NCBI RefSeq assembly: GCF_030684315.1
Contig: NC_081356.1
Coordinates: forward strand, 132,854,933-132,918,932
Origin: Stegostoma tigrinum
Lineage: Eukaryota
Length of the DNA: 64,000 nt
Direction: 5' to 3'
The notes beneath the pieces are model-generated. The model was not told the DNA's origin, searched no databases, and saw only the letters and a program-made list of their open reading frames with translations. This document shows positions 1 to 64,000 of the stretch, piece after piece; positions within the stretch are counted from its first letter, which is position 1; every line of letters starts with the position of its first letter. The position numbers were made by a program, and so were the translations under genes.

Positions 1-330
1 AAATACCTGGATAGCTTTAAGAGCTAAAACTGGATCAATTTCTTTGATTGAACATACGTAGCCTCCTTAGACTTCTCTGGTAGAGAATCTCGCAGGTTGA
101 CCACCCTCTGAATGAAAAATTGTTTCCTCTTCTCAATCCAAAACGGCCAACCCCATATCCTGAGACTGTGATTCCCCAAACAGGGGAAATATCTTCCCGG
201 TATCTCATATGTCCAGCTCCTTAATGCTTCAAAGAGATCCCCCCTCATCCTTCTAGCCTCTAATGAATACAGGCCTAGTCAAATCAACCTTTCCTCATTG
301 GAAAATCCCATCATCTTTGGGGAATCTTGA
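1..330 (-). mobile_element. CR1-type LINE 3' fragment
   Basis: Minus ORF MRGDLFE...FFIQRVVNL matches the CR1 ORF2 C-terminus. Confidence 0.65.
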
Positions 331-479
331 ACCAGGTGACAAAATTGATCAAGAAAGAGATGTTTTATGATTGATTGATTGTCATGCATACCAAAGTACA
401 AGGAAAAGCTTTGTTCATGAGCTGTACAGGCAGATCATAGTAAGCAACATGGACAGATCTAAAAGATTTCGACAGCGAT

Positions 480-2390
480 ATGCAGGTTACATTGCACTGG
501 GTGTGCATCAGGTGAGATCACTGTTAGCAAGATCAATATTACTTGAGTCTAGAGAGTCCATTCATCAGCCCGATAATAGCCAGGAAGGAGCTGTTCCTTG
601 TGCGTGTGTTCAGGCTTCATATCTTCTGCCTATTGGAGGAGGTTGTAGGAGGACATGACCAGGTTGCACTAGGTCAATTAGTGATGTTGGCCCCTTTTTG
701 TGGCAGCGAACTGTGTACATGGAGTCCATGTTGGCTTCCATAAAGGTCAGGGCTGCACACATCACCTTCTGAAGTTTCTTATAGTCCTGGGCAAAGCTGA
801 TGTCGTACCAGGCCAGACAGTATGCATTCAACGGTGTGTCTATACAAGCTGGTGAAGGTCCTTATGGACATGCAAAATTTCCTGAGCCGCCTGAGGAAGA
901 AGGTGCATTGTTGTGCCTTCTTGACTGTTGCATCTCTGTTGCCAGTCCAGGACAGATTCTCAGTTATCGTCACTCTGAGCAACTTGTCGCTCTCTACCCT
1001 TTCAACCTCAGTTTCATTGATGTAGATGGGGATATGTTCTGCTCCTTTCTTTCTGAAGCCAGTGATCAGTTCTTTAGTTTTTCCAATGTTGAGAGAGAGG
1101 TTGTTTTCATTGCACCACAACACCAAGCTTCTAACTCCATTCTGTATTTTGAGCCATCGTTGTTAAATATCTGTCCCACTACGGTGGTGTCATCAGTGAA
1201 CTTGCAGATGGTGTTTGTTTTGAATGCAGCAACACAGTGATGCATGTGTGAGGAGTACAGGAGGGGCTGTGGGCACATTCTTGTGGTGCTCCAGTTTGAG
1301 TGTTATTGTGGAGGAAAGTTTCCCTGACTGTGGTCTGCGGGTCAGAAAGCTGAGGACCCACTTGCAGAGGGATGAGCCGAGACCAAGGTTGTGGAATTTT
1401 GAAATCAGCCTGGAGGGTCACATGGTGTAGAAGGAGGAACTGTAGTCAATGGGTGGGAGTCTGATGTTGGTGTCTTTGTTGTCCCAAATGTTCCAGGGAT
1501 GACTGTAGGCCTGGTGATACGTCATCCACTTTTGACCTGTTCCATTGTTAGGCAAACTCTAGGGGATCGAGGCAGACTGAGTTGATGTGGGCCATGGCCA
1601 ACCTCTTGAAGCACTTCATGATAATTGAGGACAGAACTACTGGGCAATAGTCATTAAGGCACACTGCATGTGTTTTCTTGGGTATGGGAATGACAGTGGT
1701 CTTCTTGAAGCATGTGGGGACTTTGGCTTGTAGGAGGGAGAGATTGAAGGTGTCAGTGAATACCTCCTCCAGTTGGTCCACATGGGATCTGAGTGCTCAT
1801 CCGGGCCTGTCGCTCTCCTTGGGCTGACTCGAAGGAAAGCTGATCTGACATCTGCAGCAGCGATGGACAGAACAGATGTGCCTGGGGCTATCAGGTCAAG
1901 CATCACCACGCTGCTGGCATTCTGCTCAAACTGATCATAGAAAGCATCGAGTGTGTCAGGGAAGGATGTGTCTTTGTCCGTTATCTTGCTCTGCTTCATT
2001 TTGTATCCTGTGATGTTATTTAGGCCTTGCCACAGGTGGCAGGAATCTGCTTGGTTTGGGCCTCCAGCTTGGTTCAGTACTTCCTCTTGGCATCCTTGAT
2101 GGCTTCGCAGAGGCCACATCTGGCCTTCCTGTATTGGTCTGGGTCATCCGAGTTGAATGGTGATCGTTTGGTCTTCAGTAGGGAATGGATTTCCTTGTTC
2201 ACCCAAAGTTTATGGTTAGGGAACACTCAGATTGACCTAACTGGTTTGTAATCCTCCACACATTTGCTAACAAAGTCTGTGGTGTCATACTCATCTTGGG
2301 GGTTTGTTGCTGAGTACTTGAATACGGTCCAGTCCTTCAATTCCAAGCAGTCCCAGAGACAGTGTTCCACAACCTTGGATCAGCATTGTA
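480..2390 (-). mobile_element. Rex1/Babar-type LINE, degenerate RT
   Basis: ORF fragments [80 protein letters not shown]. Confidence 0.8.
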
Positions 2391-2989
2391 TAGTCGTCTT
2401 CTGTTGTCTTTCTTCAGATGTTTTCACTGCTTTGTAAGCGACCCAAGGCGGCAGGTTCACTTATAAAGGGTCTCTGACTTTTCAGTTAGAAGTCACAGCT
2501 TACAAACGTTTCTGAAGGGAAGATAAATTAGTTTTCATCAGGTTAAAAGTAGGTTTTGACTGCAGAGAACAGAGAAAACAGCTCCTGAGCTGGTGGAGTT
2601 CAAAACAATTTTCTCTGTATCAGTTCCCAGCCCCAAGGTGTCCAGTTACCTGAGATTCAAACACATAGTTGTTGACAGGCAACAAGCAATTGTCATTAGC
2701 AACTGGTCAGTAGTCTATAGACAAATGAACTTCTTGTTATGAACAGAAACTGCATCAGTACACTCCCTCACTATTGTATTTGCAACCACTTCAATTCCTG
2801 TTTGTTCAGGCAGTGATTTACACAATGCTTACCACAAGTGTCAGGTCACTTGGTTTTCAAAATATGCAGCAATTCTTTGAAACACTAATTGTAAAATGGA
2901 TCTTCCCCATTTCCACCTTCAGTTTAAAAGGCATAAAACGACTGAGTCTTTGCACAACTGGAAAGAATCATTTATTCGAATTTTAATTG

Positions 2990-3250
2990 GGCAGTGGCTT
3001 AGTGGTTAGTGCTGCTAACTCACAGCCCCAGGGCACCGGGGTTTGATTCCACCCTTGGTTGACTGTCCGTGTGGATTTTCTACATTCTTCCTGCGGCTGT
3101 GTGGGTTTCTGCTGGGTGCTCTGGCTTCCTCCTACAGTCCAAAGGTGTCCACATTCGGTGGACTGGCCATGAAAAATTTCCCCATAATGTCCACGGATGG
3201 ATAGGCTAGTGAATTAGCCGTGGGACCTGGGCATTGCTGGTTGGACCAGC
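2990..3250 (+). mobile_element. HE1-like tRNA-derived V-SINE
   Basis: A/B-box head (AGTGGTTAG...GGTTTGATTCC) and V-domain GGTTTCTGCTGGGTGCTCTGGCTTCCTCCTACAGTCCAAAG. Confidence 0.7.
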
Positions 3251-4501
3251 ATTTATTAGAATCCCTAATTTCCCTGGAGTAGGTGGTAGTGATCTGCTTT
3301 TGAATCTGTGTATTCTTAGGGTGCAGTGTTGTAGTTTCAGGATTTTCCCAGTGACAGTGAAGGAATGATGACATGGTTCCAAGTCAAGGAGGTGTGTGTC
3401 TCGAAGGAGAACTTGCAGTTGGTGCTATTCCCAAATATCTGCTTCTTTGGTCCTTCTAGGTGTAAAAATGAGGCTTTTCCTTTAATGTGCTTTTGGAGAA
3501 TCCTTGATAGATTACTGCACTGCATCTTATTGAGATGTATCTTCAAAGGAGCTATTTAACAAGGGCTTTCTTAAACTAATAAAAGAATGAATTTATTAGT
3601 TATCAAATGTGAAAAGAATTAATAGCTCAACATAAAGATTAAGAGTAAGAAATGAGTTCAAAACAAGATTTGTTTTTATTTACTCATGGGACATTGTCAT
3701 CACTGATCAGTCAGCATTTATTGCCTGGATCTAGTTGCCCTTCAACTGAACTATTTCAAAGTGCAGTTCAGAGTCATGCACATTGCTGTGAATCCAGAGT
3801 CACATATAGGCCAGGCCAGGCCAGGTAAGAATGGCAGATTTCCATCCCTAAAGGATATTAATGAGCCAGGTGGGTTTTTCTGATACCCAACAATGGTTTC
3901 ATGCTCATCAATAGGTTTTCTTAATTCCAGATTTTTAAAAATTGAATTTGAATTCTACCGTGACAAGATTTCAACATTAATTTATGGATTAATATTTTAG
4001 CAATAATACTACTTGGCCACCACTTCTCTCCAAACAGTGCAAAGATATACAGATCAGTTTCCCTGGTTCATTCATTGAATGCTGGTAAATGAACAGTTAA
4101 TTTCAGGATTCTTGGCTTTTGCAGTAAGTTGAAATCTTTTTGCCCTGTTTCCTGTTGATGGGAGTTAACTGACAACAGTCAGAGTGAGAGAGTCATAGAT
4201 TCATAGAGTCATGCAGCAAGAAACAAACCCTTTGGTTCACTTTGTCTGTGCCGACCAGACATCCCAATTTGAGAGTGTCTCATTTGCCAACATTTGGCCC
4301 ATATCCTTCTAAACCCTTCCTATCACCATCCAGATTCCATTTAATAGTTGCATTCATGCCAGTCTCCACCACTTTCCCTGGCAGCTTGTTCCATACATGC
4401 ACCACCCTCTGTATAGAAAAGTTGCCCATCAGGTACTTTTAAAATCTTTCCCCTCTCACTGTAAACCTATATCCTCTGCTACCAAGTGTTATATCTCAGC
4501 T

Positions 4502-4728
4502 ATAGAGATAGTAGGAACTGCAAATGCTGGAAAATCTGAGATAACAAAGTATAGAGCTGGACGAACACAGCAGGCCAAGCAGTATCAGCGCAGCAGGAAG
4601 GCTGATGTTTCGGGCCTAGATCCTTTTTCAGACATTTCTGAAGAAAGATCTAGGCCCAAAACATCAGCCTTCCTGCTCCTCTGATGCTGTTAGGCCTGCT
4701 GTATTCATCCAGCTCTACATTTTGTTAC
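4502..4728. mobile_element. Short palindromic Penelope-derived element
   Basis: Inverted arms centred near 4632; direct repeat ATCTCAGCT at 4493-4501 and 4729-4737. Confidence 0.75.
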
Positions 4729-7434
4729 ATCTCAGCTGATGCTTTTAAGTTACAAATCAGATTCCAGGCTAAAATATGCCTTGGCAGATCATATTTTGTT
4801 TTTTCTTGGTTATATTGAGGTGGCTTCTCATTGAAACATAAGCAGAGATTTGGTTTCATAAAATAAAACAAGGTATTTATCATGTAAAATAAATACAAAA
4901 TAGAATAAATGAAACTGTTTACATATAGAATATTTTTGAAGATTTCAAAAGCCATGATAAAAAACAACACAATTAATCTCAAAGTCACCCCTACAGTACT
5001 CAAACACTGCAGAGAAATCTCTTTTCTGTCACACATTGTGTTTGACTTTGCTGTATTTTTAATTCCTAGTTACGTGAATCTGATTGCCTCTTCCTTGATT
5101 CTTTGTACAATCTAACTTAGAATTTCTCAGCTTTTTTGTAACCTGTTTCAGGTTTTAACCAAATACATCTGGTCTGGAATCTTTAAACTAAACTCCTTGC
5201 ACTCAGGTAGCCTATTTCTTCACAGTTTTAATTTCCTCCCTTTCTCAGGAGTGAGTGTTTACACATACAGCTTCATAAATCATTCCGCAAAATTGCCAAA
5301 CTGAAATCTTAAATATTCTTCCAATCTATGGATGTTTCACTTAGTCAAAAGAGAAAAATCAGCCTCTGACCTTCTAAACTGAAATCCAACACACAACTGT
5401 TTACTTTATTCACATGTAAAATTCTCCTGATGTAAATAAATTTCCAGTAGACTCCAAAACTATCTATCTCTCTCAGTCCGTTTTTAGAAGCAAACACCTT
5501 TGTCACCAAATGTAAAGAACATAAGAACTAGGAGAAGGAGTAGAGAATTCAGCCCATTAAGCCGGCCTCACCATTTGATACAATCATGACTAATCTTGTG
5601 TCAGCCTCAATTCCATTTTGCTGCCAGCACTCCATAACCCTCCAGCATATTACTAATTAAACATCTGTCTATCTTCTTAAATTTTCTGAATGTCCTTGCA
5701 TCCACCACATTCTGGTATCGTGAATTCGACCATTTGAGAGATGATTACTTCACGATAAAATCCTTACAGTGTGAAAGCAGGCCACTCAGCCCTTCAAGTC
5801 CAGAACAACATTCTAAAGAGTATCCCACTCAAACCCATCTTCATGGTATGCAGTAGCTCAAGCTGTTTTGTTCAAATGCCATTGTGCCTCAAATGCACTC
5901 TCTTTTCTCTTTGCCCTTTCCTCCTTTTCACTTTCCTCTCTCCCATTTCCAATTTTTTCCCCCTTTTTCTTGAAATTCTAGTATCCACTGCTCCAGTTTT
6001 AATTCCTCTATCTATTTTATCATCCTGAATTGCTGTAAAGCATTGGCCACCCCTTTTAAAGTTTTGCGTTTCCTGGCATTCTGGCAAATTTTGAATCCCA
6101 AATACCTCTCTACATCTTTTAACTGTTTAAGATGCAACATTTGAATCCTTATGCATAACATTTCCTAATTCAGCAAGGAATGTTCTGGCATTGAATGCAT
6201 ACAAATCTGTACTGTGGCAGTGCAAACTCAAGAAAGCCTTTTGCAGTTTTTAAATGGCAATTTACCCACTCTATTTCTCTGATTTAATCTGTGGATTCAT
6301 GACCTGAGTCTCAAATCTTTTACCCCTCGTTCTTCTAGTTCTGGACAGACAACCCAAATCTTTACTGTTGCGGGTGAGGAGGAATGAACTGGCTTTCATT
6401 TGTTAGTCACTACCCCCTCAACTGGTTGCCATAAGGTTAATTGAAAAAAAATCCCTCTCTTTTAGACACCTTCTCCCTCCAGATCAAATTAAGTTATACT
6501 CTCAAAGAGGTCAGTTAAACAAAGCTTTCTGGATTTAAGAAAAAGAGTGAATTTATTAAGTACTAAAACAACAAAAAATTAATAACACAGCATAGTTAAA
6601 TATCTTTTAGGAATTAGAAGTGATTCCAAAAGGATCTCTGCGTCTTAATGAGAAGTAGATGGTGAAATATTGATAGTATAATCATTGATTTTGGACATCT
6701 AGTCTTTTATATATGGTTGAAATATTTTATTTTCTGTTTCTCTTTGACAGTAGTTAGCTAACAACACTCAAAGAGAAAGGTGTTTTTTTTTTCCCTTTTG
6801 ACAGGCTTGCTTGCTAGCTGCTTCCTGCACTCAGAATAATACATTCCTCTCACCTGCAATGCAGGGGTGACCAGTAAGTCATTCTTCAATTGTGCTCTTG
6901 TGAGCCCACTAATGTTTGAACCCAGGTTAATCCATGTGAAGAGACAGATAAATCTCAGTTTACAGGTTCCCTTACGTGCAAACACAGATCAATTTCGCAA
7001 TCAGTTTTTAACTCCTAATTTTGGATACTCCTAGATTGGTCAAACATAATTTTCCATGTACCTAAACTCATCATATCTACCCACCCCGCACAGACAGATT
7101 TGCTTTGAAGCCCATTCTACAACCCTAGCCTTCAAGACTTTTGATCCTGACAACAGAGAACATTGTGTATTCCCCCAACTATATTTTCCCTGATTATGAC
7201 TACATTTCTTCTTTATCCCCTCCACTTGTACTATCGTCAGGTTGCTCATCCTTCCCAAAGTCCCTGCTCTCGTTCACACAAGTTGCAAGGATCTTGAAAC
7301 TGTTGGGCAAGGAGAAGAGCTGAGATTGCTGAAGTGCTACCTTCTGGGTTGCTCTTCCTGCCTCATTTGTAGCCGCACTGTCCTGTCCATGATTGGTGAC
7401 AAAATTCACATTACCAACCCCTCAGTTACTGAAA

Positions 7435-8075
7435 CAGTCGCTGAATGTTTGCTTGCCTTCATTGGCTGGGGCATTGATTTTAAAAATTGACAGGTAATAT
7501 TGTAGCTTTATAGAACCTTAATTAGGCCACATTTGCAATACTGTGTTCAATTCTGATCGCAAAACTACCAGAAGAATTCAGTGGCTTTGTAGAGGTTACA
7601 GAAAAGATTAATCAGTGTGTTGCCTGGTATGGAGGGCATTAGCTATAAGGAGAGTTTGGAGAAACTTGAGCTGTTCTGACTGGAACTATGGAGGTTGAGG
7701 GGTGACCTGATAGAGGCCTATAAGATTATGAAGGGCGTGGAGACAGTGCACAGTCATAAGCTTTTTCCCAGGGTGGAAGAGTGAGTTACGAGAGGGCAAA
7801 TGTTTGAGTTGCGAGGGGCAAGGTTTAAGGGTAATGTACGAGGTTTGCTTTTTTCACAGAATTTGGTGGGTGCCTGGAATTTGCTGCTGGGGGAGGTAGT
7901 GGGAGCAGATACAATAGTGACTTTTAAAGGGCACCTTGACAAATAGATGAATAGGATAGGAATAGAGGGATTCGTTCCCCGGAAGGGTAGTGGGTTTTAG
8001 TTGTGACTAAAATGTCGGTGCAGGCATGGAGGGCCGAAGGGCCTGTTCCTGTCTGTAATTTTCCATGTTCTTTGC
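7435..8075 (+). mobile_element. CR1-type LINE 3' fragment
   Basis: CR1 ORF2 C-terminal remnants and 3' tail GGCCGAAGGGCCTGTTCCTGT. Confidence 0.75.
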
Positions 8076-9109
8076 TCTGAGTATCTGTTGTCATTATTGA
8101 ATGGACACAGTACATTACAGTACTATAGAGTGGTCACAGTGCAGAGAGAGGCCATTCAGCCCATCATTCCCCTCTTTGAAGCTAGCCTATTGTTTAGTCA
8201 CAGTTTGGTTCACCAATCCTTAAATCCACTTTGTGTGGGCCAGATTCATTTTCACCGCATTGATTTGCCCTCCCCTATTTAGTCACTCTTAATCAGAATT
8301 ACTTACTCCTTGGAACCTTTGCAGAGTTAACCCAAACTTACTAAATAATGATCACTTTCTTCTAAATGTTTCCTACTGTTTCCTGATCCAGTTGATCTAA
8401 CTCACTCTCAAGAACCAGTCCAGTGCCTGCTTTCTTATTGGATTGAACACAACCAACAGAGAAAATTCTCCTGAATGCACTGAAGGAATTCCTGTCCTTT
8501 TCTCTCCTGTATGCATTCCAGTTTATATTTGAATAATTAGTCCCCCCATCGTTATTACAATTCTAGAATTCTTTCACTCTTGCATGTGTTCCTCTGCAAA
8601 TTTCCCACGAGTTTGTTGCTCAGAAATTTTGCTGAATGATGTAATTGCACCGTTTTGTTCATTGGCTCCAGCTAAATAGATTTTGTCCCTTGACCCGTCT
8701 GAGACATCATCTCTCTCCAGCGCTGCAATGTTTTCCTTGATCAATACTGCCACACCTCTTGTTTTCATATCTTCACTAGCTCTATCTTTCCTGAACATTG
8801 AAGAATATTTAGTACCTTGTCCTGCCCATCTTTGAACAAGGATTCTGTTACCACCACGACATCATATTTCCAATTGAAATCTGCATTGGATACTCACCAA
8901 TCTGGCTTATCACTCTCCATGCATTCAAATACAGAGGCAGTAACCTCGTCTTTGAATTTATTATTTATGCTCTTTCTCTGATCCCATTTACTTCATAGTC
9001 TTGTTCAGTCTGGTCTCTCAAATATTCTATGTACCTTGTTCCTCTTGAATTCCTGATTCTCTGACCCCTGCCAAAATAATTTTAAACAAGTCGACACAGT
9101 CTCAGGATA

Positions 9110-9402
9110 TTAGGTTAGATTCCCTACAGTGTGGAAACAGGCCCTTTGACCCAACAAGTCCACACTTCCCCTTGAAGCATCCCACCCAGGCCCAGACCCA
9201 TCCCCCTATAACCCACACATCCCTGAACACTACAGGCAATTTAGCATGGCCGATCCATCTAGCCTGCACATCTTTAGATTGTGGGAGGAAACCAGAGAAT
9301 GTGCAAGCTCCACACAGACAGTCACCTGACGCTGGAATTGAACCCAGGCCCCTGGCCCTGTGAGGCTGCAGTGCTAACCACTGAGCCACTGTGCCGCCCC
9401 AT
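9110..9402 (-). mobile_element. HE1-like SINE
   Basis: Reverse-strand tRNA head GGCGGCACAGTGGCTCAGTGGTTAGCACTGC and CR1-like tail. Confidence 0.8.
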
Positions 9403-9817
9403 TGGTGTAGACCAGTTAGGACTGAGCTAAGGAAACATTTCTTCACTCAAAAGATCGTGAATCAGTGGAATTCTCTACTGCAGGAGAATGTGCAGGCCAA
9501 GTCACCGAACATAATTAAGAAAGCAATATATTTTTTGGTTTTTTAAAGATACCAAGTGATTTGGGGAGAAAGCACAAATATAGAAGTGAGATAAAGCATT
9601 AGCTATGATCATATTGAGTAGCAAGCAATTTTAAAGTGCTAACTGGCCTACTCCTCGTCTTAGTTTCTATGTTAATATATAAATACTAATTCCTGCACAG
9701 CATGGGTTTGCTTATTTGGTAGATAATGAGGCTCTTAATCCAAGATACTTTAGGTCCCATATTGGGTGATGATTTTTAAAAGAACATTTTATTTTTCCAA
9801 AATGCTGAACAATTGTT

Positions 9818-11011
9818 CCAGATGTCCAAGTTCTTTAAGGACCGCAACTTTCCCCCCACAGTCATCGAGAACGCCCTTGACCGCGTCTCCCGTATTTCCC
9901 GCAACACATCCCTCACACCCCGCCCCCGCCACAACCGCCCTAAGAGGATCCCCCTCGTTCTCACACACCACCCTACCAACCTCCGGATACAACGCATCAT
10001 CCTCCGACACTTCCGCCATTTACAATCCGACCCCACCACCCAAGACATTTTTTCATCCTCACCCCTGTCTGCTTTCCGGAGAGACCACTCTCTCCGTGAC
10101 TCCCTTGTTCGCTCCACACTGCCCTCCAACCCCACCACACCCGGCACCTTCCCCTGCAACCGCAGGAAATGCTACACTTGCCCCCACACCTCCTCCCTCA
10201 CCCCTATCCCAGGCCCCAAGATGACATTCCACATTAAGCAGAGGTTCACCTGCACATCTGCCAATGTGGTATACTGCATCCACTGTACCCGGTGCGGCTC
10301 CCTCTACATTGGGGAAACCAAGCGGAGGCTTGGGGACCGCTTTGCAGAACACCTCCGCTCAGTTCGCAACAAACAACTGCACCTCCCAGTCGCAAACCAT
10401 TTCCACTCCCCCTCCCATTCTCTAGATGACATGTCCATCATGGGCCTCCAGCAGTGCCACAATGATGCCACCCGAAGGTTGCAGGAACAGCAACTCATAT
10501 TCCGCCTGGGAACCCTGCAGCCATATGGTATCAATGTGGACTTCACCAGTTTCAAAATCTCCCCTTCCCCTACTGCATCCCTAAACCAGCCCAGTTCGTC
10601 CCCTCCCCCCACTGCACCACACAACCAGCCCAGCTCTTCCCCCCCACCCACTGCATCCCAAAACCAGTCCAACCTGTCTCTGCCTCCCTAACCGGTTCTT
10701 CCTCTCACCCATCCCTTCCTCCCACCCGAAGCCGCACCCCCATCTACCTACTAACCTCATCCCACCTCCTTGACCTGTCCGTCTTCCCTGGACTGACCTA
10801 TCCCCTCCCTACCTCCCCACCTATGCTCTCTCCACCTATCTTCTTTTCTCTCCATCTTCGGTCCGCCTCCCCCTCTCTCCCTATTTATTCCAGTTCCCTC
10901 TCCCCATCCCCCTCTCTGATGAAGGATCTAGGCCCGAAACGTCAGCTTTTGTGCTCCTGAGATGCTGCTTGGCCTGCTGTGTTCATCCAGCCTCACATTT
11001 TATTATCTTGG
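9818..11011 (+). mobile_element. Penelope-like retroelement (family A), 5'-truncated, with RT C-terminus, GIY-YIG endonuclease and 3' pLTR
   Basis: ORF 9813-10691 contains FTCTSANVVYCIHCTRCGSLYIGETKRRLGDRFAEH (GIY-YIG with Cys-rich linker), followed by a pyrimidine-rich UTR and a CTGATGA...GAAACGTC motif. Confidence 0.9.
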
Positions 11012-11279
11012 AGCTATATTGACTCTGCTTGATGATATTGTGCTATTACATGCTTTATATTATGCTAACATATTCCCAAATACAGATGTTAAGCTTACTG
11101 TTCTATAGTAACCTGATTGTTTGTCTCCCTGCTTTTTGATTAAACGTTTTACATTGGCAGTAGATCAATCCTTTGGGATATTTTGCAAATCTTAGGCATC
11201 TTGGAAGAAAATTTTGAATACCTATCTCTGCAGTTACTTTATTTAAAATATTGGGATGCAATCCATCAGGTGTCACCGG

Positions 11280-11610
11280 CCTAGTGATATTACCACTAGA
11301 TTGTTAATCCAAAGACTCAGGGAATGTTCTGGGTGCCAGTGGCAGATAATGGAATGTGAATTTGATAAACAAATCTGGAATTAAAAGTTGACCAGCACTC
11401 CATTGTTAATTTTCAGAAGAGAAACCCCATCTTGTTCACTAATCTTGTTTCAGGAGGGAAACTATAATCCTTACCTGGTCTGGCCTACCTGTGACTCCAG
11501 GCCCGCAGCAATGTGGTTGACTCTTAGCTGCCCTTGGGCAATTAGGGATGAGCAATAGGTGCTGGTCTAGTCAGCAATGCCATCATCCTGTGAATGAATA
11601 AAATAAAAAG
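11280..11610 (+). mobile_element. Second shark tRNA-SINE family (SacSINE1/DeuSINE-like); other copies ~3672-4020 -, 18375-18592 -, 32890-33340 -, 33550-33915 +, 34430-34785 -, 61850-62175 -
   Basis: Shared core CCTTACCTGGTCTGGCCTAC.TGTGACTCCAG and tail GGCAATAAATGCTGG...GAATGAATAAAA; family name is from memory and uncertain. Confidence 0.65.
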
Positions 11611-12965
11611 GCCCAGGGGATGCAGGTCTTGAGATGCATTAGTTTCCCAAATACGTCTTTCTCTCGTGATAGTTATTGTGTTTATTTTTTCTTGCCCTTT
11701 AGCCTCTTGAACATTTAGTATTTTTGGAATACCATTGATGTATTCTACTATGAAGAGTAATGTCCCATTCTTGTTCCATTTACTGGTTGTCTAGTGCTAT
11801 CTTCCCAGCATAGTCATCTAAGGAGATTAAGTACTCTCTGTCTTTCTATTCTTTTTATATATGTAAAGAAGCTTTTACTGCCTGTGTTTATGTTACTTGC
11901 GATTTTGCCCTCATTGTTTATTTTCTCTACCTTTATATTTGTTTGGATTTCTTTTGTTGGCTTTTAACACTTCACCAGTCCTCTGAAATACAAGTAATTT
12001 TTGCCACACTGTGTGTTTTTTTCCTTTCAATTTGTTAATGTTATTGACTTCCCTGGCTAGTAATAGTTGGTTTATTCTGCTTTCCAGAAACCTTCTTTCT
12101 CACTGGATATATATCTGCTGTGATTCGTGAATATTTTTTAAAAAATCTGGTATTTTTCTTCAACCATATTTTCTGCCAAAATCCTTTCTGCATCTACTCC
12201 AACCAACTCTACCCTCAATCCCATCTAATTACCCTTACTTGAATTCAGCAGAGCTTCTGACTCTCAAACTGAATGCTGAATTCTTTGATGTTATGGTTAC
12301 TCTTTTTGCAGGGATCTTTTATTCTGATATCATTTGTTAAACCTTCCTTACTATGTGTAGACTCATGCAACCCCATGCCCCCTTCTCACCATGTGATTGT
12401 TGCATTTCACTCATGAATATATTTTCCCTCCCTGTGTTTGCTCTCTTGTTTGTCCAACCTTGTTGATCCCCTCAAATTTCAAAGTTACAATCTCACCCTT
12501 GTTTGCTGTTGGGTACCACCTGCCTCCCTATGGAGTGCTGCTCAAACTACTTACACCACCTAAATTACCCCCTTGCCCACTTAACGCTCATGTACCCATT
12601 TCACCAATTATACATTCACCTGTGCATTCACTGGTAAACACGCTCAGAAGCCACTGAAATGTCTCATTTTTTTTCTTGTGTTGGTGAATGTAAGTTGCGC
12701 TCCTGGCCAGAGCTATAAACATGTGGTGTGGTTCACCCAGAGCTCTGGAGAAAGGCTTCAATCTCAGGTGAACTCTGTAGGTTGAAGAGGCCAGGGTCGT
12801 AAGTCCCAGCCAGACAGCAGCAATGCCAAAGTGCATCGTGCCCCTCAAAAGATTTCAGACATTGTTTTGCGGTTTATTTTTTTGAAATCACTGTCATCTG
12901 TTCCCATGCTGTATTCATATCCTCTCTCTCTCTCTCTCTTTCTCTCTACTTCCGTCCCCTCACAG

Positions 12966-13349
12966 CAGCTTCTGCTAATGGGTGGTCAATGACAATTGCG
13001 GATTATGTGACGGCTGAGGAAGGAGGCGCCGCTGTTTTGCCCTGCAGTTTCACCCACCCAGACACTAATCTCACACTCACCGGCTCTGTGATATGGATGA
13101 AACATTCCAAAGGTGTTATCTTTAACTGTACATACCCTGGCACAGGCCATTCAAAGGGTGAGCTGTGTGAGAATGTGATACAGCAGGACGGTGGGAACAG
13201 ATTCAGATTTGTGGGGAACCTCAGCAACAATGATGCCTCAATATTAGTAGACGGACTGGGCCAGGAGGATAACGGTTCCCATCGGTGTCGTGTTGAACTC
13301 AACCTTGACAGATTTGGAACTAGGAAAGGAACAAAACTGGAAGTGACAG
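12966..13349 (+). CDS. Siglec-15-like receptor, exon encoding N-terminal V-set Ig domain (V1)
   Basis: (CT)n polypyrimidine tract then CACAG| acceptor; donor ACAG|GTAAGG at 13349/13350; phase 1-1. Translates ASANGWSMTIADYVTAEEGGAAVLPCSFTHP...VIW...IFNC...ELCE...RFRFVGNLSNNDASI...EDNGSHRCRVEL...GTKLEVT, which matches Siglec-15 V-set motifs (WSM..V.AE.G.AAVLPC.FTHP; extra C...ELC pair; CRVE). Confidence 0.9.
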
Positions 13350-14068
13350 GTAAGGAACAATGTCCGGATGGTGTCATTGCCCTGATAGCTCAATGGGAAC
13401 AGGCTCCACCTGGTCCGGGAGATCTCAGATCAGATCCTTGTCCTGGGTTCTTTCAATTGGTCAGATGCAGGAGGCAGTGAGAAGGAGAGAGAAAGAGATG
13501 AGGCTGGGATTTATCGACCATTCAGTCACCATCTCTGAGACCTCACACAGTCACTCACACAATCACTCATTGGCTGTGTTCAAACTCAGTGTTCTGGTAT
13601 AGGGAACAGTGAAAACATCACTACGGACCTGAGTTCCAAGGTCCCCGCCAATGAGAGTTCTGGGTGAGGAAAAAATAGGCCTGGTAATTCCCTTGTCTGA
13701 TGATAATATGGGGACATGAGAACAAAAAGGGCAATTCAGCCCTTCTCAGCAGTTCTGTCATTCAATGAAATCTTCACAGATCTATCTAAGTACATAAAGT
13801 GTCCTTCACCCAAATCTCTTAGCACCATTTTTTTCTAAATCAAAGCTGCAATAATCTCAGTTTTAATCCATTGATATAGCCCCAGTTGCCATTCATGGAA
13901 AAATAGCTCCAAACGTCTGCCACCCAATGCACATATGTGTTGTTGAGCTTCACCCCTGAAATGTCTAGCTCCAATTTTAATGGATACCACTAGTCCTTTA
14001 TTTTCACTTGTTCGCAGGATGTGGACATCATATCCAGACAGCCAGATTTCCCTCAATCCCATAACTCC

Positions 14069-14735
14069 TTACTTTCTGAATGACCTTACTTTCTGAATGT
14101 AACATTTGACTGCTCTGTTCAACAGTCTGCAAACATCAGGGAAGAAGCTGTTCTTGAATCTGTTCACATCTGTACTCAAATATTTACACCTTCTGCCCAA
14201 TGGAAGAGGTTGGAGGAGAGTATTACCAAAGTGGGAGGGGTCCTTGGTTATCAGAGATAATGGGAACTGCAGATGCTGGAGAATCCAAGATAGCAAAGTT
14301 TGGAGCTGGATGAACACAGCAGGCCAAGCAGCATCTCAGGAGCACAAAAGCTGACGTTTCAGGCCTAGACCCTTCATCTCTCTAGAAGGGTCTAGGCCCG
14401 AAACGTCAGCTTTTGTGCTCCTGAGATGCTGCTTGGCCTGCTGTGTTCATCCAGCTCCAAACTTTGCTATCTGGGGTCCTTGGTTATGTTGGCTGTTCCA
14501 TGGGTAGTGGGAATTATAGATGGAGTCATTGGATGGAAGGCTGGTTTGTGTGATGGTCTGGGCTGTTCTCACAACTCTCTTGGGGTCTTGGGAGGAGCAG
14601 TTGCCATACCACACTTTCTCAGATGCTTTCTTTGGTGTGTCTATAAAGATTGGTCAGAGTATTTGTGGAAATGCCAAATTTTCTTAGCCTTCTGAGGAAG
14701 TAGAGTCATTATATTCCTTTCTTGAACAGTCGCAT
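14069..14735 (-). mobile_element. Inverted copy of the 3' end of the same Rex1/Babar LINE
   Basis: Reverse complement of ~16860-17291, including the terminal (TTCAGAAAGTAAG)2. Confidence 0.75.
14252..14472. mobile_element. Short palindromic Penelope-derived element
   Basis: Inverted pLTR arms; 15-bp direct repeat GGGGTCCTTGGTTAT at 14237-14251 and 14473-14487. Confidence 0.85.
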
Positions 14736-15639
14736 TGAAAAGAATGCACCAGAGCAAATAAACAGGCACTCTCACGCCCATGAAAAAGTTTGAGCTAGAT
14801 CACCAACGTCATGGAAATAAAGATGATGTCCCAAGACATTGCTTAACTGCCATCCATCAGCATTGGAAATGTGACACCACAGGATCTTTCTAGCTTCACA
14901 GTTCTATGTTTCACAAGCAACAGCAATGTATCACTCGATGCTGAAATCGTTGTGTGCAGCACAATAGTTACAGATCTTGTAGAGATGTTGCGGATATGTT
15001 ACAACAACGACCAGTCTGAGAAAGCCACACTACAAATTACCAGGCCTCAAAGTATTCTTCTATAGTGGGAAGAATGGGACAACAGTTGCTTGGTGGGACA
15101 AAACACTGAACTGTTTCCCCTTTCACTATCTCAGATGTATCCTCAGCATCTCTTGGAAGGACAAGATCACAAACTCAGAGGTTTTGGAGAGTGCTAATTT
15201 GAGCAGCATACAGTCATTGCTAAGTCAATGATTTCCTACACTGGTTCAGCAATGTTCATCTCATGGTGCATAGTATAAACTCAAGACCTCTGAGTGGCAA
15301 ACCGACCATTGTGCACCACCTTCTTGATGCCAATAACTCCATGACTCAAGGACCTGCAAGTGAGATATGAAGCTGTTGGACATTATTCATGATAAATGGG
15401 AGGCAGTCACTGAGGCAGTGGCCTCGAGAGATTGACTGGCTCAAGGGTAATTGGAAGGGACGAGTGGAAGTGGAAAAATAGACTGGCTAATATCTAGGCC
15501 TTGAGACTGTCTTCCTCAAACAAAGTTGAACGACAGAGCTGACGATCACAATTAAGCCTTTATCTCACAACATTTAAGGTTTTCAAGGAAATGTCACTGG
15601 CTTTGGGCAGACATTAAATGTTGAGACTGAACCGATGGA

Positions 15640-17291
15640 AAGCCCCATTGGAGTCCCAGCTATGCATTCAGATCCTGTGCAGAACAGCTGGCAGGAATAT
15701 TTGTTGAAATTTTAAACCTTTCCTTACTTCGAACTGAAGTCCCCACCTGCTTCAAGAAGACTGCGATCATCTCAGTGCCAAATAAAAATCATGCAGCGTG
15801 CCTCAATGACTACAGCCTGGCGGCCTTGACTTTCACAATTATGGAGTGGTTCGAGAGGTTAGTCATGGCTCATGTCAACTCCAACTTCCCAGATTGCCTT
15901 GATGCTTTGTAATTTGCCTACTGGCACAACACATCCACTGAAGATGACATCTCATAGAATTATGAAACCCCTACAATGGAGAAGCAGGCCATTCGGCCCA
16001 TTGAGTCCACCTGACCCCTTGAAGAGTATCCCACCCAGACCCATCCACCCTGTAATCCTGAATTTCCCTCGGCTAACTCCCAGCCCGCACGCCTTTGGAC
16101 ATCATGGGCAATTTAACATGGCCACCCCACCTAATCTGCACATCTTTGGACTGTGGGAGGACACTGGAGCACCTGGAGGAAACCCATGCAGTCACAGAGA
16201 GAATGTGCAAATTCCATGCAGACAGATAGTCACCCAAGGCTTGAATGGAACCCAGGTCCCTTGGTGCTGTCAGGCAGCAGTGTGAACAACTGAGCCACTG
16301 TGCTGCCTCGGCCCAAGGATACAGATGCCAGGATCCTATTTATTGACTATAGCTACACCTTCAACATCATAATTCCAAACAAACTCATCTCCAAACTCTG
16401 AGATATAGGTCTTGGCTCCCCGTTCTACAGCTGGAGCCTTGACTCCCTGACCCATAGACTGCCATCAGTAAAACTAGTTGACAAATCTCCTTCACCAAAA
16501 TCCTCTACACCAGTGTCCCGCAAGGCCCCTACTGTACTCCTTATACAATCATGACTGTGTGACCAAATTCTGCCCAGCTCCATTTACAAGTTTGCTGATG
16601 ACACCAACATTGTAGGTCAGATCTCAAAACAACGACGAGACAGAATACAGGAAAGAGATTTAGTGCTTAGCAGCATGGTGTAAACACAACAATTTCCCCA
16701 TTAATATCAGCAAAACGAAATGGCTGTTCATTGAATTTAGGAAGCGGAGTGATGGGCACGTCCCAGACTGTGTCAATAGTGCTGAGGCGGAGATGGTGGC
16801 GAATATCAAGCACATGGGAGTGATAATCATCAACGATCTGCCCTGGTGTTCTCTTGTTGGTGTGACTGTTCAAGAAAGGACAATAATGTCTCTACTTCTT
16901 CAGATAGCTAAGGAAATTTGGCATTTCCACAAATACTCTGACCAATTTTTATCGACACACAAAAGAAAACATCCAAGAAAGTGTGGTATGGCAACTGCAC
17001 TTCCCAAGACCCCAAGAGAGTTGTGAGAACAGCCCAGACCATGACACAAACCAGCCTTCCATCTAATGACTCTATCTAAAAATCCCACTACCTACAGAAG
17101 CAACCAACATAACCAAAGACCCCTCCCACTTTGATAATACTCTCCTCCATCCTCTTCCATTGGGCAGAAGGTGTCAATGTTTGAGTACAGATGTGAACAG
17201 ATTCAAGAACAGCTTCTTCCCTGCTGTTCGCAGACTGTTGAACGGAGCTATCAAATGTTACATTCAGAAAGTAAGGTCATTCAGAAAGTAA
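15640..17291 (+). mobile_element. Rex1/Babar-type LINE, degenerate, interrupted by a SINE at ~15955-16310
   Basis: Same RT motifs as 480-2390 (GTCCCCACCTGCTTCAAGAAGAC, AAGTTTGCTGATGACACC); 3' end with repeated TTCAGAAAGTAAG. Confidence 0.75.
15955..16310 (-). mobile_element. HE1-like SINE
   Basis: Same head and V-domain, reverse strand, inserted in the Rex LINE. Confidence 0.75.
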
Positions 17292-18370
17292 GTTGGCTTG
17301 GGGTTGAGGGAAATCTGGCTGTCTGTTTTCAGCATTGGTTGTCCAATAGAAGACAGAGTGTGGTAGTAGACGGAAAGTATTCAGCCTGGAGCTCTGTGAC
17401 CAGTGATGTTCTGCAGGGATCTGTTCTGGGACTTCTGGTCTTTGTGATTTTTATAAATAACTTGGATGAGGATGTGGAAGGGTGGGTTAGGAAGTCTGCC
17501 AATGACACAAATGTTGGTGGAATTGTGGACAGTGTGGAGGGCTGTTGCAGGTTGCAATGGGACATTGACAGGATGCAGACCTGGGCAGAGAAGTTGCAGA
17601 CGGAATTCAATCCAGGAAAGTGTGAATTGATTCATTTTGGAAGGTGAAATTTGAATGCAGAATACAGGGGCAATGGCAGGATTCTCGGCAGTGTGGAGAA
17701 ACAGAGGTATCTTGGGGTCTACGTCCATAGATCCCTCAAAGTTGCTACCCAAGTTGATAGGGTTGTAAATAAGGCATATGGTGTGCTGGCTTTCATTGGC
17801 AGAGGAATTGATTTTAAGAACTGTGAGGTTATGCTGCAGCTCTATAAAACTCTGGTTAGACAACACTTGGAATATTGTGTTCAGTTCTGGTCACCTCATT
17901 GTAGGAAAGATGTGGAAGCTTTAGAGAGGGTGCAGAGGAGATTTAATGGAATGCTGCCTGGATTGGAGGGCAGGTCTTATGAGGAAAGGTTGAGGGAGTT
18001 AGGACTTTTCTCATTGGAGCGAAAAAGGATGACAGGTGACTTGATAGAGTTGTATAAGATGATGAGGCATCGATAGAGTGGATAGTCAGAGACTTTTTCC
18101 CAGGGTGGAGATGACTATTACAAGATGGTATAATTTTAAGTTGATTGGAGGAAGGTTTTGGGGAGATATTAGAGGGATGTTCTTTACACAGAGAGTGGTG
18201 GGCATGTGGAATGCGCTGCCAGCAGTGGTAGCGGAGTCAGATACTTTAGAGACTTTGAAGCGACTCTTGGATAGGCACATAGAGGATGGTAAAATGTAGG
18301 GTATACAGGGTAGATTGGCCTTAGTATGGTAATAGGTCTGCACAACATTGTGGGCTGAAGGGCCTGTATT
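17292..18370 (+). mobile_element. CR1-type LINE RT and 3' region
   Basis: ORFs with VTSDVLQGSVLG, LEYCVQFWSP, LERVQRRF, FFTQRVV. Confidence 0.85.
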
Positions 18371-18592
18371 GTTTTTTTTATTCGTTGACAGGATGAGGAC
18401 GTCACCAAATAGCCAGCATTTATTGCTCCTCTCTAATTGCCCAGCAGGCAGTTCACAGTCAACCACATTGCTGTGTGTCTGAAGTCACATGTAGGCCAGA
18501 CCAGGTAAGGATGGCAGTATCCTTCCAAAAGGACATTAATGAACCAGAGGGATTTTTTCCGACAATCAGCAATGGCTTCATGATCATCATTA

Positions 18593-19071
18593 GAGGGTGC
18601 AAAGGAGGTTTACCAGGATGCTGCATGGACTGGAGGGCTTGTCTTACGAGGAGAGGTTGACTGAGCTCGGACTTTCCTCTCTGGAAAGAAGGAGGAAGAG
18701 AGGTGACCTGATCGAGGTGTACAAGGTAATGAGAGGCATGGATAGAGTTGATAGCCAGAGACTTTTCCGCAGGGCAGGATTGACTGCCACGAGGGGTCAT
18801 AGTTTTAAGGTGTTAGGAGGAACGTATAGAGGAGACGTCAGAGGGAGGTTCTTCACCCAGAGAGTTGTGAGCGCATGGGATACTTTGCCAGTGGTAGTCA
18901 TGGAAGCAGAGTCTTTAGTGACATTTAAGCGACTGCTGGACATGCACATGGACAGCAGTGAATTGAGGGGAATGTAGGTTAGGTTATTTTAATTTTGGAC
19001 TAAAATTAATCCACGGCACAACATCGTGGGCCGAAGGCCCTGTACTGTGCTGTACTTTTCTATGTTCTATG
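18593..19071 (+). mobile_element. CR1-type LINE 3' fragment
   Basis: ORF QRRFTRML..LEGLSYEERL...FFTQRVV; (TTCTATG)n tail. Confidence 0.85.
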
Positions 19072-19075
19072 TATT

Positions 19076-19311
19076 TGCAGTGATCATAAGGAGGTAAGCC
19101 AGGTAGAGCTCATAGAATATGAGTTCCCTGATTGGGGCTGTTAACCTGGTCCAATCAGGAAAGCCCTGGCTGACAAATATAAACAGGAGTGTCAGAGGGT
19201 CTATTCACTCTGAGAGCTGGCTCTGTCTAAGCTGAAGCAGTATCAAGGACTCTCCACATGTCAATAAAGGTCGCTTGGTGATGGGATACAGGTATCTCTT
19301 GAGTTATTTCA
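19076..19311 (+). mobile_element. Solo LTR of the same Gypsy family
   Basis: TG...CA ends, TATAAA and AATAAA; shares TGCAGTGAT and TTCCCTGATTGGGGCTGTTA with the LTR at 21725-21917. Confidence 0.75.
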
Positions 19312-19844
19312 GGATGGACCCCAGCTCTTCACAATATATATGAGTGATTTAGATAAGGAAACTATGTGCCGTGTCTCCAAGTTTGCTGACAACACAATGC
19401 TGGGTGGGAGGGTGAACTGTGAAGAGAATGCAAAGGTGTTTGAGTGTGATTTCAGTAAGTTGAATGACTAGGCAAATGTGTGGCAGCTGACATAGCATGT
19501 GGATAAATGTGGTTTGGTTGCACACTTTGGTTGCAAAACGGGAAGACAGATTATGCGAATGGTGATAGATTGGGAAGGTGGAAGTGCAATGAAACTTGGG
19601 TGTCCTTGTACATTAGTCACCTCCGCAACATTGCATTATAGAAAATCATGCTACAGAAGTAACAGGGTCTATGGGAAAAGCGGGTTCAGGGCAGATCACC
19701 AAAAATATCACTCAAAGTTACTCACAAAAGTTTAAAAGCTATACACAAAAGATAGCATAGTTTGAATAAATGTCCAATTCATATTTAATAATGAAATAAA
19801 AGTAAAATTAATATCTTACTTTGAAAAAATGTCAAGATGTTTTT

Positions 19845-20090
19845 GGGGTGGCACAGTGGCTATCACTGCTGCTTCACATCACCAGTGAGTTCGATTCCAC
19901 CCTTCGGTGACTATCTGTGTGGAGTTGGCACGTTCTCCCTGTGTCTGTGTGGGTTTCAGCCAGATGCTCTGGTTTCCTCACACAGTCCAAAGATGTTCAG
20001 GCAGGTTGGCTTGGCCGTGACTAAATTGCCCGTAGATGTGTAGATTAGGTGAGTTATAGGGGGACGGGTCTGGGTGGGATGCTCTGAGCC
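19845..20090 (+). mobile_element. HE1-like SINE
   Basis: GGTGGCACAGTGG head and V-domain. Confidence 0.7.
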
Positions 20091-21208
20091 ACAGCATGGA
20101 GACTCTTTCAGAGCTAAAATTGCACGTCTTCAGGACAAAGCCCGTGAAATGTTCATGTGATGTCAACACATACTCCTCCATGCATCGATGGAATTGCTTT
20201 ACAGCCAACCCACGTTCATGTTTTAGAAATAGCATTCCCCTGTTGGTCAGTCGTATTATAGCCTATTTGCTTTCCTGGACACGTGTCGTAACAGAACTGA
20301 CTACACTGAGTACAGTTTGGTGCCCTTATCTGAGAAAGGATATTCTGATTGCAGAAGGAGTGTAACATTGGTTTACCACAGTGACTCATGGACTGGCAGG
20401 ACTGACATTTAAAGAGAGACTGGATTGATTAGTTCTCTATTCACTAGATTTTCGAAGGTTAGGGGAGGTTTCATAAAAACCTGCAAAATTTTAACAGGAG
20501 TAGGCAGGGTGAATGCAGAATGATATTTCCAATGGCTGGGGAGCCCAGAACCAGGAGTCACTATCTAAATATGCAGGATTGGCCATTTATGACTGACACA
20601 AGGAAAAATATCTTCTCCCAGATAGTGGTGAGACTGTGGAATTCTCTGCCAGAGAAAGCGTCTGAGGGCAATGCAGGCTCGAAGGGCTGAATAACCTACC
20701 TGTGCTCTATTTTCTATTTGCCTAAGACCTGGAAGAAATATTTGTGGTGTTTTCTACTACTCAATTTGAAAACAAGTTAATGTTGCCTTACTGTGACTTT
20801 CGGGAGTTTGCATGTTCCCCTCATATCAGCATAGGTTTCTGCTGGGTGGTCAGGTTGTCTCCCAAGTCCAAAATGCAGACTGGGTGGATTAGCCATGGTA
20901 AATGTGAGGTTATTGGCATTATGTGGGGTGCTGGGTCTGAGTGGGATACTCTTTGGGGGGTGAGTGCAGACTTAGTGGGCTGAAAGACCTCTTTAACACT
21001 ACAGATATTCTATTCCCCTCCATAACACCTGGAGCAGGTACGACTTGAATTCAGTCTTCCTAGTCCAGGGGTTAGGACACTACTACTGCACTATGAGAAG
21101 GCCTTCTTAACTACTTGTTTTATTGTGAATTTCAAAGAAATGTAACAAATTGAATCAAGAACTTCAGCACATTGATCTTATTCATTTTGATATCTGCCCT
21201 TTCCTCAG

Positions 21209-21559
21209 CTTCTCAGGAAGAAGTTTCAGTGGTGAGTGGGACAGAGGGAGAGTCAGTCACTTTACCCTGCATCTTCAAGACCAAGCGCAATTACCCCCTG
21301 ACTGCTGTTGCCTGGATGAGGAAGGAGCCCTACCAACACATCATTACATTTACAGCCCAATCACAGGGAAATTGGACAACTGGAAACGGTGGAAATCAAT
21401 ATGAACTCATCGGGAGCCCAGAGGAGGGAAATGCCTCGACCAGGATAAATCAGCTGAGTGTGAGGGACAATCACACTTTCCTGTGTCTGGTGGAATACAG
21501 TTCAAAACCCGATTCTCAGTATCTGATCCAGAAAGAGACACGGCTGCTGGTCATGCCTG
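21209..21559 (+). CDS. Siglec-15-like receptor, exon encoding second V-set Ig domain (V2)
   Basis: Acceptor CCCTTTCCTCAG|, donor CCTG|GTAAGA, phase 1-1. Translates ASQEEVSVVSGTEGESVTLPCIF...AWMRKEPY...LIGSPEEGNAS.RI..L...D...FLCLVEY...ETRLLVMP with canonical B-strand Cys, C-strand Trp and F-strand Cys. Confidence 0.88.
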
Positions 21560-21724
21560 GTAAGAAGCTGCTCATATATTCTTCAGTCTGTAGACAGTGT
21601 ATAGTGAGGGTGTAACTAATTCTCTGAACCTTTAATGATTACATTTTCTAGTGAAAATAATTGAACTAAAATATTCACCCTGTTTCCCTCCACAGGGGTT
21701 ATTTGGCCTGTTGAGTATCTGAAG

Positions 21725-23390
21725 TCACCAAACCACCTCTTATTTACATGTGGAAAATCCTTGACATTGATCCAGCTCCCTCAGAGCAAACAGAACCTTT
21801 GACACTCCTGTTTACGTCTGCCAGCTAGAGCTCCCTGATTGAACCAGAATAACAGCCCCAATCAGGGAATCCACACTCTGTGAAGTGCAGCTGGCTCACC
21901 TCATTACAATCACTGCATCCCTCCCACTTTGTGTCCAAGGACACAGGTTGATCCTTTCTCTTTGAGAACCGGCTGGGGTATATTAGCACTGGGTCAGGTT
22001 CCTCAGACTCAGCGCCCCATATGAGCAGTGTGTTACACACGGCAGCTCACCTCTTGTACCAGGACTGCTTTGATCAAATTTCATTCCTTATTCTGGTGAC
22101 AAAGGCATCATGCATCTATACCTGTTGTGTCCATCTCTGATTCAGAGGGCTCGTCAATGCTTGATGGAGAGGATAAACACATGGGTTCTGGCAGCCTTTC
22201 CTACTTTTCCAAAGGGCTGGCACATTTTTTCCCACACTGTTTGCAAATTTGCGGTTTCATACAGTCCAAGGACTGTCACACCTCCCTGAATTTTATACAT
22301 CACTGGACTTCACCTTGACCATACCACCTACCCATGCAGGTCATTTTCATGATTCATGCATCAAACTTGTACCCCTGTATCAAACTGTCTCTCTCACTTG
22401 ATAGAGTCTTGTGTCAGCCACTCTCATTCTTGATACCATTTCACTCTCAACCCCCAGGTCCACGAAGATCCTGGCATTGAGTCCTCTCCCCATTAACAAC
22501 TCAACTGGTGCTACACCTGTAGCTGGATGCAGTTTGTTCTTATAATCAAATAGGAACCATGACAGCATGGTCTCTAGCAAGCCTGTTTCTTCAAGCCAGC
22601 CTTCAAAATTTAGACAGTTCTTTCTTCCAGGCTATTGGAAGATGGGTGATCTGGACCTGTCCTTAAATGTCGAGTCCTGTTCATCTTTAGGAAATACCCA
22701 AACTCCCCATTGGCATTGTTTCTGCAACTTCCAGGACTCTGTTTGTTGAAAAAGAGTGTGCTATTTTTCTATCATTGTCTCTGTTTTTGACAAGTGGACT
22801 CTATGCAGGTCCGACAACTTTGGGTGGGCATCTACAATGACAAAACACATTGAGCCCATGAAAGGAATAGCATAGTCAACATGCAACCGACCTACCTGTC
22901 CATTCCCATGAATGTAGGGGAACTGCTGACAATAATTTTTGTCCTTGCTGGAACTTTGAACACTGCCTCATCAACACAGTCATGTCAGCATCCAAGCCGG
23001 GCCACCAGACATAGCTTTTTGCCAACATCTTTATTTTGGAGATTCCTCAATGCCCTAGTAAAGTTCAGCCAGTGTTCCGCAGCAGCGTTTGCTTGGGACA
23101 ATCACTCTTGCTCCCCATAACAATATACTTTCCTCTACTGTCAGCCTGCGTCTCTGGGTGCAAAAATGTTTCAGTTCTAGTTGTGATGGTCCATTGGTTT
23201 CTCCCATTACCACCAGTTGTTTCAGATTTGAAAGGACTGAACCCTTCTATGTCCAAAGTCTGATATTGTCAGCTGTGAATGGGAGTTTGTCCAGAAAATT
23301 TAATACCATTACAGACTCTTCCATTATGGATACTACTGGTATTGTGTCTGCTAATGTATCCACATTCACTTCATGGCTTTCCACCAAAGA
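21725..23390 (-). mobile_element. Gypsy-type LTR retrotransposon relic: 3' LTR 21725-21917, PPT, degenerate integrase/pol
   Basis: Minus strand PPT GGGAGGG then TGCAGTGAT LTR start; integrase remnants FLFDYK..HPATGVAPVELLMGR and HVDYA..FMGSMCFVIVDAH. Confidence 0.75.
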
Positions 23391-23980
23391 GTGAGCAGGT
23401 TGGCAAGCAAAGATGTCATGCTGCAACTGTACAAAATGCTAGTACAGCCTCATTTGGAATATTGCATGCAGTTCTGGTTGCCCCATTACAGGAAGGATGT
23501 GGAAGCATTAGAAAAGGTGCAGAGAAGATTTACCAGGATGTTGCCTGGTCTGGAGCTCAGGCCCTATGAAGAAAGGCTGAGGGGCTTGGGTCTGTTCTCA
23601 TTGGTGACAAGGAGGCTAAGAGGGGATTTAATAGAGACGTACAAGATGATCAGATGATTAGATAGGGTGGACAGTGAGAGTCTTTTTCTGAGGATAATGG
23701 CTTCAGCTTGTACAAGGGGGCGTAGCTACAAATTGAGGGGTGTTAGATTTAAGACAGATGTCAGAGGCAGGTTCTTTACTCAGAGAGTGGTAAGGGCGCG
23801 GAACGCCCTGCCTGCCAATGTAGTTAACTCAGCCACATTAGGGGCATTTAAACAGTCCTTGGATAAGCATATGGATAATGATGGGATAGTGTAGGGGGAG
23901 GAGCTTAGATTAGTTCACAGGTCGGCACAACATCGAGGGCTGAAGGGCCTGTTCTGTGCTGAATTGTTCTATGCTCTATA
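23375..23980 (+). mobile_element. CR1-type LINE 3' fragment
   Basis: ORFs HLEYCMQFW.PHYRKDV, FFTQRVV; CR1 tail. Confidence 0.85.
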
Positions 23981-24884
23981 ATCTGTTTAAAAATGTAATT
24001 TTGGCATTCACCTAAAATTCGAGTGTTATGCAGAATTCCCATCTCTTGATATAAATCACAGCTAGATAGAATACAGTAGATCCAAAAATTGTTTAGAACT
24101 TGGAAGGTCTATCTAACAGGAAATATCAAAGATGCAAGTGTTCTCACTTTGAGAACAGAGAAGACTGAAAGTTGACCTGATACACAATTTATGGTTTAAT
24201 AGAGTAGACAAAGAACGACCAAAACTAGGAACCATAAATAGAGGAGACACTAAGAAACCCAATGGAGAAACATTTTTATCCAAAGACTGGTTTGAATGCA
24301 GATACTGCTGCTGTCTGGGGTGCTGGAGATAAATGCAAGCATAGAGAAATTCCGGCACAAAAGAGGCCATTCAGCCCATTGACTTAGGAAGCAGGCAGGA
24401 TTCAGACAAATGGCGGACTTTTATTCAAGCAAAAGCTGGTTAATGCCAAAGGATCTTCCCGGAATATGACCTCGACGTGACAACACAATTATTCCCTTAA
24501 TCATTGACTCAGGCCAGAAGAGAGATCAATGTCACACCCTGATTTTTACAGTGAAACACAACATTTTTATACATTTTGTGTTACAATACTCACATACAAT
24601 GTGGTCAATGCGTCCTTCTTCCTGGTTCCATACACCCAATCCTGTGAAACACCTAATCAATGATGCGCATTCCTACTGATGGCCTCAGGTTCCCATGATC
24701 TCATGGTGTTTAACAGACATTGTTAATCTCCAAGTCTTGGGATCTTTCTACACAACTTGCTAATTAGCATTTCAAAGTTACTGGTTATAATCCTTCCGGT
24801 TTGTCTCAGACTTCCTTATCTCTAAGGACTGCTTGAATTCTGTTATTCATTGTTTTCCATGTGCTACATTTATCAAATTCAGTT

Positions 24885-25213
24885 AGAATAGATAGGGTGG
24901 ACAGTGAGAGCCTTTTTCCTCAGATGGAGATGGCTAGCACGAGGGGACATAGCTTTAAATTGCGGGGTGATAGATATAGGACAGATGTCAGGGAGTAGGT
25001 TCTTTACTCGGAGAGTAGTAAGGGCGTGAAATGCCCTGCCTGCAACAGTAGTAGACTAGCCAAGTTTAAGGGCATTTAAATGGTCATTGGATAAACATAT
25101 GGATGATAATGGAATAGTGTAGGTTAGATGGGCTTCAGTTTGGTTTCACAGGTCGGCGCAACATTGAGAGCTGAAGCGTCTGTACTGTGCTGTAGCGTTC
25201 AATGTTCTATGTT
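24885..25213 (+). mobile_element. CR1-type LINE 3' fragment
   Basis: 3' CR1 sequence with GTTCTATG tail; TTCAGTTA repeated at both ends. Confidence 0.75.
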
Positions 25214-25994
25214 CAGTTATTCCTCTTGTATTTTCCATTGTCCCAATCATGTACCTAAAAAATACAAAAGACAATTGGTTTTTGACTAGATGCTATAAGA
25301 TTTATAGTATTAATTTCCACTGTGGAGTTAGTTGCAAAGTGTGAAGTTATATGACTACTTCTACAGTTATCACCTTGTAATTAAGTTGTGACCATTCTAT
25401 TTCATTCAGGGTGTACTGAGTATCATTTTTACAGAGAAGAGAATGCATTTCCTGAGGCGATTTAACTTTGTGTTTAAGTATTTCCCCCTAATGTTTCTAT
25501 CATACTTTTGTTTATACGTGTATCTATCCTAATGTTAAAACCTATCCCTCTGATTATCTGAAGAATCTTTAACTAGAGCCTACATTGTGGGTAACTTCAA
25601 AGAAGCAATGAATTACTACAAAATAATTTTACCTGTTGTTTCTAGCTGCATAGGGGGTTAGTCTGACTGGTTCATGGGTTCAGATTTACACCCCTTGTTC
25701 TAACTGGTGCTATTCACTTAATGGGACAACATCCTTTCATTAATGAGGCTGGAAGCAATCTCTTGTCTATCCTTAGGCATCCTCTTAACAAACTGTCTGG
25801 AGGGTTGTTTGTCGGGCCCCATGATAACCTTGGAGTAGTCCCGTTCAAAGTACCATTATGTTCCACTTAATTGTTAGAGCAGAGCTCTCCCATTTTGTTT
25901 TCATCCTTGTCGAACATTTTGTGTCTTTCAAACGTGGGCCACTGTTACAAACCCTGACAAGATTCTTGTAAATCTCATCGAAATTAAAGGGCAC

Positions 25995-27200
25995 ATAATT
26001 CTTTGAGAAGGTGACCAAACAGGTAGATGAGAGTAAACCGGTTGATGTGGTATATATGGATTTTAGCAAGGTGTTCGATAAGGTTCCCCACAATAGACTG
26101 TTGTACAAAATCCGGAGGAATGGAATTGTGGGAGATATAGCAGTTTGGATCGGAAATTGGCTTGCTGAAAGAAGACAGAGGGTGGTAGTTGATGGGAAAT
26201 GTTCATCCTGGAGACCAGTTACTAGTGGTGTACCGCAAGGGTCGGTGTTGGGCCCACTGCTGTTTGTCATTTTTATAAATGACCTGGATGAGAGCGTAGA
26301 AGGATGGGTTAGTAAATTTGCAGACAACACTAAGGTCGGTGGAGTTGTGGATAGTGACGAAGGATGCTATAGGTTGCAGAGAGACATAGATAAGCTGCAG
26401 AGCTGGGCTGAGTGGTGGCAAATGGAGTTTAATGCGGACAAGTGTGAGGTGATGCACTTTGGTAGGAGTAACCAGAAGGCAATGGTAAGATTCTTAGCAG
26501 TGTAGATGAGCAGAGAGATCTTGGTGTCCATGTACACAGATCCTTGAAAGTTGCCACCCAGGTTGACAGGGCTGTTAAGAAGGCATACAATGTTTTAGCT
26601 TTTATTAATAGAGGGATCGAGTTCCGGAACCGAGAGGTTATGGTGAAGCTGTACAAAACTCTGGTGCGGCTGCACTTGGAGTATTGCGTACAGTTCTGGT
26701 CACCGCATTATAAGAAGGATGTGGAAGCTTTGGAAAGGGTGCAGAGGAGATTTCCTAGGATGTTGCCTGGTATGGAGGGAAGGTCTTACGAGGAAAGGCT
26801 GAGGGACTTGAGGCTGTTTTCATTAGAGAGAAGAAGGTTGAGAGGTGACTTAATTGAAACATATAAAATAATCAGAGGGTTAGATAGGGTGGATAGGGAG
26901 AGCCGTTTTCCTAGGATGGTGACGGCAAGCACGAGGGGGCATAGCTTTAAATTGAGGGGTGAAAGATATAGGACAGATGTCAGAGGTAGTTTCTTTACTC
27001 AGAGAGTAGTAAGGAAATGGAATGCTTTGCCTGCAACGGTAGTAGATTCGCCAACTTTAGATACATTTAAGTCGTCATTGGACAAGCACATGGACGTACA
27101 TGGAATAGTGTAGGTTAGATGGGCTTGAGATCGGTACGACAGGTCGGCACAACATCGAGGGCCGAAGGGCCTGTACTGTGCTGTAATGTTCTATGTTCTA
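25995..27200 (+). mobile_element. Young CR1-type LINE, 5'-truncated RT
   Basis: ORFs 26011-26505 ([34 protein letters not shown]) and 26544-27113; (GTTCTAT)n tail. Confidence 0.9.
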
Positions 27201-27499
27201 TAATTGCACAAAGATGGGTGGCAGATCTGAAAATGGGATATAATGTGAAGAATAGCAATGAAAAAGAAGAATACCCTGTGGCTGTTTAGTAACATTCATT
27301 ACCCTGGCACCACCAAGACAGTGTGTTGTTCTGGAGTCTTACTGACAGCCTCAGAAGCTCCTGTCTAAATCCTGGCAATGAAATTCAATATCACTTTTGC
27401 TCCTTCATTCTTCCTCCTATCTGTCTCGCTCCTGTACAACTTAACCAGCTGAGGAGCCACCAACCTGTGCCTTGTTGCACTCTCCAGATGAAGATAAAA

Positions 27500-28325
27500 A
27501 TTAGGAAGAGGAGTGGGCCCCTTGGCCCTTCGATCCTGCTCCTTCGTTCAATATGATCGTGGCCAATCATCCAACTCAGTACTTTTTCCCTATGTTCTCC
27601 CCATATTTGATACCTTTAGCCCTAAGAACTATATCTAACACTTTCTTGAAAATATTCAATGTTTGCCCTCAACCACTTTCTATGGCAGAGAATTCTTCAG
27701 GCTTATCAATTTGTGGATGAAGAAATTTCCCCTCATTTCAGCCCTAAATGGCTAACCCATACCATTAGAATGTGACTTGGAGACAGTAAGGGCTGCAGGT
27801 GCTGGAAACTAGAGTCAATAAATGTGGAGCTGAAAAGCACAGCTGATTAGACAGCATCCGAGGAGCAAGAAAGTCAATGTTTCAGGCTGTAAGTTCTGAC
27901 GAGGGGTTTCGGCCCAAAACAATGACTTTCCTGCACCTCAGATACTGCCTGACCTGCTGTGCTTTTCCAGTTCCACTTTTATTGACTCAATCTGTTAGAA
28001 TATGACCCCTGTTTCTCGACTCCCTAGTCATTGGGAGCATCCTTCCTGCATTTATCCCTTTTACTCCTGTTAGAATTTTATAGATTTCAACGAAATATCC
28101 TTTATTTTTCGAAATCCTAGTGAATATAGTCCAAATCGATCCAGTCTGTCTACATATTCAGTCCTGCAATCCCAGGAATCAGTCTGGTAAACTTTCATTG
28201 CACTCCTTCCAATGCCAGAATATCCTCCCTCGAGTAAGAAGACTAAAACTGCACACAATTCTCCAGGTGTGGTCTCACTAAGTCCATGTACAATTGCTGC
28301 ATGACTTCCCTGCTCCTGTACTTAA
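27500..28325 (-). mobile_element. Older CR1-type LINE 3' fragment
   Basis: Reverse-strand CR1 ORF2 C-terminal remnants, interrupted by a fold-back element. Confidence 0.65.
27777..27994. mobile_element. Older palindromic Penelope-derived element
   Basis: Inverted arms; direct repeat TTAGAAT[G/A]TGAC at 27765-27776 and 27995-28006. Confidence 0.65.
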
Positions 28326-28572
28326 AGGACCCTGTACTCAGAGGATCTATTACCCTGACTGATATCCAATGCAGAGAGTTGATTATTTCAGTTGGTTGAG
28401 AGATGAAACCTGCTCAGGACCAATATTACTCTGAATTCTCTTTGTTACAGATGCCTTTTATTCCAGTGCACAGGAGTGCCACTTTCTGGGACAATCTAGA
28501 GAATGTCTAGAGGATAAATACATCCTGGGTTTGAGATATTACTGACCAACATTGTTTTTTTTCATTTTATAG

Positions 28573-28683
28573 TGAGGAGGATTGAGTCCATTAACAAAAA
28601 TCAGCTGGTCATCCCACTGCTCAGCGTCCTGCTCATCTTCTTCATCCTCATCATTGTACTCATTATTTTCAGGAAGAAAGGAG
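28573..28683 (+). CDS. Transmembrane exon of the Ig receptor
   Basis: Acceptor TTTTTTTTCATTTTATAG|, donor GGAG|GTAGGT, 111 nt, phase 1-1. Encodes VRRIESINKNQLVIPLLSVLLIFFILIIVLIIFRKKG: about 22 hydrophobic residues then an RKK stop-transfer, no charged residue in the helix. Absent from the ORF track. Confidence 0.85.
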
Positions 28684-29269
28684 GTAGGTTCTGTAGAGAG
28701 TGAGGTTTAATAGAACAATATGGTTCTGTTGGTTGAAACAGCACCAAATGATGACCCTGAATTAATTTTCTCTCTCAAACTCGGTCCTCTTCCACTCATT
28801 GTCTGATGACGCTGACTTTGTTTTTGATGGTGATGGAGCTTGGGTGAAAGTGGCCTGTTCAATAAGTATAGGCCACTGTCTGGTGTCTGACACCTGTTTG
28901 AGCTTTGCTGTGAGTAATTTAACATTGTGGCTGTTCCACAAGCAAGGCCATTCAAACCATTCTATTGAACTCCAATGGGCCAATCCCCATTCTACTCCCC
29001 ATTACTGTCAAATCTCAATGCACCAAAATGTTGTTACATTCACTCCCATTTGACAGAAGCCCAACAGACCACACCTATTCCATTCATTCCCACTTGTTAC
29101 AGAATCTCAATAGAACAGAAAGGAACCTAAAATCCAACATGATTGTCTTGTGTGTTTTTATTATTAAAATGGGTTTAGAGAGTTTACTGCATTATGGCAT
29201 GGACATTGTGGCGCAGATAGTCTGAATAACAAAGCAATCTCTAGGGGTGGAATGGCAACGTGGACTGAA

Positions 29270-29595
29270 AATAAGAAAGACTGGAGATCACAGCAACACA
29301 GACTGCTTCCATAGAGAGACAGCAAGCTAACATTTTAAGTCTAGATGTCTCATCTTCAAAGCTGAAATGAAGAATGGAGGGAGCAGCATTTATGCTATAG
29401 TTGGGGAGTGGCTTGGAGTGCTGGGAGAGAAAGGATGTTCATTGTTCAGATTAATATGTCAATCACTTAATCTGAACTATCAACATCCTTTCTCCTCCAG
29501 CACTGTAAACCCCAGCTCCCCAAATATTACATAAATGCTGCCCCCTCTGCACTTCACTTTAGCTCTAATGAAGAATCACCTAGACTGAACATGCA
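29270..29595. mobile_element. Degenerate fold-back element, probably Penelope-derived
   Basis: Inverted arms (GTGCTGGGAGAGAAAGGATGTT...TTCAGATTAA vs TTAATCTGAAC...AACATCCTTTCTCTCCAGCAC) centred near 29460. Confidence 0.55.
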
Positions 29596-30348
29596 GGATG
29601 TCTCAGTCATATTGTAGGCCTCAGACTCCTGAATTCTATTATGTTAGTGATGATGACCCTGTTTTATCTGCAAGCCTCTCTATCCCTATCTCTGTAACAC
29701 GTCTGTGCCCTTGAATTCTCCAAAACTGTCTTAATTGAACTTGGCCCCCTTGTACATCAATATTCTTTGCTTTCTGCTGTCTAGACTCTAAACTGTGGAA
29801 ATGTGAAGAAACACAGAATCCCTACAGCATAGAAGGTGGCCATTCAGCTCATCATGTCCATACTGGTTCTCTAAATGTACAACTCACTTACTGTCAAACT
29901 CCTGCCTCTTCCCTGTAACACTCTGAATTCTTTCTATTTAGATAACAGTCTGCTTCTCTGTTGAATATTTCACTTGAACCTGCCTCCACCACATCTCAAG
30001 CCTCACAGTCCTGTGTGCTTAAAAGTAATTTTTTCATGTCATTTGTGCTTCTTTGATCAACTCGTTTCCTCTTGCTCTCAATCCTTTCATGAGTGGAAAG
30101 TTTCTTGTTAGCTGTGATTTTCAATGCCTCAATTTCTTCTCACTTCTTACAAGGAAAATATAAGGAAAGCAATCACAATTTATCCAATCCACATTCACAA
30201 CCAAAGTTCCTCATCTTTGGAACCATCATTATGAACCATTTCTGTCCTGTTTCTCATCCTTCACATCCTTCCTAAGGTGCAGTGGCTTGAAATGCACACA
30301 ATACTCCAGCTGAGATCTAGCAAGTGTCTTAACAAGTTCAGCACAACC

Positions 30349-30545
30349 TTAACAAAGTGTGGAGCTGGAGGAATGCAGCAGACCAGGCAGTTCCCATTAT
30401 CTCTGACCAGGCAGCATCATTTCTGAAGAAGGGTCTCGACCTGAGCCATCAGCTTTCCTGTTCCTCTCATGCTACCTGGCCTGCAGTTGTCCTCCAGCTC
30501 CACATTTTGTTATCTCTGGCTCCAGCATCTACAGTTCTTGCTATC
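30349..30545. mobile_element. Short palindromic Penelope-derived element
   Basis: Direct repeat TCAGCACAACC at 30338-30348 and 30546-30556; inserted in a CR1 fragment. Confidence 0.7.
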
Positions 30546-32011
30546 TCAGCACAACCGTCTTGCTCTAGTACTCTATAATCCTATTAACAACACATGGGAT
30601 AGAACATCTTTTATAAACTGCTTTCTCCACTAGCCCTGACACCTTCAGTAATATAAAACAAAGACCTGTGGTTGCTGAAGACCTGAAATAAACAAAATTA
30701 GAAACTTAGTAGGTCTGATAGCATCTGTGAAGAGAAAACAGAGTTAATGTTTCGAGTCCACTGACCGTTCAGTGACACTTTCAATGGTTTATGCACATGT
30801 ACACCGAGGTCCCCCTTTTGAGTTTGTCCCTGATGAAACCTCACCGCATCTTTCAATCTTTCTTTAAGACCGTCCTTAAAACATACCTCTTTTAACTTTC
30901 CTGCTCCTCTGATGCTGCTTGGCCTGCTGAGTTCATCCAGCTTCACACCATGTTATCTCTTTGAACAAACTTTTGGTTCTCCCTTTAAAATCTCTTTTTC
31001 TACTTGACCTCATTTTTTTGAGTCTACTCCTGTGAGATGGTCATATATTAAAGGTGGTAGAAATTATTTTTAATTAACCTGTTTAGACATATCTTCAGGG
31101 CAGTTGACACTTGCACTTCGACTTTTGGGCGCAAGCACTGTGCCACAAGGTCTCCACATTAACTGTGCCATGTAATGCTAAGTTGTTCTTGCCCATCATC
31201 TGAATAGAGGCAGTTTGTGCTGATGAACTAGGAAAAGGTTTCAGAATCTTAATGCCTTGGGGAAGAACAACGAGCCATACAGTTGAGTGACTGAGAGTAT
31301 TCCACAATGAATTATTATTTGTGCTTCCAGTAGCATTTACCTTGCAACAGTTACCAATATGATACGGTTATAGTGCTCGAAGAGATGGTTTTGAACGTAT
31401 TAATTTTGTAAATAAATTGGATTTTTCTGAGATTTACTGGAATAGTACCAGATTTGATCACCTTCAATTGCATGGAGAGAGTGGAGAAGCTGGATTTGTT
31501 CTCCTTAGAGCAGACAATATGGGAACATTCAATAGATTTGTTCTTCTTGAAGGCATTTGATAAAATATATGTGGAGAAGATGTTGCCACTGGTAGGGAAG
31601 TCAGAGGACACAGAGTTTCTTCACAAGTACTGTTTTGCTCTTCAGTTGTTTGTATGAGCCTTCTATGTCTTATTTCATATTGTCTAATATAATATTTCCT
31701 TTTCTCCTGCTTGGCCCACATCACTTTAACCTTCCTTAAATCACCTCCTTCCGCAAGTCCCCATGCGTTTGGGCAAGGCCAGTCCAACATCTTTGCTTTT
31801 CTTGACAATATTTGGTGTATAAGATTTTGAAGGGGCTAATGTTCATGTTACTTTGGTTCCACCCATTCTACTAACATCATATGCAATTGGTCATTGGTGC
31901 TTTCAGAGGGAACACCTGTATCTATACCAGTCCCTAAAGTCCTATTAATTATTTCTGTTTAGAATGTAATTGCATTTATTACTATCATGAAATGAACTAA
32001 GAATGATGCCT

Positions 32012-32143
32012 GATCAGAGATGATGGGAACTGCAGATGCTGGAGAATCCAAGATAACAAAGTGTGGAGCTGGATGAACATAGCTTTTGTTCTCCTAAGGA
32101 GCTGTTTGGCCTGCTGTGTTCATCCAGCTCCACACTTTGTTAT
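32012..32143. mobile_element. Short palindromic Penelope-derived element
   Basis: 15-bp direct repeat CTAAGAATGATGCCT at 31997-32011 and 32144-32158. Confidence 0.8.
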
Positions 32144-34165
32144 CTAAGAATGATGCCTCTTCTGTAAAGACTCTACAGTGGTGCACCAGCATCATTATGT
32201 GGGTCATGACCACAGTATATAAAAAGAAGGATTGATGAACTACCTCAAACAAACCCTATGTGATAAAGGTGGCAGATTATCACAAGTTGTCACCAGTGGA
32301 AATCAGGGTCATTCCATAAAACTAAATATAATCTTTCCTCCTCCGCTGTCCTGAGAAGTTCTTTGTTGCTCTCATATTCTCTCCAAATAACCAAATAACC
32401 CACACCATTCTTCTACACAACTACATCATACCCAATTCTACCTGATGTTATTACTGGTGAAATAAAAGCAAAGCACTCTAGATGCTGGAGAAACAAATGC
32501 AGAGAGTGCGGGAAAAACTCAGGTCTGGCAGCATCTGTGGAGAGTTTCCCAACTGGACTCCTGAAAACAGTCCCAACCCTAACGCTAACCCTAACTAGAC
32601 TTGAAGCTAACACAGTTCTTCTCTCTGTAGATGATGCCAGACCTGCTGGGTGCCTCCAACATTCTCTGCATTTGTGGCTACTACTCAAGTCAGGTCTTGG
32701 AATGATATCTGGCTTGACAACTTCTAACTTGTTCTTTTTAAAAATTTAATGTGGTGCTCTTTCACAGAAACTTGAGAACATAAGATTTGACTTTTTACTC
32801 AAAGGAAATCAAGATGAACCTAACTAGCTATCAACATGTAACACAGTTTGAAAAATTTCAAAAATAGTCAAAAGATAGTCTAGTCGATCCCACAACACGA
32901 GATGTGGGTGTCACTGGCTGAACGAACATTTGTTTACAATCCCTAATTACCCTCAAACTGAGTGGCTTGTTTAAACAAAAACCAGAAAGTGTTAGTGAAA
33001 CCCAATAGGTTTGCCTGCATTTTTGGACAGAAAACAGAATTCATGTTTCAAGTTCAGTGACCCTGCCTTGTTTGGTCATTTCAGATCGCAGCTAAGGAGG
33101 TTGGGGTGGGGGTATTTGTAGGCCTAACCAGGTAAAGTCAGCAGATCTCATTCCATAAAGAACATCAACGAACCAGATACATTTTTATGAAAACCAGCAG
33201 TGCTTACATGGCCACCATGAGACTAGCTTTTAATTCCAGATTTTATTGAGTTAAAATTTCACCATCTGCCACGATAGGATACAAAACCATGTCTCCTGAA
33301 TTAGGTTCTGAGTTACTAGAGCAGTGACATTTTCTTTACACCACTATTTACCACTTCTGCAGGGATTCCTTTGCATCCTTTGGCTTTTCTTGATTCCAGT
33401 TCTTTTAAAGTTCTTAAAATTTCACTCTGCAGAAATCAGGTTTGAAACATCTGAGAAATGTCTGTGCTTTCTCTGGTTCTAGTTTGTTGACTTACTATCT
33501 CTATCACACAGAAGTATTTGGTTTACCCTTTTCTCTACAGCCTCTTGAGGACATGGTGGCGTACTGGTACGGGCACTGAATTAATAACCTAGAGACCTTG
33601 ATGAATGTTATGAAGACATGTGTTTGAATCTCACCATGGCCGATGGCCAAATTTGAATCTGATGAAAAAAGTATTGAATTGAAAATAGGTTTAATGTTGA
33701 CTATATGAGAATTGTCATTAATACCAACACTGCTCACTAATGTTCTTTAGGGAAGGAAACTTACCACCCTTACCCAGTCTAGGTTACATGTCAGTTCAGA
33801 TGCAATGTGGCTGATTCTTGATTGCCCTCTGAAATGGCCTAGAAAGCCATGCAGTTAAAGGGCAATTGGAGCTGCATTACAAACGTTGGCCAAGCTGACA
33901 CCCATGAATGAGAAATAGGTTTCTATAAGCAGTGATCTAAAATGCACTGCCTGAAAGGGATGTTGAGTCAATGGTAACTTTTAAAAAAAGACTGGATGCA
34001 TACATTATTAGAGGATCATGGAGAATGGTCATGGGAATAAAACTAATTGGCTAGATCTTTCAATGATCTGACACTGTGCTGCAGGATTCTTTTGAAATTA
34101 ACAAGCCATTTTATTAAATCAAAGTTACAGGCATGTCTAAGGAAAGAAGAATAATTTTGGACTGA

Positions 34166-34273
34166 TAACAAAGTGTGGGGCTGGATGAACACAGCAGGCC
34201 CTGTGTTCATCCAGCCCCACACTTTGTTATCTTGGATTCTCCAGCATCTGCAGTTCCCATTATCTCTGATCAC
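34166..34273. mobile_element. Short palindromic Penelope-derived element
   Basis: 13-bp direct repeat AATTTTGGACTGA at 34153-34165 and 34274-34286. Confidence 0.8.
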
Positions 34274-34929
34274 AATTTTGGACTGAACTGATATTAGGCC
34301 AACCAGTCTGGCAGTTGGTGTTTTGGATCAGCTTCCTGCTATTGGGAATGTGGCTTGTCCAATAATTGATATCAAATTGAGCTATATAGGCCACGCTTGA
34401 TGAGGAGAAACCAGCTGTCATAAAATTGTTTCTTTTTATTCATTCACGGGATGAGAGCATCTCTGACGAGGCAGCATTTATTGCCCATCCTTAATTGCTC
34501 AGAGGGCCATTAATAGTCAACTGCATTGCTCCAGGTCTGGAGTCATGTGTAGGTCAGACCAGGTAAGGATGGCAGTTTCCTTCCTTAAAGGACATTAGTG
34601 AACCATTTGTGATTTTCCCTAAAAATTAGCAATGGGTTCACAGTCATTGTTAGATTCTTAACTCCAGATATTTACTAAACGCAAATCCTACCATCTGCTG
34701 TGGCTGTCTTCAAACTCAGGTCCCCAGAACATTATCTGGGTCCCTGGATTAACAGCCCAACAATAACGCCACTCCACCATTGCCTAGATTCTAGACATAT
34801 TCATCCCTTACTTGTATAGTATTGTTGAAAAGGGACAGTTCTGTCTAATACCCTTCCACTAGTGGAGGCTGTGTAGTGCATTTGTTCATGGTTTAACTAA
34901 ATATTTACTAATAATTTTTATTTCTTTAG

Positions 34930-34969
34930 GGTATTCACAGAAAATAGAGCAGACTACATCTTTGAAAAG
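34930..34969 (+). CDS. Cytoplasmic micro-exon 1 (GYSQKIEQTTSLKR)
   Basis: Acceptor TTTTTATTTCTTTAG|, donor AAAG|GTAGAG. 40 nt, phase 1 to 2, exactly bridging the TM exon (phase 1) and the next exon (phase 2). Confidence 0.68.
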
Positions 34970-35149
34970 GTAGAGTAATCGGTAATTGGTATAAATGCGG
35001 GTGTAGAAATGCTTTGGTTCAGGGTTGAACATCTCTTGCTCACAGACAGAACGCAGCCTCTTGGTGATGAGGAGCTTAATGTGGTTTGTCATTTTACGAA
35101 ACTTCTTGAACACTCAGTGTGGGAAAGTGATCTGAACAGGTCAAGATGG

Positions 35150-36248
35150 AAATGACAGGTTGACATTTGAGTGGTTAATGGTGACACATGCAGTTATTCA
35201 CTTTGTGAAAAACAGAAAGGCAGGGTATAATTTAAATGGTGATATATTGGGAAGTATTGATGTACAAATGGATCTAGTTGTCCTTGTACACCAGTCAACG
35301 AAAGTAGACAGGCAGATGAAGCAATTAGGAAGGCGAATGATATATGGTCATGATTGCAAGATGATTTGAGTTCAGAAGTAGGGATGTCTTACTGCAGTTA
35401 TACAAGGCCTTAATGAGACTACAACCAAATAGGTTCATAGAATTCCTGATGTGTGGAAGCAGGCAATTCGGCCCATCAAGTCCACAATGTCCCTCTGAAC
35501 CCCCTACCATATCCCTGCATTTCCCATCCTAAACACAATCGGCAATTTAACATAGCCAATCCACCTCACCTGAGCATCTTTGGACTGTGGGAGGAAATCC
35601 ACGCAGACACAAGAAAAGTGTGCAAACTTCACAAAAAAACAGTTTCCCAAGGCTGGAATTAAATGCAGGTCCCTGGTGTTGTGAGGCAGCAGTGCGAACT
35701 GCTGTGCCACCATCGAGTATTATGTGCAGTTTTGGCCTAACTCCCTAAAAATGGATAGGATTGCCACAGAGGAAATGCAGGCTTCTGGGATGATACAGGG
35801 GATGGCAGGACAGTTTTATGTGGAAAGATTGGTTCAACTGGGCCTGTTTTCTCTGTGGTTTAGCAGGATGAGAGGGGATCTGATTGAAACATATAAAATT
35901 TGAACAGGCCTGCACAGACTAGATGCAGAGACAGTGTTTCCCCAGACTGCAGATTCTAGACTGGAGACACAGTTTCAGAATATGGGGCTTTAGGACTGAG
36001 ATGAAGAAAAATTTCATCACTCGAACTGCAGTGAATCTGTGGAATTCTGCACTGCAGAAGACTGTGGAGGCCAAGTCACGGAATATATTCAAGAACAAGA
36101 TAGATATCTTTTTAGATTTTAAAGGCATCTAGGGGTATTGGGAAAAAATGAAGGAATTGTTATATATGATCAGCCATGATCATATTGGATTGTGTAGCAG
36201 TCTCAAAAGGCCAAATGACCTATGCCTGCTCCTGGTTTCTCTGTTTCT
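35150..36248 (+). mobile_element. Older CR1-type LINE fragment interrupted by a SINE
   Basis: CR1-like remnants (RTEMKKNF..R..VNLWNS..QK.VEA). Confidence 0.65.
35435..35712 (-). mobile_element. HE1-like SINE
   Basis: Reverse-strand head and V-domain inside a CR1 fragment. Confidence 0.7.
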
Positions 36249-36925
36249 AATATTGTTTTCCAAATGCCATCTGCTTGTAAATTTCAAGCTTCAGATTCAT
36301 TTGAGATCTCCTATCTCCAAATTAACCTGGAATTCACCCTCAGGTAAAACAGAAGTTGTTGCACATTTTTAAACCTCCAAGTTGCAATAAATGCTTTATG
36401 GAGAGAAAGATTTTTGGTATATGGTCATGATTTACCACTTGCAGTGAGTGTTGAAGATTTCTAAGCCCTCTAACGTCTTCCAAAATTACAGCAGATGAGA
36501 AGCCCCTGCAAGGATTTTGCTCTCATCTCCAATCACCTCCCTCCTTGGTCTGTAAATTGTTGCTTAAAGCTGAGCCAGAGCTTCCTGGAATCTTCAGTCA
36601 CTGTGATTCCTGAGAGTTTCTGCAGGCCTCCCTGTGTTACAGCTGCTGACTACACCGTGGGTTCCATGGGTGCCAGCCACATTCTGGTGCCGAGGGAAGA
36701 CTGTTTCTCGTGACGGCATATTCAAGGATAACAGTTCTGATTGCATTTAAATCCGAACATCTGTGATTTCTAACAAGGTTCAATGGATGAACTGTGTTTA
36801 TCACCTTTTGGAATCTGGTTTCTGTGTAACTAGACCAAGAGGTGCAGACAGAATGCTCTTTACTGTGACCTAGGAGAATGCAATTAATTTCCTCAAAACA
36901 TTCATGTTCCATGTGTGTTTTTCAG

Positions 36926-36987
36926 GAATGACCCAGGTTTGTCCAGCATTCCCAGGACTGATGAGGCCCAACAGCCGCCTGCTCCAG
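36926..36987 (+). CDS. Cytoplasmic micro-exon 2 (NDPGLSSIPRTDEAQQPPAP)
   Basis: Acceptor GTGTGTTTTTCAG|, donor CCAG|GTACTG. 62 nt, phase 2 to 1, open frame with Pro/Ser-rich linker composition. Confidence 0.68.
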
Positions 36988-39900
36988 GTACTGACTGTAC
37001 TCTAACTGACAATCAATGTTCATTTCAGACACTGCAACAGAGAGAGTGTGAAGCATCAAAACAGTGAGAATCCTGGACAGATATTCAGGGGCAGACTTTC
37101 ACTTTCACTGCCCAAGTGATGAAGTGATTACCAAGTTTCAAATCATTGAAAGTATCAGCATGAAAAACTGTGGGCTTCCATACAGAGTGGCTGTCCTGAC
37201 AAATAGTCCAGAATACAAAAGAGGAAAGAACTAAAACAAAAAATCTGTGGAGAAAAAACTAGGCAAAGCATGAGACCTTAAGATGGACAAGTCCAGATCA
37301 CCTGAAGCCTGGGCATTAAAAGAAGTGGTTGCTGAGATCGTAGATGCATTGAGTGGGATCTCCCAGCGTTTCTTCTGAAAGAGTCCAGCAGATTGGGAAG
37401 TAGTAAATGTAAAACATTTCTTAAAGAATAATGGGAAATCAAAGACACAAGTTAATTAACCTATAAATTTGGGTTAAAAAGTGCACCATTTTAAAGTGCT
37501 TTGCAAAAGAAGCCAATGCAAGGTGAGAGAAAAACATTTTCACTCAACATGTAATTTCTTTGTGGAACACATTGTCTGGAATTGTGGTGGAAGCAGGTTC
37601 AAATGAAGCATTCAAGAAGGCAGTGGATGACTAAGTGGAAACAATATCTCGGATTATTAGGAAAAAGCAGTTAGCACAAGTCAAAATATTCAAAGAGCCA
37701 TTTGACACAGTAGGTTGAATGGCTTTCTTCTGCTATGTAACAAATCTGTGATTCTGCACCTCTGTGATAGTAGGATATCTCAACATTGGATTAACTCAGT
37801 GGATGTAACTTTGGTTAACAGAAATAGTGTTTAACTAATTTACGAGTGTTTTTGAGGAAGTAATAATCAATATGGATAAAGAGAAACCAGTAGATGGGAT
37901 GTACATTCATCACAAGTGGACTACTACAGAGATTAGCCCTTGGACCTCAATATTTTACAATCTTTATCAATGACAATTAATTCATGGGCCAGATGAATGG
38001 AATGGCCACTACACTTCTTCCAATGACACCAACGTATGCAGGAAAGTAAGTTGTTCAGAATAGTTAGAATGTCTGTGAATGGTATTGGCAGTTTAAGTGA
38101 GTGGGTAAAAATTTAGTGGATGTAGTACAATGTGAGAAAATATGATGTTGTCTATCTTAGCAGAAGGAATCAAAAAGTAGTGCCCTATTTAAATGGAGAA
38201 ATATTGCAGAGATAAGAGGTTCAGAGGAATCTATGAGTCGCATAGTTAGTGCTTATTGCAAGGACATTGGAATATAAAAGAGGGAAAGATTTACTGTAGC
38301 ATACAGGGCCTTGGTGAGACCACATCTGCAGTGCTGTGTACACTACACAATCTTTCTTTGAAAAAAGAGTATAGACGAGAAAGAGACAGTTCAGGAAAAT
38401 GTTGACTCGGCTTATTTGGGATATGCATTACCCTATTAGGTAATACCCTTTGACATTACCCAATGCTATCGCTGCTCCTTAACAATCAATGGTGATACCA
38501 TCACTAAAACACCCGCTTTCAACATCTTGGTGTCAATGGGATTGCCATTGACCAGAAACTCAACTCGACTCACCACATAAACACAGTGGCTACATGAGCA
38601 GGTCAGAAGCTGGGAATATTGCAGTGACTAACTCACCTCCTGACTCCCCAAAATTTGTTCATCATCGACAAGGCGCAAGTCAGTAGTGTGATGGAATACT
38701 CCCCACTTGCCTGGCTGCTTGCAGCTCGAGCAAACTCATGAAGCTTGACGCTATCCAGGACGAAGCAGCCCACTTGACTGGCACTAACATTGACATTGTG
38801 AGTCAACCCACAGCAGGTGGACTGCAGCAGTTCAAGAAGAGGCTCACCATCACCTTCTCAGGGCAGCTAGGGACAGGCAATAAATGCTATCTAGTCAGAG
38901 ACTCCACATTACACAAATGAGAATAAGAATGAGGAAAGGTTGGACATACAGGGCCAGTACCAATTGGAGGTCTGAAGAATGAGCAACAATTCTATTGAAA
39001 CATATAAGATCCTAGGGGATATTTGACTGAGCAGAGGGTGAGGTGATGTTTCCCCTTGTGACCTAGAAATAGGGAAAAAAGTTTCAGAATAAGATTTCGC
39101 CTTGGAAAAAAATGTTCTACCTGACTTTTGACATTTATCTGTGGAATTCTGTCAGATAGTGGTGCCCAAAATTGTAAGTGGCTGGACAGGTAGACAGGGA
39201 GAATCTATTGCCTCTTCAAAAAGGGAAAAGAATGAGAGGGTGTAGATTTAAAGTGATGTGCGAATGGAGCAAGGGAAATGTGAGAACAGATTGTTCACCC
39301 AGTGAATAGTTAGTGTCTGTAAACATGCAGGCAGGGTCAATTGAGACATTCAAGAGGGTCATTGGATGATTATTTGGATGGAAATGGTGTGCAAGGAGAT
39401 ACAGAGAAAAGGCTGGAGATTGGCCCTAAGTAATGATACTCATTTGAAGACCTGGTTCAGACAAGATGGATCAAATGGCTTCCTTCTGCAGTGTAACAAG
39501 TCTGTGATTTTGAGAAACCAATGGAGACTGAGTCATTGAATCCATCCAAGGTACGGTCAGAAAGATCTTTGATGGATAATAAAATCAAGGGCTATGGGAC
39601 TCAGGAAGGTGGAGTTGACACTGTTCTATTGAAACATACAAGATCCTGGGGGTATTTGATTAAGCAGAGGGTGAGACGATGTTTCCCCTTGTGGGGTAGC
39701 CTAGAATTGCCATGATCTAATTGATTGGTGTAGCAGGCATGAAGGACTGAATGGCCTAATCCTACTCCCGAATCTGATGTTGCTGTGGAGTCTGGCTCTG
39801 TTTGCTAAATTATTGGCTTGGATTCTGTCTTCTGTCTCTGTTGTGATTTACGTTCCATCTGCATGCTGAGGTTGGATCCAGAATGAGGCTCCATTTCAGT

Positions 39901-40535
39901 GTCAGCCACCTCAAATTACTGGCTATAGCTGGTTCGGATAGTGTATGGGAAGGTCTGCAGTGTTAAACAAAGCACATCTATGTGCTATCATATACTGTTC
40001 TTGTAAAATGTGGATTTCCCAACAGTTACCACAAATGAATAAAAGGAAATCAGTGACCATTAGGAAATTTTGGATGTCATGAGGTCACGAAAGATACAAG
40101 TTCTTTCCTTCCTTATGATGTAAAAATGCAAAAAAAAATTGTGCACAAGGTCCCACAAACAGCAATGCATTCATTCAGTTAACCTGTGTGTTTTAGTGAT
40201 GTACGCTGAGGGATGTGTGTTGGTGAGGACACAATGATCTGGGTTGAGGGATGAGTGACAAAGACACAAATAGAGGGCTCCTCTGTTCCCCTTTGAAGTA
40301 ATACATGTGGAATTTTTCACATCTACCTGAGAAGGCAGGCTACAGTTACCTTTAACATCTCCAATGGTCCTGCTCCAAGGTCTCAGCTTATATTTAATGT
40401 TATAGCACTTGGAATGGAATTTGAACCCACAGCCTTTTAACTCAGTGTAGTATGAGGTGCCCACTAAGCCATTGCTGATATCTAAGGAAGAATCTGCTGA
40501 TGAATGTCCCCTTATCATTCCTGTTTGTGTTACAG

Positions 40536-40583
40536 ATCAGGACGGTTCTAGCTTCTATGTTGAGATTGACAACAACAGAACAG
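40536..40583 (+). CDS. Cytoplasmic micro-exon 3 with ITIM SFYVEI (DQDGSSFYVEIDNNRT)
   Basis: Acceptor CTGTTTGTGTTACAG|, donor ACAG|GTAAAT. 48 nt, phase 1-1; S-x-Y-x-x-I fits the ITIM consensus. Confidence 0.72.
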
Positions 40584-40741
40584 GTAAATGGCTTCACTTC
40601 ATGGTTTTGAGCTGCTGCCTAATTGATATTCAGATTCCATCATTGAACCAACAGAACTTTTTGTCTTTGTTAAAAGTGGCAAGAGATTCACCTTCGTGAT
40701 TTAGAAGACCGTGAGTCGATGTTTGCTTTTATATTGAGAAA

Positions 40742-41258
40742 ATATAGAAACAAAGAAACCTACAGCACAGGAACAGGCCCTTTGGCCTCCAAGCCTGCGC
40801 CGATCAAGATCCTCTGTCTAACCTGTCATCTATTTTCTAACGGTCTGTGTCCATTTGCTCCCTGCCCATCCATGTATCTATCCAAATATATCTTAAAAGA
40901 TGCTAACGTGTCTGCGTCTACCACCTCCGCTGGCAACGCGTTCCAGGCGCCCACCACCCTCTGTGTAAAGAACTTTCCACGCATATCTCCCTTAAACTTT
41001 CCTCCTCTCACTTTGAACTCATGACCCCTGGTAATTGAGTCCCCCACTCTGGGAAAAAGCTTTTTGCTATCCACCCTGTCTATACCCCTCATGATTTTGT
41101 AGACCTCAATCAGGTCCCCCTTCAATCTCTGTCTTTCTAATGAAAATAATCCTAATCTATTCAACCTCTCTTTATAGCTAGCACCCTCCATACCAGGCAA
41201 CATCCTGGTGAACCTCCTCTGCACCCTTTCCAAAGCATCCACATCCTTTTGGTAATGA
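40742..41258 (-). mobile_element. CR1-type LINE 3' fragment
   Basis: ORF 40826-41242 DALERVQRRFTRMLPG...FFTQRVVGAWNALP. Confidence 0.88.
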
Positions 41259-43112
41259 GTTTGAGATCACTCCCATTCCACCATATCTTTATGAGCTGAT
41301 TTCATGATGGGTCTGGTTTCCTGAGTAGGGTGTTTACTGCTGCACTGGGAAACTGTTCAATAATGTGTGCTTCCCTGACCATCAGAGATTCATCCCAAAT
41401 AAGAACTCCCAGTTCAGTTTTAAGTGACCATAAATTCTCCCCTGACGAGCTGCTACATGACATGAGCCCCAACCAGTATCATTCCCTTGGTATGGATTTG
41501 TTAAAGGACAGCCATGTCTGACAAGCTGGATTGATCTTTTTAAGGAGTAATGAAGGATGCTTGATTGGGTATTACACATTGTCCATCAACATGGTTGTTA
41601 GCAAGCTCTTTGGTAAGGTTCCGCATGGTTCACTGGTCACAAAATCAAAAGCTCATGATATCCAGAGGAAAGTGGCAAGTTTGACCCAAAGCAGGAAGGA
41701 GGGTTTAGAGTTAGAGGGTGGTTTTGTGACTGGGATGCTATTCCTAGTGAGGTCCCATATTGCTCAGTACCAAGTCCCTTCCTGTTCAGGTTATATCGAT
41801 GGTTTAGACTTGTATGTACATGACATGATTGAGAAACAAGCAGCAAAAGCTGGAGAAAATCAGCATGTCTGGAGAAAAAAAAAGGAATGAAAGCAGCAAA
41901 ACAGGGGTCTTAGGGGTACTTGTGCACAAAGGATGTAGAAGAGGTTTGGAGGGAGGCAGACCTGAAACATCAGCTTTTGTGCTCCTGAGATGCTGCTTGG
42001 CCTGCTGTGTTCATCCAGCTCCACACTTTGTTATTATGTAGAAGAGGTTTACCAGATTGTTACCTGGATTGGAATATTGTAGATATAAGGAAAGGTTGTA
42101 CAAACTTGGACTGTTTTCACAACAGCATTGAGGATGAGGAGTGACCTGATAGAAGTCAATAAAATTATGAGTGGCATGGATAGGATGAATAGTTGGAGTT
42201 TTTTCACAGCACGGAGATGTCAAATACCATGTGATAGAGGTTTAAGGTGAGAGGGGAATTGTTTGAGGGAGATGTGAATGGATAGTTTTTTACACAGAGG
42301 GTGGTTAGCATTTGGAATGCATTGCCAAGGGAGGTGGTAGAAACAGATACGTTAGCAACATTTAATTGTCATTTAGATAGGCACATGAACAGCAGGGACA
42401 GAGTTGAATGGACCTTGTGCAGGCAGATGGGATCAGTTTAAAATGGCATCATGGTTGGCACAGACGTAGTGGACTGAAGCACTTGTTCATGACCATGCTT
42501 TTCTACATTCTGTATTCTGTTTTGAGAGAACTCAATAACCAGGCAGCATGAGCTTGCAGTAATTGTTGGAAGGATTGGAACGGAGTTGAGGAGTAAATTT
42601 ATCTCTCAGAGAATTTTGGGTTTGTGGACATCACAGAAAGGGCGTTAGAGGCAAAAACTTTCATCACATTTAAAACTCACTTGGATAAGCACTTGAAGAA
42701 CTTGAACATTCAGGGATATGGGCCAGGAGCTGGAAGGTGGATTGATCTGTAGAACTCTTTATCAATCAGCACATACATAATGGTCTGAATAGCCTTCTCT
42801 TGTTCTGGAAACCTTTCAATAAATTAACAGAAATTGCTGGAGAAACTCAGCAGGTCTGATGATAGTATAAGGTAGTAGTGGAGGTTAAATAGACCTTAGG
42901 TTTAGGATAAAAGTTCGGCACAACATCATGGGCCAAAGAGCCTGTACTGTGCTGTACTGTTTATGTTCTATGTTCTATGTCTCGCAGCATCTGTGGGGAG
43001 AAAGCAGAGGTAACATTTCAAATCCAATGGCTCTTCTTCAGAACTGTTTGCTGGTGGGGAAAGGTGGTATATATGCTGAAGACATGGGTGGGAGAGGGAA
43101 GAGGAGCAAGCT

Positions 43113-44295
43113 CATAGAACATAGAACATAGAACAGTACAGCACAGAACAGGCCCTTCAGCCCACAATGTTGTGCCGACCATTGATCCTCATGTATGCAC
43201 CCTCAAATTTCTGTGACCATATGCACGTCCAGCAGTTTCTTAAATGTCCCCAATGACCTTGCTTCCACAACTGCTGCTGGCAACACATTCCATGCTCTCA
43301 CAACTCTCTGTGTAAAGAACCCCCCTCTGACATCCCCTCTATACCTTCCTCCAACCAGCTTAAAACTATGACCCCTCGTGTTAGCCATTTCTGCCCTGGG
43401 AAATAGTCTCTGGCTATCAACTCTATCTATGCCTCTCATTATCTTGTATACCTCAATTAGGTTCCCTCTCCTCCTCCTTTTCTCCAATGAAAAAAGTCCG
43501 AGGTCAGTCAACCTCTCTTCATAAGGTAAGCCCTCCAGTCCAGGCAGCATACTGGTAAACCTCCTCTGAACCCTCTCCAAAGCATCCACATCTTTCCTAT
43601 AATAGGGCGACCAGAACTGGACGCAGTATTCCAAGTGTGGTCTAACCAAAGTTTTATAGAGCTGCAACAAGATCTCACGACTCTTAAACTCAATCCCCCT
43701 GCTCATGAAAGCCAAAACACCATATGCTTTCTTAACAACCCTGTCCACTTGGGTGGCCATTTTAAGGGATCTATGTATCTGCACACCAAGATCCCTCTGT
43801 TCCTCCACACTGCCAAGAATCCTATCCTTAATCTTGTACTCAGCTTTCAAATTCAACCTTTCAAAATGCATCACCTCCATTTATCCAGGTTGAACTCCAT
43901 CTGCCACCTCTCAGCTCATCTCTGCATCCTGTCAATGTCCCGCTGCAGCCTACAACAGCCCTCTATACTGTCAACGACACCTCCAACCTCCATGTTGTCT
44001 GCCAGCTTGCTGACCCATCCTTCAATCCCCTCATCCAAATCATTAATAAAAATTACAAACAGTGGAGGCCCAAGGACAGAGCCCTGTGGAACACCACTCA
44101 CCACTGACTTCCAGGCAGAATATTTTCCTTCTACTACCACTCGCTGTCTTCTGTTGGCCAGCCAATTCTGTATCCAGACAGCTAAGTTCCCCTGTATCCC
44201 ATTCCTCCTGACCTTCTGAATGAGCCTACCATGGGGAACCTTCTCAAATGCTTTGCTGAAGTCCATATACACCACATCCACAGCTCGACCCTCAT
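43113..44295 (-). mobile_element. CR1-type LINE, 5'-truncated RT
   Basis: ORFs 43916-44500 ([28 protein letters not shown]) and 43203-43880; (CATAGAA)n tail at 43113. Confidence 0.9.
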
Positions 44296-45472
44296 AATAG
44301 ATGGAATAAAAATGAGATGGAGCCCAGAGACACAGAACGAAGATTAGATGGTCAAAAATCTGGACCATAGTATACCATTGGAAAAAGAAACACTGATAAC
44401 GAGGACAAAAAGTCAGTGAAAATGGTTTGGCTATGCTGAAAACACGCCATATCATGACAGGGATACCAAGGTGTAGAGCTGGATGAACACAGCAGGCCAA
44501 GTAGCATCAGAGGAGCCGGAAGGCTGACATTTCAGGCCAAGACCCTTCTTCAGAAATGGGGGAGGGGAAGGGCATTCTGAAATAGATAGCTAGACAGGGG
44601 GAGGTGGATAGAAGGTGGAACAGATAAGTGGAGAAGAGATAGACAGGTCAAAGAGGCGGGGATGGAGCCAGTAAAGGGTTTGTGACCTGGACCATGGGAC
44701 TGTGAGAAAATTGGAAACCCTGCTCCCTTCATAACTTCACGCTTCTCAATTGGTAATCATCGAATCAGGAATTCCTGCATCACTTTAAAAGGACATCTGA
44801 ATCATCCCACTTTGGTGAATGCAGAAAAATCAATTATGATCTTCTTATCCTGAGAACTTCAATCAAATCACCCCCAAACCTTCCAGTCCAAAGATATACA
44901 AACCTAATTTGTGACAGAACTACTTGTAATTGAACTGTGTGAGACCAGATATCTTGATTCCGCACCACATTCTTTCTCAGCTCAAACTATACCACCCAAA
45001 ATGTGGTGCCCAGAACTGCTCGCAAGTTGAAAAAGGCATAAATTAATTATTCTCCCCAGATTCAAATTTCTCCACAGCAGTGGGTCTGTCTCTCTAATAT
45101 ACTCATACACATACAATCCATTGAGACTCCATCTTGCCTCCAATTCTAGTTCCTCCATATCCCTTACAGTAAATATAAACTCACCATAATCCCAGAGGGT
45201 ACAACGCTGATCTCTCATTTGAGAGAGCGGACTGGTAGGTGGTTTAAATTGACTATAATAAGAAAAGCACCGGTGCCAATGTTTTCAAACTCCAAGATTC
45301 TAAGAATCCCATATAAAACTCTTCAACTCTCTTTCCCCCTTCTAAGTCGCTCCTTAAGACATGCCTACTGGAGAACCACCTGTCCAAATAACTCCAAATA
45401 CAGTTAGATGTCTGATTCTTATGGAGATCATAGAATATTTTCCAATGGTCAAGCTGTAATGTAAATACAGGA

Positions 45473-47475
45473 GATAATGGGAACAGCAGATGCTGGAAAA
45501 TCCAAGATAATAAAATGTGAGGCTGGATGAACACAGCAGCCCAAGCAGCATCTCAGGAGCACAAAAGCTGACGTTTTGGGCCTAGACCCTTCATCAGAGA
45601 GGGGGATGGGGTGAGAGTTCTGGAATAAATAGGGAGAGAGGGGGAGGCGGACCGAAGATGGAGAGAAAAGAAGATAGGTGGAGAGAGTATAGGTGGGGAG
45701 GTAGGGAGGGGATAGGTCAGTCCAGGGAAGACGGACAGGTCAAGGAGGTGGGATGAGGTTGGTAGGTAGGAGATGGGGGTGCGGCTTGGGGTGGGAGGAA
45801 GGGATGGGTGAGAGGAAGAACAGGTTAGGGAGGCAGAGACAGGTTGGACTGGTTTTGGGATGCAGTGGGTGGAGGGGACGAACTGGGCTGGTTTAGGGAT
45901 GCGGTGGGGGAAGGGGAGATTTTGAAGCTGGTGAAGTCCACATTGATACCATTTGGCTGCAGGGTTCCCAAGCGGAATATGAGTTGCTGTTCCTGCAACC
46001 TTCGGGTGGCATCATTGTGGCACTGCAGGAGGCCCATGATGGACATGTCATCTAAAGAATGGGAGAGGGAGTGGAAATGGTTTGCAACTGGGAGATGCAG
46101 TTGTTTATTGCGAACCGAGCGGAGGTGTTCTGCAAAGCGGTCCCCAAGCCTCCGCTTGGTTTCTCCAATGTAGAGGAAGCCACACCGGGTACAGTGGATG
46201 CAGTATACCACATTGGCAGATGTGCAGGTGAACCTCTGCTTAATGTGGAATGTCATCTTGGGGCCTGGGATAGGGGTGAGGGAGGAGGTGTGGGGGCAAG
46301 TGTAGCATTTCCTGCAGTTGCAGGGGAAGGTGCTGGGAGTGGTGGGGTTGGAGGGCAGTGTGGAGCGAACAAGGGAGTCACGGAGAGAGTGGTCTCTCCA
46401 GAAAGCAGACAGGGGAGGGGATGGAAAAATGTCTTGGGTGGTGGGGTAGGATTGTAGATGGCGGAAGTGTCGGAGGATGATGCGTTGTATCCAGAGGTTG
46501 GTGGGGTGGTGTGTGAGAACGAGGGGGATCCTCTTGGGCCGGTTGTGGCGGGGGCGGGGTGTGAGGGATGTGTTGCGGGAAATACGGGAGACGCGGTCAC
46601 CACACCCGGCACCTTCCCCTGCAACCGTAGGAAGTGCTACACTTGTCCCCACACCTCCTCCCTCACCCCCATCCCAGGCCCCAAGATGACATTCCACATT
46701 AAGCAGAGGTTCACCTGCACATCTGCCAATGTGGTATACTGCATCCACTGTACCCGGTGTGGCTTCCTCTACATTGGGGAAACCAAGCGGAGGCTTGGGG
46801 ACCGCTTTGCAGAACACCTCCGCTCGGTTCGCGACAAACAACTGCACCTCCCAGTCGCAAACCATTTCCACTCCCCCTCCCATTCTTTAGATGACATGTC
46901 CATCATGGGCCTCCTCTAGTGCCACAATGACGCCACCCGAAGGTTGCAGGAACAGCAACTCATATTCCGCTTGGGAACCCTGCAGCCTAATGGTATCAAT
47001 GTGAACTTCACCAGCTTCAAAATCTCCCCTTCCCCCACCGCATCCCTAAGCCAGACCAGTTCGTCCCATCCCCTCACTGCACCACACAACCAGCCCAGCT
47101 CTTCCCCTCCACCCACTGCATCCCAAAACCAGTCCAACCTGTCTCTGCCTCCCTAACCTGTTCTTCCTCTCACCCATCCCTTCCTCCCACCCCAAGCCGC
47201 ACCCCCATCTCCTACCTACCAACTTCATCCCACCTCCTTGACCTGTCCGTCTTCCCTGGACTGACCTATCCCCTCCCTACCTCCCCACCTACACTCTCTC
47301 CACCTACCTTCTTTACTCTCCATCTTCGGTGCGCCTCCCCCTCTCTCCCTATTTATTCCAGAACCCTCTCCCCATCCCCCTCTCTGATGAAGGGTCTAGG
47401 CCCGAAACGTCAGCTTTTGTGCTCCTGAGATGCTGCTTGGCCTGCTGTGTTCATCCAGCCTCACATTTTTTTATC
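45473..47475. mobile_element. Fold-back Penelope-like element (family A): minus arm 45473-~46596, plus arm ~46598-47475
   Basis: GIY-YIG coding sequence on both strands (ORFs 45825-46883 minus and 46458-46919 plus); 14-bp direct repeat ATGTAAATACAGGA at 45459-45472 and 47476-47489. Confidence 0.9.
47382..47413 (+). ncRNA. Hammerhead ribozyme-like motif in family A pLTR (similar copies at 10914-10945 +, 58882-58913 +, ~54678-54709 -)
   Basis: CU-CUGAUGA-A-GGGUC-UA-GGCCC-GAAAC-GUC^AG: conserved core and stem II, but only 2 bp of stem I evident. Confidence 0.6.
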
Positions 47476-47577
47476 ATGTAAATACAGGATTCTGTTTTAC
47501 TGTAAGATTCTTTGATTCTAGAGTCAGAAAGCTGATGAGGTAATGCAGTTTTAGAGTGGATACTGTTTGTATTACAG

Positions 47578-47631
47578 CTCAGCCTGATCCGTGTACCTAT
47601 GCCAACATCGTGTTTGACAGTAACAAAAAAG
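47578..47631 (+). CDS. Cytoplasmic micro-exon 4 with ITIM-like CTYANI (AQPDPCTYANIVFDSNKK)
   Basis: Acceptor CTGTTTGTATTACAG|, donor AAAG|GTAACC. 54 nt, phase 1-1. Confidence 0.75.
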
Positions 47632-47720
47632 GTAACCTTCTACAATTTTTTTTTCTATATAGTGATGTTTCTAAACATTTAAAATACATCCCTTTCACTA
47701 AAAAGATTGTTCTCTTTCAG

Positions 47721-47762
47721 CTCAAGATGGCAAGATTCTCTCAGTTACTGATTCAGAAGAGA
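47721..47762 (+). CDS. Cytoplasmic micro-exon 5 (AQDGKILSVTDSEE)
   Basis: Acceptor TTGTTCTCTTTCAG|, donor GAGA|GTGAGT. 42 nt, phase 1-1, acidic run preceding the terminal ITIM. Confidence 0.7.
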
Positions 47763-48263
47763 GTGAGTCAGTTTTTTCCTTTCAAAATCCTAATCCTCTC
47801 CCATTCCACTGAAGCCAATTCTCCCATGTGAGAGACAGTGCCAGTTGGGGCTGGGTGATCTATTTCCTTGTTATCAGAGTCCCTGACTCTGGGTGGCTGG
47901 ATCATGGAATTTTGATCACATGACCTCCAAGCCTGTTTCCCTCACCACAATGCTGTTGGTCAATCTGTCCATCTTCATTTAGGCGTAGCTTTTCTGCACC
48001 AATCGGAAAGCAAACAAATTCTGCACTATCCCATTGAATGATATTTGACTGTCAGTCAAAAAAGCTTGTCTCCCACAATGTGTTTGTAAAGGTCATAAAG
48101 AGAATGAGGGGCAAAATGTACAACTGTTGGAGTAATATTTCCCTTTCCAGTAATTACCTTGATACTGAGGAGCTGATGTTGGGGTAAATGTTCCCCATTT
48201 TCTATAATGACCCACAAACTGAAATTATAACCATAATCAGCACTAACTTCTGTCTCTTTCAAG

Positions 48264-48301
48264 CAGACGTAACCTATGCAGCCATTGTGAACACATGTTA
48301 G
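48264..48301 (+). CDS. Terminal coding exon with ITIM VTYAAI (TDVTYAAIVNTC*)
   Basis: Branch-point-like CACTAAC at 48241, pyrimidine tract, AAG|CAG acceptor, phase 1; TAG stop at 48299-48301; V-x-Y-x-x-I is a canonical ITIM. Confidence 0.78.
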
Positions 48302-48847
48302 GAGTGAGCATTCACAGTAAGTATTGAACCTGTGTGACTGAGGCTGCACTGTTCCCCAGATCAAATTCAAGGAGCATCATGAGATTCATCAGCTCCTAAA
48401 CATGACATAATTATTCTTCAAAAGTACTTTTTATATTTTATAAAGTCTTAGCCTTTTTATCTTTCTGCTTTTTTGTAATGAGGACTGGAATAGATCAGAA
48501 TTGTTGGAAAGCCAAGGATTGCTGAAGGATTACTGCATATCCTTGAAAGCAAGTAAGCTGACACTCATTGTAAGTCTTGTTCACACAGTTGCTGGCTCAA
48601 ACAGTAACAGAAGAAGGTGCAGACAAGCTGGAGACAAAGATATGTACAAATGGAGATTCAGCCAGAAAATTATAGCTGATTGGTCATGGACTAATGACAA
48701 GTAATCAATGACAAAGACCTTCTTGCTGCCAACAACTATGTGATTTGTTCCTGGTAACTGAACATCTTTTGGATGTAAACAAAACAGGGAGAAGCTATCA
48801 GACCTCCACCAGCTGAGGAACTTTTCATCATCAGCTATGTTCCCTGA

Positions 48848-48853
48848 AATAAA
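48848..48853 (+). promoter_or_regulatory. Candidate polyadenylation signal for the receptor gene
   Basis: First AATAAA I found downstream of the stop codon at 48301; lies inside an LTR-like repeat. Confidence 0.3.
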
Positions 48854-49082
48854 AGATACCATAAATCTGTGCAAAATCAGCTTAATTTCTTTTCCTTCAG
48901 CAGTTGCTGGAAACTCTGATCTTTAATTGATAAGCCATATCTTTAATAAGCCACACTGTATAAACCAGTGACCGCATCTGGAGAAGCAGCTTTCTGATCA
49001 GCACAAGAATCATCTCAGCAGATCCTTTGAATAGGGACAACTGAAACTGTTTTCCCTCCTCCCAAAGAACAAAGTTTAGTTT

Positions 49083-49121
49083 CTGTCTGTCTGTCTGTGT
49101 GTGTGTGCACGCGTGCGTGCG
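49083..49121 (+). repeat. Compound microsatellite (CTGT)n(GT)n(GCGT)n
   Basis: Directly visible. Confidence 0.85.
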
Positions 49122-50016
49122 TTTAATTGGAAGTTAATGAGGATCTTGGAAATTTAACAAGTGGTGTTATATTTTGGTCATTATTTCTCTGGAATTAGAG
49201 TCTATTTACTTGTGACAAATAATAATCCTTGTAAAGCACAGAAACCTGGTCTGAGCTTTCTGCCAACCCAGATCTAAAACTCAGCTAAATTAGGGAATTC
49301 TGCGAACTTCTTTAAATACTTTAACTTTTGTGACAACTCCAGGAATAGTGAGGCATGATGCCCAACGTGCTACCTCAGTGAGATGTAACAGTATCCATCA
49401 GGGCCCATACACCAGGCCTTGTCATCACATGGGCTGCTAGCACAAATAACCCATTCTCAACCGCTAATGGTCTCCATGAGCAGCAATTCATTCCCCTACA
49501 GTGACCTTTACATTTAGTTCCTGTCTGACCGTGTCTGTGTCTGAGTTCTGAAGAAGGGTCACTGGTCCTGAAATGTTAATTCAGCTTTCTCTCCACAGAT
49601 GTTGCCATTGTTTTCCAGTAGTTTCTGTTTCTGATTTCCAGCATCTGCAGTTCTTCGGGTTTTAACTTGCATCTCAGACTGATCACTAGCTTTCTTACCA
49701 CTTGCTCAGTTAGCACTGACGTGCATCCTCACAGAATCCATCCTTTACCAGGCCATGTTATGCCATGTCAGGCCATGCTTGCTGTGCCAGGCCATGACTG
49801 CTGGTGTGTTGCTGCTTCAACCAGGGATGAAGGCTCTTAGTCCTGCTGTATTAATGTGCTGTGCAGCACAAACACACAGGAAGGCTCCTCGTCATTCTCG
49901 TCAGTCAGGATCTATTCAGCTTGCAGGGACATCTTACTGTACACCACAACCTGAGAATTCAGTCTGACACCTACAGCATATGCCAGCTGCCCACACAGCA
50001 AACACACTGCAAGTTT

Positions 50017-50158
50017 CAAAATAAAAAATGAAAGAACTGTGGATGCTGTAAATCAGGAAACAAAACAGAAATTGCTGGAAAAGCTCAGCAGGCCTGGTAG
50101 CATCTGTGAAGGAAAAATACAGAGTTAACATTTCGGGTCTGGTGACCCTTCCTCAGAG
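50017..50158 (-). mobile_element. Penelope-derived pLTR fragment ending at a hammerhead motif
   Basis: Direct repeat CTGCAAGTTT at 50007-50016 and 50159-50168; reverse strand reads CUGAGGA-A-GGGUC-ACCA-GACCC-GAAA. Confidence 0.7.
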
Positions 50159-51509
50159 CTGCAAGTTTTTTCAGCCAGATGGGCATGTCAGAAACTGGGT
50201 GGAGACTTTGTCCTTAGTCCAGTCAAATTGACGCATTCTCTGCTCAGGCCAAGCACCGTCAGCAAATCTGCCTGACTACAGTCCACGGACAGCGCAACAG
50301 TCACTGCTTTGGAGCCAGGAGCAGCAATCAGGAGAATCTTGTGTTGACAGTCTGGGAGAGGTCGGGGTCCAGTCAGTCATGTTCTGGGGGCAGTTCGACA
50401 AAGTGGATCAGAGGTCTGGGGTGAATATGGTCTGAACGACTGATCCATTACTTATTCTAGAAACACCATGATGGAATCACAACTGAAAAGGGTGGAGGAA
50501 TTGAGGCCTGGGTGGGGAATAGTAGATGCACTTGTGGATATGGGAACAAGAACACTGACTGTTGAGGGCATCCCAAGGTGGATGGGGGAGGAGGGTGAAT
50601 GTGGAACAGCACTGAAGGGCATGGTAGGCTATGGGCGGGTAATTGATGTTGACAGTGACCACCATTGTGGCCTCCACAGGGAGCACAGAGGGGCAGAGTG
50701 GACATCATTGAGGTGTAACATCGGGCTCAGGGGGCGGGGTGCAGGGGTTGTTGGCAAAGTACATTGTGATGGGTCTTCATGTGGGAGAATGGGTGGATGG
50801 GGCTGTCGGGGTAGTGCAAGTTAAAAAGGGAATGTGGAGGCTTGAGACCGTGCACCTGGTAATCTGGCAGAACCCAGTGCTGACGGTGTCCACTGTGAGC
50901 TGCATTCCCTGCCAGCAGCTACTGTTCCCTAGATGTGAATTGGAACTGGAAAATGGCTGGGCCTGTGGTGCATGACGGATGGAGTCAAGGTCACTTAGAT
51001 GGTAAAAGCCTGGAATTCACCTGTGCTGGATGCCAGGACATTGAAGGGTCAAGTACATGAAACAGGTGTTAACGTTACATTTAATTTGTAATGATTTTGT
51101 TGTCCATTTGCAAATCATGCAGAGTGAACATGGAGAGCAGTCCACTGCTAGTCACAGTCATTTGTACCTCGCCATCAGTGGTGCCAATTGAACACTGACA
51201 TTTCAATGATGCAAAACCTTATTGCCAAGGACTTGAAAAAAGGCAAATGTTGGACAAAGGTGAACCATTATTTGTGTAACATCTGATAGTGGTGTCATTA
51301 TCTGTCATGCAAGTCTAACTATAGTGTATCCTGAGGAGATAGTGCGGGTGTAAGGAATCTGAGTCTTTCAGCGATTTTCCGGTGAGTGGCAAGTGGATTC
51401 AGGGATAGCCCAAGGTAAAACCAGGATAGAACTGGATGTGGGGTATACCACAGGGGTGGTGTAGGTAGTTAATGAAATGCCTCTGGTAAGATACAGCGGA
51501 AAATCTCAC

Positions 51510-52025
51510 CGCTGCTGTAGCAAAGATGTTGTTAAAATTGAAAGGGTTCAGAAAAGATTTAGAAGGATGTTACCAGGGTTGGAGAGTTTGAGCTGTAGGA
51601 ACAGGCTGAATAGGCTGCGGCTATTTTCCCTGGAGCATTGGGCGCTGAGGGCTGACCTTATGGAGGTTTATAAAATCATGAGGGGCATGGATAGGGTGAA
51701 TAGTCAATGTCTTTTCCCAGGGTAGGGGGGTGTAAAGTTAGAGGGCATCAATTTAAAGTGAGAGGGGAAAGATTAAAAGGGACATAAAGGCAACATTTTC
51801 ATGCAGAGGGTGGTGTGAGTATGGAATGTACTGCCACAATAAGTAGTGGAGGCTGGTACAGCTACAACATTTAAAAGGCACCTGGATAGGTATATGAATT
51901 GGAAGGGTTCAGAGGTACATGGGCCAAATGCTGGCAAATGGGACTAGATTCAATGAGAATATCTGGTCAGCATGGATGAGTTGGGCCAAAAGGTCTGTTT
52001 TTGTACCGTACACGTTTATGACTCT
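51510..52025 (+). mobile_element. CR1-type LINE 3' fragment
   Basis: KDVVKIERVQKRF.RMLPGLE motif and CR1 3' end. Confidence 0.8.
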
Positions 52026-53689
52026 GTGGTCCTCACAGTGAGAATCTCTAAAACTTCCGAGACAACTTGTACACGGCCAAAACAATGTAAGATTCAGCTC
52101 TAAAAGTTAACCACATTGTGTAGGACTAAATCCAGACACAGACCAGACCTGGTAAGGACAGCAGAATCCATTCTTTGAAGGACATTCATGAACCTGTTGG
52201 CAATAAATGCTGGGCTAACCAGCAACATCCCACATCCCATCAAGACATGGGAAAAGTTTATGAAAAATTTTTCGGAATTCCAGGGATACCAAAGTGATCC
52301 CTTTCTCCATGCTGATTGTTACTTCCCTAAATAACTCTTCTAAGTGAATCAAACACTATTTCCCTTTCACCAAATCATGTTGACAATGCCTGCTTGCATC
52401 CTGATTATCTAAGTACTGATGCCACTGCCCTAATAATGGATTCCTGCATTTTCCCAATGACAGCATAAGTCTTGAACACTTTCAGCAAATTACTCTTCAT
52501 TATATTTTTGACAACCCATGAAATCAAATTAACTTAAGCAACAGCCCTTGAAAGGCTGTGTAAAAATAAAAAAATCAAATCTTCAAAGGAAGTGCATTTA
52601 TTATAATTAAAATGTCATTCCCCTGAATGATGCACTGCAGCTCTTGCTGTACCGAGCATTCAAATCAGGCTGAACACATACCTGTGACCATTGCAATGTG
52701 TCTTTTTACGCTTTGTTTGGAAATAACCAATATAAGTTTAAACAATGAAACCAAACTTAAAGTTAACAGGCCAGCAAAGGAGCTGGAACATAATAAAACG
52801 TTTCAGTGTAATTTTAGAATTGAAAATGTTGTTGTGAGTGGAGTTAATGGACTCTAGCCCTGGAGCTGCCCAACTGTCTGAGGACAACATTTTGACACGG
52901 AAATGTTTCTTTTGAGTTGTTGTTCTGAAAAGACAAATAAAACTAAAGAGCCAAGTTAAAAGTTATCAACCTCCTGAAGGGGATTGTTACAAAATAGAAG
53001 AAAATCAAATTTAGAATTAAGTTTAAAATGTCATTGTGGGTGGGGATAGTGCTCTCCAGCCTCTTGTCGTGTCCAGCAGTCACATTTAGCATTTAGCACA
53101 GACATAGGAAGCTTGTTGTAGTTGTCAATCATCCTCAGTTGACTCAGGAAGACAGCCTTTCTCAGGGGATTCTGGTACAGTCAGCCGACTGCAGCCTCTG
53201 ATATGCCCTGGCCCTTTTCGGGCCAGTCAGAGAAAGGATGCTCTCCATATAAGGCTGATGAGTCGAATGATCAGCAGCACACCCTCCGATTTGACTCTTT
53301 CTGTTCTATTATGGGCTGTTTCGCTCCTGGACTGAGGGAGAGGCAGGTAAAAATGCTAAAAAAAAATTTGATGCAGCTCAGACTTAGCCAAAAAATAATA
53401 CAAGATACAGCCCGAAGCACCGGGGCTCTGAGAATGAAATTGTGGAAACTGCAGAAATGGCATGCAAACCACACACTGCAGATTTTATTATTCTGTTAAA
53501 TCTTGTGTTTGGTTTTAAAAGCAAACCAGACTCACTGAATTTGTATCTTGATGAACTGGCCAGAGATCTGTCACCCTGGGTCAACGCTTATCCCCATGAT
53601 GTGTGTTCAGGACAGAAGATCCAGGACAGCAGCCCCATTTGTGCCTCTCGTCGCACTCCCTTCAGTAATGTAGAGGAATCTGGGCTACC

Positions 53690-54180
53690 AGAGAGAAGGA
53701 GCTAAACTCTTTATCTGATCCTGTGCTGTCCCTGTCCTGGGATTGTTTGATGGGAACAGTTTTGAGGGATCTTTATTTTACATTTCCATTCAGTTTTAAA
53801 AATGTAGGAGCAGCCTCACTCTGTATGTTACCTTGTGCTGTGCCTGCCCTGGGGGTGTTTGATGGGGATAATGTCAAGGGTGCTTTACTACAGGTTAATT
53901 TCAGTTTTAAAAAGTAGAAGGAGCTTTAGTCTGTGTTTAACCTCCTGCTGCCTCTGACATAGTAGGAACTGCAGATGCTGGAGAATCTGCGATAACAAGG
54001 TGTAGAGCTGGATGAACACAGCTGGCCACGCAGCATCAGAGGAGCAGGAAAGCTGACGTTTAGGGCCTAGACCCTTCCTCAGAAATGTCCTGGGTATGTT
54101 TGCTGGAGGCAGCATTGAGGTAGTTTTACTCTGTCTCTAAAACTGTCCTGCTGCAGGTCTTGGTGTGTTTGATGTTGACA
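53690..54180 (+). repeat. Degenerate ~70-bp tandem repeat, interrupted by a Penelope pLTR fragment
   Basis: Recurring unit GGAGCTTTACTCTGT.T.TAAC...TGTGCTGTCCCTGTCCTGGG..TGTTTGATGGG at ~53700, 53810, 53920 and 54085-54170. Confidence 0.6.
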
Positions 54181-54614
54181 CTGATGATTTTGAGAAGTGC
54201 ATTTGAAGTTGATGTAACATCTTTTCTCAACAGTGGCTGTGGTTTGTGCTTCGGTTTTACAACAGCTTTGTCTTTCTTTCAGATGCCACTTACAGTACAC
54301 ACACTTCCTATTTGTTGTTCATATGATGTAAAGTTGACCAACATTACTTTGGCAAGATGTCAAGTAACTTCCATATTTTTATGCAAAGCACGAGAGTAAG
54401 CGAGCGAGAAGGGTGAAATGGTGAAGTATTGACAATGAGGTCTCTCTATGTTTGTCTCTCTGCAGCCCTCCTCTCAGTCTCGGTGAGGGGTTACAGTAAA
54501 TACTTTCTAATACTGACCTTTCAAATCTATTTTGTTGATCATGTAATTGCCTCCTCCTTGATGACCTGTCTGCTGCCTGGCATTTAATTCCTAAACCTGT
54601 TGCTGTTTAGCACA

Positions 54615-55660
54615 AGATAATAAAATGTGAGGCTGGATGAACACAGCAGCCCCAGCAGCATCTCAGGAGCACAAAAGCTGACGTTTCGGGCCTAGACCCT
54701 TCATCAGAGAGGGGGATGGGGAGAGGGAACTGGAATAAATAGGGAGAGAGGGGGAGGCGGACGGAAGATGGAGAGTAAAGAAGATAGGTGGAGGGCAGAG
54801 TATAGGTGGGGAGGTAGGGAGGGGATAGGTCAGTCCAGGGAAGACGGACAGGTCAAGGAGGTGGGATGAGGTTAGTAGGTAGGAGATGGAGGTGCGGCTT
54901 GGGGTGGGAGGAAGGGATGGGTGAGAGGAAGAACAGGTTAGGGAGGCAGAGACAGGCTGGACTGGTTTTGGGATGTAGTGGGGGGAGGGGACGAGCTGGG
55001 CTGGTTGTGTGGTGCAGTGGGGGGAGGGGATGAACTAGGCTGGTTTTGGGATGCGGTGGGGGAAGGGGAGATTTTGAAGCTGGTGAAGTCCACATTGATA
55101 CCATTGAGCTGCAGAGTTCCCAAGCGGAATATGAGTTGCTGTTCCTGCAACCTTCGGGTGGCATCATTGTGGCACTGCAGGAGGCCCATGATGGACATGT
55201 CATCTAAAGAATGGGAGGGGGAGTGGAAATGGTTTGCGACTGGGAGGTGCAGTAGTTTGTTGCGAACTGAGCGGAGGTGTTCTGCAAAGCAGTCTCCAAG
55301 CCTCCGCTTGGTTTCCCCAATGTAGAGGGAGCCACACCGGGTACAGTGGATGCAGTATACCACATTGGCAGATGTGCAGGTGAACCTCTGCTTAATGCGG
55401 AATGTCATCTTGGGGCCTGGGATAGGGGTGAGGGGGGAGGTGTGGGGGCAAGTGTAGCATTTCCTGCGGTTGCAGGGGAAGGTGCCGGGTGTGGTGGGGT
55501 TGGAGGGCATTGTGGAGCGAACAAGGGAGTCATGGAGAGAGTGGTCTCTCCGGAAAGCAGATAGGGGTGGGGATGGAAAAATGTCTTGGGTGGTGGGGTC
55601 GGATTGTAGATTGCGGAAGTGTCGGAGGATGATGCGTTACTGCAGTTCCCATTATCTCTG
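54615..55660 (-). mobile_element. Penelope-like element (family A), 5'-truncated, with short inverted tip
   Basis: ORF 54938-55510 minus is a GIY-YIG domain nearly identical to 9813-10691; ends in the inverted terminus CTGCAGTTCCCATTATCTCTG (55640-55660). Confidence 0.88.
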
Positions 55661-56155
55661 TCATCTACAAAATACCTTGCAAGAACTGTGACAAACACTA
55701 CATTGGACAAACTGGCAGGAAGCTAGCCACCAGGATACATGAACATCAACTAGTCACAAAAAGACATGGCCCACTATCACTCGTATCCTTACATACAGAT
55801 AAGGAAGGACACCACTTTGATTGGGACAACACATCCATCCTAGGACAAGCCAAGCAGAGACATGCACGAGAATTCCTAGAAGAATGGCATTCCAACCGGA
55901 ATTCCATCAACAAACACCTTGACTTGGAGCCAATCTACCATCCCCTGAGAAAAAGAACAGGAAATGACATCACCAACCCAAGGAAACCTAACCAGATAAA
56001 TAGAAAGCGGGACATAACACCAGCGCTTCGTCGGAGGCTCACTGATGATGTTACCTAGAATGGTGACGAAACGTCTGAAAACTAACCTTCCAGCTCATCG
56101 AGCAAACTCACATCCAGAACCTCAACCTGAGCTACAAATCTTCTCAAAACTCGCT
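55660..56155 (+). mobile_element. Second Penelope-like family (family B): GIY-YIG ORF end plus hammerhead-bearing 3' end
   Basis: Open frame 55660-56058, not in the ORF track because it has no start: VIYKIPCKNCDKHYIGQTGRKLATRIHEHQ...HHFDWDNTSILGQAK...REFLEEWHSN.NSINKH, a typical PLE GIY-YIG. Confidence 0.88.
56039..56078 (+). ncRNA. Minimal type I hammerhead ribozyme (Penelope-associated)
   Basis: UCA-CUGAUGA-U-GUUACC-UAGAAU-GGUGAC-GAAAC-GUC^UGA: intact core, 6-bp stem II, 3-bp stem I, palindromic ACGU in place of stem III. Confidence 0.8.
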
Positions 56156-56639
56156 TCCATCTCTATAACCATCACTGTAAAAAAGAAATCTATTTCACTC
56201 ATGTCCTTCCTTACCTGGTCTGATCTTTATGTGACTCCAGACCTACAGCAATGTGGTTGACTCTTAAATGCCCTCTGAATGCCTCACTCGGTTGTGAACA
56301 AGGAGTAAATCCAGGAGTGCAAATGAAGCTGTGGCTGCAAAAACAGGTCGCAGGCTAGGAATCCTGTAAATGAACGCATTTCATGACTCCAAAGTATATT
56401 GAGCTGTCAGGACTGCAATGGAATACTACACACTTGCCTGGAAGACAGCCGGGAAATTTATTATTGTGCTGTCACCATTGCTGGGTCAACATCCTGGAAC
56501 TCCCACCCCAACACCGTGGTCGGAATAAGAATAACGGCAACATGTGCTTCAGTAATGTGCCAACACTTCCTCCACTAGCCCCTCCCAAACTAGTGACCTC
56601 TATGACCACAGTGAAAATCAGCAGCAGATACCCACCATC

Positions 56640-57970
56640 CTGACTTGGAATTATATTTATCTTTAATTATTCAAGGGGATGTGAATATCACATGCTTGGT
56701 CAGCCTTTATTAGACATCCCCAATTGCCCTGGAGAAGGAAATAGTGAACTGCCTACTTGAACTGCTGCCTTCCCTCAGGTGCAGGGACACTCATGATACA
56801 GTTGGCAAAGGAGTTCCAGATCTCTGTCCAACTGACACTGAAGGAATGGTGAAATATTTCCAAATCAGGATGGTGAGTATCTTGCAGAGGAGCCTGTAGA
56901 TGGTGCACGTCATGTTCATCAGTGACATCCATCCCCACTTCTGACCTTATGGTGGAGGGAGAATCATTGATGAAACAGCTGAAGATGATTGGACCTAGGA
57001 CAAACCCCTGATGGACTCTTGCAGAGATGTCCTGGGGCTGAGATGACTGGCATCCATCAACCACAGCCATCTTCCTTTGTGCCAGGTATGACTCCATCCA
57101 ATGGAAGATCTTCCCCGATTCTGATTGGATTCAGTTTTGTCAGAGTCCTTGATGCCACACAACCACTCAAGTGTGGTCTTGAAGTTAAGGGCAGTCACTC
57201 ACACATTCCATCACTTCACAGTGGACTGATGGGGCGGTAATTGGCCAGGTCAGACTCTCATTACTTTCTACATACAGGACATTCCTGGGCAATTTTCCAC
57301 ATTGTTGGGGCAATGTCATTGTTATAGCCGTGCTGGAACAGCTTGGTGTACTAATTGTTCACCATCATTCTGGACTGCATATCCGTCTGATCCATTGGTT
57401 ATGGGATGGCTCTATTGTGTGCTGTTCCTGCCGTTAGACAAGCAAGTAGTCCTGGAGAGTGTAGTTTCAGCGTGTTGGCATCACATTTTTGGGTATGTCT
57501 GGCGTTGCTCATAACATACCCACATATACACTTCGCTAATCTCCCAGCCTGATGGGAATGATAGGGTGAGGGGTTAACTCGGATTGTGAGGTTACAGATT
57601 ATGGTTAAATGGGCTTATAAATATCATCCTTAAGTTTGGGCAACTCCTTTCTTACTGCATACTACTGTGCCTCCACCTCTGCTGGGTCAGTCCTGTTGGT
57701 GGGACAAAGGACAAGGTAACATACAGGGGTGGTAACAGTGGTGTCTAGGATATGGTAAGTTATGATTCTGTGAGTTTGACTATGTGAGGCTGTTAGGTGG
57801 CCAGTCTGTGAGACAGCTCTTCCACCTTTTGCACTAGTTGCCAGATGTTAATAAGGAAGATGTTAATGAGGAGGACTTTGCAGAGTTGACTGGGTTGTGT
57901 CTGCTCTCATTGTTTTTGGTGCCACAGTCAATGTAGAGTGGTCTGATTCCATTCTTACAATACTGCTATT
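56640..57970 (-). mobile_element. Degenerate L2/CR1-clade LINE fragments
   Basis: Minus ORF ESYLAQRKMAVV..GCQSSQPQDISA.VHQGFVLGPIIFSCFIND is an RT motif region. Confidence 0.6.
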
Positions 57971-58013
57971 CCTTCAGTGTTGCTGGGTCAAAACCAGGGA
58001 ACTCCAACCCTGA

Positions 58014-59013
58014 TAACAAAGTGTGGAGCTGGATGAACACAGCAGGCCAAGCAGCATCTCAGAAGCACAAAAGCTGATGTTTCGGGCCTAGACCCTTCAT
58101 CAGAGAGGGGGATGGGGGGAGGGAACTGGAATAAATAGGGAGAGAGGGGGAGGCGGACCGAAGATGGAGAGAAAAGAAGATAGGTGGAGAGGAGAGTATA
58201 GGTGGGAAGGTAGGGAGGGATAGGTCAGTCCAGGGAAGACGGACAGGTCAAGGAGGTGGGATGAGGTGGTAGGTAGGAAATGGAGGTGAAGCTTGAGGTG
58301 GGAGGAAGGGATAGGTGAGAGGAAGAACAGGTTATGGAGGCGGGGACAAGCTGGGCTGGTTTTGTGATGCAGTGGGTGGAGGAGAAGAACTGGGCTGGTA
58401 TAGGGATGCAGTGGGGGGAGCGGAAGAACTGGGCTGGTTTTTGGGATGCAGTGGGGGAGGGGGAGATTTTGAAGCTTTTGAAGTCCACATTGATACCATT
58501 GGGCTGCAGGGTTCCCAAGCAGAATATGAGTTGCTGTTCCTGGAACCTTCGGGTGGCATCATTCTGCTCCCCCACTGCATCCCAAAACCAGCCCAGCTCG
58601 TCCCCTCCCCCCACTGCATCCCTAAACCAGCCCAGCTTGTCCCTGCCTCCATAACCTGTTCCTCCTCTCACCTATCCCCTCCTCCCACCTCAAGCCTCAC
58701 CTCCATTTCCTACCTACTAACCTCATCCCACCTCCTTGACCTGTCCGTCCTCCCTGGACTGACCTATCCCCTCCCTACCTCCCCACCTATACTCTCCTCT
58801 CCACCTATCTTCTTTTCTCTCCATCTTCAGTCTGCCTCCCCCCTCTCCCTATTTATTCCAGTTCCCTCTCCCCATCCCCCTCTCTGATGAAGGGTCTAGG
58901 CCCGAAACGTCAGCTTTTGTGCTCCTGAGATGCTGCTGGGGCTGCTGTGTTCATCCGGCTCCACACTTTGTTACCTTGGATTCTCCAGCATCTGCAGTTC
59001 CCATTATCTCTGA
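58014..59013. mobile_element. Fold-back Penelope-derived element
   Basis: Two inverted pLTR/3' arms meeting near 58560; flanking direct repeat CTCCA[A/T]CCCTGA at 58002-58013 and 59015-59026. Confidence 0.85.
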
Positions 59014-59181
59014 CCTCCATCCCTGAAATTACTGTGGGAAAACCCAACACCTCATGGCTGCTGCATATCAAGAAGACAATCAGGATGGACAATAAATGCA
59101 CATAACCCAAGCCAGAGATACCCATGACTGAATTTTTAAAAAAAGACGAGGAATTGATGAAACAAAGAAGATTCTGAGGAG

Positions 59182-59395
59182 ACGAAATAAAAACCGAAAG
59201 AACTGTGGATGCTGTAAATCAAGAACAAAAACAAAGCTGCTGGAAAAGCTCAGCAGGTCTGGCAGCGTCTGTGAAGGCAAAAGCAGAGTTAATGTTTTGG
59301 GTCCGGTGACCCATCCTTCCGGAACATTCACTCTGTTTTTCCATCACAGATGCTGCCAGACCTGCTGAGCTTTTCCAGCAGCTTTGTTTTTGTTC
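59182..59395. mobile_element. Palindromic Penelope-derived element, different subfamily
   Basis: Inverted arms GCTGCTGGAAAAGCTCAGCAGGTCTGGCAGC; 14-bp direct repeat AAGATTCTGAGGAG at 59168-59181 and 59396-59409. Confidence 0.75.
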
Positions 59396-60045
59396 AAGAT
59401 TCTGAGGAGGCTTGACAAGGCAGATTCTGAGAAGTCAAAAAGAGGAATAGTTTCAAAATAAGGGGTTTCCCAGTTAAAGTGGGGATGAGGAAATGTTCCA
59501 TCTCTCAGCTTCTCTTTAAAGTTTGTGCACCAAGGAGCCACATAATGATCTATCCTTCCACCTCCAAGTAAAATATCAGAATTGGTGCAGAAAAAATGAT
59601 CTGGAATATGAGTCCATATCACCTGCGCTCATTTCAAAGCTCACAGGTTGGAATTAGTGAAAATCACATGAGGAATGACACTCAGAGTGGGGTCAATGCT
59701 TGGAATGTAATTGTTGGGCAAAGTGTTGGGGGAAAGCTGTTAAATCCTTGACCTTATTTAAAGAATATTAAATTTGAACAATGGACAGAGGGTTCTGCAT
59801 GAATGAATTCCAGGGGCTTTAATACATTTCCTGATCTGTGAATATCTTGTGATCAAGGCTCTTGAGTCAAGTGAACATATTGATCAGGGTGACTCCTGGA
59901 GGGCAATGTCTGGACAGATCCTTGAGAGATATGAGGGGATTTGTTAATTCTTCATTTTATCATGAATTTGGAAGGAATGCAATAAATTGAATCGAGAACT
60001 TCAGCAGTCTGACTTCATAGATTCTAATGTTTATGCTTTCCTCAG

Positions 60046-60180
60046 CTGCTCTGGGAGAGGTTTTAGTGGTGTACGGGACAGAGAGAGATACTGTTACTTT
60101 ACCCTAACTTTTCAGGACCGAGAGCTATCCTAACCTGACGGCTGATACCTGGATTAGGAAGAAGCCCTACCAACACATTG
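60046..60180 (+). pseudogene. Truncated paralogous copy of the V2 exon (pseudo-exon)
   Basis: Acceptor TTTCCTCAG| then AALGEVLVVYGTERDTVTLP*LFRTESYPNLTADTWIRKKPYQHI, aligning to V2 (VSVVSGTEGESVTLPCIFKT...LTAVAWMRKEPYQHI). The Cys codon is TAA (60105-60107) and a Penelope-derived repeat follows at ~60181. Upstream intron is also conserved (AAATTGAATC[A/G]AGAACTTCAGCA). Confidence 0.85.
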
Positions 60181-63103
60181 TGATGAAGGGTCTAGGCCTG
60201 AAACATCAGCCTTCCTGCTCCTATGATGCTACTTGGCCTGATGTGTTCACCCAGTTCTACACCTTGTTATCCCAAAACTGAAGATGTGTTTGAGAGAAAA
60301 ACAGCCATGGGAGATTTCTGAAATACCTTCCTAACTTTCCTGACAGTTATCCATCTATTTGATTGATTTTGCTGTTTAATCACTTCACTAAGCCTACTCG
60401 CTAGCTAACTCTTGTCTGTTGTACGCCTTCAATGTCATTAAGCCTAAAAAGAAGCAGCTTACAATTCCATCTTGTCTCTAAAATAACTACACTACCCTTC
60501 CTTACTCAAAGAGTTAATATTAAGCGTCCAAGAAATAAGAAATTAAAAATAGTATAAATCTTCATCAAACTCTTTTAATTTGCTTACCAATCAAATTTTA
60601 AAATAAACTCAAAAATGACTTCTACTCAAGTGGTCCCGCAGTTTGTTTTCAATCTTCGGATTAAAAGCAAATCCTACTCTGGAGCCACCCCAGTGTAGAC
60701 ACTCCAAAAGCTCTGTCAACACAATTCGTTTAAAACAAAACTCTCCAATGCAATTTTATAAAAATTGCTTTAGTGATGTTAAAAAAAGCTCTTATATGAG
60801 AAAAAGCACCGATTAGTCCATATGTCAGTGGATCCAAAAGGTATATTGACACAACTCCGTTTGTTAAAAAATTGTGTCTGTCTTTTTGTTTTGTGTTTTT
60901 GGTTATAAATGAACTAACAATGAATTAAATAAAAACTGTACATTACTGAAATTTAACAACTGTAAGCAATCAAGAAGTAAATCTAGAAATAAGCCTGAAT
61001 CTCCAGAGCAGTTGCAAGATCCACGCTACTCTCAGTTCGCCATTTTCAATCATTTTCTTTCTGAAGCAGTATCACTGAATCCAAAACATCAACTCTACTT
61101 TCTGTCCACAGATGCTGCCAGACCTGCTGAGTTTTTCCAGCAATTTCTGTTTTTGTCTCTGCCACTCTTACTTGGGCTGGTCTACATGAAGGGCACAGGA
61201 TAGAGCTGGCTGCTCCATTTGCATTCAGTAATGGGGTTCACTGTGTCAGGTCAGTGGAAGCGAGTGTGGGCTGGTGAGGACAGGTCAAGAACTGTGTGAG
61301 GAATAACACTAGGCCCCATGATTTCTGCCCCTTGCCCGACCTACCTGTGAGTGCAGACCCACCAAATTATGTTTGCCTTCTGCGTAAAGAATCATCTATG
61401 ATGCTGGCGACCTCTGGAGTAGACTGAAATCAATGATCACTCAGCACTTCTGAATCTACTTGTGAATGCTTCAGCCCTGTCTTTTGCACTGATGAGCTGA
61501 GTTCCCCCTCGTTGTGGATGGGGATATTTGTGGAGACTCATTCTCCTGTTGGTTGATTAATTGTTCTCAATTATTCACAACTGCAAGTGGCAGGTCTGCT
61601 GAGCTTATGTCTGATGCACTGATGGTTAAATCACTTATTCCAGGCTGTTTGTGCTGTTTATCATGGAAGTAGCCCTTCCATGTTTTGTAGTCGGCATCTC
61701 ATTTTCAGGCTTGTTGATGATGTTCCTGACATCCCTCCTGCATTGTTCATTGAACCAGTGTTGGTGGCCTGACTTGATATTAATGGTTGAGTTGGGGAAA
61801 GTTACCTGGGCATGAGTTTACAGACTGTATTGGAGCCCAATTCTTTTTCTTAATTTATTCATAGGATGAGGGCATTGCTAGCTAAGCAGCATCTATTGTC
61901 CATTCCTAATAGCCCAGAGGCAGTTAAGAGCCTACCATATTGTTGTGGGTCCGGAGTCACATGTAGGCTAGACCCAGTAAGAATGGCACTTTCCTTCCTT
62001 GAATGATATTGGGGAAACAGATGGTTTTTTCCAACAATTGACAACAGATTCACAGTCATCATTAGGCTCTTAACTCAATATATTTGTTGAATTTAAATTC
62101 CACCATCTGCTGTGGCAGGATTTGAACCCTGGTCCCCAGAATATTATCCATGTCTCTGGATTAACAGTCCATCCGTACAGCAGAATTATTGAGGAGCAAT
62201 TGCTTCCCCTATAATTCTGCTTTACCGATGGTCCATAGTATCTCATGAATCCCAGTCTTGAGTTGCTGGATCTGTTCAAAATCTGTCCCGTTTACCACAG
62301 GGCCAGTACCATAAATGACGGGGATGTACCTCAATGTGAGGTTGGGAGTTTGCCTCCAGCATGACTGTACGGTGGTCAGTCCTCACAATCCTATCACGGA
62401 CAGACAGATTGCTGAGGAGCAGGTCAGGCTTTTCTCTCTTGTTTGTTCCCTGACTACCTGCACACAGACCCAGTCCAGCAGCTATGTCATTCAAGACTCC
62501 ACCAGTTCGGTCAGTAGTGAATTATTGAGTGTGTCTTGATGTGGGACATTAAATTTCCCACCCAGAGTACATTCTATGCACTTGTTGACATCAGTGCTTC
62601 CTTTAAGTGGTGATCGACATGATCATGAGCCTGGGAGTGGGAGAATTATGGCAGTAGGTGGAGATTTCCTTTGTCATGTTTGACCTAATGCTAAGACTTC
62701 ATGATAATTTTTTTGAGTTAACAAAGTTGTGCCTGGCAACTGCCGTCTGATTTGTTGAACAGCAACTGTTACAAAACTGTAAGTGCCAGGAGTACCTGAA
62801 AATGGAAAGTAGCTACAGTCTACAGAAAGAAAACAGCCATCTTCCCATCTCTCCCATCGCCATAGAGAAATGCACAGAAAGCCCGAGCAAGCTGAAAGGA
62901 TATAATTCACGCGATCAAGGATGTATGTTCACCTGATTGACCAGTGAATTTGAAGGGTGACCATCATTGTACTGGGAGCAGCATCTTACCACTGCAAAAA
63001 AATCACAAGGACTTTGAAAGAGAAAGATCTTTCCATCTTCTTTTCTGGACTTTGAATTTCAGATTTTTTCTGTGTATATTCTCTATTCACTCATTGGAGA
63101 AAT

Positions 63104-63261
63104 NNNNNNNNNNNNNNNNNNNNNNNNNNNNNNNNNNNNNNNNNNNNNNNNNNNNNNNNNNNNNNNNNNNNNNNNNNNNNNNNNNNNNNNNNNNNNNNNN
63201 NNNNNNNNNNNNNNNNNNNNNNNNNNNNNNNNNNNNNNNNNNNNNNNNNNNNNNNNNNNNN
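63104..63261. other. Assembly gap (158 N)
   Basis: Run of n characters. Confidence 1.
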
Positions 63262-63499
63262 TTTGAAGGGGTGCATTAACCAGGACTATTTTCTTTTCAC
63301 CACTTTCATTACTGAGAATATTGATTTATGGAATTATTTTTACTGTTACTGAACATTTCTGGAGTGGTTTGCTTCTGTCCTGAGTAACGGTCTGTCAGGG
63401 GTGATCTCATTGGGCTTAATGTAAATTTGTACAGTTCCTGATGACGTGTGGAGCAATAGGACATGGTTACTGGCACACTGTTCACTGTTCAGTCATAAC

Positions 63500-64000
63500 A
63501 TGATTCATTAATTTGGAGTGACAAAGATGATAGAAGAATGGAGAGCAGTGGATGTGGTGTACATGGACTTCAGTAAGGAATTTGAAAATTTCCACATGAT
63601 AGCTGGTTAGCAAGATTAGATCACATGAAATACAGGGGGATCTTGCCATTTGGATACATTACTGGTTTGAAGGTATTAGACAGAGGGTGGTGAAGCAGGA
63701 TTACTTTTCGGACTTGAGGCCTGTTTCTGGCGGTGTGCCGCAAGGATCAGTGCTTGATCCATTGCTTATTGTCATTTATCTGAATGATGTAGATGTGAAT
63801 AAAGTTGGTATGGTTAGTAAATTTGCAGATGACATCAGTATTGGTGGTGTAGTGTACAACGAAGAAGGTTATCTCAGAGTGCAATGGGACATTGATGAGA
63901 CAGGCCAATGTGCTGAGAAGTGGCAGATGGAGTTTAATTTAGATCAATGTGAGGCACTGCATTTTGGAAATGCAAATCACTACAGCACTTATATACCTAA
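63500..64000 (+). mobile_element. CR1-type LINE RT fragment, runs off the window
   Basis: GTGGATGTGGTGTACATGGACTTCAGTAAG ([10 protein letters not shown]), GGTGTGCCGCAAGGATCAGTG (GVPQGSV), AAATTTGCAGATGAC (KFADD). Confidence 0.8.

Follow-up and report, generated by a model that had tools for sequence, protein, structure and literature searches.

An ITIM-bearing zebra shark receptor gene with a predicted sialic-acid pocket in an elasmobranch family of the Siglec-15 lineage

The zebra shark (Stegostoma tigrinum) locus LOC125449501 is a real, transcribed gene for a cell-surface receptor. Our preferred reading, to which we give a probability of about 0.7, is that it represents the ITIM-bearing form in an elasmobranch multigene family that arose from the Siglec-15 lineage without being orthologous to Siglec-15, and that its product is a predicted sialic-acid-binding inhibitory receptor. 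We found no paper on this elasmobranch V-V family in the literature.

Gene structure and transcription

The window analyzed here, the whole 64,000-nt stretch of S. tigrinum DNA, contains nine coding exons (12966–48301, + strand) that correspond, by exon-by-exon exact matching and at 100% identity, to residues 21–394 of the RefSeq entry 'uncharacterized protein LOC125449501 isoform X2' (P0174, 394 aa). The exons, each of the cytoplasmic ones an exact match to P0174, and the spliced 3′UTR are as follows:

12966..13349, + strand: V1 exon, 384 nt, phase 1-1, P0174 residues 20/21-147, Siglec-15-type V-set
21209..21559, + strand: V2 exon, 351 nt, phase 1-1, P0174 residues 148-264, diverged V-set
28573..28683, + strand: TM exon, 111 nt, phase 1-1, exact match to P0174 residues 265-302, short stalk, TM helix LVIPLLSVLLIFFILIIVLIIF and RKKG stop-transfer
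34930..34969, + strand: cytoplasmic exon 4 (GYSQKIEQTTSLK), 40 nt, phase 1-2
36926..36987, + strand: cytoplasmic exon 5 (RNDPGLSSIPRTDEAQQPPAP), 62 nt, phase 2-1
40536..40583, + strand: cytoplasmic exon 6 (DQDGSSFYVEIDNNRT), SFYVEI, Tyr343 at 40556-40558
47578..47631, + strand: cytoplasmic exon 7 (AQPDPCTYANIVFDSNKK), CTYANI, Tyr359 at 47598-47600
47721..47762, + strand: cytoplasmic exon 8 (AQDGKILSVTDSEE), 42 nt, phase 1-1
48267..48316, + strand: last coding exon 9, NVTYAAIVNTC and stop, Tyr387 at 48275-48277
48589..48856, + strand: 3′UTR exon, covered by contig pieces, its end being the minimum extent in contigs

AG acceptors and GT donors were present at all nine coding exons, which supply 1127 nt of coding sequence and, with 1 nt from an upstream leader exon, encode 375 residues and a stop. 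An earlier note on this DNA had proposed nine in-frame GT-AG exons encoding ~376 aa, a model that holds at every exon except for the start of the last one, which it placed at 48264; the actual start is the second AG, giving 48267, and the exon continues beyond the stop codon (ending at 48301) through 15 nt of 3′UTR to 48316, where it is spliced to 48589. The leader exon (P0174 aa 1–20) lies beyond the 64,000-nt window. The P0174 gene model is already in RefSeq, as an uncharacterized protein, alongside isoform X5 (P0200), in which the TM exon and exon 4 are skipped and the frame is shifted, predicting a soluble or NMD-targeted form.

Transcript evidence came from contigs of four public runs (X6–X9), whose RNA nature we infer from exon-limited coverage and GT..AG joints. 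Every sampled 31-mer of the V1 exon was present in these runs. Joints connected exon 7 to exon 8 (47631→47721) and exon 8 to exon 9 (47762→48267) in X6, X8, and X9, and the 3′UTR intron was spliced (48316→48589) in 4/4 runs, whereas the exon 6→7 junction appeared as a loose end of an X6 contig carrying the last 26 nt of exon 6 directly upstream of exon 7. Among the eight coding junctions of the earlier model, these three were thus recovered in RNA-like contigs, but V1→V2→TM and TM→exon 4→5→6 were not seen, and the basis for V1→V2→TM is the RefSeq model together with cross-species models. An annotation artefact, either a two-gene read-through or a pseudogene with foreign tail exons, would be compatible with the unseen V2→TM, TM→exon 4, exon 4→5, and exon 5→6 junctions, with the abundant LINE, SINE, and Penelope-like debris in the region, and with a defunct copy of V2 as well as an orphan leader exon downstream. 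We consider this exceedingly improbable, as all exons are open, in phase, and AG/GT-flanked, the exon 6-7-8-9 chain occurs in contigs of three or four samples, and the same V1-V2-TM-tail order with the same tail motifs recurs in models built independently for over 15 elasmobranch species and for two salamanders.

Ectodomain architecture

The V1 exon matched the Pfam V-set (E 2.3e-10), and its best solved relative was human Siglec-15 (7zoz, E 2e-15, vs 1.6e-8 for CD33 and 5e-3 for PILR-beta). The family profile sharpened this order (Siglec-15 6e-25 vs CD33 1.8e-7), and identity to mammalian Siglec-15 was 34% (E 6e-24). The reference features of the human and mouse Siglec-15 V-set, namely the C64-C142 and C95-C104 pairs, the strand-F arginine R143 within C-R-V-E, W44, and the aromatic Y154 (7ZOZ, PMC10264397), have counterparts in V1: the alignment with 7zoz retained the equivalents of Cys64/95/104/142, Trp44, and Arg143, and paired CRVEL with CRVEF, NGW with QRW, and DRF with DRY. 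The Siglec-15-type assignment of V1 made from the letters alone is thereby upheld, while the resemblance to PILR-alpha seen in the end of V1 (CRVEL...GTKL.VT) was not borne out, with PILR absent from the best 60 profile matches. PILR-alpha/beta are likewise paired receptors with a Siglec-like V domain and an ITIM tail, and their arginine binds sialylated ligands; they have a single V domain vs two in LOC125449501, and PILR membership was rejected on this difference, the E-values, and the profile matches.

V2 is also a V-set domain (Pfam E 5.5e-15), with the Siglec-15 V domain as its best PDB match (E 1e-7, CLVEY aligned to CRVEF). It carries Leu241 (21487–21489) at the position of the essential arginine, as do 35/40 family members in their V2, and retains the EPY motif. 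Unlike P0044, P0048, and P0060, the LOC125449501 protein has a pair of V-set stretches but none of C2/I-set type, and no C2-like exon was found between the V2 and TM exons (21560–28572), in agreement with the V-V ectodomain without C2 that had been read from the DNA. The AF2 model comprised two confident beta-sandwich domains, a helix at 273–299 (TM), and a disordered tail. The best whole-ectodomain matches in Foldseek were the two-V protein binders JAML, scFv, and CD226, with Siglec-10 also among them. JAML and CD226 share the tandem V-V ectodomain with LOC125449501, but at 17% identity show no specific sequence kinship to it, bind protein ligands, and use other signalling motifs.

The predicted sialic-acid pocket

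The V1 pocket comprises Arg128 (= R143, strand F; codon at 13289–13291), Trp26 (= W44), and Phe136 (= Y154), together with both disulfides. Since these Siglec-15 pocket residues are kept, we infer that V1 would bind sialylated glycans. One contact of the Siglec-15 pocket has been lost, the Tyr87 equivalent being His. For this reason, and because weak binding of zebrafish Siglec-15 to the glycans tested has been reported (PMC7226832), lectin activity of V1 is not guaranteed. The same two observations fit an alternative in which the protein is an inhibitory but non-lectin IgSF receptor, whose V1-V2 unit binds a protein or pathogen ligand like JAML/CD226 and whose arginine is a historical or structural leftover. 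The Foldseek ranking and the loss of the arginine from 4/15 activating members, whose genes are still intact, are likewise in line with it. Conservation of the pocket weighs in the other direction: the arginine was present in 19/19 sampled inhibitory members (and 11/15 activating ones), the Trp44 equivalent in every family member whose N-terminus is present, and an aromatic residue at the Y154 equivalent in 32/40. Retention of Trp44 and the Y154 aromatic from sharks to rays, across distant lineages, points to selection on the pocket, and the Foldseek rank of a two-domain model reflects architecture and not the binding site. We therefore regard the non-lectin alternative as unlikely and favor a sialic-acid-binding V1. 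Across the 40 family members, C95, C104, and C240 were invariant and C46 and C127 nearly so; of the four V1 cysteines, three are scored as invariant, the fourth (C64 equivalent) being Phe in 2/40 rows.

Transmembrane segment and cytoplasmic tail

The TM segment (LVIPLLSVLLIFFILIIVLIIF, followed by RKKG) contained zero charged residues and gave the top score of the hydropathy scan (3.5). Under the definition [S/I/V/L]xYxx[I/V/L], as quoted in PMC7226832, SFYVEI (Y343) and VTYAAI (Y387) are canonical ITIMs, whereas CTYANI (Y359) is ITIM-like because of the Cys at -2. The proposed uncharged TM with three ITIM-type motifs thus stands for the TM and two of the motifs, with the third downgraded. ITIM-like strings occurred 47 times by chance in three frames of ~30 kb of window DNA, and the tail motifs carry weight only because their exons are independently confirmed. 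Exon 4 is conserved in Chiloscyllium and Hemiscyllium relatives, exon 5 had tblastn matches from 28 family members, and exon 6 is 100% identical in paralogue P0172. Exon 7 encodes the family's most conserved tail module (CTYA[SDEN][IL]), with 44 tblastn matches across sharks and rays. Overall, conservation of the tail exons extends from sharks to rays, and they can be aligned with the axolotl tail, where CTYANI faces CTYADIVF.

The gene encodes a type I membrane protein consisting of a leader, V1, V2, an uncharged TM, and a ~95-aa disordered tail. V1 would engage sialylated glycan via its Siglec-15-type pocket, and V2, which has no arginine, could act as a spacer or as a second, non-sialic contact surface. 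Judging from the motifs, ligand clustering might lead Src-family kinases to phosphorylate Tyr343, Tyr359, and Tyr387, after which SHP-1/SHP-2, phosphatases with tandem SH2 domains, would dock on the tail and dampen ITAM signalling; conservation of the motifs in sharks, rays, and salamanders is in line with such recruitment. Sister genes with a TM lysine and a short tail (IPLG[LV]K, as in Siglec-15) would signal via a DAP12-type adaptor.

Relationship to Siglec-15 and other Siglecs

In a tree of 74 domains, Siglec-15-like domains, V1 among them, split from the CD33-like outgroups (Amia CD33-like/Siglec-14-like and catshark Siglec-8-like) at 100/99; the earlier note had asked for such a tree to assign the family. 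The first domains of the family formed a clade at 97/91 and the second domains one at 100/99. V2 grouped, at 97/98, with domain 2 of the V-V-C2 proteins from chondrichthyans.

LOC125449501 nevertheless differs from Siglec-15 in its second domain, TM, tail, and gene number. The second domain of Siglec-15 is C2-set and not V, its TM has a lysine of the DAP12/DAP10-coupling class where that of LOC125449501 is uncharged, its tail is short and coupled to DAP12 instead of long and ITIM-bearing, and it is a single conserved gene, whereas LOC125449501 is one of many paralogues. The PLGxK TM motif is common to Siglec-15 and the activating sister genes. A shark Siglec-15 orthologue that acquired an ITIM tail in place of the TM lysine might be read from human Siglec-15 being the best solved-structure match and from NCBI naming several family members 'Siglec-15'. 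Against this, each species carries many genes (at least 10 on one Hemiscyllium chromosome, three on one Stegostoma chromosome), LOC125449501 has neither the C2 domain nor the TM lysine, and separate chondrichthyan V-V-C2 genes exist, with a TM lysine in Callorhinchus P0023 and Mobula P0035 and with first domains in a clade of their own (99/97) apart from those of the family. Orthology was accordingly rejected on the missing C2-set domain and TM lysine, and we hold it to be very unlikely.

The closest natural relatives of LOC125449501 are the V-V-C2 'Siglec-15' proteins (Callorhinchus LOC103174418 P0023, Mobula P0035, Protopterus P0019) and the salamander 'Siglec-12' V-V proteins (P0022, P0029). 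The V-V-C2 genes have a membrane-proximal C2 domain and, in Callorhinchus, Mobula, and lungfish, a TM lysine, both absent from LOC125449501. Architectures thus range from V-V-TM in the shark family, through V-V-C2 in Callorhinchus, lungfish, Mobula, and Pristis relatives, to V-C2 in tetrapod Siglec-15, and the true Siglec-15-like genes of chondrichthyans and lungfish are V-V-C2.

A probable paired multigene family

The V-V-TM family extends across sharks and rays and comes in two forms, one with an ITIM tail and one with a TM lysine and a short tail. Inhibitory/activating pairs with near-identical ectodomains were identified in Heterodontus (P0164 and P0178), S. torazame (P0165 and P0180), and Leucoraja (P0014 and P0222). 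Same-species pairs were sisters in the tree (e.g. Heterodontus, 100/98), the inhibitory/activating label switched 8–9 times over 22 rows, and ectodomains clustered by species and not by signalling type. Near-identical ectodomains together with TM-lysine sisters predicted to use a DAP12-type adaptor argue for a paired-receptor system, and LOC125449501 appears, at the family level, to belong to a large, undescribed elasmobranch family of paired inhibitory/activating receptors. The earlier suggestion of such a family therefore holds for shark and ray relatives, where both forms exist, but a partner in Stegostoma was not found: the 64,000-nt window contained no TM-lysine exon and the database matches included no Stegostoma TM-lysine protein.

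CD33-related pairs (Siglec-5/Siglec-14, Siglec-11/16; PMC4042635, PMC5701461) follow the same logic, combining ITIM and TM-charged forms with near-identical ligand-binding domains, and also share with the shark family multigene arrays and occasional loss of the essential arginine. The shark family differs in lying on another branch of the Siglec tree, in its canonical inter-sheet disulfide, in having no C2 domain, and in occurring in elasmobranchs. CD33-related membership was rejected on the E-values for V1, the 100/99 split, and the missing C2.

The inhibitory lineage reaches beyond cartilaginous fish, as the V-V proteins of axolotl and newt carry the same tail module as the shark family. Modules common to LOC125449501 and these salamander tails are CTYA(D)I and VTYA(V)V, and the salamander V domains cluster with turtle proteins (NCBI name Siglec-15), not with the shark family.

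Gene structure and transcription

A six-frame scan of the window found two Ig-like open exons on the + strand, V1 (384 nt) and V2 (351 nt). Read base by base, both are phase 1-1, bounded by a polypyrimidine tract and AG acceptor on one side and by a GTAAG donor on the other, and each matches the Pfam V-set (E 2.3e-10 for V1, 5.5e-15 for V2). A hydropathy scan of the + strand from V2 to the end of the locus gave a single outstanding hydrophobic segment, at 28605, and the phase 1-1 exon 28573-28683 codes for an uncharged transmembrane (TM) segment followed by RKKG. ITIM-like strings are frequent by chance (47 in ~30 kb, three frames), so those of the locus count only after exon confirmation; the three tyrosine motifs were located in short exons bearing good splice sites. 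With the V1 exon as query, HMMER retrieved 228 relatives from 1.84 billion representatives, and a word-indexed search started from one of these gave 86 named proteins. Among them is the 394-aa P0174, listed by NCBI for Stegostoma tigrinum as 'uncharacterized protein LOC125449501 isoform X2', which maps residue for residue onto exons of the window. All searches used single exons or the database protein P0174.

Coding exons of LOC125449501 and the P0174 residues they encode
12966-13349, +, V1 exon, residues 21-147
21209-21559, +, V2 exon, residues 148-264
28573-28683, +, TM exon, residues 265-302
34930-34969, +, exon 4, residues to 315
36926-36987, +, exon 5, residues to 335
40536-40583, +, exon 6, residues 336-351
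47578-47631, +, exon 7, residues to 369
47721-47762, +, exon 8, residues 370-383
48267-48301 (stop), +, exon 9, residues to 394

Every acceptor is AG and every donor GT. The coding total of 1127 nt plus one leader-exon base gives 375 residues, which equals P0174 minus its leader and bears out the product of ~376 aa proposed in the earlier note. The leader itself (aa 1-20) was not found in the window (six frames, up to 9 mismatches), which places its exon more than 12.9 kb upstream.

All sampled words (100%) of the V1 exon are present in four sequencing runs from one 2022 study. Over 47000-51000, contigs of these four RNA-like public runs (X6-X9) cover exons, not introns, and carry GT..AG joints: 47631 to 47721 (exon 7 to 8) and 47762 to 48267 (exon 8 to 9) in X6, X8 and X9, and 48316 to 48589, a 3'UTR intron, in all four runs. 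Exon 9 uses the second AG as its acceptor, starting at 48267, and a UTR exon comes after it. One X6 contig ending at exon 7 has a 26-letter loose end that matches the 3' end of exon 6 exactly, which confirms the exon 6 to 7 junction across a 7-kb intron. Of the eight junctions called earlier, these three (6 to 7, 7 to 8 and 8 to 9) are found in contigs; V1 to V2, V2 to TM, TM to 4, 4 to 5 and 5 to 6 are supported by the RefSeq model and by the exon order that models of many species share. The introns between V1, V2, TM and exon 4 measure 6.2-7.9 kb. The ITIM-bearing exons are transcribed and spliced as predicted. The spliced contigs and the conservation across species make an annotation artefact unlikely.

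Contig depth in X6-X9 is no guide to expression rank. A further X6 contig (47733-48296, 564 nt, depth 32) crosses intron 8 unspliced, which points to a retained intron, to pre-mRNA or to some genomic DNA within the run. RefSeq isoform X5 (P0200), a predicted model, maps to 36925-36987, 40530-40583, 47575-47631 and 47721-47762; it omits the TM exon and exon 4 and reads the tail exons in another frame. Its predicted product is V1-V2 in soluble form, ending in 70 unrelated residues; the transcript may be subject to NMD, or the protein may act as a decoy.

Ectodomain

The best match of V1 among all PDB sequences was human Siglec-15 (7zoz, E 2e-15), followed at lower rank by CD33 (1.6e-8), Siglec-8 (1e-5), TIM-3 (1.7e-5) and PILR-beta. 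A 40-member family profile likewise ranked Siglec-15 (6e-25) above pIgR (2e-16, across both V domains) and CD33 (1.8e-7). In the Siglec-15 structure, disulfides link C64-C142 and C95-C104, R143 lies on strand F, and W44, Y87 and Y154 are among the ligand contacts (PMC10264397). Aligned to 7zoz, V1 retains all four Cys, W44 (NGW), R143 (CRVEL) and the DR[YF] segment, with His at the position of Y87. Among the 40 family members, W44 is conserved wherever the N-terminus is present, and three of the four Cys are invariant, the C64 equivalent being Phe in two rows. V2 also has a Siglec-15 V domain as its top PDB match, at only E 1e-7 and near TIM-2 and CD276; it retains 'EPY' together with the canonical Cys pair but not the extra disulfide, and in 35/40 members a Leu occupies the Arg site. 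On alignment, V1 has a Siglec-15-type pocket, which V2 lacks.

The pocket Arg is present in 19/19 ITIM-type and 11/15 TM-Lys members, the other four having H, Y, S or G; the sample is small and its rows are not phylogenetically independent. The main rival to a sialic-acid receptor, that the ectodomain binds a non-glycan ligand, we consider unlikely. As a sialic-acid receptor, the protein would bind sialoglycan via Arg128 of V1, the equivalent of R143.

An AlphaFold model built on the family alignment predicts two beta-sandwich domains with confidence (pLDDT about 85-94), places a TM helix at 273-299 and leaves the tail disordered. Foldseek with the whole model returned generic two-V proteins (JAML, scFv, CD226, Siglec-10), a result that confirms the modelled tandem-V architecture but discriminates no family.

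A probable paired-receptor family

By Pfam architecture, LOC125449501 and its shark and ray relatives are V-V-TM proteins. Callorhinchus P0023, lungfish 'Siglec-15' P0019, Pristis P0232 and Heptranchias P0024 are V-V-C2, and Siglec-15 of frog, bird and mammal is V-C2; Mobula 'Siglec-15' P0035 has two V domains and joins the V-V-C2 proteins in the tree. A survey of TM segments and tails found both signalling types in sharks and in rays. The inhibitory type has an uncharged TM and a 90-125-aa tail with the modules [SI]xY[AV]EI, CTYA[SDEN][IL] and a C-terminal V[TI]YA[AE][VI]. The activating type has the TM motif IPLG[LV]K, resembling the PLGxxxLK segment of tetrapod Siglec-15, and a 10-50-aa tail.

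We computed a maximum-likelihood tree of 74 domains, whose deep forks are soft at only 130 columns and which covers Siglec-15-like, CD33-like/Siglec-14-like and Siglec-8-like domains. Siglec-15-like domains split from bowfin CD33-like/Siglec-14-like and catshark Siglec-8-like domains with 100/99 support. First V domains (d1) of the family form one clade (97/91) and second V domains (d2) another (100/99), the latter sister to d2 of chondrichthyan V-V-C2 proteins (97/98). In each of the two clades the label, inhibitory or activating, switches 8-9 times over 22 rows, and same-species pairs are sisters (e.g. Heterodontus, 100/98 and 99/95). Such branching is what paired receptors show when recent duplication or exchange keeps them alike.

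Tree and PDB ranking together support a Siglec-15-type assignment of V1, for which the earlier note had asked for a tree. Among the other identities considered, Siglec-15 orthology fails on the C2 domain, the TM Lys and the tree; PILR kinship on sequence ranking (PILR-beta E 5e-3; absent from the best 60 profile matches); and CD33-related identity on sequence ranking and the outgroup split. CD300 and TIM kinship were rejected on E-values.

The family is multigenic: one Hemiscyllium chromosome bears at least 10 LOC numbers and the 139.7-Mb Stegostoma chromosome three. LOC125449501 shares its chromosome with LOC132206012 and the 'Siglec-12' gene. TM-Lys sister genes exist in related species, which supports the proposed pairing at family level; none was found in the window, where neither a scan for the motif nor tblastn with C-terminal sequences from 12 activating members gave more than repeat-derived noise, and a second homology search with P0174 returned no activating Stegostoma member and no Logan transcript proteins. 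The gene structure, the splicing of its 3' half and the uncharged TM segment are shown for LOC125449501, and its tail carries two canonical ITIMs and one conserved ITIM-like motif as read from the coding sequence. Phosphorylation of the tail tyrosines would recruit SHP-1/2, and the TM-Lys sisters would signal through a DAP12-type adaptor.

Age and novelty of the family

'Siglec-12' models of newt and axolotl (P0022, P0029) are V-V proteins whose tails align with that of LOC125449501 and include CTYADIVF and VTYAVV. Because salamanders share it, the inhibitory tail module probably predates cartilaginous fish. We hypothesize, with a probability of roughly 0.4, that elasmobranchs expanded the Siglec-15 rather than the CD33-type lineage into fast-turnover paired sialic-acid receptors with an all-V ectodomain, that an ITIM-tailed Siglec-15-like form was present in the jawed-vertebrate ancestor, since the CTYAxI...VTYAxV module is common to sharks, rays and salamanders, and that of an ancient pair only the activating half survives, as mammalian Siglec-15. 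Separately, lungfish P0001 (Protopterus annectens LOC122808572, 1128 aa) carries an uncharged TM and seven tandem V domains of V1 type; in this sarcopterygian the Siglec-15-like domain type has undergone an extreme all-V expansion.

A full-text literature search found no paper on the shark or ray family. A fish Siglec survey recognizes only Siglec-1, CD22, MAG and Siglec-15, the last treated as a single, purely activating, DAP12-coupled gene (PMC7226832), and in the whale-shark genome paper Siglecs appear just in a list. The gene models have been made public, yet are unnamed and undescribed; automatic NCBI names range over uncharacterized, Siglec-15, Siglec-12, Siglec-10, pIgR-like, JAML, sialoadhesin-like, CD33-like and HAVCR1-like, marking a family without an accepted identity. 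What is new is a Siglec-type paired receptor with an all-V ectodomain from the Siglec-15 branch. Unlike current fish accounts, sharks and rays carry the Siglec-15-type sialic-acid domain in dozens of genes, each with an ITIM tail or a TM lysine. This architecture of a pathogen-driven paired-receptor system is like that of mammalian CD33-related Siglecs, but with a different ancestor and a V-V ectodomain. The family offers a testable system for when inhibitory sialic-acid 'self' sensing arose, whether Siglec-15 once had an inhibitory partner, and the leukocyte checkpoints of cartilaginous fish.

Other features of the window

17171-18977, 23373-23894, 26011-27113, 40826-41242 and 43203-44500, both orientations: many pieces of a single LINE-type reverse-transcriptase family
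45825-47228, both strands (intron 6): inverted, partly duplicated ORFs
47000-47535: repeat with very high contig depth in all four runs
54435-54497, +: leader-type exon of a second family gene
60045-60182, +, within 59907-60230: dead partial V2 copy
63104-63261: 158 N (assembly gap or masked stretch)

The LINE-type fragments fill the introns and share motifs, including ...LVRPHLEYCVQFWSP...; Pfam gave nothing on the three tried. The intron 6 ORFs, one of 352 aa on the minus strand, lie in the GC-rich spot of the window (52%) and look like remains of a Penelope-like retroelement; their GIY-YIG match is weak (E 9e-4) and falls short of the Pfam cut-off, and one end is proline-rich and of low complexity. 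The leader-type exon is intact, with an ATG and a phase-1 GTAAAT donor; it reads MRSLYVCLSAALLSVSVRGY and matches residues 1-20 of many family members, and between it and the end of the window at 64000 there is no V1 exon. The dead V2 copy is 57% identical to V2 residues 1-46, has an in-frame stop at the first-Cys position and is broken off after ...KKPYQHIV by repeat-like sequence, which fits birth-and-death turnover of the cluster.
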